A stretch of DNA of 64,000 nucleotides, from NCBI GenBank assembly GCA_044229975.1, contig JBGARZ010000024.1, positions 86,356-150,355 of the forward strand, given 5' to 3'. The stretch is from Polyangiales bacterium. Its GTDB lineage: Bacteria; Myxococcota_A; Polyangia; Polyangiales; Ga0077539. Below, one piece after another: positions 1-64,000 of this stretch. Position 1 is the stretch's first letter, and the number at the start of each line of letters is the position of its first letter. The translations under genes and the position numbers were made by a program. Below the pieces are notes generated by a model. The model saw only the letters and a list, made by a program, of their open reading frames with translations, was not told the origin of the DNA and did not search any database.

Positions 1-387
1 GGCCAGCGACCCTCGGCAGTAGGCCGGGGTGCGGACGTCCCCGCGGAGCTCGGGCAGGCGGTCGAGGTCCTCCCGCAGACGGCGGCCGTCGAGCGTGTCG
101 CCCGCGAGCCCGTCGATGAAGTCGCCGACCGCGGCGTCCTCCATCTGGAGGCCGTTGGTGGGGTGCCGCACGATCGCTCCCTGGTGCATCCGATAGAAGC
201 GCGCCGTCCGGGCGCCGCAGCGGGCGCGGATGTGATCGGCGGTCCAGCGTCCCAGCGCGGGCCAGTCGTCGAGGGCGCCCTCGATGATGACCGGTCGGGC
301 CAGCCGTATGTAGTCACGCTGGAACCGATCCACCGTAGGCGGCACGATGCGCGGGATCGGGGCTGCGCTGTCACGCACGCGGGGCAC
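1..387 (-). CDS. JmjC/cupin-8 family 2OG-Fe(II) oxygenase-like protein, 5' part only (runs off window)
   Basis: Not in the ORF track. Manual minus-strand translation gives ...IPRIVPPTVDRFQRDYIRLARPVIIEGALDDWPALGRWTADHIRARCG..., the typical cupin-8 N-terminal F-x3-Y-x5-PVII-x-G-x3-DWPA-x3-W pattern. The frame is open to base 1; the GTG start (387 or 378) is uncertain. Confidence 0.7.
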   Translation of the reverse strand, partial: MPRVRDSAAPIPRIVPPTVDRFQRDYIRLARPVIIEGALDDWPALGRWTADHIRARCGARTARFYRMHQGAIVRHPTNGLQMEDAAVGDFIDGLAGDTLDGRRLREDLDRLPELRGDVRTPAYCRGSLA

Positions 388-426
388 AGTACCGAGGCTC
401 ACCCCCCGCGCAAATCACGGATCAGT

Positions 427-2106
427 TCACCGGCGCCAGGCCAGGGCGCGGCAGGGAGCCTCGACGATCCGCGGGTCAAGCCACGCCGGCGGCGTGGGGA
501 GGCGGAGCCGGACGGGCCCCGTCGTGAAGCGGCGGATGGTGACGTCGCCGAACGCCTCCACGACCTCGGTGTGCGGCGACCAGATCGTATCAGGCACGAG
601 GAGCGTGGGGCGCGCGTCGGTTCCCAGGACGATCAGGTCGCCAACGTGGAACTCGTGCCGAGAGAACTCGCAGGGCCAGAACATTCCCCCCGTTTCGTAG
701 TGCGAGCTGGCCCCCCGGATGACGCTCTCGTACTGGCCGTTGCGGTGATTGGAGAGCAGGTGCAGCCCGAGCATGATGTCGAACGCGGGGATGTACCGCG
801 CGGGCCCCGCCCCCGAGGCGACAAGGGCCGGGGTGAGCAACTGGACATTGGTCAGGATGAGCGTGGGCCGCTGTTGCGCGGAGGCCCGGAGGACGGCGGC
901 GAGCGCGCGCGAGGGCGGGGCGACGGACTCGAAGTCGCGGAGGCACATCAGGTCGATCGCGACGGCGGCCGTGGACAGGAAGGCCAGCGTCGCCAGCGCG
1001 GCGGAGCGGGACGCGCCGCGCAACCAGGTCACCACGGCGGGCGCGAGCAGCGCGACCGTGGCCAGGGCGAAGAGGGGTGACATCGGCCGGAAGCGCGCGG
1101 TGGCGATGGCCCAAGCGGCGGCAGCGATGAGCGGGACGACGGCGAGCGCGCGATGGAAGATGGCCTCGCGGGCGAAGGCCACCGCGACCGCGATCCCCAG
1201 GAGGGCGATGGAGAGGTAGCGGGGCGCCACCTCGGGGCCGTCGATGCCGAAGAAGGGGCTCACCGTGAACGCGAGCAGCAGGACAGCGCTCACGACAACA
1301 GTCGCGCGGGCGGAGCCGCCCCGCGCGAACGCGGCGGGCGTGAAGAGCAACGCCCAGGCCCCGGCGACCAGGGCGTAGGCGGAGAAGATCCGCCGGACCG
1401 TCTCCGCGTTCAGAGTCAGGCGGAACACCTCCCCGAGGCCGGGCGGCGGGGTTGCTTCCATCGGCGGGTTTTGCAGGAACCACAGCGGCGCGCGGTGGTA
1501 GACCGCGCCCGCGGACAGGTACAGCAACGGGAACACCAGCGCGCCGAGCACCGTATCGCGCCGCCCAGGGCGCGCGAGGGCGACCAGCACGAGCACGCCA
1601 ACGAAGGCCGCGAACTCGTAGCGCGCCCAGACCGTGAGCCCGAGCACCACGCCCGCGGCGAAGCGCTGGCGCCGACCGTCCCCCTCGTAGAGCCAGAGGC
1701 CAACCGCCAGCAGCGCAAGGCCGTCAGAGTTCGACTGCCCCGTGGCCGCGCTGAACCAGTACGCCGGCGAGGCCGCGACCGTCAGCGCCGCGAGCCAGCC
1801 TTCGCCGCCAAGGCGCCCGGCCCACCTGCCCACGGCCAGCACCCCGAGCGCGGTGAGCAGGACGTGCGCGACAACGAACCCCTTCCAACCGAGCGCTGCG
1901 GTGGGGAGGTAGAGCAGCGAAAGCGCCGGGTGCAGCTTCTGGAGGAAGAGCCCGGCGGCGAAGTCGTCCGCTGCGATCTGCGCGCCCAGGTAGGTGAGCC
2001 GACCCTCGTCAGAATCGACGCGACCGGAGAGGGCGAGCGCCAGGACACTCACGCCGAAGACGACCGCGATGAGGGCCACCAAGTCGCGCCGCACGAGGGT
2101 TGTCAT
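427..2106 (-). CDS. Multi-pass membrane protein, possibly GT-C-fold glycosyltransferase-like
   Basis: 559 aa with many hydrophobic helices, an early acidic 'DSDE' loop after TM1, a 'WARYE' motif and a soluble C-terminal domain. Confidence 0.5.
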   Translation of the reverse strand: MTTLVRRDLVALIAVVFGVSVLALALSGRVDSDEGRLTYLGAQIAADDFAAGLFLQKLHPALSLLYLPTAALGWKGFVVAHVLLTALGVLAVGRWAGRLGGEGWLAALTVAASPAYWFSAATGQSNSDGLALLAVGLWLYEGDGRRQRFAAGVVLGLTVWARYEFAAFVGVLVLVALARPGRRDTVLGALVFPLLYLSAGAVYHRAPLWFLQNPPMEATPPPGLGEVFRLTLNAETVRRIFSAYALVAGAWALLFTPAAFARGGSARATVVVSAVLLLAFTVSPFFGIDGPEVAPRYLSIALLGIAVAVAFAREAIFHRALAVVPLIAAAAWAIATARFRPMSPLFALATVALLAPAVVTWLRGASRSAALATLAFLSTAAVAIDLMCLRDFESVAPPSRALAAVLRASAQQRPTLILTNVQLLTPALVASGAGPARYIPAFDIMLGLHLLSNHRNGQYESVIRGASSHYETGGMFWPCEFSRHEFHVGDLIVLGTDARPTLLVPDTIWSPHTEVVEAFGDVTIRRFTTGPVRLRLPTPPAWLDPRIVEAPCRALAWRR

Positions 2107-2279
2107 TGCAGTGGGAGGGCCTCTGACGGCGGGGCGAAGAGTCAGACATTGGTTGTGCGGTAACTTGTCCGCTCAAACCGAATACCCGGCACTCTAGGGC
2201 TCTGCATGCGTCCGCAGCAAGCAACCACGGAATCCGCTCCACACCCACAACATTCCAGCGGGGCGTCGACGCGCAGGGC

Positions 2280-3386
2280 TCAGATCGTCCCGAGATAAGC
2301 CAGGAGCAGCGCCCGGTCCTCAGGGCTCGCGTTGATGTAGCCCTGCGTTGCCGCCGCCGCCTCGCCGCCGTGCGCGCGAATCGCCTCGTCGACGCTAGTC
2401 GTTCGGCCATCGTGCAGCAACCGCGGGCGGAAGCGGAGTCCCCACAGCGGCGCGGTGCGGAACTCGTCGCCGTCGAACACGACGGTCTGAGGGACGGCGT
2501 CATGCGCGTGGCTGATGATCCCGTCGGCCAGCACGGACCCCATGCTGTGTACGCACAGGTCCGTGAAGGCGGACACACCCGGGCCAGTCTCCGGGCGATG
2601 GCAGGATCCGCAGGCAAGGCGCTCGAAGACCTGCGCGCCGCGCGGATCAGCGGGGAGCGTTGGCGGCGGGGCGAGGCCCTGCACGAAACTCGTGAGGTCG
2701 CGCACGGTGGGGTCGTCTGCCTCGGGATCGGCCACGCCGTCGTCGTCCATCGCCGCGAGCGTGCTGTCCTCCTGGACGAGGTTGGTGATCCCCATCTCGT
2801 CGTTGAGCGCAGAGCTCACCACGCCGCGCACGGTCTGGGCGAAGGGCTTGGTCCCGAAGCGGGCAACGCGGCCATCGATCACGATGAACGCTCCGTCGCG
2901 GCAGCCCGCGGTGCGCAGCACCTCCTCCGGGATCGACTCGATCAGTCCGATGCCGAAGAGCGGCGGCGGCATGCGACGCGTCACGTTCGTCGGCCGTGGC
3001 CGCGGCATGAACCCGGGGATCGCGCTGTGCTGGAAGTTCTCGACGTCTGGCCGTGGGTCCTCGCTCAGCCCAACGTAGATGCGATCCTCGAAGTCGCCCT
3101 GACCTCCCATCACCGGGTTGTCGTGGCAGTTCTGGCATGAGCTGTCGTTGTAGTAAGGGCCGAGCCCGGAGCCGACGTCATAGACCCGCGAGAACAGCGC
3201 GCGCCCGCGATCGAAGGCCGCGCGTTGAGCTGGGGAAAGGTCCGTGCGAGGAGCGCCGGGGAGCGCCACGTCCTGGGTTGCGTTCGCGTCGGAGGGGCCC
3301 GCGTCCCGGGATGCTGGTGGGGTGATCTCGCTCTCACAGCCGAGGGTTGCGAGCAGCAGGCCGAGACAGCTAGTTCGCCAAATCAT
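2280..3386 (-). CDS. Di-heme cytochrome c oxidoreductase family lipoprotein
   Basis: Two CxxCH motifs (CQNCH, CGSCH) plus GLGP-x-YN, PPLFGIGL, FRTAPLWGL and LLHDGR-x6-AI-x2-HGGEA family motifs. Lipobox LATLGC follows ATG 3386 (start trimmed from the track ORF). Confidence 0.8.
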   Translation of the reverse strand: MIWRTSCLGLLLATLGCESEITPPASRDAGPSDANATQDVALPGAPRTDLSPAQRAAFDRGRALFSRVYDVGSGLGPYYNDSSCQNCHDNPVMGGQGDFEDRIYVGLSEDPRPDVENFQHSAIPGFMPRPRPTNVTRRMPPPLFGIGLIESIPEEVLRTAGCRDGAFIVIDGRVARFGTKPFAQTVRGVVSSALNDEMGITNLVQEDSTLAAMDDDGVADPEADDPTVRDLTSFVQGLAPPPTLPADPRGAQVFERLACGSCHRPETGPGVSAFTDLCVHSMGSVLADGIISHAHDAVPQTVVFDGDEFRTAPLWGLRFRPRLLHDGRTTSVDEAIRAHGGEAAAATQGYINASPEDRALLLAYLGTI

Positions 3387-3477
3387 CCTTGGATGTGACC
3401 ATACCATCCCATAGAGTGAGTGCGCGTCCCCGCGGCGAACCACCCATGAGCGGCCGTGGAGGATCGCGGAGGACTCG

Positions 3478-5523
3478 TTGACCGTCACGCCGACCCTGGT
3501 CCGATTGCGCGCAAACCGCCGCACGGTCGCGCTCCCGATCCTCGCGCTCATCCTCACGAACTGCAGCGACGCTACGCCCGGGCCGACCGACGCCGCGACG
3601 CGCGACGCGACCGCGATCCGCCCGCGGGACGGTTGGTCCGCCCTGTTCACCTTCCGCGATCCAGCGGTGCGCACCCAGCGCGCGGCGGCGCCGGACGGGG
3701 GGTGGTTCCTGATGCCGCTGCACGGGCACCTCCTGCCGACCGGGCGGGTGATGCTGCACGGCTTCGCCCGCAACAGCCGCGGCGACGGCCCCGACAAGCC
3801 GGTCACGCTCCAGAGCGACGCGACCTGGATCATCGACCCCGCCGACCCGCGCCTCGCCGCGCGCGCCGACGGCGACCTCCCCGTGGAGGTGTCCTACCCC
3901 CCGACGGCCACCGCGGCGGAACCCGACGGCCTCATCCGGCGCGACGACCAGAGCGACTGGGAGGCCGGCGAGGCCATGCTCTGCGGCGGCCACACCTTCC
4001 TCTCCGACGGGCTCCTCTTCTACGCCGGCGGCACCGCCTTCGAGAGCGATCGCGACCCGGGCACCCCCCCGAACGCCCGCAACCACGGCGACCTGATCGC
4101 CGTCGGGACGCAGCGTTCGGCCCGCTTCAACCCGTGGGGAGAGGCGGTCGCCGGGGCGCGCCCGGGCTGGAGCGTCGGCCCCTCGTCGCAGCTCGGCGGC
4201 CGGTACTACCCCACCAACACCCGGCTCCCCGACGGGCGCGTGGTGGTCGCGTCGGGCTACTTCGACACCGAGGAGCTGCCGAACCCCAGCGTCGAGGTCT
4301 TCGACCCGGCGCAGAACACCTGGACGCCCCTCGTCCCGGCGATCCGCCCGGGCGACGACATCGCCGACGACGACCCGCGCCGGTACCTCTACCCGAGCGC
4401 GCAGGACTACGTGCACGCGTTCCTGCTGCCGCGGCCGTGGCCCGCGGGGACCCCGGCCGGCAACGCCCTGGAGCGCCGGGTCGCCCTCATGGGCATCACC
4501 GGGCGGGTGGTCCTGCTGAGCGTCGACGGGCCCGCGGGGCTCGACCGGGTCTTCGTCCCGCCGGGCGGGCGCCGCCCGGGGGAGGGCACCAACGACCGCG
4601 AGTGGCGGGGCGAGGGCGCCACGACGGTGCTCCTGCCCGACGGCCGCATCCTCACGATGGGCGGCGCCGACGTCGGGGGCTACGGGGGGCGCGCGGACCT
4701 CTACGACCCGCGGCCCGGCGCGCCGACCTTCGACGCGTGGGAGTCGTTCCCGCTGTGCGACGCCGCGGGGGCCTGCGCGTCGCGCTACCAGGGCGCGGCG
4801 CTCTACCTGCCCGACGGGCGGGTCGCGTTCGTGGGCGGTCGGCGCCAGGGGCGCACGGACGGCTCGGGCCACGAGGGCGAGGAGGAGAGCCACGTGGTCA
4901 ACGCGCGCGCGACCGTGGACGAGCGCAGCCCGGCGCTCATCGACTGGCAGACGCGACGGGTGACCTTCGGCTCCCCGTGGCCCGACGACCTCGTGCGCAC
5001 GCAGCATTCGGTCACCCTCCTGCTGCCCGACGGCCGGCTGCTCGTCGCGGGCGGCCGGCGGATCTACTGCGAGCCCTCCTGCGCCGACGAGCAACCCACC
5101 CTGCGGCTCTACTCCCCCGCCTACCTCGACCCGGCCTTGGCGCCATGGCGCCCGCGGTTGGGAACGCTCGTCGATGCCTCCTCCGGCCGCCCCCTCGCGC
5201 TCGCCAACCGCAACCCCGTCGTGTCGCTCGGGTCGACGGTGCGCGTACCCGTGTCGACCGACGCCGCGCCCGCGCCCGCCGCGTCGATGCGCTTCGCGCT
5301 CGTGGCCAACGGCTCCATCACCCACCGCTTCGACCAGAACCTCCGCTACGTCACGGTCCCCCACGCGGAGGCGAACGGCGGCTACGTGCTATCGATCCCC
5401 GCGAGCGGCGACGCGCTCCCGCCGGGCCCATACATGCTCTTTGCCATCGAGACGGTGACTACCGGGTCGGGACAGATCGACGTCCCTTCGATCGCGAGCC
5501 TCGTCATGGTGCGGGGGCGGTAG
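3478..5523 (+). CDS. Galactose/glyoxal oxidase-like kelch beta-propeller protein (copper radical oxidase family)
   Basis: MLCGGH, RYYPTNTRLPDGRV, HSVTLLLPDGRLLVAGG, C-terminal SITHRFDQNLR and PPGPYMLF (early-set domain). Lipoprotein-like signal LILTNC. Confidence 0.8.
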   Translation: MTVTPTLVRLRANRRTVALPILALILTNCSDATPGPTDAATRDATAIRPRDGWSALFTFRDPAVRTQRAAAPDGGWFLMPLHGHLLPTGRVMLHGFARNSRGDGPDKPVTLQSDATWIIDPADPRLAARADGDLPVEVSYPPTATAAEPDGLIRRDDQSDWEAGEAMLCGGHTFLSDGLLFYAGGTAFESDRDPGTPPNARNHGDLIAVGTQRSARFNPWGEAVAGARPGWSVGPSSQLGGRYYPTNTRLPDGRVVVASGYFDTEELPNPSVEVFDPAQNTWTPLVPAIRPGDDIADDDPRRYLYPSAQDYVHAFLLPRPWPAGTPAGNALERRVALMGITGRVVLLSVDGPAGLDRVFVPPGGRRPGEGTNDREWRGEGATTVLLPDGRILTMGGADVGGYGGRADLYDPRPGAPTFDAWESFPLCDAAGACASRYQGAALYLPDGRVAFVGGRRQGRTDGSGHEGEEESHVVNARATVDERSPALIDWQTRRVTFGSPWPDDLVRTQHSVTLLLPDGRLLVAGGRRIYCEPSCADEQPTLRLYSPAYLDPALAPWRPRLGTLVDASSGRPLALANRNPVVSLGSTVRVPVSTDAAPAPAASMRFALVANGSITHRFDQNLRYVTVPHAEANGGYVLSIPASGDALPPGPYMLFAIETVTTGSGQIDVPSIASLVMVRGR

Positions 5524-5614
5524 ACCGCAATCGCTCGACGATGATCAACCCGCATGGTGCGGGGGCCATGTCTTGACAGTCCGTGGCCTTCGGGAGGACT
5601 GTCAACATCAAACC

Positions 5615-8119
5615 ATGAGGCCAAAGATGCGTGCATTCCGATCGGATGGGCTGCTGGTGGTGTTGAGCGTCCTCGGTGTCGGATGCACGCGATCGCGGGG
5701 GCCGTCCCCGGCCTCGCGCCCGGCCTCGCCGTCGCCCACGGCTCCGGCCGCGACTGCTCCTCAGGCCAACGGCGCCGACCTCGCCCGCGAGCGGGTCGCA
5801 CACATGGCTGACCAGGTGGCGCACGACCCCTCGCTGGCCCGAGTCAACGCGGAAGAGGCGACGCTGGGCGAGGTGCGCCGCACGCTGCTCGACCCGTGGG
5901 TCGCGCAGTGGCGCGCGAGAGAGGGCGCCGGCTTCTCGGCGCGCGCCGACGTGGGCCTGAGCTGGTCGTCTGCCGCCCGCACGCTGCACCGTGAGGTCGA
6001 GGGCTTGCGCGAGTTCGCGTGGGCGCTCCAGCCGACCGCCGCGCCCGGCGACGAGGCCCAACGCTACCTCGCGGGCTTCAGCCGCGTGGACGACGTGCGC
6101 CTCGACGTGTGGCGCATGGTGCCCTCCGGCGAGCATGTGACCCTCGACGTCCGCTACGAGTTGCGCGGCCTCACGACGGCGGGCGCGCGTCGCCACGACC
6201 GGGGCGCGCTCACGCTCGAGGCGACCAGGCGCGACGGCGCCTGGCGCGTCACGCGCGCGTCGACCGGGCCGATGGAGAGCGTCGAAGGCCTGCGCCGCCC
6301 GGCCTTCGAGGTCGCGACGGCGTCGATGGGCCTCGACCAGCTCCCGGTCACGTCGCGCACCGAGGCCATCCGCCGCGGCGGCTACGCCGTGGCTGTGGCC
6401 GACTACGACGACGACCGCCGCCCCGACATGTTGGTGGGCAACGTCGGCCCGGTGCGGCTGCTCCACAACACAGGCCACGGTTTCGAGGACGTGACCCGCG
6501 CCGCGGGCCTGCAAGGCGAGACGCTGGTGAAGTCCGCGGTGTTCGCCGACCTCGACAGCGACGGCCACCGCGACCTCGTGCTGCTGCGCTTCGTCGACAC
6601 CGCCGACCGGCAGAGCGACGACCTGTCGGTCTACCGCAACCTGGGCAACGGGCGCTTCGAGCGCCACGACAATCTGCTCCCGCGCGGCCGCCGCTACGAC
6701 CGCGGCATGCCCCTCGCGGTGGCCGACTTCGACGGCAACGGACACCTCGACCTGTACCTGGGCTTCCCTGGCGCGCGCGACTTCACCAACAACCTCCAGA
6801 ACACCCAGCGGACGGCCGGGCTCTCGTCGCAGGGCATCTGGTTCAACCAGGGCAACTGGCGCTTCACCGAGTCGCCCGCCGACAGCGTGCTGGTGCAGGC
6901 GCGCGAGGTCTATCCCCACGCCACGCTGGTCTCGGACCTCGACAACGACGGCCGCGTCGATCTGGTGGTGGTCGACGACAGCGGGCGCGTAAGCCCCGTC
7001 TATCACAACGACGGCGCGGGCCGGTTTCACGACGTGACGGCGCAGAGCCGCCTCGACGCGCCGGGCTGGAGCATGGGCGCCGCCGCGGGTGATTTCGATG
7101 GCGACGGTGCGATGGACCTCGTGACCACGAACGTCGAGCTGCTCGACGCCACCCGCATGGCGGCTTCTGCCGAGGGCCGCGAGACCGACCCCGAGCTGGC
7201 GCAGCGCTTCGCGGAGGTGCGCCGCTCGCAGAGTGGGGTGCGGATCTACCACAACCGTGGCGACGGCACCTTCGAGCCCGCCCAGCGTTCGGGCATCGAC
7301 TGGGTGGGTGAGGGCGCCGCGGGCGCCGAGTGGGTCGACTACAACAACGACGGCCGCCTCGACCTCTACGTCGCCAACGGCCTGTGGAGCGGCGGCGGCG
7401 AGGACTTCTCGAGCCTCTTCACCCGTGGGGCCCTGCTCGGCCGCGCCAGCGAGGAGTGGGAGCACAGCGACGAGGTCACCGGCATCCCGGTGTTCGCCGC
7501 GCGCGGCCGCGAGCCCAACCCCATCCTCACGATCCTGCGGGAGTTTCGCGGCGAGCTCGCCAACCCGCGGGCGCCCTGGACGGCCACCGCACCGACGCTC
7601 TCGATGGCTGGCGGGCAGCGCAACCGGCTCTACCGCAACAACGGCGACAGCACCTTCACCGAGGTGGGCTACCTGGAGGGCGCCGACTCGCAGGAGGACG
7701 GCTATGTGATCGCCCCGTCCGACCTCGACGGCGACGGCCGCCAGGACCTCGTGCTGCGCAACTGCGACCCTGCCCCGGGCCGTCGCTTCGAGACGGTCAC
7801 CGTCCTGCGCAACACGGGCACGGCAGGCGCCAACGGCAACTCGCTGCGCATCGCCACGCGCGGTGAGCACAACTCCGACGGCTTCGGCGCCGTGGTCACC
7901 GTCTGGGTGGGCGACCGTCGCATCGTGCGTGAGGTCCGCGCCGTGAGCGGCGCCGCCCAGGGCGACCCGGAGGCCTTCGTTGGCATCGGCTCCGCCCAGC
8001 ACGCCGACCGCGTCGAGATCCGCTGGCCCAACGGCAACGTGCAACGCATGGGCAGCGTGCAAGCCGGCGAGATCGTGATGCAGGAGCGGCCGGCCGCCAC
8101 CCGCGTCGCCGCTCGCTGA
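5615..8119 (+). CDS. FG-GAP repeat / CRTAC1-ASPIC-UnbV family lipoprotein
   Basis: Repeated D-x-D/N-x-DG-x2-D-L motifs and NxGxGxF turns. C-terminal 'GAVVTV...FVGIG...RVEIRWPNG' ASPIC/UnbV-like domain. Lipobox LGVGC. Start uncertain (5573, 5615 or 5627). Confidence 0.8.
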   Translation: MRPKMRAFRSDGLLVVLSVLGVGCTRSRGPSPASRPASPSPTAPAATAPQANGADLARERVAHMADQVAHDPSLARVNAEEATLGEVRRTLLDPWVAQWRAREGAGFSARADVGLSWSSAARTLHREVEGLREFAWALQPTAAPGDEAQRYLAGFSRVDDVRLDVWRMVPSGEHVTLDVRYELRGLTTAGARRHDRGALTLEATRRDGAWRVTRASTGPMESVEGLRRPAFEVATASMGLDQLPVTSRTEAIRRGGYAVAVADYDDDRRPDMLVGNVGPVRLLHNTGHGFEDVTRAAGLQGETLVKSAVFADLDSDGHRDLVLLRFVDTADRQSDDLSVYRNLGNGRFERHDNLLPRGRRYDRGMPLAVADFDGNGHLDLYLGFPGARDFTNNLQNTQRTAGLSSQGIWFNQGNWRFTESPADSVLVQAREVYPHATLVSDLDNDGRVDLVVVDDSGRVSPVYHNDGAGRFHDVTAQSRLDAPGWSMGAAAGDFDGDGAMDLVTTNVELLDATRMAASAEGRETDPELAQRFAEVRRSQSGVRIYHNRGDGTFEPAQRSGIDWVGEGAAGAEWVDYNNDGRLDLYVANGLWSGGGEDFSSLFTRGALLGRASEEWEHSDEVTGIPVFAARGREPNPILTILREFRGELANPRAPWTATAPTLSMAGGQRNRLYRNNGDSTFTEVGYLEGADSQEDGYVIAPSDLDGDGRQDLVLRNCDPAPGRRFETVTVLRNTGTAGANGNSLRIATRGEHNSDGFGAVVTVWVGDRRIVREVRAVSGAAQGDPEAFVGIGSAQHADRVEIRWPNGNVQRMGSVQAGEIVMQERPAATRVAAR

Positions 8120-8144
8120 CAGACTCCCTCCACCATTAGCCTGC

Positions 8145-8179
8145 CTAGACGTTCAGACGCCTGAACGTCCTGGACGTCC
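8145..8179. repeat. Tandem degenerate 8-bp repeats (CYAGACGT-like), site 1 of 5
   Basis: CTAGACGT TCAGACGC CTGAACGT C CTGGACGT in the gap between convergent genes. Confidence 0.55.
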
Positions 8180-8220
8180 GAGGCCACCGGAGATCGGATC
8201 GGTCCACGTACCTCGCACGA

Positions 8221-11200
8221 TCACCCGATCGGCCGCAGCTCGTCGCTCCCGAAGAGCTCGAAGTACATCGCCCACGTCTTCGGGCACCGCTCCCTCACGC
8301 TGCATCCGCGGCACGGCGGCGGCTCGGGTCTCTGCGTCGCCCGCACGGCATCGAGCGCGTCGTGCGTCAGGTGCAGGTCGTCCACCCGGTGCCGCGCCCA
8401 GTCCTCGGTCGCGTCGGGACTCCCGTGCAGCTCCGTCGGCAGCGCGCACAGCGGAAACGCCTCCGTGCTCACCGTCACGCCCTGCTGCGCCGCGACCTTC
8501 GCCGCCTGCCGCACCGCCAACGCCGCATGCGCCAGCCGCGGGACCGCGTCGGTCACCGCCCGCCCCGGCAGCTCCACCGGCCGCGGGAAGTTGAACTGCA
8601 CCCGCGTCGCCCCGAGGTGCTTCGCGAAGGCCACCGTCGTCGCGAGCCCCCGTAGATTCCCCCGCAGCACCGGAACCGTCACCAGCAACTGCCGCCCCGA
8701 CGCGGCCAGCGCCTTGATGGCCGTCGCCGTCGCGCGAAACGCCCCCGCCACCCCCGACAGCCGATCGTGCGTCGCCTCGTCGGCCGCCAGGAGCTGCACC
8801 TCGAAGGCGTCGACCCCCGCGCGCAGCAGCTCGTCCCGCAGCCCCACCGCCGCGAGCGCTTTGCCGTCGGTCTGGAGCTGCACGAAGCGGTAGCCCATGC
8901 GCCGCGCGCGACCCACGAGCGCCGCCAGGTCGCGCCGCAGCGTCGCCTCGCCCCGCAGGATCACCAGCTCGTCGCACCCCGCCTCGCGCCCCTCGGCGAG
9001 CGAGCGCAGCGCCTCATCCGACGACCGATCGGGCTGCTCGCGTTGATCGCGCAGGGTGCAGTGCCCGCAGTCGAGGTCGCAGCGCGTGGTCAGCCGCAAC
9101 GACAGCCGACGCCCACCGGGCAACGCCGCGAGTACGGCATCGCTCGCGATCGGCGCGAGCGCGGGGCCGGGCGGTCGCTCGACGAGGAAGTCACCGATGG
9201 CGAGGAAGTCGGCGCCCAGGCCCACGAAGCAGTCGAGCGCGTCAGCAGGCGTGCAGACGATGGGCTCCCCCCGACGATTGAACGACGTGTCGAGCACCAT
9301 CGGAACGCCCGTGAGCCGCTCGAAGGCCGCGATCATCGCGTGGTAGCGCGGCTGCTCGGTGGGGTGGACGACCTGCGGGCGGGTGGTTCCGTCGACGTGG
9401 ACGACGGCGGGGACGCGCGCGCGTTGCGACTCGATGACGGGCAGCGTGAAGAGCATGAAGCGCGAGTCGAAGGCCCGCTCCAGCCACTCGCCCTCGCGAC
9501 CCGCCAGCACCGACGGACCAAACGGCCGCCACGGCTCGCGCTGCTTCATCGCGTTGACCCGCGCGTGCATCGCCGCGTTGCGCGGATCAGCCACGATGGA
9601 CCGCGCCCCGAGCGCCCGCGGGCCGAACTCCATCGGCCCCTGAAACCAGCACGCCACCTGTCCGTCTGCGAGCCGCCGCGCCGTCTCTGTGGCCACGTCG
9701 TCGACGCGCTTCCACCGCAGCCGCGAGCGCTTGAGCACCCGCTCGATGGACCCGTCGTCGAAGTCGGGACCCAGCCCCGCGTGGGTGAGCGCCGGGCTGC
9801 GATCGGTCTCTCCCAGGTGCATCGCCCACGCTTCGAGCGCCGCGCCGAAGGCCGTCCCCGCGTCGTTGGCCCCCGGCTGCACGAACATCGCCCCCGGCGC
9901 GAACTCCCGGCGCAGGCGTTCGTTCATGGTGCAGTTGAGCGCGACGCCGCCCGCGAGGCAGAGCGCGTCGAGCGGGCCGTCTCCCACCGCGCGTCGCAGC
10001 AGCGCGACCACGGTGTCTTCGAGCGCCTTCTGCACGCTCGCCGCGAGGTCCTGGTGGCGCCGCTCGATGGGTCCATCGGGAGCGCGCGCGTAGGCCGCGA
10101 AGGTGTCGTTGAAGCCCTCCTCGTGCGCGACGAGCGTGCCGTCGTCCCGCATCGCGAGGTGCCGCGAGATGTCGACGTTGGGCGTCCCGAAGGAGGCCAG
10201 GGCCATCACGCTGCCCTGCCCGTGGGAGCCGAAGCCCAGCAGCGAGGTGACCCCCGAGTACACGCCGCCGATGGAGCGGTCGGTGAGCGCCAGCACGCTG
10301 TCGACCAGTGCGAGAACACCGTCCGTCGCCCGCCACACCGCCGCGCACTCGCGGTCGCCGCGGCCGTCGACGGTGAGCACCCAGGCGTCCAGACGTCCAG
10401 ACGCTCTGAGGGCTGAAGCCGCGTGGGCCCGGTGATGCGGGAGGTAGAGCACCCTGCCCGCGCGCACCGCCGGGATGTCCGCCTTCGCATCGAGGAAGGG
10501 GATCTTCCCCACGTAGCGCCCGTGCAGTCCGTTGACGGCGATGCACTCGACGTCGTCGAGGGTGATGCCTTCGCGCTCCAGCAGCGCGCGGATGGGCCCG
10601 CGGCAGAGGGTCTCTTCGAGGCAGAGGGTCGGGTCGACGGCCGCCGTCACGCCGGGCCGACCGGGCGGGTGCCAGCCCGCGTGACGGACGCGGTTGATGC
10701 GTTCGAGCTCGACGGCGCCGACCACCGCGCCGTCCTTCAGCAACGCGGCGGCGTGCTCCTGCTGGGTCATCACGGCGAGGCCCAGCACATACCTTGACCC
10801 CACCACCGGCCCCCGCTTCGGCAGCAGATAGCTCGGCGGAAACGGCGCCGGAACGCTCGGCCCCGGCAACCCCGCGAGCCGCGACAACCACCCTGGTCGA
10901 TGCGCGAGTGCGTCGCTGCGGGTGTTGCCATCGGGCGCGTGCGTCGGCCGGATGGCGTCGCTCGGACACGCCTCCACGCAGTCCAGGCAGCGGGTGCAGT
11001 CGTCCTCCGCGCCCTCTCTCAGCCCGACGATCACGCCCTCGGTCCCCGCCTTCAACACCCCCTCCGGGCAGACCTCCGAGCACGCCCCGCAGCCCGTGCA
11101 CCGCGACGCGTCCACCACCATCGGCAACCGCGGCCGATGCGCGGGCGGCTGCGCCGTCACCGTCGGTCGTCGTGACGCCTTCCACGCGAGCCCGTCGAGC

Positions 11201-11907
11201 AGCACCTCCGCCTCGCCTCGCCCTGGCGCCGCGCCCTCCTCGCGCAGCATCCCCTCCAGCGCGCGCAGCGCCCCGATGGACCAGCTCGCCGCGACGATGG
11301 CCGCCTGCCGCACACCCGTCGCCCCGCCCGGTCGCACCCACACCATCACGTGCAGCCCCGCCGCGTCGCCCGTCCCGGCCACTGCGCCCACCACCTGCCG
11401 CGCCCCCGTCCGCAGCGGAACCACCACGCTCACCGTCGCCGCGCGCCCGTGCATCACCGCCGTCACCGCCGACGCCACGCCCGCCACGAGCCCCGCGTGC
11501 AGCGGGTCGTCCACCGTCGCCGCCGACACCACACCTTCCACCGCGCTCCCGTCCCCGAGGCGCTGTCGCAGGTCGGCGAGCGCCGTCGCGAAGCCCGCCT
11601 CCGGGTCGGTCACCTCGGCGAGCGCCACCACCTCGCGCGGTCGCCGGCGAGCGTCGACGTAGCGCTCCCCCTCGCGCCGCCCGCTCACCCTCACGGGCAC
11701 CAACGGCGAGAACCTCGCCCGCAGCCACGTCACGGCCCGCGCGACGTCATCGCGCCGCGTGTCGGGCTCGTCGCACTCCAGCGTGAGCCCCTCGTCGCCG
11801 ACCACCAGCCGCGCGCCCGCGACACCCTGGGCATCGATGCCGTCGAGGAGATCGTCCGGGTCGAGTCTGGTTCCGAAGCCGCAGGTGAGGGGTGCGGGGA
11901 GCCGCAT
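8221..11907 (-). CDS. Fusion: 4Fe-4S dicluster ferredoxin + NodU/CmcH-type carbamoyltransferase + radical SAM domain
   Basis: Ferredoxin motifs CTGCGACSEVCP and CTRCLDCVEACP. Carbamoyltransferase motifs HHRAHAAS, DGRGD, AGGVALN, ANDAG, EFGPRALGARS, REPWRPFGP, HVDGTTRPQ and TSFN. Radical SAM CDLDCGHC and a C-terminal CRGCSVRERC. Confidence 0.85.
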   Translation of the reverse strand: MRLPAPLTCGFGTRLDPDDLLDGIDAQGVAGARLVVGDEGLTLECDEPDTRRDDVARAVTWLRARFSPLVPVRVSGRREGERYVDARRRPREVVALAEVTDPEAGFATALADLRQRLGDGSAVEGVVSAATVDDPLHAGLVAGVASAVTAVMHGRAATVSVVVPLRTGARQVVGAVAGTGDAAGLHVMVWVRPGGATGVRQAAIVAASWSIGALRALEGMLREEGAAPGRGEAEVLLDGLAWKASRRPTVTAQPPAHRPRLPMVVDASRCTGCGACSEVCPEGVLKAGTEGVIVGLREGAEDDCTRCLDCVEACPSDAIRPTHAPDGNTRSDALAHRPGWLSRLAGLPGPSVPAPFPPSYLLPKRGPVVGSRYVLGLAVMTQQEHAAALLKDGAVVGAVELERINRVRHAGWHPPGRPGVTAAVDPTLCLEETLCRGPIRALLEREGITLDDVECIAVNGLHGRYVGKIPFLDAKADIPAVRAGRVLYLPHHRAHAASALRASGRLDAWVLTVDGRGDRECAAVWRATDGVLALVDSVLALTDRSIGGVYSGVTSLLGFGSHGQGSVMALASFGTPNVDISRHLAMRDDGTLVAHEEGFNDTFAAYARAPDGPIERRHQDLAASVQKALEDTVVALLRRAVGDGPLDALCLAGGVALNCTMNERLRREFAPGAMFVQPGANDAGTAFGAALEAWAMHLGETDRSPALTHAGLGPDFDDGSIERVLKRSRLRWKRVDDVATETARRLADGQVACWFQGPMEFGPRALGARSIVADPRNAAMHARVNAMKQREPWRPFGPSVLAGREGEWLERAFDSRFMLFTLPVIESQRARVPAVVHVDGTTRPQVVHPTEQPRYHAMIAAFERLTGVPMVLDTSFNRRGEPIVCTPADALDCFVGLGADFLAIGDFLVERPPGPALAPIASDAVLAALPGGRRLSLRLTTRCDLDCGHCTLRDQREQPDRSSDEALRSLAEGREAGCDELVILRGEATLRRDLAALVGRARRMGYRFVQLQTDGKALAAVGLRDELLRAGVDAFEVQLLAADEATHDRLSGVAGAFRATATAIKALAASGRQLLVTVPVLRGNLRGLATTVAFAKHLGATRVQFNFPRPVELPGRAVTDAVPRLAHAALAVRQAAKVAAQQGVTVSTEAFPLCALPTELHGSPDATEDWARHRVDDLHLTHDALDAVRATQRPEPPPCRGCSVRERCPKTWAMYFELFGSDELRPIG

Positions 11908-11919
11908 GCCCTCGGGAGG

Positions 11920-13230
11920 CTACGCGATTGGCACCGTTCGCGCGCGCTGTGCGAGCGCCTCGACGACGCGCGCCACGACCGGGCGAGCCAGATCGACCGT
12001 CGCCCCGTCGGCCAGCCGGAAGTCCACCGCCGCACCCGTCTTCCCTCCCGCGCCCGGCGGCAAGAACACCACGTCCAACCGCTCGCCCCCGCTCGCCCGC
12101 AGCGGCAGCACGGTCTCGTCCGCGCCGTCCTGCACCGGCTCGGTCGACCACCCCGCGAAGCCGCCCACTCCGTGCAGCGCCCGCGCGAGCTTCACCGCCC
12201 GCCGACGCGCCCGCTGCGCCTTCAGCGCGTCTTCGGTCACGGCGCGAAACTCGTCCTCGCCGTGCAGCGCCAGGTACTCGCCGTAGACCCCGCTGCACTT
12301 CTCGCGGAACACACAACCCACGCAGCCCGCGGGGTGCCTTCGCATCGAGTAGTGCCACTCGTACTTGTCGACGGCGACCTCCAGCCCTTCGGTGTCGCAG
12401 GCCTGCGTGACGGTCTCCTCGCCGCCATGGTGCACGCGGTCGGCCCACTCGGGGATCACGCAGTACGGCAGGTTGCCCACGTTGACGTCGAAGCCCGGCT
12501 GCTCGGCCTCGAAGGCTTCGAGCATCGCGCGGAAATACGGCGCCATGTCCGTGTAGCGCGGCATGATCTCGCGGAGGTACGCGTCGTCGCGCTCGCCCGT
12601 GGAGCTCGGCCGCACGATGTCGAGGTGGAGCTGCGCGAGCCCGTGCTCGGCCACGAGCGCGGGGAAGTCCGGCAGCGAGCGGTAGCTGTTCTCGTTGACG
12701 CAGAGGTTGGCCGTCACGCGTTGTTTGAGCGCCGCGAGCGCGCGCAGCCCGAACTCGATGCGCTTGAACGAGTCTGGCCGCTTGGTGACCGCGACGTGGG
12801 CGGCCTCGTTGCCGCCTTGGATGGACACGCGCCACTCGACGCGCGGCCCCAGCGCCACCACCCGCTCGATGAACCCGGGATGCGGGAACATCACCCCGTT
12901 GGTGAAGATGATGACCTCCTCGAAGCCGAGGTCGACGGCGTGGGCGACGGCCTCGTGGAAGCCCTTGTGGAGCGTGGGTTCGCCGCCGAGGAAGGTGATG
13001 CGCCGGGCGCCCGAGGCGCGCGCCTTGTCGAGGGCCTCGATGATGGGCGCGAGGGCGATGGGCCGGGCGACCTTCCACTCCGAGAGCTGCCCGCTCGAAC
13101 AGAACACGCATCGGTTGTTGCAGAGGTGCCCGAGCTGGAGCTCGAACTGGTGCCCCGTCCCGGTCGCGGTGACCGTGGTGGCCTCGTCGCGCAGGCGATC
13201 GAGCACGGGCAGCACACGTCGGGTCGCCAT
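11920..13230 (-). CDS. Radical SAM protein (HxsC-like clade), paralog of 45783-47387
   Basis: QLGHLCNNRCVFC, GGEPT, FTNG, NLPYC, CVGCVFREKCSG. Start trimmed to MATRRVLPVL. Confidence 0.85.
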   Translation of the reverse strand: MATRRVLPVLDRLRDEATTVTATGTGHQFELQLGHLCNNRCVFCSSGQLSEWKVARPIALAPIIEALDKARASGARRITFLGGEPTLHKGFHEAVAHAVDLGFEEVIIFTNGVMFPHPGFIERVVALGPRVEWRVSIQGGNEAAHVAVTKRPDSFKRIEFGLRALAALKQRVTANLCVNENSYRSLPDFPALVAEHGLAQLHLDIVRPSSTGERDDAYLREIMPRYTDMAPYFRAMLEAFEAEQPGFDVNVGNLPYCVIPEWADRVHHGGEETVTQACDTEGLEVAVDKYEWHYSMRRHPAGCVGCVFREKCSGVYGEYLALHGEDEFRAVTEDALKAQRARRRAVKLARALHGVGGFAGWSTEPVQDGADETVLPLRASGGERLDVVFLPPGAGGKTGAAVDFRLADGATVDLARPVVARVVEALAQRARTVPIA

Positions 13231-13316
13231 GACCCGTCCAGCGTAGGCTTGGGCCGACGACGAGGGCAAGCGAGCGCCTTGACCCGCCCGCGGGTCGTCC
13301 GGGACGATCGCGCGCG

Positions 13317-13765
13317 GTGAACGAGCCCCCATCCCCGCCGCGCCGATCGACCGCGACCCTGGTCTCAGCACTGGCCTTCGTCGGCTACCTCGCCATCAGC
13401 CGCGTGACGGTGGACCTGTTCCCGTTCTCGACCCTCAACATGTACTCGCACTCCCGCACGCAGGGCGCGAGCCGCCTCTTCGCCCGCGACGCCACGGGCC
13501 GCGTCCGCGAGCTCGACCGCTTCGACCGCTGGGACTGCCCCACCTCTCTCGACCCTGCCGCGCAGGCGTGCCCAAACCTCGGCAACGTCTCGACCATCGA
13601 CTACGTCGACCGCGACATGGCCGTCTTTCTCCGCGCCCACCGGGCGCGCGCCCCCGAGAGCCCGCCCGTGGACGTCGTGCGCCGGGTGTGGCGCCTCACC
13701 GACCACGCAGGCCCTCCCCCCTTCGAGGACTGCCTCCTGCTGCGCTGCCGCGCGTCGTGGCGCCC

Positions 13766-13769
<4 letters not shown>
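13317..13769 (+). CDS. Hypothetical membrane-anchored protein, coupled to the next gene
   Basis: 150 aa, N-terminal TM helix then FPFSTLNMYS. Its TGA overlaps the GTG of the next gene (GTGA). Confidence 0.6.
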
Positions 13770-14701
<932 letters not shown>

Positions 14702-14752
14702 TCGGACGTGGCCCGTAGACGCCAGAGCGTCCTGGAGTCTAGACGTCTGGAC

Positions 14753-15097
14753 ATGGCCACCAAGAAGCCCCCGCTCAGCCTGCGCCGACCGAGCGAGGCC
14801 ATCGATCCCCTCCAGGCCGAGCGCTTCGTCCGCGGCTCGGCCGTCGAGGCGCCCGCTCCGACGCCAAAGCGTCCAGACGTCCAGACGCCCGCTCCGACGC
14901 CGCGCGTGGTGGAGGCCGTCTCGAAGTCGCTGGTCTACCGCAAGCGCACCGACGACCACCGCCGGCGAATGACCATCTACCTGTCCGAAGACCTCTCGCG
15001 CCGCCTGCGCCTCTACGCCGCCGAGCACGACCAGGACTACAGCGTGATCCTCGCCGAGTCGCTCGAAGCCCTGCTCGACCGCAAGAACGTCCGCTAG
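14753..15097 (+). CDS. Ribbon-helix-helix (CopG/ParG-like) DNA-binding protein
   Basis: Flexible N-terminus, then RRMTIYLSEDLSRRLRLYAAEHDQDYSVILAESLEALL (beta strand plus two helices). 8-bp repeats overlap its start codon. Confidence 0.7.
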   Translation: MATKKPPLSLRRPSEAIDPLQAERFVRGSAVEAPAPTPKRPDVQTPAPTPRVVEAVSKSLVYRKRTDDHRRRMTIYLSEDLSRRLRLYAAEHDQDYSVILAESLEALLDRKNVR

Positions 15098-15100
15098 ACC

Positions 15101-18052
15101 TCAGCGCGACCGCATCGCGGGACTCGCCACGTGCTTGGGCCCTTCGGGTCGCGTGAGCCGCTCGCCCAGCGCGGTCACCACGGCCTGCGCGATGCGCATC
15201 GCCCGCAGCCCATCGAGGGCGCTGGTCGGCGGCGCCGCCTTGCGCGCGACCATGTCGCGGAACGCATCGAGCATCCCCTCGCTGTCGTTGCCGCGCTCGA
15301 CCGAGGTGGTGCGATCGCCCTGTGGGGTGTCGTGCACGATGCTCTCGGAGCCACCCTCGCGGCGCCACGAGAAGCGCCGGTTGAGCGCGGTGATGAGCGC
15401 CACCTCGTCGAGGTTGCTCGTCCCCTCACTGTCCAGAACGATCTCCCCCACCGCCCCGTCCGCGAACAAGAACTCCGCGCGCAGCCACTGCGGACGGTCC
15501 TGCCCGCGGGTCTCGGTGCGGGTGAGGGTGGGCTCTCCCTGCCCGAACGCCGCCATGAGGTACGCCGAGTGGTAGAGCGGTTGGTAGAGCGCGTCGCGGC
15601 TCCACGCCTTCGGTGCGTCGGGCGCCGCCGCGGGCCAGCGCCGCAGACACGTCACGCGCCGCGGGGCGGTGATGGTCCCGTCGGCCAGCATCGCCCGCAG
15701 CCGCCGGACGCCCGGCGTGTAGAGCATCACGTGCGCGGCCATCATCGGGCTCTGCTCGGCGCGGGCGACCAGGGCCGCGGCCTCGTCCGCCGTGCGCGCG
15801 AGCGGCTTCTCGACGAGCGCGGGGATGCCTCGATCGGCGGCGAGCATGGCGAGCGGATGGTGCGCGATGGTGGCCGCGGCGACGACCACCGCGTCGGGCT
15901 TCACCGCGTCGAGCAGGACCGCGGCATCGCTCTCCAGGCGCAGCCCCTCGAAGGGACCAGGGTCGCGCTCCAGCAGATGCGGCGAAGCGACGCCCACGAC
16001 CTCCAGGCCGCGCACCTGCTTGGCTGCTCTCAACAGCCGCTGCGCGTGCGGCCCCGAGCCCAAAAACACCACCCGCACCGGCTTCGACTCGTCGGCCCGC
16101 AGCATCGGGAGGCGGCGCGGTTCGGGCGGCAGCGCGGGGATGGGCAGCTCGCCCTCGTCGGCCAAGACGGGCGCGATGCGCAGCGCGGGGTGCACCTGCT
16201 CGAAGCGCACCGGCGGGCGGTGGACGGCGATGTACCGGACCTCCTCGGGGGTGAGGGGTTCGCCCTTCTGCGCGACGAGCTCGCCGAATCCGTAGCGCAC
16301 GGCGTAGGGCTTCCAGAGGCCGACGCAGAGCGACGAGAAGCGGCACTCGGCGCACTGCGGCCCGCGGGTCTTCTGGGGCTCGTCGTCCGAGAGGGCCTGC
16401 GGGGACATCTGGACGAAGTCGCTCCAGCCGACGAACTCCCCGAGGAAGCACGGCGGGATGCCCTGGCGCGAGCCCACCACGAAGGCGTTGCCGCGCGACT
16501 CCAGCAGCTTCATGGCGCGCCGCAGGTACGGGGTCACCTCGGAGATGCGCGGCATGAGCGCGGCGTTTTCCAGCGCCTTGAACTGCGGCGTCACGAACGC
16601 GAACGAGATGCCCACGCGCCCGCCCCAGGTCGAGCTCACGAAGTCCGCGAAGCGCGGCAGGTACGGGAAGTTGATGGCCGTGATGACGTGGTTGACGTCG
16701 ACCAGCACGCCCGCGTCGAGCATCGCGTGGATCGAGCGCACCGAGCGCTCCCAGTCGCCGATCTTCGAGGTGGCGCGGCGGGAGAGCTGCTCGTCGTGGG
16801 CGTGCAGCGAGACGAAGGCCTTGGTGAGCCCGGCCTCGCGCAGCGGGCGAACCTTCTCGGGCGTATCGATGAGCGCGCCGTTGGTGACCAGCTCGACGTC
16901 GGCGATGCCCAGCCGCGACGCCGCGCGGATGTAGTGCACGAGGTCTTTGGAGAGCGTGGGCTCACCGCCGCTGAAGGAGAGGTGCTTCACCCCCGAGCGG
17001 GCCATGCGGGCGATGCGCCGGAGCATGTCCTGGGAGTCCTTGAAGACGTTCTCGGTGGTCTCGTTGGCGCTGCAAAAAGGGCAGTCCTGGTTGCAGTGGA
17101 TCGTCGGACGCAGCACCCGGTTGATGACCCGCGAGGCGGCCTCGCGGTGCGAGGCGTTCCAGTCGCGGCGGGGCGTGGTGCGCTGCTCGAAGAGGCGCTT
17201 CGGTTTGGCGGCGAAGGGCAGGAGGTCACGCTCACCATGCACGGCGCGGTAGGCGTCGCTCGGGCCGAGGCAGTAGTCGCGCACCGCGCACTTCGCGCAC
17301 GCCTCACCCTGCGTAAACCCAGAGCGCTTCTGCGCCGGGCGCTTCGGGTTGAACTGGTGTGCGCGCTGGTGCTCCTCGTCGTGCCCGAGCACGCACAGCG
17401 GGATCGCGTCGTACTCGAAGATCTGCACCTTGATGCCGAGCGCCGACGCCTTCGGGATGAGCTTCCGCAGCGACGCGCGAACCTCCTCCCACGGCGGCTG
17501 CGCGAGCACCGCGGGCGTCGGCGCGATCGACGCGTACACCCGGAAGCCCGCGAGCGATGGCACCGCCCGATGGGCGAGGTCGAGCAGCTCGGAGAGGTCC
17601 TGCAAGCGCGCCGGGAGCAGCGCGACCTCGACGGACACCGAGAGCCCCGCGGCGTCCATCGCGCGCATCGCCCGCAGCGTCGCCACCAGCGCGCCGTTGC
17701 GACCCGCGACGCGATCGTGCACGGCCGGGACGTGCGAGAAGAGCGGGACGACCACGCCCCGAACGCCCTGGTCGGCGAGGGTCATGGCCTGGGCGACGGT
17801 GGCGAAGCGCCCGCCGTGGGTACGCACCCGCACGTCGGCCCAGCCCGCCTGGTGGGCGGCTTCGAGCACCTTCGCGAAGTTGGGCGCGTTGACCGACGAC
17901 CCGCGGAAGACGAGCCGCTCGCCGCCCGTCCGTACTCCGACGGGGACGCCGTGCTCGTCGGTGGGGGAGGGGCGCTCGGAGCAGTCGCAGAGGGCGGAGC
18001 AGCGCTGCTCGCAGGCGCCTGCGAGGTGGATGTGGAGGGTCGAGCGTGACAC
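15101..18052 (-). CDS. Tandem radical SAM (degenerate + intact) fused to a Gfo/Idh/MocA-type NAD(P)-dependent oxidoreductase
   Basis: N-terminal CEQRCSALC (non-canonical spacing, no GGEP). Second domain CNQDCPFC/GGEPT/TNG. C-terminal VVFLGSG and LVEKPLA. Confidence 0.8.
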   Translation of the reverse strand: MSRSTLHIHLAGACEQRCSALCDCSERPSPTDEHGVPVGVRTGGERLVFRGSSVNAPNFAKVLEAAHQAGWADVRVRTHGGRFATVAQAMTLADQGVRGVVVPLFSHVPAVHDRVAGRNGALVATLRAMRAMDAAGLSVSVEVALLPARLQDLSELLDLAHRAVPSLAGFRVYASIAPTPAVLAQPPWEEVRASLRKLIPKASALGIKVQIFEYDAIPLCVLGHDEEHQRAHQFNPKRPAQKRSGFTQGEACAKCAVRDYCLGPSDAYRAVHGERDLLPFAAKPKRLFEQRTTPRRDWNASHREAASRVINRVLRPTIHCNQDCPFCSANETTENVFKDSQDMLRRIARMARSGVKHLSFSGGEPTLSKDLVHYIRAASRLGIADVELVTNGALIDTPEKVRPLREAGLTKAFVSLHAHDEQLSRRATSKIGDWERSVRSIHAMLDAGVLVDVNHVITAINFPYLPRFADFVSSTWGGRVGISFAFVTPQFKALENAALMPRISEVTPYLRRAMKLLESRGNAFVVGSRQGIPPCFLGEFVGWSDFVQMSPQALSDDEPQKTRGPQCAECRFSSLCVGLWKPYAVRYGFGELVAQKGEPLTPEEVRYIAVHRPPVRFEQVHPALRIAPVLADEGELPIPALPPEPRRLPMLRADESKPVRVVFLGSGPHAQRLLRAAKQVRGLEVVGVASPHLLERDPGPFEGLRLESDAAVLLDAVKPDAVVVAAATIAHHPLAMLAADRGIPALVEKPLARTADEAAALVARAEQSPMMAAHVMLYTPGVRRLRAMLADGTITAPRRVTCLRRWPAAAPDAPKAWSRDALYQPLYHSAYLMAAFGQGEPTLTRTETRGQDRPQWLRAEFLFADGAVGEIVLDSEGTSNLDEVALITALNRRFSWRREGGSESIVHDTPQGDRTTSVERGNDSEGMLDAFRDMVARKAAPPTSALDGLRAMRIAQAVVTALGERLTRPEGPKHVASPAMRSR

Positions 18053-18079
18053 CGAGGGTCTCGCCCGCAGTCTACACGC

Positions 18080-19825
18080 TCAGGGAAGCTCGATGCGCGG
18101 CCCGTCGACGACCCGCAGCCCCTCGGCGCTCCCGCGTAGCAGGAACCACTGCGTCGGCAGCAGCCCCAGCACGAGGTCGTCGTAGCCATCGCGGTCGACG
18201 TCGCCCGTCCACGCGAAGGAGAGCGCCGTGTCGCGCGACCCGACGTCCGAGGGATAGATCGACCGCGACGGCGCAACGGGCATCCCCGCCGGGCTCCCAT
18301 AGAACAGGTACATCGACGGCCCGCGCCCCTCGTTGTGCATCCGCACCACGACGTCGCCGTAGCCGTCGCCGTTGAAGTCGCCGCCCGCCCGCACCCCGAT
18401 GCCCTCGGTCTGCGGTCCCGTGAACGCCACCGTCCGCGCCGGCGCCGTCTCCACGCCGGGCGCCGCGCCCTGGAAGAGCACCACGTGGCTCCGCCCATCG
18501 ACCGCAGGCCCGTAGGGTTCGGCCACCAGCGGGTCGGCGTGACCGTCGCCGTTGAGGTCGCCCACGACGCTCACATCCTGCCCGAAGAGGCTCACGGCCA
18601 TCGCGTCGCCGTGAAGCCGTGTGACCTCGGAGTGCAGACAGACGCCCGCGCGGTTGAGCCACACGAGCGCGCTCCCCGGCGCCGTCGTCGAGGTGACGCC
18701 CACCAGCAGGTCGGGCCGACCGTCGCCGTTGACGTCGCCGCCGCCCGAGAGCGACGCGCCGAGTCCGTCGCCGGGCTCCCCCTGCAACAGCACCTCGGGC
18801 GCCGCCTGGAGTCCCTGCGGCGATCCGAAGAACACCCGCACCCGCCCCGCGACCCCATCACGCTCGTGGTCGACGCCCGCGAGGTCGGCGTAGCCGTCGG
18901 CGTTGAGGTCGCCCGCGTCGCGGAAGGAGTCCGGCCAGCGCTCCACCCCAGCGGGCCGGGCGAGCTGCACCGGCATCGTGGGCAACCCGTTGGGACCGCC
19001 GCGGTAGAGGTACACCGCGCGCTGGGCGGGGTCGCCGTCGCGGGTCGCCACGGTGATGCCATCGAGGAAGCCGTCGCCGTCGAGGTCGCCGACCGCGGAG
19101 AGGTGACCCACGACGCCCTCACCCTCGGGGGCCGCGATGCGGACGGCGGGCGTGAGCGTGAGCCCCGTCGATGAGCCGAGGTAGAGCCCCGTGGGGCTGT
19201 CGGGACCGAAGCGCATCAGGAGGTCGGCGTGGCCATCGCCGTTGAGGTCGGGGATGCGTCCCTGCACCGTGTCGACGCCCGACTCGCGCGCCCCCACGAC
19301 GAACTCCCAGACCGGCGTGGGCTTGGTGGACAGGTGGTTGCCGCGGCGGGCGCGCAGCCGCCAGAAGTAGACCCCCGGCGCGAGCGGAGTCTCCGGGCGC
19401 AGCGATGACCCGACCAGGTCGACCTCGCGCAGCACCGTGGTGCAGGCCCGGTCGCGACAGAGCTGCCACCGACCGCCCTGCACGTTGGCGGGCAGCACCC
19501 AGCGGAAGGTCGGTCGCTGCGAGGTCACCCGCCCGAAGGACTCCGGCGCGAGGAGCCGCGCGACGTTGTCGCTGCCCGGGGTGCAGACCTCGCCCGCGCA
19601 GCGCAGCCCCGGACCGCAGCGCAGCCCGCAGAGCCCGCACGGGACGGCCTGCACCACCGGGTCGACCGGCTCGTCGGGCAGCGGCTCGCTGACGACGCTC
19701 TCCGGCAGGTCGACCATGAAGCGCGGGCCGACCGGCGCCCTCGTGTCGCTGTCGGTGCTCGCACAGCCCGCGACGACCACGCAGGCAGCGAAGCGGACCC
19801 ATGAATCGGCACGGCGCACGGACAT
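18080..19825 (-). CDS. FG-GAP/integrin-like repeat lipoprotein
   Basis: Multiple GD-x-N/D-GDG-x2-D repeats and lipobox VVAGC. Confidence 0.8.
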   Translation of the reverse strand: MSVRRADSWVRFAACVVVAGCASTDSDTRAPVGPRFMVDLPESVVSEPLPDEPVDPVVQAVPCGLCGLRCGPGLRCAGEVCTPGSDNVARLLAPESFGRVTSQRPTFRWVLPANVQGGRWQLCRDRACTTVLREVDLVGSSLRPETPLAPGVYFWRLRARRGNHLSTKPTPVWEFVVGARESGVDTVQGRIPDLNGDGHADLLMRFGPDSPTGLYLGSSTGLTLTPAVRIAAPEGEGVVGHLSAVGDLDGDGFLDGITVATRDGDPAQRAVYLYRGGPNGLPTMPVQLARPAGVERWPDSFRDAGDLNADGYADLAGVDHERDGVAGRVRVFFGSPQGLQAAPEVLLQGEPGDGLGASLSGGGDVNGDGRPDLLVGVTSTTAPGSALVWLNRAGVCLHSEVTRLHGDAMAVSLFGQDVSVVGDLNGDGHADPLVAEPYGPAVDGRSHVVLFQGAAPGVETAPARTVAFTGPQTEGIGVRAGGDFNGDGYGDVVVRMHNEGRGPSMYLFYGSPAGMPVAPSRSIYPSDVGSRDTALSFAWTGDVDRDGYDDLVLGLLPTQWFLLRGSAEGLRVVDGPRIELP

Positions 19826-19937
19826 GACGGGTCAACCTCCTCCGCGTCGCGCCGGACGCTACCAGAGGCTTGCAGACAGGTGGGGTGGGAGCCGTCCGTG
19901 CCTTTTGCGGGCGAACCGTTCCATACTGGCGGCCGCG

Positions 19938-21881
19938 ATGGCTTCTTCCGAGGTGCGGATCAACCTCTTCCACGGCGACCGGCTGGAGTACCGCTTCTGC
20001 ACGCCCACCTGGCGCCAGACCCGGCGCGCGGTGCCGCTCGCCGAGGTGCTCGAACAGGTCGAGGCCGTCGACGCCCGCCGCTGCCAGCGGCTGCTGCTGG
20101 GCGAGTCGGCCCTCGCGCACCCGGACTTCGACCGCATCCTCGCCCGCTGCAAGGAGCGCGAGCTCAAGGGCATCGCCGTCGAGACCGACGGCCGCCCGCT
20201 CACCGCCCCGCTGCTCGCCTCGCTCAAGGAGCGCGGCGTCGAGAAGCTCTTCGTGGTGTGCGGCGGCGCGCGGCGCAGCGTCCACGAGCAGACCATGCAG
20301 GACCCCGGGTGCTTCATGGAGGCCATGGACGGCCTGAAGCGCGCGGCCGCGAGCGGCATGGCGCTGTACGTCATCGTTCCGGTGCTGCGCTGGACGGTGC
20401 GCGACCTCGACCCGCTGCTCGAATGGGCCCGCGCGCTCGACGGCTCGCTCAAGGGTTTCCTGCTGGCGCTGCCCGAGACGGGGCAGGTGCCCGCGCCGAT
20501 GCACAAGGTGCTGCTCTCCTACGCCGAGCAGGCCGAGGCCGCGCGGCGCGTCTTCGATGAGTGCCGCCGGTGGAAGATCGAGTGGGGCTTCACCACGCGG
20601 CGCGGCGTGCTCCCGTGCGCGGCGGGCGGGGCGCTCGACCGCTTCGGGACGGTGTTCTTCGACCGCATCACGTACCTGCGGCACGCGCCGGCGGAGGAGT
20701 TCGCGCGCGTCGCGGCCTGCGAGACCTGCTCGATGAACCAGTCGTGCCCGGGCATCGAGCCCGCGTACGTCGAGGCGTTTGGTGCGGAGGGCCTCGCGCC
20801 CATCCCGCTCGATGTCTCCATGGACTGGAACCTCAAGCGCGCCAACACGCTGGAGAAGCGCGACTTCAAGAACGTCTCGGACTTCGACAACGACACCGAG
20901 GGCAACGGCCGCGCGCTGCTGCGCATCAACGGCCACTGCAACATGTCGTGCGCGTTCTGCTTCGTGGACCGCACGGTGCCCGACTTCGACGCGGAGGACA
21001 TCCTCGGGCAGATCGAGCGCATGGCGAAGCGCGACCCGTCGCACCTGGTGCTGTCGGGCGGCGAGCCCACGCTGCACCCGGCGCTCCCGCGCTTCATCGC
21101 CCGCGGCAAGGAGCTCGGCTTCCGCACCATCGAGATCCAGACCAACGGGGTGAAGGCCGCGGTGCCCGAGTACGCCAAGGTGCTCGCCGACGCCGGGCTC
21201 TCGAAGATCACGGTCTCGCTGCACTCGGTCGACCCCGAGCAGTCCGACAAGATCACGCGTCTGCCGCAGGCCTTCGGCAAGACCATCACCTCGATGCACA
21301 ACTTCCGTCAGCTCGGGGTGCTGACGCAGATCGCGCACGTCATCACCAAGGCCAACTTCGAGGAGCTGCCCAACACGGTGCGCTTCCTGCGCGAGGAGTT
21401 TCCCGAGGACGAGGGGCACCTCAGCATCTGCTTCGGCGTGGCGCAGCCCATCAGCGACCTCGTCTACACGTGGGTCATGCCGCGCTTCGACGAGATCAAA
21501 CCGTTCATGAAGGCGGCGCTCGACTACTGCCTGGAGACCCGCGTGGGCTTCGGCGGAATGATCGGCCAGGGCGGATACCCGCCGTGCATGCTCGACGGCG
21601 ACCTCCGCTACTACGAAGGCAACATCCGCAACATCTACCGATCGGCCGACTGGCAGGACCAGTTCTACAAGGCCGACCGCTGCAAGGAGTGCAGCTTCGA
21701 CCCGTACTGCGTGGGCGTCCGCCGCCTCTACGTGGAGACCTACGGCGACGCGGAGATCGTTCCCTTCAAGGCCGACATCGAAGAGCCCACCAACGCCACC
21801 ATCGTCGAGGCCCCGGTGGTCACCGACGGCGCCCTGGTCACCCTCCGCCGCCGCAAGAACGACGCGGCCCCGCAGCCGTGA
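19938..21881 (+). CDS. Tandem radical SAM protein (N-terminal domain lacks CxxxCxxC; C-terminal domain intact)
   Basis: First half has GES, ETDG, LPC and CETCSMNQSCPG but no SAM-cluster motif. Second half has CNMSCAFC, GGEPT, QTNG and CKECSFDPYCVG. Start trimmed to ATG 19938. Confidence 0.85.
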   Translation: MASSEVRINLFHGDRLEYRFCTPTWRQTRRAVPLAEVLEQVEAVDARRCQRLLLGESALAHPDFDRILARCKERELKGIAVETDGRPLTAPLLASLKERGVEKLFVVCGGARRSVHEQTMQDPGCFMEAMDGLKRAAASGMALYVIVPVLRWTVRDLDPLLEWARALDGSLKGFLLALPETGQVPAPMHKVLLSYAEQAEAARRVFDECRRWKIEWGFTTRRGVLPCAAGGALDRFGTVFFDRITYLRHAPAEEFARVAACETCSMNQSCPGIEPAYVEAFGAEGLAPIPLDVSMDWNLKRANTLEKRDFKNVSDFDNDTEGNGRALLRINGHCNMSCAFCFVDRTVPDFDAEDILGQIERMAKRDPSHLVLSGGEPTLHPALPRFIARGKELGFRTIEIQTNGVKAAVPEYAKVLADAGLSKITVSLHSVDPEQSDKITRLPQAFGKTITSMHNFRQLGVLTQIAHVITKANFEELPNTVRFLREEFPEDEGHLSICFGVAQPISDLVYTWVMPRFDEIKPFMKAALDYCLETRVGFGGMIGQGGYPPCMLDGDLRYYEGNIRNIYRSADWQDQFYKADRCKECSFDPYCVGVRRLYVETYGDAEIVPFKADIEEPTNATIVEAPVVTDGALVTLRRRKNDAAPQP

Positions 21882-23233
21882 GCGAGGTCGGCAGCAGCAC
21901 GCAAGGAGACGGCGTCGCCTTCCGCGACCCGGCGCCCTTCGACGACGAGGCCCGCGACCTGCGCCTCAAGATCGCCCACGCCCTCGTGCGCGCTCCGCGG
22001 CTCCCCATCGACCTCCCGGCCTTCGGCCTGCGCCTGCTCGACGTCACCGCCGACGGCCGCGCCATCTCGCTACAGCTCGGGCCCGAACACCCCGTCGCCG
22101 CGCTCCGCATCACGCGCCCGAAGGCCACCGCCGACTCGCTGCTCCAGCTCCGTCGCCCCAACGAGGCGGGCGTCGAGGTCACCATCGAGACCATCCATCA
22201 GGCCGCGCAGCGCCACGAGCGCGAGCTCGGCGTGATGGCCGACCGCCTGAAGCGCGCCATCACCGTCCCGCAGTGGGAGGAGGCACAGACCCACGCGCGC
22301 ACCCTGCGAACGCTCCCCGTGGGCGTGCCGATGTACTTCTTCCGGCAGCTCGTGCCGGGGCTGCACCACCCGTCGGGGCTCATCCGCACGGGCTTCAAGT
22401 GCAACCAGGACTGCGGCCTCTGCTGGCAGTCGCGCGACTGGGCCGGCTTCGACGGCGACCACATCCTGCGCTGGATCGAAGACCTCGCCGGGGCGGGTGT
22501 TCGCTCGCTCATCCTGTCGGGCGGCGAGCCCACGCTCGACCCGCGCCTCCCGGAGTACCTGCGTCACGCCCGCGACCGCGGCATCTCGTCGATCACGCTG
22601 GAGACCAACGCCATCCAGTGCGCGCGCAACGACCTCGCGGTGAAGCTGCGCGACGCCGGTCTCACCGACGCGTTCGTGTCGCTGCACAGCGCCGACGCGG
22701 CCGTGTCCGACGCCATCACCCGCGCGCCCGGAACGCACGTTCGCACCATCAAGGGCATGCACGCGCTGCTCGACGCGGGCGTCACGGTGAAGATCAACGC
22801 CGTGATGACCCAGGAGGGACTCGCTCACCTCAGCGGGCTACCCGACTTCATCCACAGCGAGTTCGGTCGGCACGGCAACCTGCTGCGCAAGCTGATGCTC
22901 TCGTACCCGACCGACCCCTACGACCAGGCGCTCATTCCGAGCATCGTCCCGGAGCCCGTCGCGCTGCGGAAGGCGCTCGGCGAGACCCTGGAGCGGGCCT
23001 TCGCGCTGGGGCTCATCCCCGAGGGGCTCGACGGTCCGTGCGGCCCGCCGCTGTGCGCGTTTGGCGCCGACCCGCGCGTCACCGAGCTCAAGCCCATCCC
23101 CGAAGAACTCCCCTTCCGCCAGTACCTGAAGGGCTGCGAGGGGTGCAGCGTTCGCGGGTCGTGCTTCGGGTGCCGCACCGCCGACGTCGCGCTCTACGGC
23201 GACGCCTGCGCCGCACCCATTGCCGCGCCGTAG
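21878..23233 (+). CDS. Radical SAM protein with N-terminal extension
   Basis: CNQDCGLC, GGEPT, ETNA, PPLC, CEGCSVRGSCFG. GTG start overlaps the upstream TGA. Confidence 0.85.
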   Translation: MSEVGSSTQGDGVAFRDPAPFDDEARDLRLKIAHALVRAPRLPIDLPAFGLRLLDVTADGRAISLQLGPEHPVAALRITRPKATADSLLQLRRPNEAGVEVTIETIHQAAQRHERELGVMADRLKRAITVPQWEEAQTHARTLRTLPVGVPMYFFRQLVPGLHHPSGLIRTGFKCNQDCGLCWQSRDWAGFDGDHILRWIEDLAGAGVRSLILSGGEPTLDPRLPEYLRHARDRGISSITLETNAIQCARNDLAVKLRDAGLTDAFVSLHSADAAVSDAITRAPGTHVRTIKGMHALLDAGVTVKINAVMTQEGLAHLSGLPDFIHSEFGRHGNLLRKLMLSYPTDPYDQALIPSIVPEPVALRKALGETLERAFALGLIPEGLDGPCGPPLCAFGADPRVTELKPIPEELPFRQYLKGCEGCSVRGSCFGCRTADVALYGDACAAPIAAP

Positions 23234-23258
23234 CCTCCAAACCTACTGAAGGGCTCCG

Positions 23259-25352
23259 ATGTCGACCCAACCCGACTACGACGTGCTGGTGCTGGGCGGC
23301 GGCCCGGCCGGATCCACCGCCGCCGCGCTCCTCGCCCGCGAGGGCCGCCGCGTGGCCCTCATCGAGCGCGAGCGCATGCCCCGCTACCACGTGGGCGAGT
23401 CGCTGCTGCCGAGCGTTCTGCCCTTCCTCGAAGAGCTCGGGGTCGCCGACGTGGTGGCCAGGCACGGCTTCCAGAAGAAGGTCGGGCAGACCTTCGTGTG
23501 GGGTCGGCATCGCGGCCCGTGGGTGCTCGATTTCCGCGAGCTCGACGTCTACCCCTACGCGTACTTCGTCGAGCGCGCGCAGTTCGATGAGCTGCTGCTC
23601 CGCAACGCCGCGCGCCTCGGCGCCGAGGTGCACGAGGGCGTCTCCGTCGAGGACGTGATCACCGAAGGCGATCGCGTGGTGGGCGTTCGCGCGAAGCGCA
23701 CCGACACCGGCGAGACGTGGTCACCGACGGCGAAGTACGTGGTCGACGCCACCGGGCAAAACGCGCTGCTCGCGAAGCGCGCGGGCGACCGGCAGTACGT
23801 CGAGGGCCTGCGCAGCCTGGCGCTGTGGTCGTACTGGGAGGGCGCTGGCCGACTCCCGGCGCCGGCCGACGAACACATCGTCACCATCTCCACCGACACC
23901 GGCTGGATCTGGTTCATCCCGATGCAGAACGGCCGCACGAGCGTGGGGGTGGTGACCTCCGACGTCGACGAGCTACGCGGCGACTCCGGGTCGCGCGCCG
24001 ACGACATCGCGGCCTTCTACCTGCGCACCATCCAGCGGGCCGAGCTGGTGGGCGAGCTGCTCGCGGGCGCGCGGCAGGTCGAGCGCGTGCACACCCAGCG
24101 CGACTGGTCGTACTGCGCGCGGCGCTTCACGGGCCCCGGCTTCCTGCTGGCGGGCGACGCGGCGTGCTTCATCGACCCGATCCTCTCGACGGGCGTGCAC
24201 CTCGCGATGACCGGCGGGTACAACGCCGCGCTTACCCTCAACAGCGCGCTCGCCGAGCCCGCGCACGAGCCCGCGTTCATGCGCTACTACCAGCGCAGCT
24301 ACGCGACCACCTACCGCGAGCTGCTCACCCAGGTGCGGCACTTCTATCAAATGGAGGTGCACCGCGAGGCGGTGTTCTGGAAGTCGCGGCGCATCCTGCG
24401 GGTCGACCCCCGGCTCGACAACTCGCTGGCCTTCGTCTTCCTCACGTCGGGGCTCGCGCGTCACGTCACCGCCGTCGCGCCGCACGACCTCACCGGGCAG
24501 TCGCGCGCGGCGTTCTCCTCGCGGCTCGATCAGGACGGCCGCGTGGACTACCGCCCCAACGCCCGCGACCGCGACCTCGCGCACGCCTCGCGCCTCGTGG
24601 TCACCGGCGCCGACGGCGCGCTCATCGCCTTCGAGCAGGAGGGCATGCGGCTGCGGCTGCGACCCACCGCCGAGGCCCCGTTCTCCGCGCGGCCCGCACG
24701 CACGGCCTTCCTCCTCGAGATCGCCCGCGGCACCGACGGCCTCCCCATCGGAACGCTGCTCGTCGAGGCCGTGCGCCCCAACCTCCCGGCGGGCGCCCGC
24801 ACCATGCGCGGCTTCGCGGTGCACGCGCGTCCCTACCGCGGCCGCGACGCCGACAGCGCGCTGCTCCGTGATGCAGCGGGCGCGGCGGTGCAGGCCATCC
24901 ACGAGAGCGCCGAGACCTCGCTCGTGTCGCTGGAGGACGACGTCCGCGCGGCGCTCTCCTCCTCCGACGGGACCGCCTGGGACCTCACCGAGCCCGCCGA
25001 CCTGGGCGACGCCGCGGCCGCCGCGATGCCGGTGACGGCGGAGTACGTGCGCGCCTCCGATGGTGAAGGCATCTGGGTGGTGGTCGACGCGCGACGCGCG
25101 CCCGAGGCGCTGGAGAACCCGTTCTGGCGCGGGCGCCTGGTCGACGCGAGCTACACGAGCGAGGTCGAGCGCGACCCGCCGCCCGCTGACGTGCTCGCGC
25201 TGATGGCGAGGGTGACCGACGCGCTCACCGCCATCGAATCCGACTGCCGCACCGTCTCCGAAGCGCTCGCCCGCGCGCCCGAAGCGCTCGCCCGCATCAC
25301 CACCGACGCCTGGACGCTCCGCGGCGTCCGCCGCATCGAGATGGGCGGCTAG
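23259..25352 (+). CDS. FAD-dependent halogenase-like protein with about 270-aa C-terminal extension
   Basis: GGGPAG, PRYHVGESL, FQKK, WIWFIP (WxWxIP halogenase motif), GDAACFIDPILSTGVHLA. Confidence 0.8.
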   Translation: MSTQPDYDVLVLGGGPAGSTAAALLAREGRRVALIERERMPRYHVGESLLPSVLPFLEELGVADVVARHGFQKKVGQTFVWGRHRGPWVLDFRELDVYPYAYFVERAQFDELLLRNAARLGAEVHEGVSVEDVITEGDRVVGVRAKRTDTGETWSPTAKYVVDATGQNALLAKRAGDRQYVEGLRSLALWSYWEGAGRLPAPADEHIVTISTDTGWIWFIPMQNGRTSVGVVTSDVDELRGDSGSRADDIAAFYLRTIQRAELVGELLAGARQVERVHTQRDWSYCARRFTGPGFLLAGDAACFIDPILSTGVHLAMTGGYNAALTLNSALAEPAHEPAFMRYYQRSYATTYRELLTQVRHFYQMEVHREAVFWKSRRILRVDPRLDNSLAFVFLTSGLARHVTAVAPHDLTGQSRAAFSSRLDQDGRVDYRPNARDRDLAHASRLVVTGADGALIAFEQEGMRLRLRPTAEAPFSARPARTAFLLEIARGTDGLPIGTLLVEAVRPNLPAGARTMRGFAVHARPYRGRDADSALLRDAAGAAVQAIHESAETSLVSLEDDVRAALSSSDGTAWDLTEPADLGDAAAAAMPVTAEYVRASDGEGIWVVVDARRAPEALENPFWRGRLVDASYTSEVERDPPPADVLALMARVTDALTAIESDCRTVSEALARAPEALARITTDAWTLRGVRRIEMGG

Positions 25353-25360
25353 GCCCAGAG

Positions 25361-26500
25361 TCACAACAGCGCGTGCAGATCCTCGCGCGTCGTCACCGGA
25401 ATCCCCCGCTTCCCGAACCCCTCCTTCAGCCGCTCGAAGGTCGCCAGCTCCCACTCCTCCGTCGCCGCTTCGGGCCGCCCGACGCTCTCGTACAGCGTCG
25501 TCGAACGCCCCTTCTCGTACATCGGCGCGACGCGCACCGCGTGCACCCACGGCGCGACCTTCTCCACCAGCTTGTCCGGGTCCATCGGCAGCATCGGCTG
25601 CACCACCACGAAGGTCCGCAGCCCCGCTTCGTGCATCGCCTTGAGCGCCTCCAGCCGCGCCTCGATGCCCTCCGTCCTCGGCTCGAACACCGCCCGCACC
25701 CCATCGTCGTCCGTCGGAACGCTCATCCCCACCAGCGCCCGCGGAAACTCCCGCAGCCGCTCCAGGTCATCGAGCACCGACGTCGACCTCGTCAAAATCA
25801 TCGGAACAAACCCCGTCCCCTTCATCGCGTCGAGGCACCCGCGCGTCACGCGGTAGCGCCGCTCGATGGGCTGGTACGGGTCCGTCACGATGGGGCTCAT
25901 CCGCACCACGCCCGGCGGCCGCTTCGCCACTTCCTTCGCGAGCACCGTCGGCAGGTCGGTCTTCACGTCGACCCAGCGCCCCCACGGCAGCACCGGCTCG
26001 CCCTCCAGCGCGCGGCTCGCATCGGCCCGATGCATCGCGTAGCAGTACGGGCACGCCAGGAGGCACCCGACATACGGGTTCAGGTAATAGACACCCGGCA
26101 CCTCCGGCACCAGCGCGTGGTCGGCCGTCAGCTCGCGCACCCGCACCCGCTGCGCCTCTTCCGCCGTCACCGCCACCGGCGCGGGCAGCTCGTGCTCGTG
26201 CGCCTTCACCACGCGCACCACCTCGTCGATCACCGCGCGCTCGTCGGCGTCGAGGTCGCGCCGCAGCCGATCGACCACCGAGTAGTAGACGTTGAGCCGC
26301 GCCGTGCGGGCGTAACAACCCCGCGATGCATCGAGCGTGTCGAGCTCCACCACGAGCCGCCCCTTCGGCCCGCGGAAGCCCAGCGCGAGCCCTTGCTCCA
26401 CTTCCCTCGAAGTGAGCCGCCACCCCGCTGGCAGCACGAGCTCGGTCAGCCAGCGAGCGACCGTCGCGGAGAGCGTCGAGTGCCCCGCGCGAACGATCAT
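25361..26500 (-). CDS. Radical SAM protein, SPL/Rv2578c-like family, with N-terminal extension
   Basis: LNPYVGCLLACPYCYA, TDPYQPIE, ILTRS. ATG overlaps the upstream stop (TGATG). Confidence 0.8.
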   Translation of the reverse strand: MIVRAGHSTLSATVARWLTELVLPAGWRLTSREVEQGLALGFRGPKGRLVVELDTLDASRGCYARTARLNVYYSVVDRLRRDLDADERAVIDEVVRVVKAHEHELPAPVAVTAEEAQRVRVRELTADHALVPEVPGVYYLNPYVGCLLACPYCYAMHRADASRALEGEPVLPWGRWVDVKTDLPTVLAKEVAKRPPGVVRMSPIVTDPYQPIERRYRVTRGCLDAMKGTGFVPMILTRSTSVLDDLERLREFPRALVGMSVPTDDDGVRAVFEPRTEGIEARLEALKAMHEAGLRTFVVVQPMLPMDPDKLVEKVAPWVHAVRVAPMYEKGRSTTLYESVGRPEAATEEWELATFERLKEGFGKRGIPVTTREDLHALL

Positions 26501-28851
26501 CAGCCGAGCACGTTGAGCCGACGACGCGAGTCGACCTCCACCAGGGGCCGGTCGAGGTCTTCCGGGTGCACGAGCCACGGCGGCTCGGGCACATCATCGA
26601 GCTCGTAGAACCCACCGCAGAACACCGCGTGCGGACACGTCGCGCAGACGGGCTTCTTCACGCGGCGCGCGGCGAGGTAGTCGCCGAGGTTCACGTCCTC
26701 GTTGTTCACGAAGATCATGTGCCGCGAGAGCTTCAGCAGGTCGCCCATCATGAAGCGCTCGTACCCGGGCATGAAGCAGAACGGCAGGTTGATCACCTGG
26801 AACTTCATCCGATCGCCCCAGCGATCCATCACCGCCATCGCCGCGTTGGCGGCCGTCTGGGTGTCGGGCGAGATCCACTTCGTCGCGCGCCCGAAGGGCG
26901 TCAGGAACTGGATGTTGAGCCACCGCAGCCCAAGGTCCCACGCGAGCTGGGTGACCGCTTCGAGGTGCGCGGTGTTGCTCTTGGTGAGGGTGATGTTCAT
27001 GCCGAGCTCGACGCCCGGCGGCGCGTGCTTCACGCAGTAGCGGATCCCCTGCACGGTCTGCTCGAAGGCTTCGGCGACACCGACCTGCTGGGCGTGCGAC
27101 TGGGCGTCGTGGCCGTGCACGCTGAAGAGCAGCGTGGTGAGCCCCGAGCGCACGAGCGAGCGCGCGAACTTCTCGTAGACGCAGAGGCGCCCGTTGGTGG
27201 TGACGTTGACGCGCTCGTAGCCGATGCTGCGCGAGTACTGCACCAGCGGGATGAGCTCGGGGTTGAGCGTCGGCTCGCCGCCGTCGAAGTCGACCATGGT
27301 GACGCCCTGCGCGCGGTACCGGTCGAGGTGCTCGCGCTGCCGCGTCGGGTGCCCATCGACCTGCGTGCGCGTGCCCACCGCGCAGAACGTGCAGCGGTTG
27401 TTGCACACGTAGGTGACGTTCATGATGACCTTCTGCGGGCCTTCCACGGCGCGCATGCGCTCCTCGAAGGTCCAGCGGAAGCGGGCGAGCTCCTCGGGCG
27501 TGACGCTCATCCCCGGCTGGCTCGGCGTCATCTGGAAGCGCGGCCCCCAGTCGTCCACCACGGGCAGCGATCGCCCGCGCGCGAGGTCGGTGCCCGGCAG
27601 CGGCGTCGCGTACTGCACCGCGGGCCAGGCGCCGTGGTCTTCGTAGAGTTCCATCGCGAAGCGCAGGGTCTCGTTGATCTCCTCGGCGCTCTCCCCGGGC
27701 AGCCCGATGATGTAGTGGACCATCAACGGCACGCCCGCGGCCTTGGCGCTCTGCGCGGCGCGCACGATGGCCTTGAGGTCGAGCCGCTTCTTCACCACCT
27801 CGGTGACGACGCGCTGCGAGCCGCTCTCGGCGCTCACGCTCACGGTGTTCACGAGGCCGCGCATGCGCGCGAAGTGCTCGGGTTCGAGGTAGTCGGCGCG
27901 CATCCCGTTGGGAACGTCGAAGCGCACCCCGAGCGCCGTCACGCCATCGAGAAAGCCATCCCAGTGCCGCTCGTTGACGTTGATGAGCTCGTCGAGCACC
28001 TCCAGCCGCGACGCCCGGTGGGTCTTCACCATCGTGTCGAGGTAGGCCCGCAACCGCGCCGCCGAGTAGCGCCGCTGGGTCTTCGGCTCACCCAGCTCGC
28101 GCCCCGGGTTGGAGCTGCAATGAACGCACGTAAACGGGCACCCGCGCGAGGTCACCATCGGCAGCGTTCGGCCGTCGATGGGGAAGGCCCACGCGCCGCG
28201 CCCGAGGTCGCCCACCATGCTGGCGCAGAAGCGGTCGTGCGCGTTGAGGTCGACGAGATCCCACGCGGGGAAGGGGAGGGCGTCGAGCGACGACGGGCTC
28301 TCTCCGCGGTGCGCTCCGCGGATGGACTCACCGCGACCGAGCGCCGCGAGCAGCGCGGGCACGGTGACCTCAGCCTCGTACTTCACCCACGCGTCGGCCT
28401 CGGGGTAGCTCGCGAGCACGGCCGCGCCGTCGGCTTCGACGTAGTGCTGGCCCGACTGGTAGGCGTCCGCGAGCACCAGCGCCGCCGTCGGCAGCATCGC
28501 GCGCAGCCCCGTGAGCAGGGCACCGAGCACCTCGTCGCGACCCGGTGGCCGATGAAACGGCGTGTACGCCACGACCACCGCCGCGGGCTTCTCTCCCGCG
28601 GCGATGGCGGCCCGCACCGTCGCGAGCAGCGTCTCCACGGGGACGCCCAGCAGGGCCCGGTCGTCCGCGCGCCAGCGCAGCGCGGCGCCCGGCGTGGCGA
28701 AGGCGTCGACGAGGGTGACGGGGTGCCCGAGCTCGCGCAGCACGGCCGCAAGCTGCACGGCGCCGAGGTCGCTGAAGTACGGGTAGTCGATGAAGTCCCG
28801 CGCCACGCTCACGGGCGGATGCAGCACCAGCGTGGCGACCGGGTGGCTCAT
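26500..28851 (-). CDS. Cobalamin-binding radical SAM protein fused to a second radical SAM domain
   Basis: B12-binding-type N-terminus (LGAVQLAAVLRELGHPVTLVDA), TSRGCPFTCVHC, AESGSQRV, IIGLPGE and TPLPGT. Then CNNRCTFC, GGEPT, TTNG, NLPFC and CATCPHAVFCGG. Confidence 0.85.
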   Translation of the reverse strand: MSHPVATLVLHPPVSVARDFIDYPYFSDLGAVQLAAVLRELGHPVTLVDAFATPGAALRWRADDRALLGVPVETLLATVRAAIAAGEKPAAVVVAYTPFHRPPGRDEVLGALLTGLRAMLPTAALVLADAYQSGQHYVEADGAAVLASYPEADAWVKYEAEVTVPALLAALGRGESIRGAHRGESPSSLDALPFPAWDLVDLNAHDRFCASMVGDLGRGAWAFPIDGRTLPMVTSRGCPFTCVHCSSNPGRELGEPKTQRRYSAARLRAYLDTMVKTHRASRLEVLDELINVNERHWDGFLDGVTALGVRFDVPNGMRADYLEPEHFARMRGLVNTVSVSAESGSQRVVTEVVKKRLDLKAIVRAAQSAKAAGVPLMVHYIIGLPGESAEEINETLRFAMELYEDHGAWPAVQYATPLPGTDLARGRSLPVVDDWGPRFQMTPSQPGMSVTPEELARFRWTFEERMRAVEGPQKVIMNVTYVCNNRCTFCAVGTRTQVDGHPTRQREHLDRYRAQGVTMVDFDGGEPTLNPELIPLVQYSRSIGYERVNVTTNGRLCVYEKFARSLVRSGLTTLLFSVHGHDAQSHAQQVGVAEAFEQTVQGIRYCVKHAPPGVELGMNITLTKSNTAHLEAVTQLAWDLGLRWLNIQFLTPFGRATKWISPDTQTAANAAMAVMDRWGDRMKFQVINLPFCFMPGYERFMMGDLLKLSRHMIFVNNEDVNLGDYLAARRVKKPVCATCPHAVFCGGFYELDDVPEPPWLVHPEDLDRPLVEVDSRRRLNVLG

Positions 28852-28981
28852 GGGCAGTGCCGCGAGTCTAGAACGTTTCCTCTACGGATGTGCCGCCGCG
28901 GCGCCGCGGCGTTGCTGCGCGCGCGTCAATGGTGCTAACAACCGGCGAGGCGCTGTTCCTGCGACGCCGGAGAGGATCGCG

Positions 28982-29242
28982 ATGTTCGGCATGGGCGCAT
29001 CGGAACTGATGATCATCCTGGTGATCATCCTGCTGTTGTTCGGGGCCTCGAAGCTCCCTGAGCTCGGACGCAGCCTCGGCTCGGGGCTCAGCAACTTCAA
29101 GAAGGGGCTGAAGGACGGCGACGAGGGCCCGACCCTGCCCGCACCGCCCGCCCGTGTCGCGCGCGTCGAAGAGCCGCCCAAGGCAGCAGTGCCGGCCGAG
29201 ACCCCGCCGGCGACGCCGACCTCCAACACCAGTGATTCCTGA
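28982..29242 (+). CDS. tatA: Twin-arginine translocase TatA/TatE subunit
   Basis: MFGMGASELMIILVIILLLFGASKLPELGRSLGSGLSNFKKGL is the canonical TatA signature. Confidence 0.95.
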   Translation: MFGMGASELMIILVIILLLFGASKLPELGRSLGSGLSNFKKGLKDGDEGPTLPAPPARVARVEEPPKAAVPAETPPATPTSNTSDS

Positions 29243-29257
29243 GGAGCGCTGACTTCG

Positions 29258-29806
29258 ATGGCTGACACCGACCCGACGCCCGACCCCGCCACCGAGACCC
29301 CCGCGGCACCAGCCGAGCCCGTCCAGCACGGGATGGTGCTGCACCGCTTCGACAGCGGCCTCGTCTGCTGTGAGATGCCGTACGTGCACGGCGTCCTGCA
29401 GGGCGAGGGGAAGATGTACTACACGACCGGCGGGCTCTACGCGCGGGAGACCTACGCGGGCGGCGTGCTCAACGGCCCGACGACGCTCTACTACCCGGAC
29501 GGCGTGCTCCAGGCCGAGCTCCACTACGTCGACGGCCTCCTCGAAGGGACCATCAAGGAGTACTTCGCCACCGGCCGCATCGAGTCCGTCTCCGAGTACC
29601 GCAAGGGCAAGAAGAACGGCCTCACCATCGTCCACAACGAGACCGGCGCCGTCGAGTCGAAGCTGTACTACCTCGACGACTCCATCACGACGCCCGAGGC
29701 CGCTGCTGCCGCCGCCGCTGCGCCTGCCACCGAGACGCCCGCCGAGACCCCTGCGGCCGAAGCCGCTGCGCCTGCCGTCGAGACACCCGCCACCGAGACC
29801 CCGTAG
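29258..29806 (+). CDS. MORN-variant repeat protein (YwqK-like)
   Basis: Repeats such as Y-x2-G-x-L-x-G-x4-YY-x2-G, with low-complexity TETPA termini. Confidence 0.75.
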   Translation: MADTDPTPDPATETPAAPAEPVQHGMVLHRFDSGLVCCEMPYVHGVLQGEGKMYYTTGGLYARETYAGGVLNGPTTLYYPDGVLQAELHYVDGLLEGTIKEYFATGRIESVSEYRKGKKNGLTIVHNETGAVESKLYYLDDSITTPEAAAAAAAAPATETPAETPAAEAAAPAVETPATETP

Positions 29807-29827
29807 GTCTCTCTCCCCGACACGCCG

Positions 29828-31876
29828 TTACGGGGCGTTGGGGTTGCGACCGTCCACTCGATAGAGCGCGACCCGCACCCTGGGCGCGTCGTACGAGAGG
29901 TACGTCATGCTCGGCGTCGCGGGCAGCACCACCTCGTGCAGCCGCGTCATCTGGTAGCGCTGCTCGACCCGCTGGCAGGTCGCGCGCCCCTCCCGCGTCG
30001 AGCAGAGCGACGTGTGCACGTAGAAGCGCGCGCCACTCTGTCGGGAGAAGTCCTCGGTGAACTCCCCCGCCCGCAGCAGCACCGGCGACAGCCCCACGCC
30101 CACCACGCCCCGGTAGAACGGCAGCATCTGCACGTGCTGCCCCACGCGCTCCAGGTACATGATCTGCCCGGCCGGCAGCTCGCTCCGCCACCGCAGCAGG
30201 GCCTGCTGCTCCAGGGCGTCGGTCGGCGCCCTGGTCGCTGAGGACCACGTGCGCCACGACACCAGCAGCGCGAGCAGCGCCACCGCGGCCGCCATCGCCC
30301 GGACCTGCTGCCGGTTGCGGGGCAGGCCCGTGAGCATCGCCGCCGCCACCACCACCATGATCGGCGCGTAGAGCCGGAAGTACGCCAGGTGAACCCAGCG
30401 GGGCGGGCTCGCTGCGCCCACGGCATCGGCTCCGACCAGCGCGACCAGCGCGACCACCATGACCGAGACGTTGAGGACGCTGCGGAGCTTCGAGCGGGTA
30501 CCCCCCACCGCGACCACGCCGATGATCGCCGCGTAGGGCAGCACCGCGTCGACCTGGCGGAAGCCCCCGACCGCTTGCGAGCCCCCGGTCCACTGCGCCC
30601 CGAAGGCCGAGCGCAGCACCGCGAGCATCGACGGAACCGCCGCGACGGCGAGCACCGCGCCGATGATGAGCGTCCCGACGACCGTGCGGAGCACGCGGCG
30701 ACGCCAGTGGCCGGGGCCCAACAACAGCACGGCCGGACAGAGCGCCGAGGCGACCCAGCCGATGGGGTGCACGAGCTCGTGCTGCGCGAGGATGAGGGCC
30801 GCGCCCAGCACCGGGAGCAGGAAGCCCGCGCTGCGAACGCGCAAGGCGGTCAGCGACGAGGCGAGCAGAGCGATGGCGAGGAAGAGCAGCGAGGCGCCGA
30901 CGCCGTAGTACGACTCGCTGCGCGAGAGGCGACCGAGCATCGGATCGATCGCCACCGCGAAGGCGAGCGCGAAGGCTAAGCCACGGGACGCCCCCAGCCG
31001 GCGCGCGACGAACGCCGCGCAAGGCACCGACAGACTCGCGAGCACGCCCTGCACGAAGAACAGCGCCTGGTCGGGGTTGTGGGAGCACCAGCGCAGCCAC
31101 CCGAAGACGGCGCGGAAGCCGGGCCCATAGGGGTGATGCTGCGGCGACAGCAGCACCGACACCCAGAGCGGACCCTGGCCGTTCTGGTGGAAGAACAGCC
31201 CCGGAAACAACAGGTACCGCAGCGCCAGGGTGGCCAGCGCCAGCGCCCCACCGAGCAGTACGCGACGACGCGCCCGCGACGAGCGACGCACGGGCCAGAG
31301 CGACGCGAGCGCGCACGCCAGGGCGCCCAGCAGCAGCCACGGAACGCTGTCGCCCGTCGTCGGGGTGTTGGGCTGTTGGAGGCGACGCTGCGGCGCCCGC
31401 ATCGCCCCGCCGCCGCCGAAGTCACCGCTGGCGCGAACGCACGCGGTGATCTTGTCGAAGCCCTCGCGCATCCGCGGGTCGACCTGCTCCCAGTCCGCGA
31501 AGTTGCCCACCGGCGAGAGCGCCCACTGCCCGACCTGGCGGAAGCCCTGCGACGCCCCGTACCGCATCTCCACGCGCAGCTCGGGCTCGCCGCGCAGGTC
31601 GACGAGGGCGACGCGCTCCTCGGGGCACTGCAACGACGCGATGGTGATGCCCTGCTGGGCCGAGCAGCGGGCCGCCCACTCCACCACCGGAGCCCGGCAC
31701 GTCGGGTCGCTCCGTGGGGTCGTGGGCGCCCCTCCGTCCCCCGCGGGAGCCCGGTTGTTGGCCTGGGCCGAAGACCCGTTGCCGTCCTGTGAAGGCGCCG
31801 GTGCGCGCTGGCCCGAGCCGCAGCTCGCGAGCAGCCACAGCGCCGCGAACCCGAACCACCGCCACGTCATCGTCAT
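29828..31876 (-). CDS. Lipoprotein-signal, multi-pass membrane protein (possibly GT-C-like)
   Basis: Lipobox LLASC, a soluble N-terminal domain, about 10 TM segments including 'SRSESYY', and a soluble C-terminal domain. Confidence 0.55.
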   Translation of the reverse strand: MTMTWRWFGFAALWLLASCGSGQRAPAPSQDGNGSSAQANNRAPAGDGGAPTTPRSDPTCRAPVVEWAARCSAQQGITIASLQCPEERVALVDLRGEPELRVEMRYGASQGFRQVGQWALSPVGNFADWEQVDPRMREGFDKITACVRASGDFGGGGAMRAPQRRLQQPNTPTTGDSVPWLLLGALACALASLWPVRRSSRARRRVLLGGALALATLALRYLLFPGLFFHQNGQGPLWVSVLLSPQHHPYGPGFRAVFGWLRWCSHNPDQALFFVQGVLASLSVPCAAFVARRLGASRGLAFALAFAVAIDPMLGRLSRSESYYGVGASLLFLAIALLASSLTALRVRSAGFLLPVLGAALILAQHELVHPIGWVASALCPAVLLLGPGHWRRRVLRTVVGTLIIGAVLAVAAVPSMLAVLRSAFGAQWTGGSQAVGGFRQVDAVLPYAAIIGVVAVGGTRSKLRSVLNVSVMVVALVALVGADAVGAASPPRWVHLAYFRLYAPIMVVVAAAMLTGLPRNRQQVRAMAAAVALLALLVSWRTWSSATRAPTDALEQQALLRWRSELPAGQIMYLERVGQHVQMLPFYRGVVGVGLSPVLLRAGEFTEDFSRQSGARFYVHTSLCSTREGRATCQRVEQRYQMTRLHEVVLPATPSMTYLSYDAPRVRVALYRVDGRNPNAP

Positions 31877-31947
31877 CTCGTCGGCTCCCGGGGCGCACGC
31901 TACGCACCGCGGTTCCGCAGGGTCAAGCTACGCGTAGTCACGGTACG

Positions 31948-32952
31948 ATGCGGCCGACGACCCCGACGATGCTCCCACCCCGCGCCACGCTCTCCCTGCT
32001 CACCGACTGCGACAACCGCTGCGTGTTCTGCGCGCCCGACGGGCTCCCCGCGGCCGCCCCGCGCGAGCTCGACGCCGTCGTCGCCGACCTCGACGCCCTC
32101 CGTGCACGGCACACCGCGATCACCTTCACGGGCGGCGAACCCACGCTCCACCCCGCGCTGCCCGCCATCGTCGCCGCGGCGCGCGCTCGCGGCTTCACCC
32201 ACGTCGGGCTCCAGTCCAACGGCCGTCGCCTGCGCGAGCACCACTACGCCAACGCCTTGCGCGACGCGGGCCTCACCGACGTCCACCTCTCGCTGCACGG
32301 CCTCGGATCAACCATCCACGACCACCACACGGGCGTCGAAGGCAGCTTCGCCGAAGCCTTCGACGGGCTCGCCGCCGCCCGCCACGCGGGCCTCACCATC
32401 GTCGTGACCACGGTGCTCACGCGCTCCAACGCGCGCTCCCTCACCGCGCTCGCCCCGTGGCTCGCCGCGCAGTCCGTCGCCGCGTGGTCCGTCGCCGTGC
32501 CCCGCACCGCGGGCCGACTCTTCGCCAGCTTCGACCGGGTGTTTCCGCGGCTGGCGATGGCGATGCCGCACGCGCTGCACGCGCTCTCGGCGGCGCAGCA
32601 GAAGGGCGTCGTCCCCTTCCTGCGCGGAGCGCCGCTGTGCCTGCTCGGCCCCTTCGCGGCGCGCAGCCTCCCTGTCGCGACTGGAGCCTTCGCCCCGCAA
32701 CCCTGCGGCACCTGCCCGGCCCGCGCGTGGTGCCCCGGCGTCGACGCCCGCTACCTCAAGCGCTTCGGCGGCGACGAGCTCTCCGCAGCGCGCGCCCCCA
32801 CCTCTCCCGCAAAGCCCTTCACGGCTCGCGAAGAGTCGCTCGCGGTGATGTTCGTGGGGGAGGGGCCCGGCGGTCCGGAGCCGGCCGGGGTAGAGTCGGC
32901 GCCGACGGGCGCTACGCGGGTGGCGTTGCCGATCGTGCGCGAGGGCGCGTAG
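31948..32952 (+). CDS. Radical SAM protein (HxsC-like clade)
   Basis: CDNRCVFC, GGEPT, QSNG, HDHHTGVEGSF, APLC, CGTCPARAWCPG. Confidence 0.85.
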   Translation: MRPTTPTMLPPRATLSLLTDCDNRCVFCAPDGLPAAAPRELDAVVADLDALRARHTAITFTGGEPTLHPALPAIVAAARARGFTHVGLQSNGRRLREHHYANALRDAGLTDVHLSLHGLGSTIHDHHTGVEGSFAEAFDGLAAARHAGLTIVVTTVLTRSNARSLTALAPWLAAQSVAAWSVAVPRTAGRLFASFDRVFPRLAMAMPHALHALSAAQQKGVVPFLRGAPLCLLGPFAARSLPVATGAFAPQPCGTCPARAWCPGVDARYLKRFGGDELSAARAPTSPAKPFTAREESLAVMFVGEGPGGPEPAGVESAPTGATRVALPIVREGA

Positions 32953-32963
32953 ACCGAGGACGC

Positions 32964-34196
32964 ATGGCGAACATCGGGTACATCCAGGTCGTCCGGCACT
33001 GCAATCACTTCTGCGGGTTCTGCTCCAACCCGACGACGCCGTACGTGCACACCTTCGAGACGATGAAGGTGCTCGTCGACGACCTCGTCGACCGCAACTA
33101 CTTCGGGGTGATCCTGACGGGCGGCGAGCCGTCGCTTCATCCCGAGCTGCCGCGCATCGCGCGCTACGCCTCCGACCGCGGGCTGCACGTGCGCATGATC
33201 ACCAACGGGTGGCGCATGGCCGACCCGGCCTTCGCGAAGGAGATGGCCGAGGCGGGGCTGAAGCTCGTGCACGTGTCGGTCTACTCGGTGCGGCCCGACG
33301 TCGAGGAGAAGCTGCGCGGCACGCCCGGCACCGTGGAGCGGGCCTTCGCGGCGATCGAAAACGCCAACCGCTACGGCATCGACGTCAACATCAACTGCGT
33401 CATCAACAAGCTCAACGCCGACCACCTCGACGAAAACATCCGCCACTGGATCACGCACCACCCGTACATCCGGCACTTCGTCTGGAACAACCTCGACCCC
33501 TCCATGGGTCGCGCCGAGGTCAACCAGGCCGAGTACACCCCGCGGCTCGCCGACTTCGAGGTGTCGCTCCACCGCGCGCTGAAGCTCCTCCACCAGAGCG
33601 GCCGCACCTTCCGCGTGGAGAAGGTCCCGCTCTGCTACATGGCGGAGTTTGCGTGGGCGAGCACCGAGACCCGCAAGATCGTGAAGGGCGAGGAGCGCAT
33701 CGTTCACTTCCTCGACGCCAAGCAGACGGTCCGGCAGACCGACTGGGAGCACATCTACTCGGACGGCTGCTCGGTCTGCTCGCTACGCACCATCTGCGGG
33801 GGTCTCTTCGACCGCGGCAACGCCTACGACCCCGGCGAGCTGTACCCGGTGTTCATCGACCGCGACGCCGTCGTCGAGAAGATCATCCACGACCCGCGCG
33901 ACCCCAGCTACGAGTTCCGCTCCATGGACGCGTGGCGGGCGGACTTCGAGCGCCGCGTCGCCGAGGCCCGCGCCGCTGGCAATCGCCGCCCATTGCCGAT
34001 GCACGGCGACCAGCCGCCCGAGCACATGACCCCGCCCAACGCCCCCGCCGTGGGGCAGATCACCGAACAGGGGCTCCGACTCTTCGAATCCAAACGCAAT
34101 TCCGAAGGAAAGAAGGCCGCTCAGATCGGTATCTCCCTCGAACGGATGGAAGTGCAGATCCCGGTCAATCCCCCATTGACCAAGACCGACCCATGA
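32964..34196 (+). CDS. Radical SAM protein (HxsC-like clade)
   Basis: CNHFCGFCSNP, GGEPS, ITNG, VPLC, CSVCSLRTICGG. GAGGA RBS upstream of ATG 32964. Confidence 0.9.
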   Translation: MANIGYIQVVRHCNHFCGFCSNPTTPYVHTFETMKVLVDDLVDRNYFGVILTGGEPSLHPELPRIARYASDRGLHVRMITNGWRMADPAFAKEMAEAGLKLVHVSVYSVRPDVEEKLRGTPGTVERAFAAIENANRYGIDVNINCVINKLNADHLDENIRHWITHHPYIRHFVWNNLDPSMGRAEVNQAEYTPRLADFEVSLHRALKLLHQSGRTFRVEKVPLCYMAEFAWASTETRKIVKGEERIVHFLDAKQTVRQTDWEHIYSDGCSVCSLRTICGGLFDRGNAYDPGELYPVFIDRDAVVEKIIHDPRDPSYEFRSMDAWRADFERRVAEARAAGNRRPLPMHGDQPPEHMTPPNAPAVGQITEQGLRLFESKRNSEGKKAAQIGISLERMEVQIPVNPPLTKTDP

Positions 34197-34519
34197 AAGC
34201 ACTGTTGTGGCTCGCTCCTTGCTGAATTCCACAGACAGCACCGCAATGCACGCCGGAACAACATCACCTGAAAACCCCTTCTGTCTGCGGTTTCGCGCCG
34301 ACAGAGGCTTCATCGTGGGTGCTCCGGCCTCGTCCGATCTCAGGCTCGTCCCACCCGGCGATGCCTGGAAAACTTTGCGTACCATTGCCGTGGCTGCGGG
34401 GTTCACTGCTTCAGGTGGGTGGTCGGAGCGTGAAAACTTTGCGAGGATTCCTCGGTCCTCGAACGGTTCATCTGGCGTGAGCCGCGCGGAATGAGGCACC
34501 TTCCCCAGCGGAGCGTCGA

Positions 34520-35254
34520 ATGTTGAAGTGGAACCGGCGCCAGTTCCTGAGTGGAGTGTTGACCGCTGCCAGCGCGGGTGCGGCGACGTCTGCCCAGGCT
34601 CTGCCCGTCTCCTCGTCGCTGCTCTCCGGAGCACCCGGCACCTCCCCACTCCCTGCACCCGTCTCGCCCACGGGTCACGAAGCTCCTGCCACCGCAACAA
34701 GCTGTGCGAGCAACCACGTCGCGCACGACCTCCAGCAGATGCTCCCCGAGGGGCAGCGCTTCGGTCGCTGGCGCGTGGTGTCGGTGCTCCCGGTCAAGCT
34801 CGGCGCCGTGCCCGTGGTGCTGGAGTCTCGCCGCGGCGAGCGCTTCCAGGTCGACGTCCTGCGACGCGACCGCAGCACGCGCGCCCGTCGCGGCCTCGCT
34901 GAGACGCGCGAGTACTCGCTGTTCCTGCTCAACCGCGGCTTGGGTGATACCCCGACCCAGGAAGACCACGGCCTGGCGGTGCTCTGGCTCGCGGCCCTGC
35001 TCCGCCCGCGCGAGCGCACCGCGGGCACCGTCGCGCTGCTCACCCAGCGCGAGCGCACCCAGCGCTTCCCGCGCGGCAAGTTCAACGCCCTCACCTCCGC
35101 CGTCGCCGAAGAGCAGACGCGCTTCGAGGCGCCCGCCTCCGAGGCGAGCTGGCAGTTCGCCGAAGGGGCCGCGACGCCTCCGCGCATCGAGGCCGAAGAG
35201 CCCGCTCCCGCGCTCCCCGGCTCGCCCGAGTACGACGCCCTCCTCCTCGGCTGA
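34520..35254 (+). CDS. Hypothetical protein with twin-arginine (Tat) signal peptide
   Basis: NRRQFL followed by a hydrophobic stretch and an AQA cleavage site. Confidence 0.7.
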   Translation: MLKWNRRQFLSGVLTAASAGAATSAQALPVSSSLLSGAPGTSPLPAPVSPTGHEAPATATSCASNHVAHDLQQMLPEGQRFGRWRVVSVLPVKLGAVPVVLESRRGERFQVDVLRRDRSTRARRGLAETREYSLFLLNRGLGDTPTQEDHGLAVLWLAALLRPRERTAGTVALLTQRERTQRFPRGKFNALTSAVAEEQTRFEAPASEASWQFAEGAATPPRIEAEEPAPALPGSPEYDALLLG

Positions 35255-35405
35255 CCGGCGCTCCGCCGCAGCCCCACTCCCGTACGCAACCGAGCCCACG
35301 CCGAGGCGTCAGCCCGACGCGCATCCGCGGTCGATCAGTCACCTCTACGGCGCGCTGTCGACGTGGTCGGACGCGCGCCACGCTAACGCGTCGGCGTGGT
35401 CGCCT

Positions 35406-37283
35406 TCACTCGGCGTCGGCGAGCACCGGCTGCATCAGCTCGTAGCCGTGCGCGCGGATGTAGTTGATGTGCATGCCGTCGCAGCGCGACGCGTGGACGC
35501 ACGGCTTGCAGCGGAGCGACTTCGCCTTGTAGCGGTCGACGATGTACCGCTGGATGTAGCGGAAGATCTCGAGCTGCCCGTCGGGGGTCATCATCGACGC
35601 GTCGAGGGTCTTCACCGGCTCGCGCGGCGTACGCCCGATCACGCACGCCGGAACCCCCTCCACCGGGACATCACCCGCAAAGCGCTCGAAGAACGCCCGC
35701 AGGTCGACGTCGTACGCCTGGGCCTCGCTCATGCGCTCGTAGGTCGGCTGGAAGAGCGCCAGCCGTGACGGCACCGGCCCCGCTGCGGCGAGCGAGAGCA
35801 GCCACGGCTCGTTGGCCTTCGTGAGCGCGACGGCCACCTCGAAGTCACCCGGCATCGCCAGCAGCGCCTCGGCCTGCGCAGCCTTCGACGCGATCGCCCG
35901 CGTCACCCGCCACGGGACGTCCGAGCGTCCAGACGTCCAGACGTCTAGACCACTGAAGTCCGCGAGCTCGAGCTCCACCTCGGTGAGCGTCGGGTGCAGC
36001 GCGATCTCGGCGAGCGCGGCCGTCACGTCCGGCGCCACCACCCAGAGCTTGCGCGCCTGCGCCTCGACGGCGAGCGCCCCGGGCGCCACCGTCGCGATCG
36101 CGGTCGACGCCTTGGCGCTCTGCCCCAGCACCGGCAGCCGGAGCTTGGCCCGCGACGAGTCCACGGTGACGTCCTGGCCCTGCGCCTCGACCACCGCGTC
36201 GCCCTCCGGAAGCGCCGTGAGGCCGCCTTCCGCGAGCTGCGCCTCGATGGCCCGCGCCCGCTTGCTGCTGGCCGGATCGCCACCCCAGATGGGCCCCTGC
36301 TTCTTCTCCCAGGCGACGTCGACGCGGAGCCGCGCGAAGTCGCGCTGGATCACGTTGTCGCGCACGCCGTAGAGGGTGTCGCAGACGTTCTGGAGGTAGC
36401 AGAGCTTGCAGCGCGAGGGCTCGCGGCAGTCGAGGTCGACGCCCTCGGTGAGCAGCCGGTGGAACTCCTCCTTCCGCCCCTTGGCCTCGTCGTTGAGCTT
36501 GTACGGGTCCTGGATGAGCGACTCGTAGCCTTCGAGGTGCTGCACCGGGAAGCGGTTGAGCCAGATGTGCACGTCGGGCCGCTTGGAGAACGCGAAGGCT
36601 TCGAGCAGGTACGGGCGCATCTCCTCGAGGTCGTAGAAGAGGATGTCCTTCCCTTCCTTGAACGCGTTGCCGAAGGGGATCACGTGCAGCAGGTCGTACT
36701 CGCGCACGCCCATCGCGATGAACTTCTCAAGGATGGTCTTGAGGTGCTTCACGTTGCCACGGTTGATCACCACGTCGATGTTCACGATGGGACGGCCGTC
36801 TTCGAGCGCGTACTGGAGCCCCTGCACCTCCTGCTCGAACGCGCCCTTCGCGCCCACGAGCGCGTCGTGGATGCGCGCGTTGGGGCCGTGGATGGAGAAC
36901 GTGATCTCGTCGAGACCCGCGTCGAGGCAGCGCTGCAAGAAGGCCTTGTAGGAGAACGCGCGGCCGTTGGTGACGGTCTGGATCTTCCGGTACTTCGCGG
37001 CCTTCCCGAGGCGGATGAAGTCCACGTAGTTGGGGTGCATCGTGGGCTCGCCGCCGGAGAGGATGAGCCGCTGCGCGCCCTTCTTCGCCCCGTCGAGGAT
37101 CTGCTGCTTCACCTCGTCGCGGTCACGCATCTGCCCGTCGTGCGTGAGCGTGTCGAGGCAGAAGACGCAGTGGTTGTTGCAGTCGAAGGTGAGGCGCACC
37201 CAGTTGCGCTTCTCGTGCGCGGCGTCTTCGTGTTCGAGCAGCTTCTCGTCGAGGCCCGCGTCTGGGTTCTGCACCGTCAACAT
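35406..37283 (-). CDS. Radical SAM protein with degenerate C-terminal second module
   Basis: CNNHCVFC, GGEPT, VTNG and CKLCYLQNVC. The C-terminus repeats VPAC and CKPCVHASRCDG. Confidence 0.9.
   Translation of the reverse strand: MLTVQNPDAGLDEKLLEHEDAAHEKRNWVRLTFDCNNHCVFCLDTLTHDGQMRDRDEVKQQILDGAKKGAQRLILSGGEPTMHPNYVDFIRLGKAAKYRKIQTVTNGRAFSYKAFLQRCLDAGLDEITFSIHGPNARIHDALVGAKGAFEQEVQGLQYALEDGRPIVNIDVVINRGNVKHLKTILEKFIAMGVREYDLLHVIPFGNAFKEGKDILFYDLEEMRPYLLEAFAFSKRPDVHIWLNRFPVQHLEGYESLIQDPYKLNDEAKGRKEEFHRLLTEGVDLDCREPSRCKLCYLQNVCDTLYGVRDNVIQRDFARLRVDVAWEKKQGPIWGGDPASSKRARAIEAQLAEGGLTALPEGDAVVEAQGQDVTVDSSRAKLRLPVLGQSAKASTAIATVAPGALAVEAQARKLWVVAPDVTAALAEIALHPTLTEVELELADFSGLDVWTSGRSDVPWRVTRAIASKAAQAEALLAMPGDFEVAVALTKANEPWLLSLAAAGPVPSRLALFQPTYERMSEAQAYDVDLRAFFERFAGDVPVEGVPACVIGRTPREPVKTLDASMMTPDGQLEIFRYIQRYIVDRYKAKSLRCKPCVHASRCDGMHINYIRAHGYELMQPVLADAE
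35913..35952. repeat. Five tandem 8-bp repeats (CCAGACGT-like) inside a CDS
   Basis: CGGGACGT CCGAGCGT CCAGACGT CCAGACGT CTAGACCA. Confidence 0.65.
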
Positions 37284-37366
37284 ACCGTTCCGTAGCTCCT
37301 GCGGGCGTTAGAGAGGGGATTGCAACACAAGCCGCGATCAGAGGCCATGCACGTTCCGGTGCGCGC

Positions 37367-38290
37367 TCAGGCCACGGGCCTGAACTCGTCCTCGCCGTGC
37401 ACCGCGAGGTAGTCGCGCCGCAATCCGTTGCAGCGTGATCGATGACGGCATGGCGCGCAGCCCGGTAAAAAGTACCCACCCTCGATGGGCGAGTCGGCCA
37501 GGTCGAAGGCGTGCCCGCCAGGGTTCACCACGCGCATGCCGAAGCCCGCCGCGTCGAAGAGCGCGCCGTGCAGCGCCTCCGGCAGCACGCACGCCGGCGT
37601 GTGCAGCGACACCAGCTCTGCATCGGCGTTGGCCGCGACGGCCGCCACCAGCGCCGGGACGACGTCGCTCATCCGCGGAACCTCCGCCCGCACCGCAAGG
37701 TCATCGCGCGCCTGATCGATCGCCGAGAGCAGCCACACGCGGAAGTGCCGCGCGCCCCAGCTCAGGCCCAGCGACACCATCGCGGGCAGCTCGGCGGCGT
37801 TGCTCGCGGTGATGAGCAGGTCGCCCTCCAGGGTGATGCCCGCCTCGCGAACGGCCTCAGCGCCGCGCGCCATCAGGTCGAAGCAGCCGTCGGTGCGAGC
37901 GATGCGGTCGTGCGTGGCGGCCGAGGCGCCCTTCATCGAGAGCGCGACCTCGGTGATGCCGGCGTCGGCGCAGCGCCGCGCATAGCCGGGATAGGCGAGC
38001 ATCATCCCGTTGGTCTGCAGCTTCACCCGCGCGTAGCCGAGGCGACGGCCCATCGCGGCGATGCGGAAGATGTCCTTGCGAAGCGTGGGTTCACCGCCGC
38101 CCAACCAGAGACAGTCGGCGCCGTCGGCGCGCCCTTGTTGGAGCGCGCGAACGACCTCCGCATCGGTCATCGCAGGACCATCGTCCTGGACGGCGAAGCA
38201 GCCGATACAGCGGTTGTTGCAGCGATAGTCGGGGGTGAGTTCGACCCAGTGGAGTCGACGCAGACGGTGGCCTTCAGGCCGCGCGATCAC
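37367..38290 (-). CDS. Radical SAM protein (HxsC-like), translationally coupled to the precursor
   Basis: [36 protein letters not shown] overlaps the precursor TGA. Confidence 0.9.
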
Positions 38291-39063
38291 CAGCTCCCGT
38301 GCGAGCCGTGCGACCCGTGCGACCCGTGCGAGCCGTGGCTGCCGTGCGAGCCGTGCGAGCCGTGCGACCCGTGCGAGCCGTGGCTGCCGTGCGAACCGTG
38401 CGAGCCGTGTGAACCGTGCGAACCGTGCGAGCCGTGCGAACCGTGCGAGCCGTGGCTGCCGTGCGAACCGTGCGAGCCGTGCGAGCCGTGCGACCCGTGG
38501 CTGCCGTGCGAACCGTGCGAGCCGTGCGAACCGTGCGAGCCGTGCGAACCGTGCGAGCCGTGCGAACCGTGCGAGCCGTGGCTGCCGTGCGAACCGTGGC
38601 TGCCGTGCGAGCCGTGCGAGCCGTGGCTGCCGTGCGAACCGTGCGAGCCGTGCGACCCGTGCGAACCGTGCGAGCCGTGCGAGCCGTGCGAGCCGTGTGA
38701 CCCGTGCGAGCCGTGCGAGCCGTGTGACCCGTGCGAGCCGTGTGACCCGTGGCTGCCGTGCGAGCCGTGCGAGCCGTGTGACCCGTGCGAGCCGTGCGAG
38801 CCGTGCGAGCCGTGGCTGCCGTGCGAGCCGTGCGACCCGTGCGAGCCGTGCGACCCGTGCGAACAGTGCTGGGCGCCGCGCTGGTCATCATCCGGCTCGC
38901 CCATCGGGAGCTTCGGACGGTTGGCCGCCTCTTCGCCAGCACGATCGGCCAGCTCACGCTCCTGGGTGGAGAGTGTGTCCGCAGCCGAGCGCTTGAACGA
39001 CGGGAGCTCGTCGTCGCTACCGCTGTCGTCTGCGTCGTCCAGATGGTCGTCGGCGCCTGTCAT
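38287..39063 (-). CDS. hxsA: His-Xaa-Ser repeat precursor protein (HxsA-like): 65-aa acidic leader + HCS + (HGS)63 + W
   Basis: 258 aa = 65 + 64x3 + 1. Lies directly downstream of hxsB with a GAGG RBS. Synonymous codon variation keeps HGS invariant in this frame only. Confidence 0.9.
38293..38868 (-). repeat. 64 x 9-bp coding tandem repeat (CAC-GGN-TCG/AGC/TCA)
   Basis: Seen directly as the gccgtgcga-type array on the + strand. Confidence 0.97.
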
Positions 39064-39153
39064 GATGGCCTCAGCGGTTCGCTAGGGACGGGGGGTACGG
39101 CCGGCACAACCCGGACGTACCGTTTCGAGACTAAGTGAAATCCCAACAAAACT

Positions 39154-40647
39154 CTACACCGGGTCTTGCACGAAATGGTCCCGGGAACGGTTGATGGTCC
39201 AGCGACGGAACACCTGCATGGTCTCAGGGTCCCCCTCGCGGATCTTCTCGAACAGGTAATCCATGATGCCCTTGTGCACCGCGCTCACGGTGCTCTCGCG
39301 CATGCGCCCGGAGATGGACCCCTGGGTCTTGTACGTGTGCACCCCGTCGACCCCGCAGTACGGGTTGTAGGCGCAGTTCACGCAGTCGGGCCGCCCGTTG
39401 AGGTTGGACCCCAGCACCAACGCGCGGATGGTCGGGTGGGCCATCATCGTGTCGTAGGTGAGCTCGCCCACCTTCCCGAGCAGGAAGGTGTCGTCGCCGG
39501 TCTCGTGCATCATCCGGGCTTCGTCGCCCGCGAAAACAAGCCCGTCGTAGTTGTACGCGATGGCGCTGATGCCCGCGCCGCTGGGGCTGCGGATGTCGAG
39601 GAAGTTGGGGTCTTCGCCGTTGAGGATCTTCGACATGAAGATCGCCGCGTACCGTTCCAACACCTGCTTGCCCTGCTTGTTGAGCTCGATGATGTAGTCG
39701 GTCGTGTCGCGGTAGAACTGCAGGTACTCCTCGCGGGGGTACTCCACCCGGTGGGCCGTCTTCTCGACGAACCCGAACGGGTCGATGGGCCGCAGGAACA
39801 TCGCCTTGCACCCGAGCGCCTCGTAGGTGTCGACGATCTCGCGGCCGCGGGAGAGCGCCTCGCGCGTCGTCGTGAGCAGCGCCTCGACGTGGTAGAGCGA
39901 CGGGTCGAGACCGCGCTCGATGTAGGCCTGGTTGATGCGCTTGATCCAGTGCACCGCGGCCTTGAAGGCGCTCGACCCGATGAGCTTGCGCTGCTTGTCG
40001 TGCAGGTGCTCCGGGCCGTCGATGCTGGTGCAGATCTGCACCTTGTGGTCGAGCAGGAAGGCCAGCTTCTCCTCGTCCATCAGGGCGAGGTTGGAGACCA
40101 TCGTGAACTCGATGCTCTTGCCGATCTCCTTGGCGCGCCGCTGACCGTACTCGATGGCGTGCTTGACGACCTTGAAGTTCACGAGCGGCTCGCCGCCCTG
40201 GAATTCCACGGTGATGAAGGGCGACGAGCTCCCCAGCGCGAGCTCGACGGACTTCTCCGCGGTCTCGGCGGACATGTCCGTCTCCACGGCCGTCATGTCG
40301 GCGCGCGAGGCGTGGCAGTACACGCAGGTCTCGTTGCACCGCAGGGTCACCACCAGCATGTGCAGGTTGGGCCCGTTATCCAGGAACTTCATCCGCTTCT
40401 TGAGCCGCGCCACCGCCGCCGGGACGTCGAACTCCGCGCGGATGAGATTGGCGGCCTTCAAGCGGTCCCACAGCCCGGTGCCGCGCTCGACGGTTCCCTC
40501 ACCAAACGCCTTGAATTCAGGCGCCGTGAGGATGACCCAGTCGCCCTGGGCGTTGGTCACCACGAACGACCCGCTCGCGATCTCCCGCACCCGGAAGAAC
40601 GCCGGGAACGTCACGCTCGGCTTCTCGATGCCCGCGAGCATGTTCAC
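39154..40647 (-). CDS. hxsB: His-Xaa-Ser system radical SAM maturase HxsB
   Basis: LHMLVVTLRCNETCVYCHAS, EFQGGEPL, SIDGP, D-x-RSP-x-GAG, AYNYDG, DEARM, CVNCAYNPYCG. Lies between hxsD and the HxS-repeat gene. Confidence 0.9.
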   Translation of the reverse strand: MNMLAGIEKPSVTFPAFFRVREIASGSFVVTNAQGDWVILTAPEFKAFGEGTVERGTGLWDRLKAANLIRAEFDVPAAVARLKKRMKFLDNGPNLHMLVVTLRCNETCVYCHASRADMTAVETDMSAETAEKSVELALGSSSPFITVEFQGGEPLVNFKVVKHAIEYGQRRAKEIGKSIEFTMVSNLALMDEEKLAFLLDHKVQICTSIDGPEHLHDKQRKLIGSSAFKAAVHWIKRINQAYIERGLDPSLYHVEALLTTTREALSRGREIVDTYEALGCKAMFLRPIDPFGFVEKTAHRVEYPREEYLQFYRDTTDYIIELNKQGKQVLERYAAIFMSKILNGEDPNFLDIRSPSGAGISAIAYNYDGLVFAGDEARMMHETGDDTFLLGKVGELTYDTMMAHPTIRALVLGSNLNGRPDCVNCAYNPYCGVDGVHTYKTQGSISGRMRESTVSAVHKGIMDYLFEKIREGDPETMQVFRRWTINRSRDHFVQDPV

Positions 40648-40859
40648 GAGATGCCGCCCTTCCGCGTGAGGCCCAGCGCGTAATTCCCAAGCTCCAGCGC
40701 CACCTTGCGCTCACGCTCGGGGCGCTTGGCGCTAATGCGCACCACCCGGTAATCCCCGTCGTCCACCAGTTCGAAGCGCGCGAAACCCTCGAACACCTTC
40801 ACCGCGCCGTCGACCGACGCGGAGGAGTACAGGTCGCGATGAAATCGCCGCTCGATCAC
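40644..40859 (-). CDS. Small HxsD-like protein
   Basis: 71 aa (VIERRFHRDLYSSASVDGAVKVF...ELGNYAL) with GTGA overlaps on both sides. Resembles the upstream HxsD (Y-x4-V...EFANEL). Confidence 0.7.
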   Translation of the reverse strand: MIERRFHRDLYSSASVDGAVKVFEGFARFELVDDGDYRVVRISAKRPERERKVALELGNYALGLTRKGGIS

Positions 40860-41389
40860 GGCTTTGCCTCGGCGCCGCCGCCCTCGACCTTGGCCTCGCT
40901 CGCGGCCTCCGTCGGGGTCTTCTTCTTGTACTTCTCCTCCCACGACATCGCGATGCCGAGCGGATCGTCGAAGGCCTCTTCCGTGAAGTCGAAGCTCGCC
41001 AGCTCGTCGAGCGAAGGCTCTGCCGCGCCCGCCGCCCGCGCCGTCGCGCCGGCCAGCGCCTGCGTGGTCACCGTCTCCAGCAACACACGGTTTTCTTCGA
41101 TGATCTTCTGCCGCCACGCCTGCGTGAGCAGCTCGTTGGCGAACTCACCCGCCAGGCTCCGCAGCGCATCTGCGTCCGTCGCTGCCTTCTTGCTCGTCAG
41201 CGTCACCGCGACGGAGCCGGCCTTCGGGCGATCGAGCAGCACGAAACAACGGTCGATGAAGATGTACGCCGCACCGTAGACCGCCTCCAGGGGGTAGACC
41301 GCCGCGTCCACAGTCAGCGTCACGCTCCCCTCGGCCAGGTCGCCCACCGCGAGATCCTTCGGAAACCCGTCCAACGTCTGTGTGCTCAT
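40856..41389 (-). CDS. hxsD: His-Xaa-Ser system protein HxsD
   Basis: VDAAVYPLEAVYGAAYIFIDRCFVLL...GEFANELL-x4-R pattern; first gene of the hxs operon. Confidence 0.8.
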   Translation of the reverse strand: MSTQTLDGFPKDLAVGDLAEGSVTLTVDAAVYPLEAVYGAAYIFIDRCFVLLDRPKAGSVAVTLTSKKAATDADALRSLAGEFANELLTQAWRQKIIEENRVLLETVTTQALAGATARAAGAAEPSLDELASFDFTEEAFDDPLGIAMSWEEKYKKKTPTEAASEAKVEGGGAEAKP

Positions 41390-41578
41390 TTGCCTGTGAA
41401 AGCCTCTGGTACGGACCTGCGGGCCCGTCGGGCCCCTGCAATGATGGTTCCGAGTTTGCACCCGCGGCGCACCCGCTCGCAAGGAAGCCATTGGGGGACC
41501 GATGGCGCTTTCCGACCCTCGGAGCCGTCGGTCACTCCGCAATCTTAGGCATGCCTCGCAACCGATTGCGGAGTGAGC

Positions 41579-42499
41579 TCACTCCTTGCGCCATCGGACC
41601 CACCACTGGTTGCTCGTCCCGGGCCCGACGTCCCAACGGTCGACCAGCGTGAGCCCGGTCGCAGCCACGGTCGCCACCGCCTCGTCCGCGCCGTCGTTGC
41701 GGTAGTGCTCGAAGCCCGACGGACCACCCTCCGCCCGCGCCGCCTGCCGGCGTGAGCGCACCAGCCCGAAGGCTACGTTGTCCACGGCCAGCAGCGTCCC
41801 GCCGGGGCGCAGCATCCGCGCGAGCGACGAAGCCACGGCCGCGGGGTCGGCGAGGTGGTTCCAGCTACGGAGCACCAGCACGTGGTCGAAGCGCTCGGCC
41901 GGGTCGAGGTCCTCGGCGGTGCCGACTCGCAGCGTCGCCCAGGGCCAGCGCTCGCGCAGCGCAGCGATGTGACCCGCGTCGGGGTCGAGGCCCACGTACG
42001 CGATCGTCCTCGCTGCGGTGAGCGACGCCAGCGTCTCGCCGTACGGTCCCTGGCCGCAGCCCACGTCGAGCACCGCGCCGCGCAACCCCGCGACCATCGC
42101 GCCCACCACCGCATCATCCCGCGAGAACACCTCGTCGCGCGTCGGATCGAACAACCCCGCGCAGCGCGCGAAGGCGTCGCAGCCCGAACACACCGCGCTC
42201 CGCTGGAGCTTCCGCAGGTCGACCGGAAAGTCGTCGGGCGCGGGCTTGTCGGAGACGTCGAGGTACACCTGCCCCTCGCGGTGCTGCACCTCGACGAGCT
42301 GCTCGTCGGTGAAGTCCGAGGTGTCGCTCACAAACACCGCCACGCGGTCGTCGCGGCGCAGGAAGATCGCCCGCCCCCGCGGCCATCGTCCCGGCCCCGC
42401 GCGACGCACCGGACACCCCGCCGGGTCTTCGGACGTGAGCGTCCCCACCCCGCCGCGCAGCGTGTAGTGGAACGAGTTCGATCGCGGTCGCGCGCCCAT
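41579..42499 (-). CDS. Class I SAM-dependent methyltransferase with N-terminal CxxC-x5-C motif
   Basis: VLDVGCGQG, YVGLDP, FDHV...NHL-x-DP...LRPGG and CSGCDAFARCAG. Start uncertain. Confidence 0.8.
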   Translation of the reverse strand: MGARPRSNSFHYTLRGGVGTLTSEDPAGCPVRRAGPGRWPRGRAIFLRRDDRVAVFVSDTSDFTDEQLVEVQHREGQVYLDVSDKPAPDDFPVDLRKLQRSAVCSGCDAFARCAGLFDPTRDEVFSRDDAVVGAMVAGLRGAVLDVGCGQGPYGETLASLTAARTIAYVGLDPDAGHIAALRERWPWATLRVGTAEDLDPAERFDHVLVLRSWNHLADPAAVASSLARMLRPGGTLLAVDNVAFGLVRSRRQAARAEGGPSGFEHYRNDGADEAVATVAATGLTLVDRWDVGPGTSNQWWVRWRKE

Positions 42500-42514
42500 C
42501 GCGCCGCGGAGTGT

Positions 42515-43804
42515 ATGCTCCCGACCGCGGTGTCCACGAAGCCAGAATCCTCCGCAGCGCCCGGGTTCAAGGCCCCGCGCGACATCACCATCCCCGACGA
42601 GGGTTCGACCGCCGCGCGCGACGTGCTCTCCGCCGCGATGCGACGCGTCCTCGGCGAGCTGAAGCGCCTGCCGACGAAGCCCATCGCTCCGGGCGACTCG
42701 CCCGACGAGCACCGCGCCTTCGCGCGCACCGTCGACGCGATCTTCGCCGCCCCGGGCCTCGCGGCCAGCCTCGTGCGGCGCCCCACCGTGGGCTCGCTCC
42801 TGCGCTGCCTCCGCAAGCCGTCGACGCCCGAGCGCACCCTCGGTTGGACCCGCGCGCTCCGCGCCCAGCTCGCCTTCGAGCTCGCCTGCCTCGATGCGCT
42901 GCCCGCGCCCGTCGAGCTCGGATCTTTACCCGATCAGGTACTCTCCATCCCCGCCAACCTCGCGCTGCGCTTCGCCGCGGAGGTCACCGGGGCGCGCTTC
43001 GCCAACGGCGCGGTCACCCTCGTCACGGCGCGCGGCGCGGAGACCCACGCCATCGAGTCGTGGACGGGCGACGACGATCGGCCCGACTTCATCACGCGGC
43101 CCTACCACTCAATCACGCCGACGCTGCGCCTCGCGCTGGCCGACAACAACCCGCTGCAGATGTTCGAGGCGCACCCCGACAAGGAGGGCAACGCCATCGA
43201 CCTCGGCGCGAAGTCGGCCGACGACTGGTGCGCCTCGCTGCGCGCCTCGCTCGACCTCATCGCGACGTACCTGCCCACGCTGCGCGGCGAGATCGACCTC
43301 TTCCTGCACCTCGCGGTGCCCGTCGGCTACGACGAGCACAAGCACCTCTCGGCCTCCTACCAGGAGGCCATCGGGACCATCTACCTCACGCTCCACCCCA
43401 ACCTCATGACCATGACCGAGGCGGTCATCCACGAGTTCTCGCACAACAAGCTCAACGCCCTGCTGGAGCTCGACCCGCTGCTCGAAAACGCCTTCTGGCC
43501 GCTCTACGCCTCGCCCGTGCGACCCGACCCGCGGCCGCTGCACGGCGTGATGCTCGCGGTGCACGCGTTTCAGCCCGTCGCGCGGCTCTACGAGCGCATG
43601 GCCGAGGGCGGACACCCCCGCGCGAAGACGGCCGACTTCCAGCGGCGCTTCGCCGCGGTCCGGCGCATCAACCACGCGGGCGCCGACGTGGTGCTCAACA
43701 ACGGGAGGCCCACCGCGATGGGCCGCAACCTCCTCGACGAGATGCGCCGCTGGGACGACCACTACGGCACGCAAGAACTCCCCGAGTCGCTCCCCGACCA
43801 CTGA
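42515..43804 (+). CDS. HExxH-motif protein (alphaKG-HExxH-type peptide-modifying family)
   Basis: SAS-x4-IG-x-IY, EAVIHEFSHNKL, SPVRPDPRPLHGVMLAVHAF. Confidence 0.88.
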   Translation: MLPTAVSTKPESSAAPGFKAPRDITIPDEGSTAARDVLSAAMRRVLGELKRLPTKPIAPGDSPDEHRAFARTVDAIFAAPGLAASLVRRPTVGSLLRCLRKPSTPERTLGWTRALRAQLAFELACLDALPAPVELGSLPDQVLSIPANLALRFAAEVTGARFANGAVTLVTARGAETHAIESWTGDDDRPDFITRPYHSITPTLRLALADNNPLQMFEAHPDKEGNAIDLGAKSADDWCASLRASLDLIATYLPTLRGEIDLFLHLAVPVGYDEHKHLSASYQEAIGTIYLTLHPNLMTMTEAVIHEFSHNKLNALLELDPLLENAFWPLYASPVRPDPRPLHGVMLAVHAFQPVARLYERMAEGGHPRAKTADFQRRFAAVRRINHAGADVVLNNGRPTAMGRNLLDEMRRWDDHYGTQELPESLPDH

Positions 43805-43812
43805 CCTCTTCG

Positions 43813-44694
43813 ATGCACGACGAGACGCCGACCACTGTCCCGAGCCCTGCCGAGGAGCGCGCGCTGCTCGCGACGTGGGCCAGCGCGTTCGATGCTGTGT
43901 ACGGATGGGGCCCGGCCTTCGAGGACTTCGCGGGCGACGTCCCTGGCGGCTTCACCATCACCGTGCGGCCGACCATCGACCCCATCGAGCTGCTCGGCGG
44001 CACCGGACACTTCCGGCACCGGCCCGCGATGGTCGCGCAGGTGCGCCGCCTGGGCTACGCCTGGAACGACGCCAACCGCGTCGTCACCATGCCCTCGCCC
44101 GCGACCTTCAACGCCATCGCCGATCGCCTCGGGCCCGACGGTTACCGCGTGCGCGTGCACCCCGACCCGCAGCGCAACCTCGCGCTCGGCCCCTTCCTCA
44201 CGAGCTACCTCGACGGCTTCGTCCCCGTGCACGTCGCGACTGGACCGCTCTACGCGACCGTCGCCGCCGATCGCGCAGCGGCCGCCCACCGCGGCGACCT
44301 GCGCTTCCACTTCGCGTCGTTCGCCCACGACCTCACGGTGCACGCGCTCAACTACCATCTGATCCCGCGAGCGTGCGCCGAGGCGTTTCGCGCGCGCATC
44401 GAGGCGGCCATGCCCGAGCGCGTCCGAGCGTGGAGGCGCCCCGAAGCGCCGGGCCCACTCACGCTCACGACCTTCTTCGACAACGACATCAACCGCTACT
44501 GCTACGCGACGTGGTCGCGCAGCGAGACGCCCGCGGACTTCGCCCGGCTCTTCGCGAGCGAGCGCAACTTCTCGCAGCTCACGGCGTGCCTCGACTGCCG
44601 CATCGACGAGACGCTACGAGGCATCGGCGACGTCCCGAGCGGCGTCACGGGTGACCTCGCTCCGCTCACGCCCTGCGAGTTTCGCGTCGAGTGA
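43813..44694 (+). CDS. Hypothetical protein
   Basis: 293-aa ORF with GC-rich third positions, 8 bp after the HExxH gene. No recognised family. Confidence 0.6.
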   Translation: MHDETPTTVPSPAEERALLATWASAFDAVYGWGPAFEDFAGDVPGGFTITVRPTIDPIELLGGTGHFRHRPAMVAQVRRLGYAWNDANRVVTMPSPATFNAIADRLGPDGYRVRVHPDPQRNLALGPFLTSYLDGFVPVHVATGPLYATVAADRAAAAHRGDLRFHFASFAHDLTVHALNYHLIPRACAEAFRARIEAAMPERVRAWRRPEAPGPLTLTTFFDNDINRYCYATWSRSETPADFARLFASERNFSQLTACLDCRIDETLRGIGDVPSGVTGDLAPLTPCEFRVE

Positions 44695-44703
44695 CGCACA
44701 GCC

Positions 44704-45732
44704 TCAACCGGGCGGCCGGTCGAAGGGCACCAGGTCGGCCTCGCCACGCGCGCGAAGGTAGGACTCGCTCACGCCCGAGCACTGCTCTCGCACGACGCAG
44801 CGGCCACAAGCCGACGCGTTCGCAGGCGCGAACAGGCCGGCCGCGACGGTCTTGTAGGTGCGACGGTGCAGCGCCACAGGAACGGCGCACAGCGCGACGC
44901 CCACCAGCGACGAAACGACGGTAGCCGCCGCGCTGGACTGCTCGACCAGCGCGCGGCGAACCAGTGAGTTGGCCGGCTGGAGACGATCAGGATCGGGCAC
45001 CAACGGCTCCGGCGCGAAGGCCGCGAGCGACGACTTCTGCTCGCGCTCGGCGAGCCACGGCAGCAGCCGCGGCAGGTGCTCGACGGCGCGTCGCGTGAGG
45101 ACGGTGTTGATCTCCACGAAGACTCCCGCCGCGCTCAGGTGATCGATCGCGCTCGTCACTTCGCGGAACGCACCCGCTCGCCCCGCCATCGCGTCGTGCG
45201 CGGCGGCGTCCGCGGCCTGTAGCGTGAGGGCCACCGCCTGGAGGCCGGGGATCGCCGCCACGCGGTGGGCGAGGGCGGCGTCTGACAGCGCGGTGTGCGG
45301 GCCGAGCAGGCGCTTTGGCAACAACGGGCGTCGCTCCAGCGCTGCGATGATCGCGTCGTGCGACGGGTGACGGAGCCAGTCGTGGCCGGTGATCGTCACG
45401 GCGACGGGCGGCTGGTGTCGTTCGCAGGCCTTGAGCAACGCGTCGAGCGCGCCGGAGGTCGCGAGGTCGCCCGTCAGCCGCTCGAAGCGGTCGTCGAAGA
45501 GCACGAGCGCGCGGTGCATCGGCTTCTCGCGCTGCACGGGCTGCGCGCAGAACTCGCACGCCTGCGCGCAGCGGGCCTCGAAGTACAGGTGAAGCTCCGT
45601 GGCCGACGATCCCACGAAGGACTCGACGACCATCGTGGCCGCGATCTCCCAGGAGCCATGCACCAGGCGCAGCGCCATGAGACGGCGCATCAGCGCGTGC
45701 TCTCGGATGAACCAGACGGACGGGGAGGACAT
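44704..45732 (-). CDS. Divergent radical SAM protein
   Basis: CAQACEFC, HDAMAGRAGAF, VALC, CGRCVVREQCSG. GGEP is replaced by TGHD. Confidence 0.75.
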   Translation of the reverse strand: MSSPSVWFIREHALMRRLMALRLVHGSWEIAATMVVESFVGSSATELHLYFEARCAQACEFCAQPVQREKPMHRALVLFDDRFERLTGDLATSGALDALLKACERHQPPVAVTITGHDWLRHPSHDAIIAALERRPLLPKRLLGPHTALSDAALAHRVAAIPGLQAVALTLQAADAAAHDAMAGRAGAFREVTSAIDHLSAAGVFVEINTVLTRRAVEHLPRLLPWLAEREQKSSLAAFAPEPLVPDPDRLQPANSLVRRALVEQSSAAATVVSSLVGVALCAVPVALHRRTYKTVAAGLFAPANASACGRCVVREQCSGVSESYLRARGEADLVPFDRPPG

Positions 45733-45782
45733 CGCGAATCGTGCCGACCTGCGGGAGCGCGACGGCGCTTCGGGTGCGCCGG

Positions 45783-47387
45783 TCAGCCTACCCGCAACGC
45801 AGCCATGGCGCCGCGCACCGCGTCGACGAGCTCGGGCGAAGCAGAGGTCACGGGGCGTGCGAGGCGGTAGCTGCCGACCACCCCGGCGCCCTTCACGGCC
45901 AGCGCGAGGGTGACGGTGTTGCCATCGGGCGTCTCCAACGCGACAGCGGCCTCGTTGCCCTCGGTGGCCACCATGACGTCACGCCAGCGCAGCGCACCAA
46001 ACGGCGCCCGTGACCGCAGCCGACCGAGGCACTGCGCCAGCCGACGGTCGACCCCGCGACCGAGCGCCGCGCCGCGCGCGCTCTGGAACCCCGCGTCCTC
46101 GGCCACCGTGTGCAGCATGACGACGTCGTCGCCCTCACACAGTCGTCCCATGATCGCCTTCAGCAGGCCCACCACCGCCGCGCCGCCGTCGTGCGCGTCG
46201 AGCAGGTGCAGCGAGAACGCCGCCGTCGCCGCCACGCCGCCCGCGCCGCTCCCGCCGCGTCGCATCGCCACCACGGCGAACGCGCCGCCCGCGCCGTTGA
46301 CGCGCAGGGTCACTTCGCCGTCGCGTGAGTTCTCGTGCACCGCGAGCGTGGTGAAGGGCGCCGGCGGCGACCACCCGGTGAGCTTCGCGACGAGCGGACG
46401 CACGTGCAGCACGAAGAGCCGCTGGGTCGGGTCGAGCACCGCGAGCTTCGCGGGCGTGATGGGTTCGAGCTCCGCGGTGCCGTGGTGCCGCGCGTAGGTC
46501 TCGAAGATGCCCGAGCACTGCCCGTCGAAGACGCACGACGCGCACGACGCGAGCTTGAGCTTGTCGCGGCGCTTCACCTCGTACTTGTCCCAGGCCTCGC
46601 TGAGCTGGTCCTTCGAGTCGACGGCGACGGTGAAGGTCGACTCGCCGTCGTGGTGGATCCACGGCGCGAGCTTCGGCGCGATGCAGTACGGCAGGTTGCC
46701 GATGTTCACGTCGAAGCCGGGCCGAGCCGCCTCGAAGCGCTCGATCATCGTCGTCATGGCCGGGACCATGTCGCCGTAGCGCGGGAGCATGTCGCGCATC
46801 TCGTCTTCGGTGCGAACGCCCGCGTCGAGGGGACGGATCATGTCGAGGTGCAGCTGCTCGACCCCGAAGGGCAGCAGCAGCTTCGGGAACTCCGCGACCG
46901 ACTCGTAGTTCGACCGCACCACGCACATGTTCACGGTGATGCGCTGCTTGCGCTCGCGGAGATTGATCATCGTCTCGCGCAGCCGCCCGAACGACCCGAG
47001 CTTCTTCGTCGTGCGCTCGTGCGAGAGCGCCGTCGCGCCCTGAAACGACAGCCGCCAGATGAAGTTGCCGCCCGTCTCCAGCACCTCGTCGAGGAAGCCC
47101 ATGCGCGCGGTCTTCACCCCGTTGGTGAACAGCACGACCTCCTCGAAACCCATCCTGACGGCGCCGCGCACGACCTCCAGGAAGCCCGGCTGGATGGTTG
47201 GTTCGCCGCCGAGCAGCGTCACCTTGCGCATGCCCTGGTCGCGGCCCTCCTGGAGCTTCTCGATCACCGGCGCGGCTTCGAGGGGAAAGGCCTCGCGCAT
47301 GGCCGTGCGCTGCCCGCTCACGCAGAACACGCAGCGGTTGTTGCACATGTGCCCGAGTTGGATCTCGAACTGCCGGTCAGGCTCCAC
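45783..47387 (-). CDS. Radical SAM protein with C-terminal extension, paralog of 11920-13230
   Basis: QLGHMCNNRCVFC, GGEPT, FTNG, NLPYC, CASCVFDGQCSG. Confidence 0.88.
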   Translation of the reverse strand: MEPDRQFEIQLGHMCNNRCVFCVSGQRTAMREAFPLEAAPVIEKLQEGRDQGMRKVTLLGGEPTIQPGFLEVVRGAVRMGFEEVVLFTNGVKTARMGFLDEVLETGGNFIWRLSFQGATALSHERTTKKLGSFGRLRETMINLRERKQRITVNMCVVRSNYESVAEFPKLLLPFGVEQLHLDMIRPLDAGVRTEDEMRDMLPRYGDMVPAMTTMIERFEAARPGFDVNIGNLPYCIAPKLAPWIHHDGESTFTVAVDSKDQLSEAWDKYEVKRRDKLKLASCASCVFDGQCSGIFETYARHHGTAELEPITPAKLAVLDPTQRLFVLHVRPLVAKLTGWSPPAPFTTLAVHENSRDGEVTLRVNGAGGAFAVVAMRRGGSGAGGVAATAAFSLHLLDAHDGGAAVVGLLKAIMGRLCEGDDVVMLHTVAEDAGFQSARGAALGRGVDRRLAQCLGRLRSRAPFGALRWRDVMVATEGNEAAVALETPDGNTVTLALAVKGAGVVGSYRLARPVTSASPELVDAVRGAMAALRVG

Positions 47388-47586
47388 GACGCGCGATCAT
47401 AGTGCGAACCACGAGCCAACACAGACGTGCTCTCGTGCGGATCAACCGCGTGTCGCAAACCGCGCGTCGCAGACCATGTAGGTGGACGTAGGCAGGAAGT
47501 TGGCAGCGCGAGCGGATCGGGTGCTCCCTTCTGCCCTTGAGGAGGCTGACGGGAGAGCCTCCAGGCTCGACCGGATGCCTCCGGAA

Positions 47587-47612
47587 AAAAGGTTCCTTAT
47601 AAGGAACCTTTT
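47587..47612. promoter_or_regulatory. Perfect 26-bp palindrome in an AT-rich tract
   Basis: AAAAGGTTCCTTATAAGGAACCTTTT. Confidence 0.75.
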
Positions 47613-47676
47613 AAGAGGGAATTTTGCGACGAATTCCTTAACGATTCCGCATAGTTCTAGATCCGTGCCAACCAGG

Positions 47677-47918
47677 GTCTGCCGGAATTTGCAACATCTG
47701 TGTAGGGTGTCTGCCGGTTCTTGCCACATTTACCGCCGAGATCTGCCGGATCTTGCAACATGGAGGCGGCTCCCAGGCACCGTCAGGGTCTGCCGGAATT
47801 TGCAACATGGAGGTGGCTCCCAGGCACCGTCAGGGTCTGCCGGAATTTGCAACATCGGCACCCCCTTCAGGAGCACTACGCAACTGTTTCCGTAGGGGTC
47901 TGCCGGATTCTGCAACAT
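47677..47918. repeat. Six 21-bp direct repeats (iteron-like), consensus GTCTGCCGGAWTYTGCAACAT
   Basis: Copies start at 47677, 47709, 47741, 47788, 47835 and 47898 (periods 32, 32, 47, 47, 63). Confidence 0.85.
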
Positions 47919-47945
47919 GCTGCTACGCAGCGTAGGCGGGGGCGG

Positions 47946-49640
47946 TCAGCGAAGCTTTTGCAACGCCTGGTGCAGGCTCTTCTTGAGCGCCTCGTCGGGT
48001 TCAGCCTCGGCGCGGTGCACGGTCCAACGCGAGATGCCGAGCACCTCGGCGGCCTGTTCCTGGGTCCAGCCCTTGGACTTGCGCCACGCGGCGAACTCGC
48101 CCCCCGTCAGGATCGACGGCGGCGGCGCGGTCTCCGGCGGAACGATCCCGTGGATCATCCGCTCGCGCGCCCACTGCGGCTGGTAGAGGCGGCACCGTCC
48201 GTTGAGGGTCCAGGCGTTGGCGCCCTCCCACTCGAAGCGCCCGAGGCCGCCCACACGCTGGAGCGCGTCGAGGTTCTGCCGCAGCGTGGTCCACGCGCGA
48301 CCGGGGCGCTGGTTGCGCACCTCGATACCCGCGGCCTCCAGCAGCTTGGCGCCCGACAGCACGACGAAGTCGACCTCCTCGGAGAGCGCCCACCGCCAGC
48401 GGATCGGGAGGATGAGCCCGAGCGCCAGCGCGTGCGGGTTGCGGATGTGGTCGATGCGCGCGAGCTCGGTGGGAGCGGGCGCCCAGAGCCGACCGACCTC
48501 GCCGCTCGCCTTACGAACGCCTTCGTAGAGCACCGGGTGGATCACCAGCTCCATGCCCTCGAGCACCCACTCGCTGCCCTGCATCTTCTCGCCGTGCTGC
48601 GTGACCGCGAGCACCGGGCCGCGCAGACGCACGGTCCCGTCCGGGTGGTAGATGGCGAGTTCCATGCGGGTGAGGGCCTCGACCTCCGCGGCCACGGTCA
48701 CGCGCACCTTGAGGTCGCGGCGCGATCGATCGCCGTAGCCGAGCGCGGCGAGGTGGTCCTCCAGGCGCCAGCGCACGCGGCCGGTGCGGCCCGCCTCGGT
48801 GAACAGCAGCTGCAACGCCGCCCAGTGCCGCAGGCCCTGCCAGTGCTTCCACTCGCGCACCGCGTGGACGATGCGCTCCGGGAGGTCCTGCACGCTGAGG
48901 CGCAGGCCGAGCTGCTTGCCGGGGTAGAGAATCTCCGCCCACCCGTCGCGCACGGGGGTCTTCCGCACGCGGCGATCCTTGGGGAGGTCGCGCCAGCCGG
49001 AGAGCAGCTCGTGGTGCACGGCGCCCGCGTCGAGGGCGATGGCCTGCCGTCGCTGCGCCTCGCGCACCTCGAGCTCGGCGCTCGCGAGCAGCACGCACGC
49101 GTGCACGTCCCAGTGGGCGAGGGCGGCCTTCAGGTCGTCATCAGCCTGGATGATCCCGCTGTCGATGAGCGCCTGCGTCGCGCTCACCTCCGCGCTCTGC
49201 AACGGAACCAACGTCCCATCGAGGAACGCTCTCGCGAGGAGTCGCGCGTGTGGGTCCTTGGTCTGGTCGAGGATCATCGCGACGTCGCGGAGCGCGAGGT
49301 TCACCGGCCAGCTCCAGGTGACGTCGTCCTGCTCCGAGGCGAGCGCGAGCGGGATCTCCGCTGGCGGCAGTGTCTTCCAGTGCGCGGCGTCCCCGTGCCA
49401 GAGCAGCCGGAAGAGCCAGCGCTCGGCCGCGCGCTCCAGCACGGCGGGCCGGGTGCGACGGTCGATGGCGAAGGCCTCGATCTGCTCGGACAGCGCGCTC
49501 ATCGCGAGGGCCGCGGCTTCTTCGAGGCGCTTGTCCTTGGAGGCCGCCGTGGCCCAGGCCCGCAGCGAGGCGTTGGTCGACGCCTGCGCCCGCGTCACGA
49601 TGCGGTTGAGCCGGTTCAGAAACACCGCCGACGCGATCAC
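47946..49640 (-). CDS. Hypothetical protein with C-terminal XRE-type HTH; candidate replication initiator
   Basis: WRKSKGWTQEQAAEVLGISRWTVHRAE. GTG start overlaps the helicase stop, and the gene ends just before the repeat array. Confidence 0.65.
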   Translation of the reverse strand: MIASAVFLNRLNRIVTRAQASTNASLRAWATAASKDKRLEEAAALAMSALSEQIEAFAIDRRTRPAVLERAAERWLFRLLWHGDAAHWKTLPPAEIPLALASEQDDVTWSWPVNLALRDVAMILDQTKDPHARLLARAFLDGTLVPLQSAEVSATQALIDSGIIQADDDLKAALAHWDVHACVLLASAELEVREAQRRQAIALDAGAVHHELLSGWRDLPKDRRVRKTPVRDGWAEILYPGKQLGLRLSVQDLPERIVHAVREWKHWQGLRHWAALQLLFTEAGRTGRVRWRLEDHLAALGYGDRSRRDLKVRVTVAAEVEALTRMELAIYHPDGTVRLRGPVLAVTQHGEKMQGSEWVLEGMELVIHPVLYEGVRKASGEVGRLWAPAPTELARIDHIRNPHALALGLILPIRWRWALSEEVDFVVLSGAKLLEAAGIEVRNQRPGRAWTTLRQNLDALQRVGGLGRFEWEGANAWTLNGRCRLYQPQWARERMIHGIVPPETAPPPSILTGGEFAAWRKSKGWTQEQAAEVLGISRWTVHRAEAEPDEALKKSLHQALQKLR

Positions 49641-50959
49641 AGCACGATCTCCTTGGGGCCTTCGGTGGTCGAGAACGTGTGCCCGTTCCACTCCAGGTCG
49701 GCGCGACCGACGGGGCCGTGGCGGTTCTTCGCGAGCACCAGCACCCGGCCGCGCCCGCGCTCGGCGTTGCGCGCGAGCACCAGCACGCCGTCCGCCGCGT
49801 ACTCGATCTCGCCCGACTCCTTGCCGAGGCCCACGAGGTCCGTCGGGTCGGTCTCGGGGTTGTTCACTAGCGTGGCGTAGTTCGCGCGGGCGGTGCTCGA
49901 CAGCACCAGCACCACCGCCCCGAGGTCGCGGGCGAGCGCGCGGGCCACATAGGAGACGCGCCCGACGGCGGTGCGGGGTTCTTCACCGTGGCGCCCCGCG
50001 CAGAGCTGGAGGTAGTCGATCACGATGAGCGACGGCTTGAGCGCCCAGGCTCGCGAGGCCAGCGTCTCGGCACCGTAGCCGAAGGGCGGCCCGCACTCGG
50101 TGTGAAAGGGGAGCTGCTCGACCGCGCGCGCGGCCTCCATCACCTGTGCGACCTCGACGTCATCCAGGGTGCCGCGGAGGATCCGGCTCCACGCGACGCC
50201 CGACAGGGTGCCCATCACGCGGGCGGCGAGGTCCTGCCGCGACAGCTCCAGCGCCAGGTAGAGGGCGGACTGCCCCCGCCGCGCGGCCTCGACGGCGACC
50301 TGCACCGCCCACTGGGTCTTGCCCGACCCGGTGCCCCCGACGAGTACGTACATCCCGGGCCAGAGCCCGCCGCCGAGGAGGCTGTCGACGGGGCCCCACG
50401 GGGTGGCCATGGCGACCTCCTGCCCCGTGCGGCGCGCCCACATGGTGTCGAGCATCCCCTCGACGTCCTGGCCGACGCGGGTGGCGCCCGCCTGGTCCTG
50501 CATCGTGCCGAGCGAGCGGTCGAGGGCGACGCGCACCGCGGGCAGGGCCTCGCCGCTCAGCAGCCGATGGGTCGCGGCCTGGTAGGCCTCCAGGGCACGC
50601 CGGCGCTCGGCGAGGTCCCACACGATGCGCGCGTGCGACTCGCAGTGCGAGAGCGTCGGGATCTCATCGGTGAGCTCGCCCACATACTGGGCGCCGCCGA
50701 CGGTGTTGAGCCGGTCGCGGACCCGCAGCTCGGCCACCACCGTGAGCACGTCCACCGGCTCGCCGCGGGTGTGGAGTGCGAGCACCACCTCCCAGAGCAG
50801 CGCATGCCGCGGGTCGTAGAAGTCCCCCGACTTCAGGATCGTCGCGACCCGGGGGATGATCCGCTCGTGCCCCTCGCCGTCGAGCAGCGCGGCCGCCAGC
50901 ACGGCGCGCTCTGCCTGGAGATCAGCGAGCGACTGAGCGCTCCGAGAAGTATCTGTCAT
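49637..50959 (-). CDS. DnaB-like replicative helicase (divergent, probably element-borne)
   Basis: DnaB N-terminal domain (AERAVL...DFYDPRH...PVDVLTV), Walker A GGTGSGKT, IVIDYLQL, ESGEIEYAAD, AKNRHGPVG. Confidence 0.88.
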   Translation of the reverse strand: MTDTSRSAQSLADLQAERAVLAAALLDGEGHERIIPRVATILKSGDFYDPRHALLWEVVLALHTRGEPVDVLTVVAELRVRDRLNTVGGAQYVGELTDEIPTLSHCESHARIVWDLAERRRALEAYQAATHRLLSGEALPAVRVALDRSLGTMQDQAGATRVGQDVEGMLDTMWARRTGQEVAMATPWGPVDSLLGGGLWPGMYVLVGGTGSGKTQWAVQVAVEAARRGQSALYLALELSRQDLAARVMGTLSGVAWSRILRGTLDDVEVAQVMEAARAVEQLPFHTECGPPFGYGAETLASRAWALKPSLIVIDYLQLCAGRHGEEPRTAVGRVSYVARALARDLGAVVLVLSSTARANYATLVNNPETDPTDLVGLGKESGEIEYAADGVLVLARNAERGRGRVLVLAKNRHGPVGRADLEWNGHTFSTTEGPKEIVL

Positions 50960-51510
50960 TCCGACGCGGCGCCTTCCTGATGCGGGCGGACCGTAACAAC
51001 ACCCGTTCCAGCGCCGCTAGTTCGCGCCGCCCGGGTGGCGATCACCCGGTCCTTGTCCCAGGCGAAGCAGTCTCCAGGAGTGAGCTGTGCGGCCGAGTCC
51101 GCAACCGTTGCGTAGGTCTGCAAGAATGTCCGCTGGTAAGAGGGAACGTCCGAGGGAGAAATCAACGAAGCGATCGTGCATGGCGCAATGCCATCGGATG
51201 AAACGAAACAACGAAGAAAGGGGCGGGGTCGAACCACTCCAGGCAGAGACTTCCGGTGAAGGGTTGGAGACCGGAAAAACTGTCTGATCTAGATTGGTTG
51301 TGAGCTTGTTGATGGGGTGGGTCCGTAGACTATCCACCAGAGAATTGTTGTAGGCTCTGGATCGCCCCGGCGAACGTCGGTATGCAGGTTGCTGACCCCT
51401 AAGGGTGGATCTCAGCTCAGGATCGAGAAATCTGCGGTGAGTTCCATCAGGCGAACGGCGACATCCACCGGTATCCTCGCGACGAAGTTGTTGGAGGATC
51501 GGGGAGTTTG

Positions 51511-54500
51511 ATGAAGGTCCGGTGGACACCAACAGCGATCCTGATTGCCGCGCTGCTGGCCCTCGTGGGCTGTGGCGGCGGCGGCTCGCTCGTCGGGTTC
51601 GAGGACGCGTCGGTCACCATCGCCTTCGACGCGCCGGCGCCCATGGACGTGACGGACGACTTCGAGGGGCCCAACGACGGCGCCTCCGACCTGGTCGAGA
51701 CCGGCGAGCGCGTCACTCCTCCTCTCCCCTGTCGTGACAACGACGGCGACCGCTACGGCTTTGGCATCGGGTGCATCAACGTCGACTGCGACGACACCAA
51801 CGCCAACATCACCGACCAGTGTTACTGCGACCGCGTCCCCAACGTGCGCCAGGGCTGCCTCTGTCAGCTCGGCGCCGCGCCGCTCGGCTGTGACCTCGAC
51901 ACGGGCCTGAGCCGCGGGGCCGAGCTCGCCTGCAACCTTGGCCAGCGCAACTGCGAGCCCGTGCCCGGCAACCCGGAGACGGGTCAGTGGTCCGCGTGCC
52001 GTCAGTGGCGTGAAGACTTCCGTCGGCCCACGCGCTTCGTTGGTGTGGTCTCGCAGTGCCCGGGCAGCTGCTCGCCCGACTGTCGCCACCAGGTCATCTG
52101 CCCCGAGGCCAGCGACCCGATCCCGGCCGGCTCGTCGAACGTCTCCGTCGCCGATGTCGCGCACGCGGTGTTCTGCCCGGGCGGCGCGGGCACCCGCGGC
52201 GGCATCACGTCGACCTGCACCACCGGCATGGGCGGCACGTACACCCGCGGCGCTTCGCCCACGGCGTGGCGCGATGCGTGCGCGGCGCCGGGCCACCAGA
52301 ACATCCTGCTGAACTCCGACGACGGCATCGCGCCGGTCACGTTGCCGTTCCAGTTCCAGTTCTATGGGACGCCCTTCCTCACGGCGGGCATCGCCGCCAA
52401 CGGCATGGTGTCGTTCGACACCCCGACCCCCAGCGGTGCCAACGGCAACCTCCCGACGACCGACGTCGCCAACACGATCTTCGCGTTCTGGGATGACGTC
52501 GCCAACCGCTCGAGCGGCGCGTGCGTCGCGGTCTACGGCACCGCGCCCAACCGCGAGTACGTCGTCCAGTGGAACGACCAGTTCTTCTCCGGGTCGGCTA
52601 CGCCCGCCTCCGAGCACCTGACCTACCAGGTGGTGTTGACCGAGACGTCCAACACCATCGACGTCATCTACAACCAGATGATGGGGCAGGGCACCCGGGC
52701 TGATGGCAGCTCGGCCACCGTCGGCCTGCAGCAGGGCACTGGGGCCTCCACCGACCTCGTCGGCTACAACGTCTCGGGCGTCACCCCGGCGGGCCGCACG
52801 ATCCGGTGGACCCCGGTCACCGGCGCGACGGCCTGCAGCGATGGCATCTACCGTCGCGTCTACGAGGGCACGACCTGCAGCGGCATCGACGCGCCGTTCT
52901 GGGGGCAGTTCAACTTCTCCTCCATCGTCCCGCCGGGTACGAGCATCCAGTTCCGGGTGCGCGTGGCGGAGACGGCGGCTGGCCTCGGCACCGCGCCCTG
53001 GATCGATCTGCCGGAAGCCCCCAATGGCGCGCCTGTGTTGCCGACCAGCAACCGCGACGTCGGTGCGCTCATCCGCGTGTCGATGCCGACGCTCGTGGGT
53101 GCGGACCACTTCCGCTTCCTGGAGCTCGAAGCACGGCTGATTGCCTCGGCCGATCGGCGGCTGGCCCCGACGCTCATCTCGACGGAGATGCAGTTCACCT
53201 GTGCTCCGCCTGAGGATGTCGCGTGCCGTTCGGGCGGCCTGTGCACCTTCGGCCCGGCCTCCAACTGCCGCCGCGGTCGCATCGACTGCCTCAACTCCAC
53301 GGGCGGTCGCCTGGTCGAGACGTGCGTCGACGACGGCGTGGCGGCCCCCGGAACGACCTGCGGTACGGGTTCGGTCTGCAACGGAACGGGCATGTGCGTG
53401 CCCTGCACGGAGGGTGCTGCGTGCAGCACGGGCGCTGCGTGCAGCACGGGCGAGATCCGTTGCACCACGGGCGCGCCGGTCTGCACGGTGGTCTCGCAGC
53501 TCCCGGTCGGCACCGTCTGCGGTGGCAGCACCGACACCTATACCCGCACCCGTCCGTCGCCGATGCCTTGGGTCGATGTCTGCGCGCTCCCCGGCCATCT
53601 GACCTTCCAGGTGAACGGCGACGACGGGGTGGTCCCCGCTCAGACCCTTCCCTTCCCGTTCCGCTTCTACGGCAGCCCGTACACGTCCGCCGCCCTCGCG
53701 ACGAACGGCATGATGTCGTTCGTGACGCCGACCATGGCGGCGATCAACAGCATGCTGCCGACGACGTCGGTCGAGAACACGATCTTCGCGTTCTGGGACG
53801 ACATCCACCTCCGGACCACGAGCGGCATCTGCACGGCCACGGTCGGGACGGCCCCGCTGCGCCGCTACATCGCGGAGTGGGACGACGCGTACTTCTTCAC
53901 GGGCGGTCCTCCCAGCGCGAGCGAGCACCTCACCTTCGAGCTGAGCCTCTCGGAGGGCAACCACGCGATCGACGTCCTGTACTACCGGATGGACGGCGGC
54001 ACCCGGGCGACCGGCGACAGCGCCACCATCGGCATCCAGCAGCTCGCCGGGCCGACGGCTGACCAGGTGAGCTTCAACGTCGCGGGCATCGCCTCGGCAG
54101 GCAGCTCGATCCGCTGGCTGCCGGGCGCTCCCAATGTCTGCGACTCGATGGCCAACTGCGTGCCCTGCGCGGCGGGTGCTCCCTGCACGCCGTCGGGTGG
54201 CGTTGCCTGCGCGATCGGCGTGACGAGCTGCGATACCGGTGTCGCGGTGTGCATGAGCTCGGGCGTCCGACCGTCGACGACGGAGACCTGCAACGGCGTC
54301 GACGACGACTGCGACGGCGTGATCGACAATGGCGTCATGCAGGGTTGCTACACGGGCGCGACCGGCACGAGCGGTGTGGGCGTCTGCCGCGCGGGCGTGC
54401 AGACCTGCACCGCGGGGGCGTGGGGCACGTGTACGGGTCAGGTCACGCCGGGCGCCGAGACCTGCAACGCCCTCGACGACGACTGCGATGGCAGCGTCGA

Positions 54501-57500
54501 CGAGAGCGTCTCGCAGAGCTGCTACACGGGCGCGACGGGTACGAGCGGCGTGGGCGTCTGCGCGCCGGGCCTGCAGACCTGCACCGCGGGGGCGTGGGGT
54601 TCGTGCGCGGGTCAGGTCACGCCGTCCGCCGAGCTCTGCAACGCCCTCGACGACGACTGCGACGGCATGACCGACGAGACCGTGACGCAGGGCTGCTACA
54701 CGGGCCCGACGGGCACTGGTGGCGTCGGCGTCTGCCGCGCGGGCACGGCCACCTGCACCGCGGGCGCCTGGGGTACCTGCATGAGCCAGGTGACTCCGGT
54801 GTCGGAGATCTGCAACGCCCTCGACGACGACTGCAACGGCGCCATCGACAACGGCGTCACGCAGAACTGCTACACGGGCCCGACGGGTACGCGCCTGGTC
54901 GGTCGCTGCCGCGACGGCATCTCGACCTGCTCGGTCGGCGCTTGGGGCACCTGCTCAGGCCAGGTGCTCCCGGCGGTGGAGACCTGCAACAACATCGACG
55001 ACGACTGCGACGGCACGATCGACGACGGCATCGCCGAGGCTTGCTACACGGGCCCGACGGGCACCCAGGGTGTGGGCCAGTGCCACGGCGGGTCGCGCAT
55101 GTGCTCGGGCGGCTTGTTCGGCGTCGCCTGCCCGGGTGAGGTCACGCCGGTCCTGGAGGTTTGCAACGGCCTCGACGACGATTGCGACGGCATGGTCGAC
55201 GAGGGTCTCGGGACCACCACCTGCGGTGCGGGTCTCTGCGCTCGTACGGTGAGCAACTGCGTGGGCGGTGTCCCGCAGGTGTGCGTACCCGGCGGCAGCG
55301 GCACGGAGACCTGCAACGGCCTCGACGACGACTGCGACGGCATGGTCGACGAGGGCCTGACCATGGCCTGCTACACGGGCGCCATGGGCACCAACGGCGT
55401 GGGCCTCTGCCACGGCGGCACGCTGACCTGCAGCGCGGGCTCGTGGGGCACGTGCGCGGGCCAGGTGACCCCGGTCGCGGAGATCTGCAACAGCCTCGAC
55501 GACGACTGCGACGGCCCGGTCGACGAGACCTTCCCGACGCTGGGTACCTCCTGCACGGCGGGCGTGGGTGCCTGCGTTCGCTCGGGCACCGTGGTGTGCC
55601 GCGGCGACGGCACCGGGGTGCAGTGCAGCGCGACCGCCGGCATGGTGGGCGTCGAGGTCTGTAACAACATCGACGACGACTGTGACGGCATGGTCGACGA
55701 GGGCGTGACGCAGAGCTGCTACGGCGGCCCGATGGGCTCGGCGGGCGTCGGCCTGTGCCGCCCGGGAACGCAGACCTGCGGCGCCGGCACGTGGGGCACC
55801 TGCACGGGCGCGGTTCTGCCTGCGGCGGAGATCTGCAACAACCTGGATGACGACTGCAACGGCGCCATCGACAACGGCGTTGCACGTAGCTGCTACACGG
55901 GGCCGACCGGGACGAGCGGTGTCGGCGTTTGCCGTCCGGGTTCGCAGGCATGCACCGCGGGTACGTGGGCGAGCAGCTGCATGGGTCAGGTGCTCCCGGG
56001 CACCGAGGTCTGCAACGGTATCGACGACGACTGCGATGGTCAGGCAGACGACGGAGCGACCAACAGCTGCGCGGCGCCGAGCGACCTCGGTATCGTGCGG
56101 CTCGGGGAGTCGGTCACGCAGACGACCTTCATGCCTGGTGGTAGCGGTGAGCAGTGGTACCAGATCACGTTCCCGCCGGACTACGACTACAACATGCACG
56201 GCGTGGGGACGCCCACGATCAACCTCACCGGCATGGAGGTGACGAGCGGCACCCTGCGGATGCAGGTGTTCGTTAGCGGGACGGCGGTCGCCGACTGCGC
56301 GGCGGCGGCGTCGTGCGGCCTCGACCTTCGGAGCTGGCAGTTCATCGACAACCAGTCCGTGGGCGGTGGCACCCCGACGGGCGCGTACTCGACGCGCACC
56401 AGGGTGTGGCCTCGGACGGTGTTGGTTCGCGTCTACCGTCCGAGCGGCGTGGGCCTGGGTTGTGGGCTCTACACGCTGTTCATCTCTCGCTGCACTTGCG
56501 GGATGCCCGGGTGCACGGCGCCATCGGGGTCGCTCCCGGCGGAGACCTGCGACGGGATCGACAACGACTGCAACGGCCTCATCGACGAGGGCTTCTGCCG
56601 CATCGGCGGCGTCTGCTTCAACGATGGCCAGCTCAACCCGGCCAACAACTGCCAGGTGTGCACGGTTCCGTCGTCGACGGTCGCAGGCCCGACGACTTGG
56701 AACAACGTTGCAGCAGGCGTCGTGTGTCGCGTGTCGGCGGGCGTCTGCGACGTAGCGGAGACCTGCGGTGGTACCGGTGCCGCGTGTCCGACGGACGCCT
56801 TCCGGTCGTCGAGCACGGTGTGTCGCGCGTCGGCCGGTGTCTGCGACGCGGCGGAGAGCTGCACGGGCAGCGCCGCGGCGTGCCCGGTGGACTCGCCGAG
56901 CGCCCCCGGGTCGTCGTGCAGCCCGCCGGTCAGCGGCACCTGCTCGGGCTTTACCTGCGGCTGCCCGGCGGGTCAGGCCAGCTGCTCTGGCACCTGCCTC
57001 CCGACGGGTGGCGCTTGCACGGTGGGCGTTGGCTCCTGTGCTCGAACGGGTGTCGTCATCTGCGGCACCGGTCCGACGTCGACCTGCTCGGTGATGGCGG
57101 GCGCCCCGACGCCTGAGGTCTGCGACGGCCTCGACAACGACTGCAACGGCCTCATCGACGAGGGCTTCTGCCGCATCGGTGGCGTCTGCTTCAGCAATGG
57201 CCAGCTCAACCCGGCCAACAACTGCCAGCAGTGCGTGGTGCCGCCGTTGACGGTCGCGGGTCCGACGACCTGGGGCAACGTCGCGGCCGGTACGGTATGC
57301 CGTGCGGCGGCGGGTGTCTGCGACACGCAAGAGGTTTGCGCGGGTACGGGTGCGGCGTGTCCGGCCAACGCGTTCCTGCCGTCGAGCACGGTGTGCCGCG
57401 CCAACAACGGTGGCGGCTGCGACGTGGCGGAGACCTGCACGGGTTCGACGGCGGCGTGCCCGGCGGACAGCGCTCTTGCGGCTGGCACGGTGTGCCGCGC

Positions 57501-60500
57501 GACGGCGGGTGCCTGCGACGTGGCCGAGACCTGCGGCGGCACCTCGGCGGCTTGTCCGAGCGACGCCTTCCTGATGGTCGGTACGGTGTGCCGCGCCAGC
57601 AACGGCGGCGGCTGCGACGTGGCCGAGAGCTGCACCGGTAGCTCGGCGGCCTGCCCGGCCGACGTGGGCGGCATGGCGGGCACGATCTGCCGCGCGGCGG
57701 CCGGCCCCTGCGATGTGGCCGAGGTCTGCGGCAGCTCCAGCGCGCCGTGCCCGGTTGATGCGTTCCAGCCGTCGAGCACGGTGTGCCGCGCCAACAACGG
57801 CCTGGGTTGTGACGTCGCAGAGAACTGCACGGGCAGCGCGGCGGCGTGTCCGACCGATGTGGGCGTCGCTTCGGGCACGGTCTGCCGCGCGGCGGCGGGC
57901 TCGTGCGACACCGCGGAGAGCTGCAACGGATCGAGCTCGGCTTGCCCGGCGGATAGCTTCCTCCCGTCCACCACGGTGTGTCGCGTGGCGGCGGGTGTGT
58001 GCGACGTGGCCGAGAGCTGCACGGGTGCATCGGCAGCGTGTCCGGTCAACGGCTTCCAGTCGTCGAGCACGGTGTGCCGTGCGGACAACGGTGGCGGCTG
58101 CGACGTGGCGGAGACCTGCACGGGCAGCTCGGTCACCTGCCCGGCCGACGGCGCGCGTGCTGCGGGCACCGTGTGCCGCGCCGTAGCGGGCACCTGCGAT
58201 GTGCAGGAGGTTTGCGGCGGCACCAGTGCGGCGTGTCCGACCAATGCGTTCCTGCCGTCGAGCACGGTGTGTCGCGCCAACAACGGCGGCGGCTGCGACG
58301 TGGCGGAGAACTGCACGGGCAGCGCAGCAGCGTGTCCGGCGGACAACGCGGTGGCGGCAGGCACGATCTGCCGCGCTGTGGCGGGTGCTTGCGACGTAGC
58401 TGAGACCTGCACAGGCACCAGCACTCCGTGTGCGGCTGATGCGTTCGTGATGGTCGGTACGGTGTGTCGCGCGGGCAACGGCGGCGGCTGCGACGTGGCC
58501 GAGAGCTGCACGGGCACCGCGGCGGCGTGTCCGCCCGACGTCGGCGCGGGCGCGGGCACGGTGTGTCGCGCGGCGGCTGGACCTTGCGATGTGCAGGAGG
58601 TTTGCGGCAGCACCAGCGCGCCGTGCCCGACCAACGTGTTCCTGCCGTCGAGCACGGTGTGCCGCGCGTCGGCGGGCGTGTGCGATACGGCCGAGAGCTG
58701 CACCGGTAGCGCGGCGGCCTGCCCGACCAACGTGTTCCTGCCGTCGAGCACGGTGTGCCGCGCCAACAACGGTCTGGGTTGTGACGTGGCCGAGAGCTGC
58801 ACGGGTAGCGCGGCTGCCTGCCCGGCGGATGTAGGCGTCGCGTCGGGCACGATCTGCCGCGCGGTGGCGGGCGTGTGCGACGCCGCGGAGACCTGCGACG
58901 GGTCGAGCATGGCGTGCCCGGCCAACGTGTTCCTGCCGTCGACCACGGTGTGTCGCGCCAACAACATGGGCGGCTGCGACGTGGCCGAGAGCTGCACGGG
59001 TAGCGCGGCGACGTGTCCTGCGGATGGCGCGCTTGCGGCGGGTACGGTGTGCCGCGCGTCGGCGGGCTTCTGTGATCCGGCCGAGACCTGCACCGGCACC
59101 AGCACGCCGTGCGTGGCCAACGTGTTCTCTCCGTCGAGCACGGTGTGCCGTGCGTCGGCGGGTGTGTGCGACCCGGCCGAGAACTGCACGGGCTCCACGG
59201 CGCTCTGCCCGACGGACGCGTTCTCCCCGTCGAGCACGGTGTGTCGCGCGGTGGCGGGCGTGTGCGATGCGGCCGAGAACTGCACGGGTTCGACCGCGCC
59301 GTGTCCGGCGGATGTGTTCCTGCCGTCGACCACGGTCTGCCGCATGAGCAACGGTGGTGGCTGCGACGTTCAGGAAGCCTGCACGGGCTCGATGGCAGCG
59401 TGCCCGCCGGACCTGGGCATGGGCGCCGGCACCGTCTGCCGCATCGCGGCGGGCGTGTGCGACGTGGCTGAGGTGTGCGGGTCGACCAGCGCGGCGTGTC
59501 CGGCGGATGTGTTCCTGCCCTCGAGCACGGTGTGTCGCGCGGCGGCGGACGTGTGCGACCAGTCGGAGAGCTGCACGGGCTCCATGGCGGCGTGCCCGGC
59601 CAACGGCTTCCGTCCGTCGAGCACGGTGTGCCGCGCGGTGGCGGGCCCCTGCGACCTCGCTGAGAACTGCACGGGCTCGGGCATCGCGTGTCCGACCGAC
59701 TTGTTCCGCCCGTCGAGCACGGTGTGCCGCGCGTCGGTCGACTCGACCTGCGACGTGGCCGAGAGCTGCACGGGTGCGATGGCGGCGTGTCCGGCGGACG
59801 TGGTTCGCCCGATGGGCACCGTGTGCCGCCCGTCGGTCAACCAGCCGTACTGCGATCCGACGGAGACCTGCACGGGTTCGAGCGGCTTCTGCCCGCCCAA
59901 CACGGTGACCCGCGCGCCGGTGTCGGAAGCTCCGCCGATCTCGGTGGCGTGCAACGGCGTCGACGATGACTGCGATGGCGTCGTCGACAATGGCGTCGCG
60001 ACGACGTGTGCGTCGCCGACCAACCTCGGCACCGTCGGCTCGGGCGGCTCGATCACGCAGACGACCTATATGTCGTCCGTCTCCGGCGCCGAGCAGTGGT
60101 ACCTGGTCACGTTCCCGCCGAACTACGACTACAACATGCACGGCACGGGGACGCCGACGATCAACCTGTCGGGCGCGGGCGTGGCGAGCGGCCTGCTGCG
60201 CATGCAGGTGCTGGTGAGCGGTTCGACCTCGCCCAACTGCCTGGCTGCGGGGTCGTGCGCGCCGATGGACACCCTCCAGAGCTGGCAGTTCATCGACAAC
60301 GTGTCGCCGGCCGGCGGCTCTCCGACGGGCGCGTTCTCGACGCGTGATCGGGTCTGGCCGCAGACGGTGCTGATCCGGGTCTACCGTCCGGGCGGCGCTG
60401 CGATGTGTGGCACGTACACCCTGTCGATCTCGCGCTGCTCGTGCGGGATGCCCGGGTGCACGGCGCCGGTGGGCTCGTTCCCGGCGGAGACCTGCGACGG

Positions 60501-63500
60501 GATCGACAACGATTGCGATGGCCTCATCGACGAGGGCTTCTGCCGCATCGGTGGCACTTGCTACAGCAACGGCGACCTGAACCCGGCCAACAACTGTCAG
60601 GTGTGCACGGCGCCCAGCACCTCGGCGGGTCCATCGACCTGGGGCAACGTCGCGGCGGGCACGATCTGCCGTGTGTCGGCGGGTGTCTGCGACCCGGCCG
60701 AGACCTGCGGTGGTTCGGGCGCGGCGTGTCCGGCCAACGTGTTCTCTCCGTCGAGCACGGTGTGCCGCGCGTCGGCGGGCGTCTGCGATACGGCTGAGAC
60801 CTGCACTGGTTCGACTGCGGCGTGTCCGACCGACGTGTTCGTACCGTCGAGCACGGTGTGCCGCGCGTCGGCGGGCGTCTGCGACACGGCCGAGAGCTGC
60901 ACGGGCAGCGCGGCTGCTTGTCCGGGCGACAGCTTCGTGGCGGCCGGGACGGTCTGCCGTGCGGACAACGGTGGCGGTTGTGACGTGGCCGAGGCTTGCA
61001 CCGGCGTGGCGGCGGGCTGCCCGGCGGATGGTGGCCGCGGGGCGGGCACGGTCTGCCGCGCGGCCGCGGGGGTGTGCGACGTGGCGGAGGTTTGCGGCAG
61101 CACCAGCGCCGCGTGTCCTGCCAACGTGTTCTCTCCGTCGAGCACGGTGTGTCGCTCGTCGACGGGCGTCTGCGACCCGGCGGAGAGCTGCACGGGCTCG
61201 GCCGCGGCGTGTCCGACGGACGCGCTCTCTCCCTCGGGCACGGTGTGCCGCGCGTCGGCGGGCGTCTGCGACGTTGCTGAGACCTGCACGGGTAGTGCGT
61301 CGGCGTGTCCGGCGGACGTGTTCTCTCCGTCGAGCACGGTGTGCCGCGCGTCGGCGGGCGTGTGCGACGTGGCGGAGAGCTGCACGGGCTCGACCGCGGC
61401 GTGTCCGGGCGACGGATTCTTGCCGTCGAGCACGGTGTGCCGCGCGGACAACGGTGGCGGCTGCGACGTGGCGGAGAGCTGCACGGGCTCGATGGCGGCC
61501 TGCCCGGCGGATGGAGCGCGCGCCGCGGGCTTCGTGTGCCGCGCATCGGCAGGTGTCTGCGACCCGGCCGAGGCCTGCGGTGGCACCAGCGCGCCGTGCC
61601 CGACCAACGCGTTCTCTCCGTCGAGCACGGTGTGTCGCGCGTCGGCGGGTGTGTGCGACGTGGCCGAAAGCTGCACGGGCTCCACGGCCGCGTGTCCGGG
61701 TGACAGCTACTCTCCTGCGGGTACCGTGTGTCGCGCCAACAACGGCGGCGGCTGCGACGTGGCTGAGACCTGCACGGGTCTGGCTGTGACGTGCCCGGCC
61801 GACGTAGGCGTCGGCGCGGGCACGGTGTGCCGCGCGTCGGCGGGCGTCTGCGATCCGCAGGAGGTTTGCGGCGCCACCAGCGCGGCATGTCCGGCGAATG
61901 TGTTCTCTCCGTCGAGCACGGTGTGTCGCGCGACAGCGGGTGTGTGCGACGTGGCGGAGAACTGCACGGGCAGCGCGGCGGCGTGCCCGGCCGACGCGTT
62001 CTCTCCGTCGAGCACGGTGTGCCGCGCGTCGGCGGGCGTGTGCGACGTGGCCGAGAGCTGCACGGGCAGCGCGGCGGCGTGCCCGACGGATGGGTTCCAG
62101 TCGTCGGCGACGGTGTGCCGCGCGGCGGTGGCCGGTGGTTGCGACATCGCGGAGTCCTGCACGGGCAGTGCGGCGGCTTGTCCGTCGGACGTGGTCGCGA
62201 CGTCGGGCACGGTGTGCCGCGCGACGGCGGGTGTGTGCGATCCGCAGGAGACCTGCAACGGCGTCTCGAACGCCTGCCCGGCCAATGTCTTCTCCTCGTC
62301 GGCCACGGTGTGCCGCGCGTCGGCGGGCGTGTGCGACGTCGTCGAGAACTGCACGGGCAGCGCGGCGGCGTGCCCGGCGGATGGGTTCCTGTCGTCGGCG
62401 ACGGTGTGTCGCGCGGCGGTTGATACGACCTGCGACGTGGCCGAGAGCTGCACGGGCTCTGCGGCGGCGTGCCCGGCGGACGTGCTGCGCCCGATGGGCA
62501 CCGTCTGCCGCGCGTCGATCAACCAGCCGTACTGCGATCCGTCGGAGAGCTGCACGGGCTTGAGCGGCTTCTGTCCGCCCAACACGGTGACCCGCGCGCC
62601 GACCACCGAGATCTGCGACGCGATCGACAACGACTGCGATGGCCTGGTCGACGAGCTCTTCACGGGCACCTCGACGACGTGCACCACGGAGGTGAACCTC
62701 GCGCAGGGCCGCTCGACGAGCCTGTCGGTGCAGTACGGCACGGTCGCGCAGTTCGGCCCGCAGATCGCGGTCGATGGGTTGACCAGCGGCTTCTACACGG
62801 GCACCACGCCGAGCCAGCTGGCCATTGCCGAAACCGGTCTGGGTTGGTGGCAGGTTGACCTGGGCGGCAGCTACCAGGTCACCCGCGTGGTGGTCTTCGG
62901 CCGCACGGATGCCAGCCCGGGTCAGTCGCAGAACTTCTCGATCCAGACCTCCACGGACGGGTCGACCTGGACGCCGAGGGTGACCGTGGCCTCGGCGGTG
63001 CCGAGCTCGACCTCGTCCTTCGTCGCGACGACCCGTTATGTGCGTCTGCAGCGCCTGAGTGCCGACTACCTCTCGATCGCCGAGGTGCAGGTCTTCGGTT
63101 GCCCGGTTCCGTTGGGTCTCGCCTGCACGGTCGGCATTGGCGCCTGCACGGCGACGGGCACCCAGATCTGCGCCTCGGGCGGCGCCACGACGTCCTGCTC
63201 GGCGACGCCGGGTTCGCCGACCACGGAAACCTGCGACGGGGTCGACAACGACTGCGACGGCCTGACCGACGAGGGCTTCTGCCGCATCGGCGGCGTCTGC
63301 TTCACCACTGGCCAGCTCAACCCGGCCAACAACTGCCAGGTGTGTACGGTCCCGTCGTTGACGGTCTCGGGTCCGACGACCTGGGCCAACGTGGCAGCGG
63401 GCACGGTGTGTCGCGCCTCGGCGGGTGTGTGCGACGTGGCCGAGACCTGCGCGGGCACTGGCGCCGCGTGCCCGGCGAACGGGTTCCAGTCGTCGGCGAC

Positions 63501-64000
63501 GGTGTGCCGTGCGTCGGCGGGCGTGTGCGACGTCGTCGAGAACTGCACGGGCAGTGCGGCGGCTTGCCCGGCGGACGGGTTCCAGTCGTCGGCGACGGTG
63601 TGTCGTGCGTCGGCGGGCGTGTGCGACGTGGCCGAGAGCTGCACGGGCAGTGCGGCGGCTTGTCCGGGGAATAGCTTCGTTGCGTCGGGCACGGTGTGCC
63701 GCGCGTCGGTGGCCGGTGGTTGCGACATCGCGGAGGCCTGCACGGGCTCTGCGGCGGCGTGCCCGGCGGACGTGGTTGCGACGGCGGGCACGGTGTGCCG
63801 CGCGACGGCGGGCGTGTGCGACCCGCAGGAGATCTGCAACGGCGTCTCGAACGCCTGCCCGGCCAACGTCTTCTCCTCGTCGGCCACGGTGTGCCGCGCG
63901 TCGGCGGGCGTGTGCGACGTCGTCGAGAACTGCACGGGCAGTGCGGCGGCTTGCCCGGCGGACGGGTTCCAGTCGTCGGCGACGGTGTGTCGTGCGTCGG
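51511..64000 (+). CDS. Giant Cys-rich surface lipoprotein (>4,100 aa, runs off window)
   Basis: ATG 51511 with GGAG RBS and signal MKVRWTPTAILIAALLALVGC. Frame 1 reads consistently at the points checked through to the end. Contains about 17 C-N/D-x2-D-D/N-DC-D/N-G motifs, two nidogen-like domains, roughly 60 disintegrin-like repeats and a discoidin/FTP-like domain near 62.7-63.1 kb. Confidence 0.9.
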   Translation, partial: MKVRWTPTAILIAALLALVGCGGGGSLVGFEDASVTIAFDAPAPMDVTDDFEGPNDGASDLVETGERVTPPLPCRDNDGDRYGFGIGCINVDCDDTNANITDQCYCDRVPNVRQGCLCQLGAAPLGCDLDTGLSRGAELACNLGQRNCEPVPGNPETGQWSACRQWREDFRRPTRFVGVVSQCPGSCSPDCRHQVICPEASDPIPAGSSNVSVADVAHAVFCPGGAGTRGGITSTCTTGMGGTYTRGASPTAWRDACAAPGHQNILLNSDDGIAPVTLPFQFQFYGTPFLTAGIAANGMVSFDTPTPSGANGNLPTTDVANTIFAFWDDVANRSSGACVAVYGTAPNREYVVQWNDQFFSGSATPASEHLTYQVVLTETSNTIDVIYNQMMGQGTRADGSSATVGLQQGTGASTDLVGYNVSGVTPAGRTIRWTPVTGATACSDGIYRRVYEGTTCSGIDAPFWGQFNFSSIVPPGTSIQFRVRVAETAAGLGTAPWIDLPEAPNGAPVLPTSNRDVGALIRVSMPTLVGADHFRFLELEARLIASADRRLAPTLISTEMQFTCAPPEDVACRSGGLCTFGPASNCRRGRIDCLNSTGGRLVETCVDDGVAAPGTTCGTGSVCNGTGMCVPCTEGAACSTGAACSTGEIRCTTGAPVCTVVSQLPVGTVCGGSTDTYTRTRPSPMPWVDVCALPGHLTFQVNGDDGVVPAQTLPFPFRFYGSPYTSAALATNGMMSFVTPTMAAINSMLPTTSVENTIFAFWDDIHLRTTSGICTATVGTAPLRRYIAEWDDAYFFTGGPPSASEHLTFELSLSEGNHAIDVLYYRMDGGTRATGDSATIGIQQLAGPTADQVSFNVAGIASAGSSIRWLPGAPNVCDSMANCVPCAAGAPCTPSGGVACAIGVTSCDTGVAVCMSSGVRPSTTETCNGVDDDCDGVIDNGVMQGCYTGATGTSGVGVCRAGVQTCTAGAWGTCTGQVTPGAETCNALDDDCDGSVDESVSQSCYTGATGTSGVGVCAPGLQTCTAGAWGSCAGQVTPSAELCNALDDDCDGMTDETVTQGCYTGPTGTGGVGVCRAGTATCTAGAWGTCMSQVTPVSEICNALDDDCNGAIDNGVTQNCYTGPTGTRLVGRCRDGISTCSVGAWGTCSGQVLPAVETCNNIDDDCDGTIDDGIAEACYTGPTGTQGVGQCHGGSRMCSGGLFGVACPGEVTPVLEVCNGLDDDCDGMVDEGLGTTTCGAGLCARTVSNCVGGVPQVCVPGGSGTETCNGLDDDCDGMVDEGLTMACYTGAMGTNGVGLCHGGTLTCSAGSWGTCAGQVTPVAEICNSLDDDCDGPVDETFPTLGTSCTAGVGACVRSGTVVCRGDGTGVQCSATAGMVGVEVCNNIDDDCDGMVDEGVTQSCYGGPMGSAGVGLCRPGTQTCGAGTWGTCTGAVLPAAEICNNLDDDCNGAIDNGVARSCYTGPTGTSGVGVCRPGSQACTAGTWASSCMGQVLPGTEVCNGIDDDCDGQADDGATNSCAAPSDLGIVRLGESVTQTTFMPGGSGEQWYQITFPPDYDYNMHGVGTPTINLTGMEVTSGTLRMQVFVSGTAVADCAAAASCGLDLRSWQFIDNQSVGGGTPTGAYSTRTRVWPRTVLVRVYRPSGVGLGCGLYTLFISRCTCGMPGCTAPSGSLPAETCDGIDNDCNGLIDEGFCRIGGVCFNDGQLNPANNCQVCTVPSSTVAGPTTWNNVAAGVVCRVSAGVCDVAETCGGTGAACPTDAFRSSSTVCRASAGVCDAAESCTGSAAACPVDSPSAPGSSCSPPVSGTCSGFTCGCPAGQASCSGTCLPTGGACTVGVGSCARTGVVICGTGPTSTCSVMAGAPTPEVCDGLDNDCNGLIDEGFCRIGGVCFSNGQLNPANNCQQCVVPPLTVAGPTTWGNVAAGTVCRAAAGVCDTQEVCAGTGAACPANAFLPSSTVCRANNGGGCDVAETCTGSTAACPADSALAAGTVCRATAGACDVAETCGGTSAACPSDAFLMVGTVCRASNGGGCDVAESCTGSSAACPADVGGMAGTICRAAAGPCDVAEVCGSSSAPCPVDAFQPSSTVCRANNGLGCDVAENCTGSAAACPTDVGVASGTVCRAAAGSCDTAESCNGSSSACPADSFLPSTTVCRVAAGVCDVAESCTGASAACPVNGFQSSSTVCRADNGGGCDVAETCTGSSVTCPADGARAAGTVCRAVAGTCDVQEVCGGTSAACPTNAFLPSSTVCRANNGGGCDVAENCTGSAAACPADNAVAAGTICRAVAGACDVAETCTGTSTPCAADAFVMVGTVCRAGNGGGCDVAESCTGTAAACPPDVGAGAGTVCRAAAGPCDVQEVCGSTSAPCPTNVFLPSSTVCRASAGVCDTAESCTGSAAACPTNVFLPSSTVCRANNGLGCDVAESCTGSAAACPADVGVASGTICRAVAGVCDAAETCDGSSMACPANVFLPSTTVCRANNMGGCDVAESCTGSAATCPADGALAAGTVCRASAGFCDPAETCTGTSTPCVANVFSPSSTVCRASAGVCDPAENCTGSTALCPTDAFSPSSTVCRAVAGVCDAAENCTGSTAPCPADVFLPSTTVCRMSNGGGCDVQEACTGSMAACPPDLGMGAGTVCRIAAGVCDVAEVCGSTSAACPADVFLPSSTVCRAAADVCDQSESCTGSMAACPANGFRPSSTVCRAVAGPCDLAENCTGSGIACPTDLFRPSSTVCRASVDSTCDVAESCTGAMAACPADVVRPMGTVCRPSVNQPYCDPTETCTGSSGFCPPNTVTRAPVSEAPPISVACNGVDDDCDGVVDNGVATTCASPTNLGTVGSGGSITQTTYMSSVSGAEQWYLVTFPPNYDYNMHGTGTPTINLSGAGVASGLLRMQVLVSGSTSPNCLAAGSCAPMDTLQSWQFIDNVSPAGGSPTGAFSTRDRVWPQTVLIRVYRPGGAAMCGTYTLSISRCSCGMPGCTAPVGSFPAETCDGIDNDCDGLIDEGFCRIGGTCYSNGDLNPANNCQVCTAPSTSAGPSTWGNVAAGTICRVSAGVCDPAETCGGSGAACPANVFSPSSTVCRASAGVCDTAETCTGSTAACPTDVFVPSSTVCRASAGVCDTAESCTGSAAACPGDSFVAAGTVCRADNGGGCDVAEACTGVAAGCPADGGRGAGTVCRAAAGVCDVAEVCGSTSAACPANVFSPSSTVCRSSTGVCDPAESCTGSAAACPTDALSPSGTVCRASAGVCDVAETCTGSASACPADVFSPSSTVCRASAGVCDVAESCTGSTAACPGDGFLPSSTVCRADNGGGCDVAESCTGSMAACPADGARAAGFVCRASAGVCDPAEACGGTSAPCPTNAFSPSSTVCRASAGVCDVAESCTGSTAACPGDSYSPAGTVCRANNGGGCDVAETCTGLAVTCPADVGVGAGTVCRASAGVCDPQEVCGATSAACPANVFSPSSTVCRATAGVCDVAENCTGSAAACPADAFSPSSTVCRASAGVCDVAESCTGSAAACPTDGFQSSATVCRAAVAGGCDIAESCTGSAAACPSDVVATSGTVCRATAGVCDPQETCNGVSNACPANVFSSSATVCRASAGVCDVVENCTGSAAACPADGFLSSATVCRAAVDTTCDVAESCTGSAAACPADVLRPMGTVCRASINQPYCDPSESCTGLSGFCPPNTVTRAPTTEICDAIDNDCDGLVDELFTGTSTTCTTEVNLAQGRSTSLSVQYGTVAQFGPQIAVDGLTSGFYTGTTPSQLAIAETGLGWWQVDLGGSYQVTRVVVFGRTDASPGQSQNFSIQTSTDGSTWTPRVTVASAVPSSTSSFVATTRYVRLQRLSADYLSIAEVQVFGCPVPLGLACTVGIGACTATGTQICASGGATTSCSATPGSPTTETCDGVDNDCDGLTDEGFCRIGGVCFTTGQLNPANNCQVCTVPSLTVSGPTTWANVAAGTVCRASAGVCDVAETCAGTGAACPANGFQSSATVCRASAGVCDVVENCTGSAAACPADGFQSSATVCRASAGVCDVAESCTGSAAACPGNSFVASGTVCRASVAGGCDIAEACTGSAAACPADVVATAGTVCRATAGVCDPQEICNGVSNACPANVFSSSATVCRASAGVCDVVENCTGSAAACPADGFQSSATVCRAS

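Follow-up and report, generated by a model that had tools for sequence, protein, structure and literature searches.

We find that a 64,000-nucleotide stretch of a Polyangiales contig (positions 86,356 to 150,355 of JBGARZ010000024.1, here called the window) carries a His-Xaa-Ser (Hxs) system. As far as its genes tell, it is a larger variant and not the canonical HXS system, because the precursor has no signal, no peptidoglycan-binding domain and no basic residues and no HxsC scores above cut-off. The source is a metagenome-style assembly, 93% complete. As a whole our account is tentative: a plasmid-borne type-4 Hxs system would mature a long repeat peptide, which would be exported by the Tat pathway and form a barrier against phage DNA. 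The relevant features are listed below; genes are named by their first coordinate, and rSAM stands for radical SAM.

8221..11907, minus strand: fusion of Fer4, carbamoyltransferase and HxsC-like rSAM (PF00037, PF02543/PF16861, PF04055), variable accessory
11920..13230, minus: HxsC-like rSAM, paralogue of 45783, accessory
13317..14701, plus: two-gene pair of a 150-aa protein and a membrane protein, no family match
14708..15097, plus: ribbon-helix-helix protein (RHH_10, E 0.0025, below cut-off)
15101..18052, minus: double rSAM with Gfo/Idh/MocA oxidoreductase, N-domain atypical
18080..19825, minus: FG-GAP repeat protein, with five or more paralogues in the rest of the genome
19938..21881, plus: double rSAM, N-domain without cluster cysteines (Pfam and motif check)
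21878..23233, plus: HxsC-like rSAM with extra N-terminal domain
23259..25352, plus: FAD-dependent halogenase-like enzyme (PF04820), variable accessory
25361..26500, minus: PA0069/spore-photoproduct-lyase-like rSAM, not HxsC-like, start overlapping the stop of 26500
26500..28851, minus: class-B-like (B12-type) rSAM fused to HxsC-like rSAM, core gene
28982..29242, plus: TatA (TIGR01411, 69.9 bits, cut-off 53.9)
29258..29806, plus: MORN-variant repeat protein, syntenic in relatives G004, G006 and G021
29828..31876, minus: multi-pass membrane protein, about 9 helices, no family match, syntenic in the same three relatives
31948..32952, plus: HxsC-like rSAM, core gene, usually adjoining the Tat protein gene in distant relatives
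32964..34196, plus: HxsC-like rSAM, core gene, matched at DNA level in 21 of the 22 genomes with a precursor
34520..35254, plus: Tat signal and 120-aa uncatalogued domain (the Tat protein), twin-arginine motif in 27 of 27 orthologues
35406..37283, minus: HxsC-like rSAM with long C-terminal extension, core gene
37367..38290, minus: HxsC-like rSAM, translationally coupled to the precursor
38287..39063, minus: HxsA4 precursor, no signal peptide (NF038313, 245 bits, cut-off 55; score inflated by the repeats, leader motif conserved as well)
39154..40647, minus: HxsB radical SAM maturase (TIGR03978, 533 bits, cut-off 370)
40644..40859, minus: HxsD-like protein (NF038315, 73.3 bits, cut-off 41)
40856..41389, minus: HxsD (TIGR03976, 59.5 bits, cut-off 50)
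41579..42499, minus: SAM methyltransferase, core gene, fused to an rSAM domain in many distant relatives
42515..43804, plus: aKG-HExxH oxygenase, core gene (TIGR04267, 89 bits, cut-off 40; HEFSH motif)
43813..44694, plus: protein of no assigned family, in G004 and G021 fused to the orthologue of rSAM 21878
44704..45732, minus: divergent HxsC-like rSAM, accessory, GHDW replacing GGEP
45783..47387, minus: HxsC-like rSAM with two C-terminal alpha-beta4-alpha domains, core gene
47679..47918, plus: iteron-like repeat of 19 bp in five copies, next to a stretch of lower GC, likely a plasmid origin
47946..49691, minus: putative replication initiator with C-terminal HTH, role suggested by position
49637..50959, minus: second DnaB-type helicase (other DnaB on contig C39 at 34%)

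The initial annotation had counted 14 rSAM-containing genes with about 17 domains, some degenerate. A Pfam profile scan gives exactly these numbers within 8221..47387: 14 genes with PF04055 (Radical_SAM) and 17 domains, doubled in 15101, 19938 and 26500. The CX3CX2C motif is kept in 15 of the 17; the N-domain of 19938 has lost two cluster cysteines, and that of 15101 has CX3CX3C and no GGEP. The proposed core order hxsD, hxsD-like, hxsB, precursor, rSAM, rSAM is right, with four families above their HMM cut-offs. Pfam likewise confirms the carbamoyltransferase, Gfo/Idh/MocA, methyltransferase, TatA and halogenase-family assignments and adds Fer4, and the HExxH protein is recognised by TIGR04267. 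The reading of 26500 as a B12-rSAM held in part: it is suggested solely by likeness to ApyD and to a B12-rSAM on the same contig, while no Pfam B12-binding domain matched even at E 0.1. The extent of about 39 kb was drawn too narrowly, as the same contig (C30) has 14 further rSAM genes to the left of the window and 28 in total. Gene orientations in the cluster are mixed.

The HxsC model TIGR03977 reaches at best 112 bits in the window (cut-off 267.9). HxsC4 (NF038332) gives 15 matches in the genome, all on C30 and none above the cut-off of 500; the best score is 113 bits in the genome search and 142 bits in the whole-protein scan. For the 13 rSAM genes other than HxsB, none of the best five NCBIfam matches each exceeds its cut-off, and a single clade of the window rSAMs with canonical HxsC is weak in our trees (FastTree 0.83, SH-aLRT 6.5). 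The host genome also has a canonical Hxs set on contig C20, with whose HxsB the window HxsB is 35% identical.

The precursor has a 65-aa acidic leader followed by HCS, (HGS)63 and W, which are the 64 HxS units claimed before. Its core holds only H, G, S, one C and one W, with His making up one third of the residues and neither Lys nor Arg. Eight different 9-mers encode the units, and after unit 1 the variation is only synonymous, which argues against an assembly slip. The maximum hydrophobicity of the leader is -0.72; no peptidoglycan-binding domain was matched by Pfam, and the protein stops at the W after the repeats. A one-off expansion is rejected, since 95 of the 301 genomes sampled from the phylum have the precursor family, for which NCBIfam has an entry. 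Across precursors the leader motif, the Cys of the first unit and the terminal Trp are conserved, and the repeat number varies from 7 to 64 units, which fits the polymer-like product that the initial annotation had in mind. If the chain were instead cut into many small modified His-Gly-Ser units, the product could be a diffusible antibiotic or predation toxin. Two reports lend this some plausibility: repeat precursors such as TvgA are proposed to yield several small products (PMC9062424), and HExxH enzymes are able to cleave backbones (PMC12636437). We nevertheless consider a multi-core RiPP improbable. There is no spacer or cut site between the HGS units, no dedicated protease or ABC exporter was matched among the genes scanned, as already noted from the window, and the N-terminal signal on related precursors implies export of the whole chain.

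How does the system compare with known ones? In the type-4 Hxs set of NCBIfam (NF038313, NF038315, NF038332, TIGR03978, TIGR03976), the models for precursor, HxsD-like, HxsD and HxsB are passed here, but unlike that set there is no HxsC4 above cut-off; our literature search found no paper on this set. The canonical system (HxsD-HxsB-HxsC-HxsA; Li et al. 2026, PMC13128918) has in common HxsB, HxsD, a His-x-Ser repeat substrate, HxsC-like rSAMs with a second C-terminal cysteine cluster and a likely periplasmic destination. It has, however, five basic repeats where the window has 64 neutral ones, two rSAM genes against 14–28, and a precursor with signal peptide and peptidoglycan-binding domain, both of which the window precursor lacks. 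The window cluster adds a separate Tat protein and has another gene order. The description as a far more elaborate Hxs variant is thereby supported. Enzymes of triceptide-type cyclophane RiPPs (HaaB, YhhB, MscB) act on an aromatic-X-X triplet, and the H-G-S unit, with His first and Ser third, is such a triplet too. Here, however, it is polymeric, and the window enzymes best match HxsB/HxsC models. No 3-CyFE maturase is among the best five NCBIfam matches per protein, and HxsB matches ChlB weakly (E 1.8e-6). The pairing of an rSAM with an HExxH oxygenase is shared with the triceptide and aKG-HExxH pathways (ChlH, PflC/PosC). The repeat core of the TVG system (TvgA/TvgB, PMC9062424) is also modified many times by an rSAM, with an Fe/aKG oxygenase; that system has one rSAM and a dedicated peptidase and transporters, where the window cluster has many rSAMs and Tat.

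The precursor, rSAM 35406 and the Tat protein are each found in 22 of 61 genomes, 21 of them common to all three, and the latter two occupy the identical set. Among the 22 precursor-bearing relatives rSAM 32964 is present in 21, the HExxH enzyme in 19, 26500 in at least 18 and 45783 in 17; the methyltransferase accompanies the precursor as well, so the co-occurrence asked about earlier is observed. Each of the five cultured genomes tested contains all three of precursor, Tat protein and HExxH enzyme. HxsC4-like matches number 10–14 per genome in the four cultured genomes scanned, with HxsC4 above cut-off in Minicystis, Polyangium and Enhygromyxa and none in Plesiocystis. Most window paralogues have orthologues in at least one of these four; those of 26500 are 58–69% identical in four cultured genomes, 15101 has one in Polyangium jinanense, and 19938 has none above 30% in five cultured genomes. 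In the trees twelve window domains are the sole member from this genome in a clade shared with cultured orthologues (SH-aLRT 80–100 for ten, 74 for HxsB, one without value), and these orthologue groups are ancient. Because rSAM 35406 and the Tat protein recur in 21 of 22 precursor-bearing relatives and most paralogues have cultured orthologues, the flanking enzymes are, by this comparison of genomes, not chance neighbours of the precursor. It would follow that only hxsD, hxsD-like, hxsB and one rSAM act on the peptide if most of the flanking rSAM and tailoring genes were unrelated plasmid cargo. Mixed orientations, varying accessory genes and three relatives (G002, G018, G030) that have some of the enzymes and in which no precursor was found agree with such a view, but near-perfect co-occurrence of core flanking genes and precursor in many families, dispersed genomes included, makes it quite improbable. 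In Polyangium, for instance, the cluster genes are scattered across the chromosome with orthology conserved.

The Tat protein was overlooked in the initial annotation, as were the likely plasmid setting and the 2026 anti-phage finding (PMC13128918). A twin-arginine motif with a hydrophobic stretch after it is seen in the alignment of all 27 orthologues and is found by pattern in 131 of 140 near-full-length members of its family. Where a genome has no Tat-protein match, 30 of 35 precursors have a hydrophobic stretch in the leader; where it has one, none of 36 does. The genomes whose precursor bears a signal represent few families and are not independent of one another, and most had a first-pass search with 11 candidates scored each. 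In seven signal-bearing genomes searched in depth, six have no Tat protein and one a marginal partial match. Three signal-less exceptions without a first-pass match do have a diverged twin-arginine copy. The pattern is not perfect: G011 lacks both a signal on its precursor and a Tat protein match, G344 has the Tat-protein gene plus a short hydrophobic stretch in the precursor, and in 8 of 67 Tat-protein genomes the precursor was not seen. Because of this either-or pattern the Tat protein likely replaces the precursor signal and carries the peptide; co-export of the precursor by it seems to us probable. The Tat pathway transports folded, cofactor-loaded cargo. The uncatalogued domain has no NCBIfam model. 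The structure model of the Tat protein has pLDDT 92; for the domain Foldseek gives no match at E 0.001, and the best comparison with KA1/TBP-like small alpha-beta folds has Z 6.2 (rmsd 4.8 over 95 residues). The domain seems to recur fused to cluster enzymes.

Contig C30, as binned to this host, is very probably a plasmid. The iteron-like repeat is on no other contig of the genome and is conserved in four relatives. The adjacent initiator-like protein 47946 has full-length orthologues only in the host's family and no match in PLSDB. A ParA is encoded on C30 (NF041546, 202 bits, cut-off 180), and the ribbon-helix-helix gene 14708, which adjoins a Rep-like gene in G006 and G002, likely encodes a ParG-type partition partner. 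The 87.6 kb contig C34 of relative G021 closes as a circle. Both ends of C30 lie within one repeat ORF with no exact terminal overlap, and from this and synteny C30 may be circular too. Like the plasmids pMF1 and pSa001 (PMC11705834), it would be circular extrachromosomal Myxococcota DNA with partition genes; the putative plasmids of the window type differ in their 87–150 kb, their own DnaB, the initiator-like gene and the rSAM-dominated cargo. As plasmids have been reported in only two myxobacteria (PMC11705834), a new replicon family would matter. For the same bacteria, vectors are scarce.

We suggest that maturation and action proceed in the following steps. HxsB/HxsD would bind the leader, and about ten conserved rSAM enzymes together with the methyltransferase and the HExxH oxygenase would modify HCS(HGS)63W repeat by repeat; of leader binding and core modification by the conserved enzymes we are highly confident. 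The chemistry might comprise His-to-Ser i,i+2 cross-links, carbon addition and beta-hydroxylation, a combination of which we are slightly more doubtful than convinced. As analogies, HaaB and YhhB make C2(His)-Cbeta cross-links and MscB a Phe-Ser one (PMC11002830), aKG-HExxH enzymes carry out His beta-hydroxylation (PMC12636437), and +C/-4H is seen on SHRSS in the E. coli HXS system, which blocks phage DNA entry (PMC13128918). The twin-arginine protein would then bind the signal-less modified peptide and take it via Tat into the periplasm, where the peptide may form a multivalent barrier against incoming phage DNA. Variable halogenase, carbamoyltransferases, oxygenases and sugar genes could diversify the product or a partner surface glycan. 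If at least ten enzymes act, we know of no richer rSAM pathway on a single peptide.

Envelope defence is our best guess for the role, offered with considerable reserve. The patchy occurrence of the system within genera would fit an arms race, as would its variable tailoring genes and a carrier that is likely mobile. PADLOC gave only generic viperin-level matches. The core has neither Lys/Arg nor the peptidoglycan-binding domain on which the E. coli DNA-binding model is based, the genome already has a canonical set, and the chromosomal scatter in Polyangium resembles a physiological system more than it does a swapped defence island. The peptide, matured and co-exported in the same way, could instead be a periplasmic polymer with many fixed imidazoles that binds or stores Cu, Zn or Ni. 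The His content, the lack of basic residues, the free length, the kind of cargo that Tat accepts and the conserved orthologues on chromosomes all suit it. Against it, C30 gave no match to a metal transporter or a metal regulator, unmodified poly-His would bind metals anyway, so that ten Fe-S enzymes are hard to justify, and the sole tested Hxs system is anti-phage (PMC13128918). We regard the metal polymer as unlikely, though as the main rival of defence. Compared with the metal-binding or structural role first proposed, defence is at least as likely, because canonical Hxs is anti-phage.

A hydroxylated, glycosylated structural or adhesive polymer displayed on the surface, with the whole plasmid as a cell-surface module, is more doubtful still. 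C30 does carry ADP-heptose synthesis genes, GT9, three GT2 domains, WecB and a DegT aminotransferase. It also has B12-rSAMs, oxygenases (three JmjC and three 2OG), a giant repeat protein rich in Cys, and multi-pass membrane proteins of no assigned class. Next to the Minicystis cluster, too, there are genes of the GT2, WecB, B12-rSAM and carbamoyltransferase kinds. The sugar genes vary by plasmid, however: the heptose module is common to C30 and G004, the WecB/DegT module to C30 and G021. The stretches read around the Plesiocystis and Enhygromyxa cores had none of them, and they may make a separate glycolipid. The broadest reading of the system can be proposed with caution only. A third of myxobacteria would make an HGS polymer with at least ten rSAM enzymes and export it by its own signal or, after signal decay, by hitch-hiking on a dedicated Tat carrier, whose small domain would also dock enzymes onto the chain; here the system would sit on an undescribed plasmid family. 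If right, the pathway is widespread and unstudied and carries out many new radical-SAM reactions on a single, simple repeat substrate, on which the Hxs chemistry (+C/-4H in E. coli) would be easier to read. The signal-to-carrier switch, if true, would clearly illustrate how a modified peptide can be exported via Tat hitch-hiking. The cultured Minicystis rosea, Polyangium, Plesiocystis and Enhygromyxa make the pathway directly testable.

By their distribution several rSAMs belong to the variable extras, as do the halogenase and the carbamoyltransferase fusion. The fusion 8221 is missing from G004:C13 and G021:C34; Plesiocystis has a similar one, and Enhygromyxa has adjacent separate carbamoyltransferase and rSAM genes. 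The accessory rSAM 11920 groups with a Plesiocystis gene (SH-aLRT 98.5). Protein 23259 scores 276 bits with the CmlS model, below cut-off; its motifs GxGxxG, GFxxKxG and WxWxIP we take to fit a FAD-dependent halogenase-like enzyme. The FG-GAP protein 18080 is probably not dedicated to the cluster. The two-gene pair at 13317..14701 also flanks the Minicystis Hxs cluster, at 39% and 36%.

The Hxs cluster lies on contig C30 (150,355 bp) of an assembly of 10 Mb and 71% GC. Radical SAM (rSAM) matches were obtained for 14 genes between positions 8221 and 47387, three of which carry two domains, giving 17 domains in total, and the precursor consists of an acidic leader of 65 aa and the core HCS(HGS)63W, whose units vary synonymously. 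The counts of the initial annotation (14 rSAM genes, about 17 domains and 64 HxS units) are therefore right. Genes are named below by their start positions; three recur throughout.

38287..39063 (-), HxsA4, the precursor
34520..35254 (+), the Tat protein or putative carrier, a twin-arginine signal and a 120-aa domain
42515..43804 (+), the HExxH enzyme

The core genes score over the cut-offs of the HxsA4, HxsB, HxsD and HxsD-like models, but none of the rSAMs in the window passes the HxsC or HxsC4 (NF038332) model. HxsC4-like matches number 15 in the whole genome, every one on C30. The CX3CX2C motif is retained in 15 of the 17 rSAM domains; in the N-domain of 19938 it is lost across all orthologues shown, and the N-domain of 15101 is atypical. 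Also retained, in the 14 HxsC-like domains and in HxsB, is a C-terminal CxxCx5C that matches the second cluster given for E. coli HxsB and HxsC in PMC13128918. A second, canonical-looking Hxs set occurs elsewhere in the genome (G000:C20:549900-553800), with a HRSHRSHSSHSS precursor of hydrophobic N-terminus, an HxsD-like gene, HxsB and an HxsC-like gene.

Among the precursors parsed the core is the longest (range 7–64 units, some interrupted by gaps). Collagen matches in Pfam and NCBIfam were rejected as compositional. Across the phylum, precursor matches were found in 97 of 301 sampled genomes, 95 of them over the cut-off. In some genomes the precursor is duplicated, the two copies being adjacent or close to one another and differing in leader or repeat number (loci L292, L097, L117 and L012). 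As to the product of such a core, metal binding, which the initial annotation had thought possible, appears rather unlikely to us, and a small antibiotic very improbable.

We searched for the flanking genes in 61 genomes, our own and 60 relatives, with thresholds set by ourselves and, as kin are not independent, no P values. The precursor is present in 22 (21 over the cut-off and one just below it, adjoining HxsB). The rSAM 35406 and the Tat protein are found in one and the same set of 22 genomes, 21 of them in common with the precursor. Within the 22 precursor-bearing genomes rSAM 32964 is matched in 21, the HExxH enzyme in 19, the B12-type fusion (26500) in at least 18 and rSAM 45783 in 17. 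The expectation that flanking genes accompany hxs cores elsewhere is thus confirmed. The carbamoyltransferase fusion (8221), the halogenase (23259) and the rSAMs 11920, 19938, 25361 and 44704 are variable. That the flanking genes are unrelated cargo we consider hardly probable. Outside close kin, local gene order near the 32964 orthologue is poorly conserved, with a precursor no more than 10 kb away in 10 of 80 loci and in 7 of the 36 full-length ones. All five cultured genomes covered (Minicystis rosea, two Polyangium, Plesiocystis pacifica and Enhygromyxa salina) have precursor, Tat protein and HExxH enzyme, and the four scanned contain 10–14 HxsC4-like matches each. The system's genes are scattered in Polyangium and chromosomal in Minicystis, and the expanded system can be tested in cultured strains. 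In trees most window rSAM domains cluster with the orthologues from cultured strains and not with one another; judged from these sequences, the rSAM expansion is therefore ancient. A common clade of the window rSAMs and HxsC received no consistent support in the trees. Contigs of an RNA library (X13; 2,584 and 3,086 nt) span core genes of relatives; an expression reading was not counted, as the contigs show neither strand nor level and a silent control is lacking.

The precursor itself has no signal, and the cluster encodes TatA and the twin-arginine protein. The latter is one of an uncatalogued family that comprises 931 clusters at 50% identity, and the RR motif is found in 131 of the 140 near-full-length members examined. 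Counted from the lists, 59 of the 97 precursor genomes have a Tat-protein match and 38 have none; setting aside one unparsable leader and two genomes whose precursor locus itself encodes a diverged Tat protein leaves 35. A hydrophobic stretch (Kyte-Doolittle 11-mer ≥1.6) is present in 30 of these 35 leaders, one of the 30 being doubtful as a leader, and is typically preceded by a KIT-RR/RK/KK/RG-Q motif and followed by an AxA-like site. In the Tat-protein genomes it occurs in none of the 36 leaders that could be parsed from 40 loci, 23 of which come from the 59 genomes. Four of the 35 leaders are signal-less, and in three of the four a predicted diverged carrier was found, each with a twin arginine (E 4e-13 to 1e-21); the fourth genome, G011, has no rSAM 35406 either and appears partial. 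Conversely, an in-depth search for the Tat protein in seven signal-bearing genomes gave nothing but one marginal partial match. Each of the five signal-bearing genomes scanned contains 13–22 HxsC4-like matches. One precursor leader (L324 of genome G067) has a near-textbook Tat motif, TRRNFL, and in its light the motifs KITRRQ, KITRKQ, KITKKQ and KITRGQ of the remaining precursors with a signal suggest decayed Tat signals. The simplest reading of these leaders, drawn from few lineages, is that the ancestral precursor had its own Tat-like signal, which would have decayed to a polar stretch where the putative carrier took over.

The carrier domain is modelled as a helix, a four-stranded sheet and a helix (pLDDT 92), a unit that the model of the rSAM 45783 C-terminus shows twice (pLDDT 89). 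In structure searches the two models match largely identical sets of KA1/TBP/BamC-like chains at modest scores (best Z 6.2 and 6.5); no specific fold family emerged, and the shared matches may reflect only a common arrangement. Foldseek gave no match at E 0.001, and in the ESM Atlas the Tat protein retrieved one hypothetical cluster (0.76) and 43813 none. A carrier profile of 150 sequences was searched against 18,190 ORFs of the own genome. Its three best matches other than the carrier, namely two rSAM fusions and one membrane-anchored protein (E 0.002, 0.06 and 0.02; best E of the reversed control 2.2), are all encoded on C30. The idea of one small domain common to about a dozen cluster proteins was upheld only in part: all profile pairs except two scored at most 20–45%, a pair at 99% was inflated because one profile contained a Tat-protein orthologue, leave-one-out ranks were weak and the Tat protein itself remained unmatched. 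The carrier's domain might serve to dock the peptide. An 846-aa protein on C30 (G000:C30:14291-16831, L059) is built from a 100-aa domain repeated seven times in tandem; this domain has no family match and is possibly related to that of the Tat protein.

We suggest that modification could proceed as follows. The N-terminal domain of HxsB and the HxsD pair would recognize the conserved leader motif; in E. coli, HxsC binds HxsD (PMC13128918). Triceptides link His C2 to the C-beta two residues on in an aromatic-X-X pattern (PMC11002830), which the His-Gly-Ser units fit. In scaffolds of this kind aKG-HExxH enzymes hydroxylate His, and some of them cut the backbone (PMC12636437), a cleavage that could stand in for a protease. 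The E. coli modification is given as +C/-4H in PMC13128918, and methyltransferase and B12-type enzyme could here provide the extra carbon. The single Cys and Trp of the precursor are candidates for one-off reactions. It is possible that ten enzymes for three residue types carry out successive steps per unit or form a multi-subunit complex. A quinone cofactor, suggested by a QhpG-like flavoprotein together with Cys and Trp, was rejected: the halogenase score of this flavoprotein is the higher one, and the enzyme is accessory.

The sole Hxs system tested acts from the periplasm to prevent phage DNA from entering, and 99.7% of the systems surveyed are from Pseudomonadota and more than 99.8% have four genes, so the survey, in the text available to us, does not cover the present type (PMC13128918); three of its supplement files contain no myxobacterial terms. 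The parts are alike, but the present system departs from the canonical one in HxsC, signal, anchor and basic repeats. We tentatively propose envelope defence as its function. The core is already catalogued in NCBIfam, and literature searches, which did not cover subscription papers, found no paper on the type-4 His-Xaa-Ser set.

C30 is likely a plasmid. It carries 28 rSAM genes in total, and its remainder (L059-L063) encodes the following.

G000:C30:4939-86688, 14 more rSAM genes, of which four have a B12-binding domain in Pfam
G000:C30:4939-86688, sugar-nucleotide and glycosyltransferase genes: ADP-heptose pathway, GT9, GT2, WecB, DegT, and a second carbamoyltransferase
G000:C30:4939-86688, oxygenases (three JmjC, three 2OG), an Asp/Asn-hydroxylase-like gene, ParA and an integrase

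A surface glycopolymer as the product, a reading on which these sugar genes bear, is distinctly unlikely; a family search found none for the multi-pass membrane proteins, which are thus not called glycosyltransferases. Left of the cluster (2280-8119) are a galactose-oxidase/GlxA-like radical copper oxidase, an ASPIC/UnbV FG-GAP protein and an exported protein, which we take to be di-haem oxidoreductase-like; at the threshold used these genes were not found on the related contigs G004:C13 or G021:C34. To its right (47679-50959) are five 19-bp iteron-like repeats, absent from every other contig of the genome, together with an initiator-like HTH gene and a second DnaB. The HTH gene has full-length orthologues in 12 of the 61 genomes, all from the host's family and mostly on the Hxs-bearing contig (G002 has two copies without the precursor); PLSDB contains no match to it. 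Contig G021:C34 of a relative (87,612 bp) closes as a circle, as its HExxH gene aligns in one piece over end and start, and C30 and G004:C13 both start and end within a giant repeat ORF, the gene order over the break being that of the circle. Against a plasmid, C30 has one tRNA call, the third highest tetranucleotide distance among 29 contigs and no exact terminal overlap, so that its binning is not proven. Repeats, HTH gene and second DnaB likely define a new plasmid family, represented by the window, G021:C34 and G004:C13; according to PMC11705834, plasmids were known from only two myxobacteria. The giant ORF of C30 (more than 4,100 aa, 9% Cys) spans window 51508-64000 and G000:C30:1-4746, contains both contig ends and is hydrophobic over an N-terminal stretch, with repeats of disintegrin-like and MopE-like type; related giant ORFs lie at the equivalent place on the other two contigs. 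Another contig, of 152 kb and perhaps a second element, carries two partial paralogues at about 60% to the initiator-like gene (G000:C29:39880-46742).

Follow-up and report, generated by a model that had tools for sequence, protein, structure and literature searches.

What does a bacterium make from a gene that spells out the same three residues 64 times in succession, and which of the enzymes encoded beside it act on the product? This question is raised by a locus in the 64,000-nt stretch of DNA analysed herein (the window; positions 86,356 to 150,355 of contig JBGARZ010000024.1, Polyangiales bacterium, assembly GCA_044229975.1). The first-pass annotation had described, at 38287..39063, an acidic leader of 65 aa followed by HCS, 63 copies of HGS and a Trp before the stop, and all of these features were borne out by translation and counting; the coordinates were also right, although that description did not say that the gene lies on the minus strand. 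The minus strand of 38287-39063 is one open frame of 258 codons, from the ATG at 39063 to the TGA at 38287-38289, and the plus strand in the given frame contains stops. The product, a His-Xaa-Ser repeat protein (HxsA4), has one unbroken H-x-S run of 64 triplets in residues 66-257, as counted by script (one HCS and 63 HGS), followed by Trp and TGA. The leader occupies 38869..39063, the array 38293..38868 (64 x 9 nt = 576 nt; 38297-38869 according to Tandem Repeats Finder) and the single C-terminal Trp codon 38290..38292, all on the minus strand. The leader is acidic (19 Asp/Glu vs 7 Lys/Arg, pI 4.05) and carries the motif LPxFx[RK]-5x-LSxxE, with Ala-Gln right before the array. The G+C content of the window is 66-74% and all six frames are long around hxsA4; an antisense ORF of 524 aa (37511-39085, plus strand) covers the gene, and the third-position G+C over the array is 0.906 for both frames and does not discriminate between them. 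The gene was assigned to the minus strand because the differences between the DNA units are silent on this strand and the leader belongs to a curated family. Two further reasons are a GAGG found 7-10 nt upstream of the start codon ATG and a stop codon that shares the sequence GTGA with the GTG start of the gene that follows. The antisense ORF was rejected as the coding strand, since the unit differences alter its peptide (CEP/CDP/WLP) and only the minus-strand product matches the curated family via its leader. The minus-strand hxsA4 is thereby confirmed as a real gene, the number of repeats aside.

The codons of the array bear on whether the peptide or the DNA has been maintained. Eight distinct 9-nt units were found, in which Gly is encoded by GGC (39), GGG (12) and GGT (12), the lone Cys by TGT, and Ser by TCG (49), AGC (10) and TCA (5), in agreement with the variable Gly (GGC/GGT/GGG) and Ser (TCG/AGC/TCA) codons described earlier. 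The statement that His is always CAC holds for this array (64/64) but not as a general trait, as CAT occurs in 7 of the 10 arrays of relatives; CAC accounts for 92% of the His codons in the other genes of the window, which gives a P of about 0.006 for 64/64 if the codons are independent. The earlier proposal of a conserved protein repeat encoded by diversified DNA was upheld by 11 arrays from different genomes (440 units), which have 4-18 DNA unit types each and encode HGS in every unit except the initial HCS and, in two of the arrays, 7 HAS. Since the DNA units vary while the peptide stays constant in these 11 arrays, the HGS protein repeat is, judging from sequence comparison, under strong selection.

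The Hxs families reportedly originate with Haft and Basu in 2011, and a curated family could be identified for the present gene. In an NCBIfam profile search, the product matched NF038313 ('His-Xaa-Ser repeat protein HxsA4') at 245.5 bits (cut-off 55), the leader and first repeats aligning to positions 1-92 of a model that spans 93 positions only, and in the six-frame search of the genome the hxsA4 locus scored 102.4 bits. P21, L31, A64 and C67 are conserved in at least 90% of 35 aligned HxsA4 sequences, the first repeat is HCS in 34 of 37 other sequences, and all 37 end in Trp (W in 26, HGQW in 11); the leader motif, first-repeat Cys and terminal Trp are family features derived here from 35-37 members rather than from the NCBI text, and the window HxsA4 has all three. 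What it shares with the family is therefore the leader motif, the HCS first repeat, the HGS array and the C-terminal Trp, and what sets it apart is its 64 repeats: of the 30 loci with the best scores in the phylum, 28 have 11-19 repeats, and the other two are one of 37 and the window itself. By these comparisons, HxsA4 here appears as an extreme member of a curated family within a long-array lineage, and the array, which had been treated as unique, has long counterparts in relatives. The only Pfam match in the protein points elsewhere, to Collagen (104.3 bits vs 27.2), and the 150 matches listed by an exhaustive HMMER search of the whole protein against 1.84 billion representatives are all collagen-like, as would be expected of a bacterial collagen-like (Gly-x-y) triple-helix protein. 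The Pfam match is, however, compositional, since it rests on Gly at every third position; among the 150 matches listed none has an HxS run and 143 have a Gly-x-y run of 30 or more, and the leader matches HxsA4. Collagen-like proteins are recognised by a secretion signal, Pro-rich or charged triplets and a trimerisation domain. The present protein has no Pro, signal peptide or trimerisation domain, and a collagen-like protein is scarcely credible.

The number of repeats was considered separately from the reality of the gene. In four of four public DNA runs (X1, X2, X3 and X8; water and sludge metagenomes), contigs that match the flanking DNA at 90-99% all end at 38318-38322 and 38833-38855, none bridging the array, and inside it only pieces of 41-75 nt were found. 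These breaks at both array edges, together with 7 arrays in relatives that are cut by contig ends, are what would be seen if the gene were real but the number 64 an error of assembly, by collapse or expansion of the array. However, the longest exact DNA repeat within the 576-nt array is 60 nt, so that longer reads or k-mers would place each unit uniquely, independent assemblies contain complete arrays of 60, 53, 49, 42 and 37 repeats, and the genome is in just 39 contigs for 10 Mb. An assembly error is thus rather unlikely; the exact number of 64 is that given by the assembly. Protein collections offer no better measure. The word-based search of 5.8 billion proteins returned 111 matches with 29 as the longest other HxS run, and it missed proteins of 37-60 repeats that are present in genomes; the exact 258-aa HxsA4 is absent from a collection of 15 billion proteins, as are all seven full-length HxsA4 proteins looked up, the window's included. 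As the long-array proteins are not in the protein collection, the word-based search cannot make 64 a record. In the literature searched, HxsA4, HxsC4, HxsA2, HxsA3 and the HGSHGSHGS repeat are mentioned nowhere, and a paper on conserved myxobacterial gene clusters (PMC12766979) has no occurrence of radical SAM, SPASM or RiPP.

The genomes of relatives were more informative. Among 401 sampled Myxococcota genomes, HxsA4 over the cut-off was found in 125 and HxsB in 141; in one family, all 29 genomes have both, and a hand comparison of 116 genomes that have a stand-alone HxsA4 above the cut-off showed HxsB to be present in 113 of them (the exceptions are G153, G127 and G399). Searching with the array itself added 49 repeats in three genomes of another family and 32 in one, as well as two further arrays cut by contig ends. 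Of the 31 genomes in the window's own family, 12 gave a match, and the 12 loci scanned comprise six complete arrays (60, 53, 42, 32, 32 and 26 repeats), five truncated at contig ends (with at least 48, 38, 36, 20 and 11 repeats) and one locus with no HxS run; the complete lengths in this family besides 64 are 26, 32, 37, 42, 53 and 60. Long arrays are a trait of the family, their length shifts between species, and 64 is the maximum seen by a small margin and not singular. Three loci reached via the coupled radical-SAM gene (53, 42 and 32 repeats) share leaders and counts with G421, G423 and G425; they are probably the same genomes and hence no extra evidence.

The genes around hxsA4 were then considered as candidate partners. 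The operon runs in the order hxsD, hxsD-like, hxsB, hxsA4 and two HxsC-like radical-SAM genes, all on the minus strand. HxsB (39154..40647, 497 aa) is a radical SAM/SPASM maturase that scores 533.2 bits against TIGR03978 (cut-off 370), and the residues of both cluster motifs, Cys104/108/111 and Cys422/425/431, are invariant in 13 sequences. The HxsB profile aligns with PDB 5wgg over positions 31-430 of 478 (122.2 bits). The entries 5wgg and 5why, labelled 'Radical SAM domain protein', are presumably the thioether-forming SCIFF maturase CteB; the alignment covers most of the length but the substrate family differs, and the structures serve as a fold-level guide to leader holding only. The hxsD-like gene (40644..40859, 71 aa) matches NF038315 at 73.3 bits (cut-off 41), and hxsD (40856..41389, about 177 aa, ATG at 41389) matches TIGR03976 at 58.6 bits (cut-off 50); GTGA overlaps join the hxsD stop to the hxsD-like start and the hxsD-like stop to the hxsB start. 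The predicted structure of HxsD (pLDDT 75.9) had no Foldseek match in PDB at E 0.001 or better, and going by this model HxsD is not visibly a PqqD-like leader-binding domain. On the other side of hxsA4, the first HxsC-like enzyme (rSAM307; 37367..38290, 307 aa, Radical_SAM 69.7 bits) has a start that overlaps the hxsA4 stop by 4 nt, and the second (rSAM625; 35406..37283, 625 aa), with a long C-terminal extension, lies 83 nt beyond it and is syntenic in relatives. Both fall below the curated cut-offs of HxsC4 (500) and HxsC (267.9), with 83.4 and 49.6 bits for rSAM307 and 109.9 and 96.5 bits for rSAM625. More broadly, HxsC4 (NF038332) has 25 matches in the genome, the best at about 113-115 bits, with window proteins scoring 65-122 bits, and the best HxsC (TIGR03977) match in the Hxs4 region is 111.6 bits. 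As no HxsC or HxsC4 exceeds its curated cut-off, these partner enzymes are called HxsC-like here.

Further enzymes surround this core. Upstream are a SAM-dependent methyltransferase gene (41579..42499, minus strand; start at 42499 ATG or 42712 GTG; Methyltransf_11 51.8 bits; syntenic) and, divergent to the operon, a gene for an aKG-HExxH-type peptide beta-hydroxylase domain protein (42515..43804, plus strand; TIGR04267 89.3 bits, cut-off 40; syntenic in L066, L068 and L071). Beyond rSAM625, on the plus strand, are a syntenic gene for a protein with a twin-arginine-like N-terminus (MLKWNRRQFLSG...; 34520..35254), which has no family match and for which the best ESM Atlas match, at 0.75, is a lead only, two HxsC-like radical-SAM genes (31948-32952 and 32964-34196; syntenic in 6/32 and 10/32 loci) and a TatA/TatE family gene (29009..29242; TIGR01411 63.6 bits, cut-off 53.9). 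A gene for a 783-aa fusion of B12-type and HxsC-like radical SAM parts (26500..28851, minus strand) has two Radical_SAM stretches and scores 115.1 bits against HxsC4 (cut-off 500) and 67.5 against ApyD. In all, an island of 40 kb (8.2-47.4 kb) holds 14 genes with a radical-SAM domain, two of them with two domains; 13 exceed the Pfam threshold, 44704-45732 is just below it (28.7 vs 29.5), and most show weak HxsC/HxsC4 likeness. The contig carries more HxsC4-like matches beyond the window, and a second, canonical-looking Hxs locus elsewhere in the genome comprises an HxsB of 576.5 bits, a protein with HRSHRSHSSHSS and an HxsC-like gene. A flavoenzyme at 23259-25352, with likeness to LodB and GoxB (Trp-hydroxylating maturases) and scores of 276 against CmlS (cut-off 900) and 203.9 against QhpG (cut-off 240), was considered as acting on the conserved Cys/Trp pair and rejected, since at E 1e-60 none of 8 genomes of the same genus has it, hxsA4 carriers included, and it occurs in 1 of 32 neighbourhoods.

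Conservation of the gene order and hints of expression also bear on the partnership. In L066, L068 and L071, the three complete close relatives compared, the order HExxH protein, methyltransferase, hxsD, hxsB, hxsA4, rSAM307, rSAM625, Tat protein and two radical-SAM genes is kept without exception; its right half is kept in two contig-truncated relatives, and the 60-repeat locus has hxsB upstream (78% identity) and a radical-SAM gene downstream. The region encoding the leader is represented in RNA libraries of three studies by contigs of 95-99% identity that run into hxsB (38818-39773 in X12, 38833-39082 in X13 and 38941-39091 in X14), and runs X12-X15 gave no cover over 37400-38207, within rSAM307; this cover is a hint that fits transcription of hxsA4 in related strains, with DNA carry-over as another possible source. 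Scans of 35200-41800 gave no promoter-like sites and three terminator-like sites (2.8 expected). The family score, the over-cut-off matches of HxsB, HxsD and the HxsD-like protein, the stop/start overlaps, the conserved order, the co-occurrence with HxsB, the conserved HCS and Trp, the constancy of HGS and the data on E. coli HXS together indicate that hxsA4 is a 64-triplet gene of the HxsA4 family whose product is probably, though by no means certainly, a substrate of the adjacent HxsB, HxsD/HxsD-like and HxsC-like radical-SAM proteins. The first-pass annotation had likewise read it as a precursor made up of leader and repeats, belonging to a His-Xaa-Ser system that includes HxsB, HxsD and a coupled radical-SAM enzyme, and the adjacent genes and their profile scores sustain that reading. 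Against a tidy operon picture stand the lack of a curated HxsC or HxsC4, the frequent distance of hxsB, which in other genomes lies within 10 kb of hxsA4 at only 7 of 19 loci, and three genomes in which a solitary hxsA4 is found next to hemL, glyS and a gene for pyruvate phosphate dikinase; in two relatives, the rSAM307-rSAM625 block has no HxS run upstream. The same partnership bears on the possibility that the protein is an unmodified His-rich store or buffer for metals and that the neighbouring enzymes act on something else, a reading favoured by its 64 His at i, i+3 spacing. Such a store is very unlikely, given that the protein belongs to a curated family of precursors in which leader, Cys and Trp are conserved, that its gene is translationally coupled to a radical-SAM gene, and that it co-occurs with HxsB genome-wide.

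Two characterised systems offer models for the function and the chemistry. First, the passages of Li et al. 2026 (PMC13128918) consulted here describe canonical HXS as an anti-phage system that blocks the entry of phage DNA, 99.7% of such systems, found by searching with HxsA, being in Pseudomonadota. In E. coli, one +8 Da change was mapped to the last repeat (SHRSS), the N-terminal part is cleaved off, HxsB/C/D are required for the cleavage and the +8 Da change, and every one of the five repeats is required for function. With the E. coli/Klebsiella systems, the window cluster shares the HxsB and HxsD families, a repeat protein and two adjacent radical-SAM enzymes, and its HxsA4 could act like the E. 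coli effector, as a periplasmic protein that stops incoming phage DNA; that effector is proposed, in the same passages, to bind DNA via its His-rich repeats. However, the gene order differs (D-Dlike-B-A4-Clike-Clike vs D-B-C-A), as do the repeats (64 HGS vs five basic HxS, with X being Gly rather than the basic residues stressed for E. coli), the window enzymes are only distantly related to canonical HxsC, and the cluster has many extra radical-SAM, hydroxylase and methyltransferase genes. The canonical effector has a signal peptide and a peptidoglycan-binding domain, both needed in E. coli, whereas inspection of the leader and Pfam revealed neither of these in HxsA4, nor any hydrophobic segment; removal of the N-terminal part is a feature of E. 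coli HxsA, and for the window HxsA4 we infer it. In addition, the presence of HxsA4 and HxsB throughout one family is unlike a patchy defence island, some hxsA4 copies are in a housekeeping context, and PADLOC, run on 33 window proteins with a library that predates HXS, gave a generic and partial radical-SAM likeness to viperins only. A simple transfer of the E. coli defence model is disfavoured by a distribution that is close to universal in some families and by the missing signals for export and wall binding, and an anti-phage role remains unlikely, with some chance of being right.

Second, the first-pass annotation had suggested by analogy with triceptides that every H-G-S triplet might form a His-to-Ser ring with a change of -2 Da, and that up to 64 of these rings could yield a rigid, ribosomally made ladder polymer. 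With the triceptide systems (XyeB, YhhB, HaaB and HtkB), the window system shares an aromatic-first motif of three residues, a SPASM maturase and a leader. The analogy stands in that rings of this type on His exist: the passages of PMC11499958 describe HaaB on HAA and HtkB on HTK as forming cross-links from His-C2 to the C-beta of residue 3. The strict conservation of all three positions in the 440 units, which suggests that each unit matters, and the requirement for each E. coli repeat (PMC13128918, in the passages cited above) are in keeping with modification of every triplet. The analogy fails at the enzyme, as HxsB is far below the cut-offs of the triceptide maturase families (XyeB 58.9 vs 450, YhhB 52.2 vs 445, AmcB 50.5 vs 425). 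Triceptide chemistry has been characterised for other motifs, none is known for HGS, and Gly at position 2 with Ser at position 3 is not among the characterised motifs in the PMC11499958 passages. Moreover, the sole measured Hxs modification, according to the portions of PMC13128918 at hand, is +8 Da at a single repeat. The idea of 64 His-Ser cross-links is reasonable but, on this comparison, would be a poor fit to the only Hxs data available, those from E. coli, and such a ladder of rings is unlikely.

Returning to HxsA4 as a probable substrate of its neighbours, we propose a maturation scheme in which the precursor would bind to the maturases through its conserved leader (LPxFx[RK]...LSxxE). 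Covalent changes to His and/or Ser, in some or all of the repeats, would be made by the coupled HxsC-like enzymes together with HxsB, which its likeness to PDB 5wgg marks as a SPASM peptide maturase. The leader may be cut near the conserved Ala-Gln, by analogy with the N-terminal cleavage of E. coli HxsA that depends on HxsB/C/D, and further tailoring may come from the hydroxylase and methyltransferase encoded next door. With its 64 imidazoles, the resulting 18-kDa chain would carry little net charge at pH 7 and become strongly cationic below pH 6; a simple pKa model gives the unmodified core of 18.3 kDa a charge of +5 at pH 7 and +48 at pH 5.5. Such a pH-switched polycation, with its dense field of metal ligands, could be suited to metal ions or to polyanions such as DNA. 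The product would probably be located outside the cytoplasm, as the cluster is accompanied by tatA and a gene for a Tat-signal protein; its export is a guess, because HxsA4 itself shows neither a signal peptide nor a hydrophobic segment nor a domain for peptidoglycan binding. The array length may be an evolvable parameter, with 11-19 repeats in most lineages and 26-64 in the window's family. Carried to its limit, the scheme would make the array an enzyme-stitched ribosomal polymer, with all 64 units modified, Cys and Trp as end-caps or a closing staple, and a length tuned via 9-nt units from 11 to 64; this is a long shot.

If it were true, the stitched polymer would exceed in length every iteratively modified ribosomal product known and would come with a natural length series of one material. 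HxsA4-type systems are present in about a third of the 401 Myxococcota genomes, without publications found, and genes of this type break short-read assemblies, which makes them a practical blind spot. The natural series of 26, 32, 37, 42, 53, 60 and 64 repeats, with its perfect peptide conservation, lets the modification of each repeat and the effect of length be asked within this lineage.

The radical-SAM island extends over positions 8221-47387 of the window. It comprises 14 genes that encode a radical-SAM domain, and in two of them this domain occurs twice. One of its members (8221-11907) encodes a fusion protein of 1228 aa in which ferredoxin and carbamoyltransferase parts are joined to a radical-SAM part; another (15101-18052) links a radical SAM protein to a GFO/IDH/MocA oxidoreductase. 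Further HxsC4-like matches were observed on the same contig upstream of the window using the HxsC4 radical-SAM profile. An HTH protein and a DnaB-like helicase (47946-50902, minus strand) directly adjoin the island; this pair may indicate where the island ends or that an element has integrated here. Separately, a giant ORF was observed on the plus strand (51565-64000); it continues past the window end, exceeds 4145 aa and encodes disintegrin-like (654 bits) and MopE-type metal-binding repeats together with one F5/8 type C domain.

A FAD enzyme is encoded at 23259-25352 (plus strand), and its closest families are the halogenase CmlS and the Trp-hydroxylating maturases QhpG, LodB and GoxB, although the scores for CmlS (276 vs 900) and QhpG (203.9 vs 240) were both below the cut-off. 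This enzyme is a tempting partner for the Cys and Trp residues conserved in HxsA4, the HGS-repeat precursor; however, it was missing at E 1e-60 from all eight same-genus genomes, and this role is not supported.

In other Myxococcota (loci L036, L038 and L039), a lone hxsA4 with 13-15 repeats adjoins hemL, pyruvate phosphate dikinase and glyS, with no radical-SAM gene nearby. In two further related loci, L069 and L070, the block of the HxsC-like genes rSAM307 and rSAM625, the twin-arginine-like Tat gene and two more radical-SAM genes is kept without hxsB and hxsA4; the missing genes concern the region upstream of positions 6001 and 2329, respectively. The ORF upstream of this block, judged by eye, looks like a serine recombinase.

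An antisense ORF of 524 aa (37511-39085, plus strand) spans hxsA4 at twice its length, and a gene caller could choose this ORF instead. None of the seven full-length HxsA4 proteins looked up was present in a collection of 15 billion proteins.

A second Hxs locus of the same genome, on contig C20 (~549200-553700; 7234-11728 of locus L079), is canonical-looking: it contains HxsB (576.5 bits), an HxsC-like gene and a protein that combines HRSHRSHSSHSS with a C-terminal domain. Moreover, the partner protein HxsD (40856-41389) and its aligned homologues share a conserved C-terminal tail, ...DPLGIAMSWEEKYKKK, preceded in the structure model by a linker of low confidence, and this tail looks like a docking peptide.
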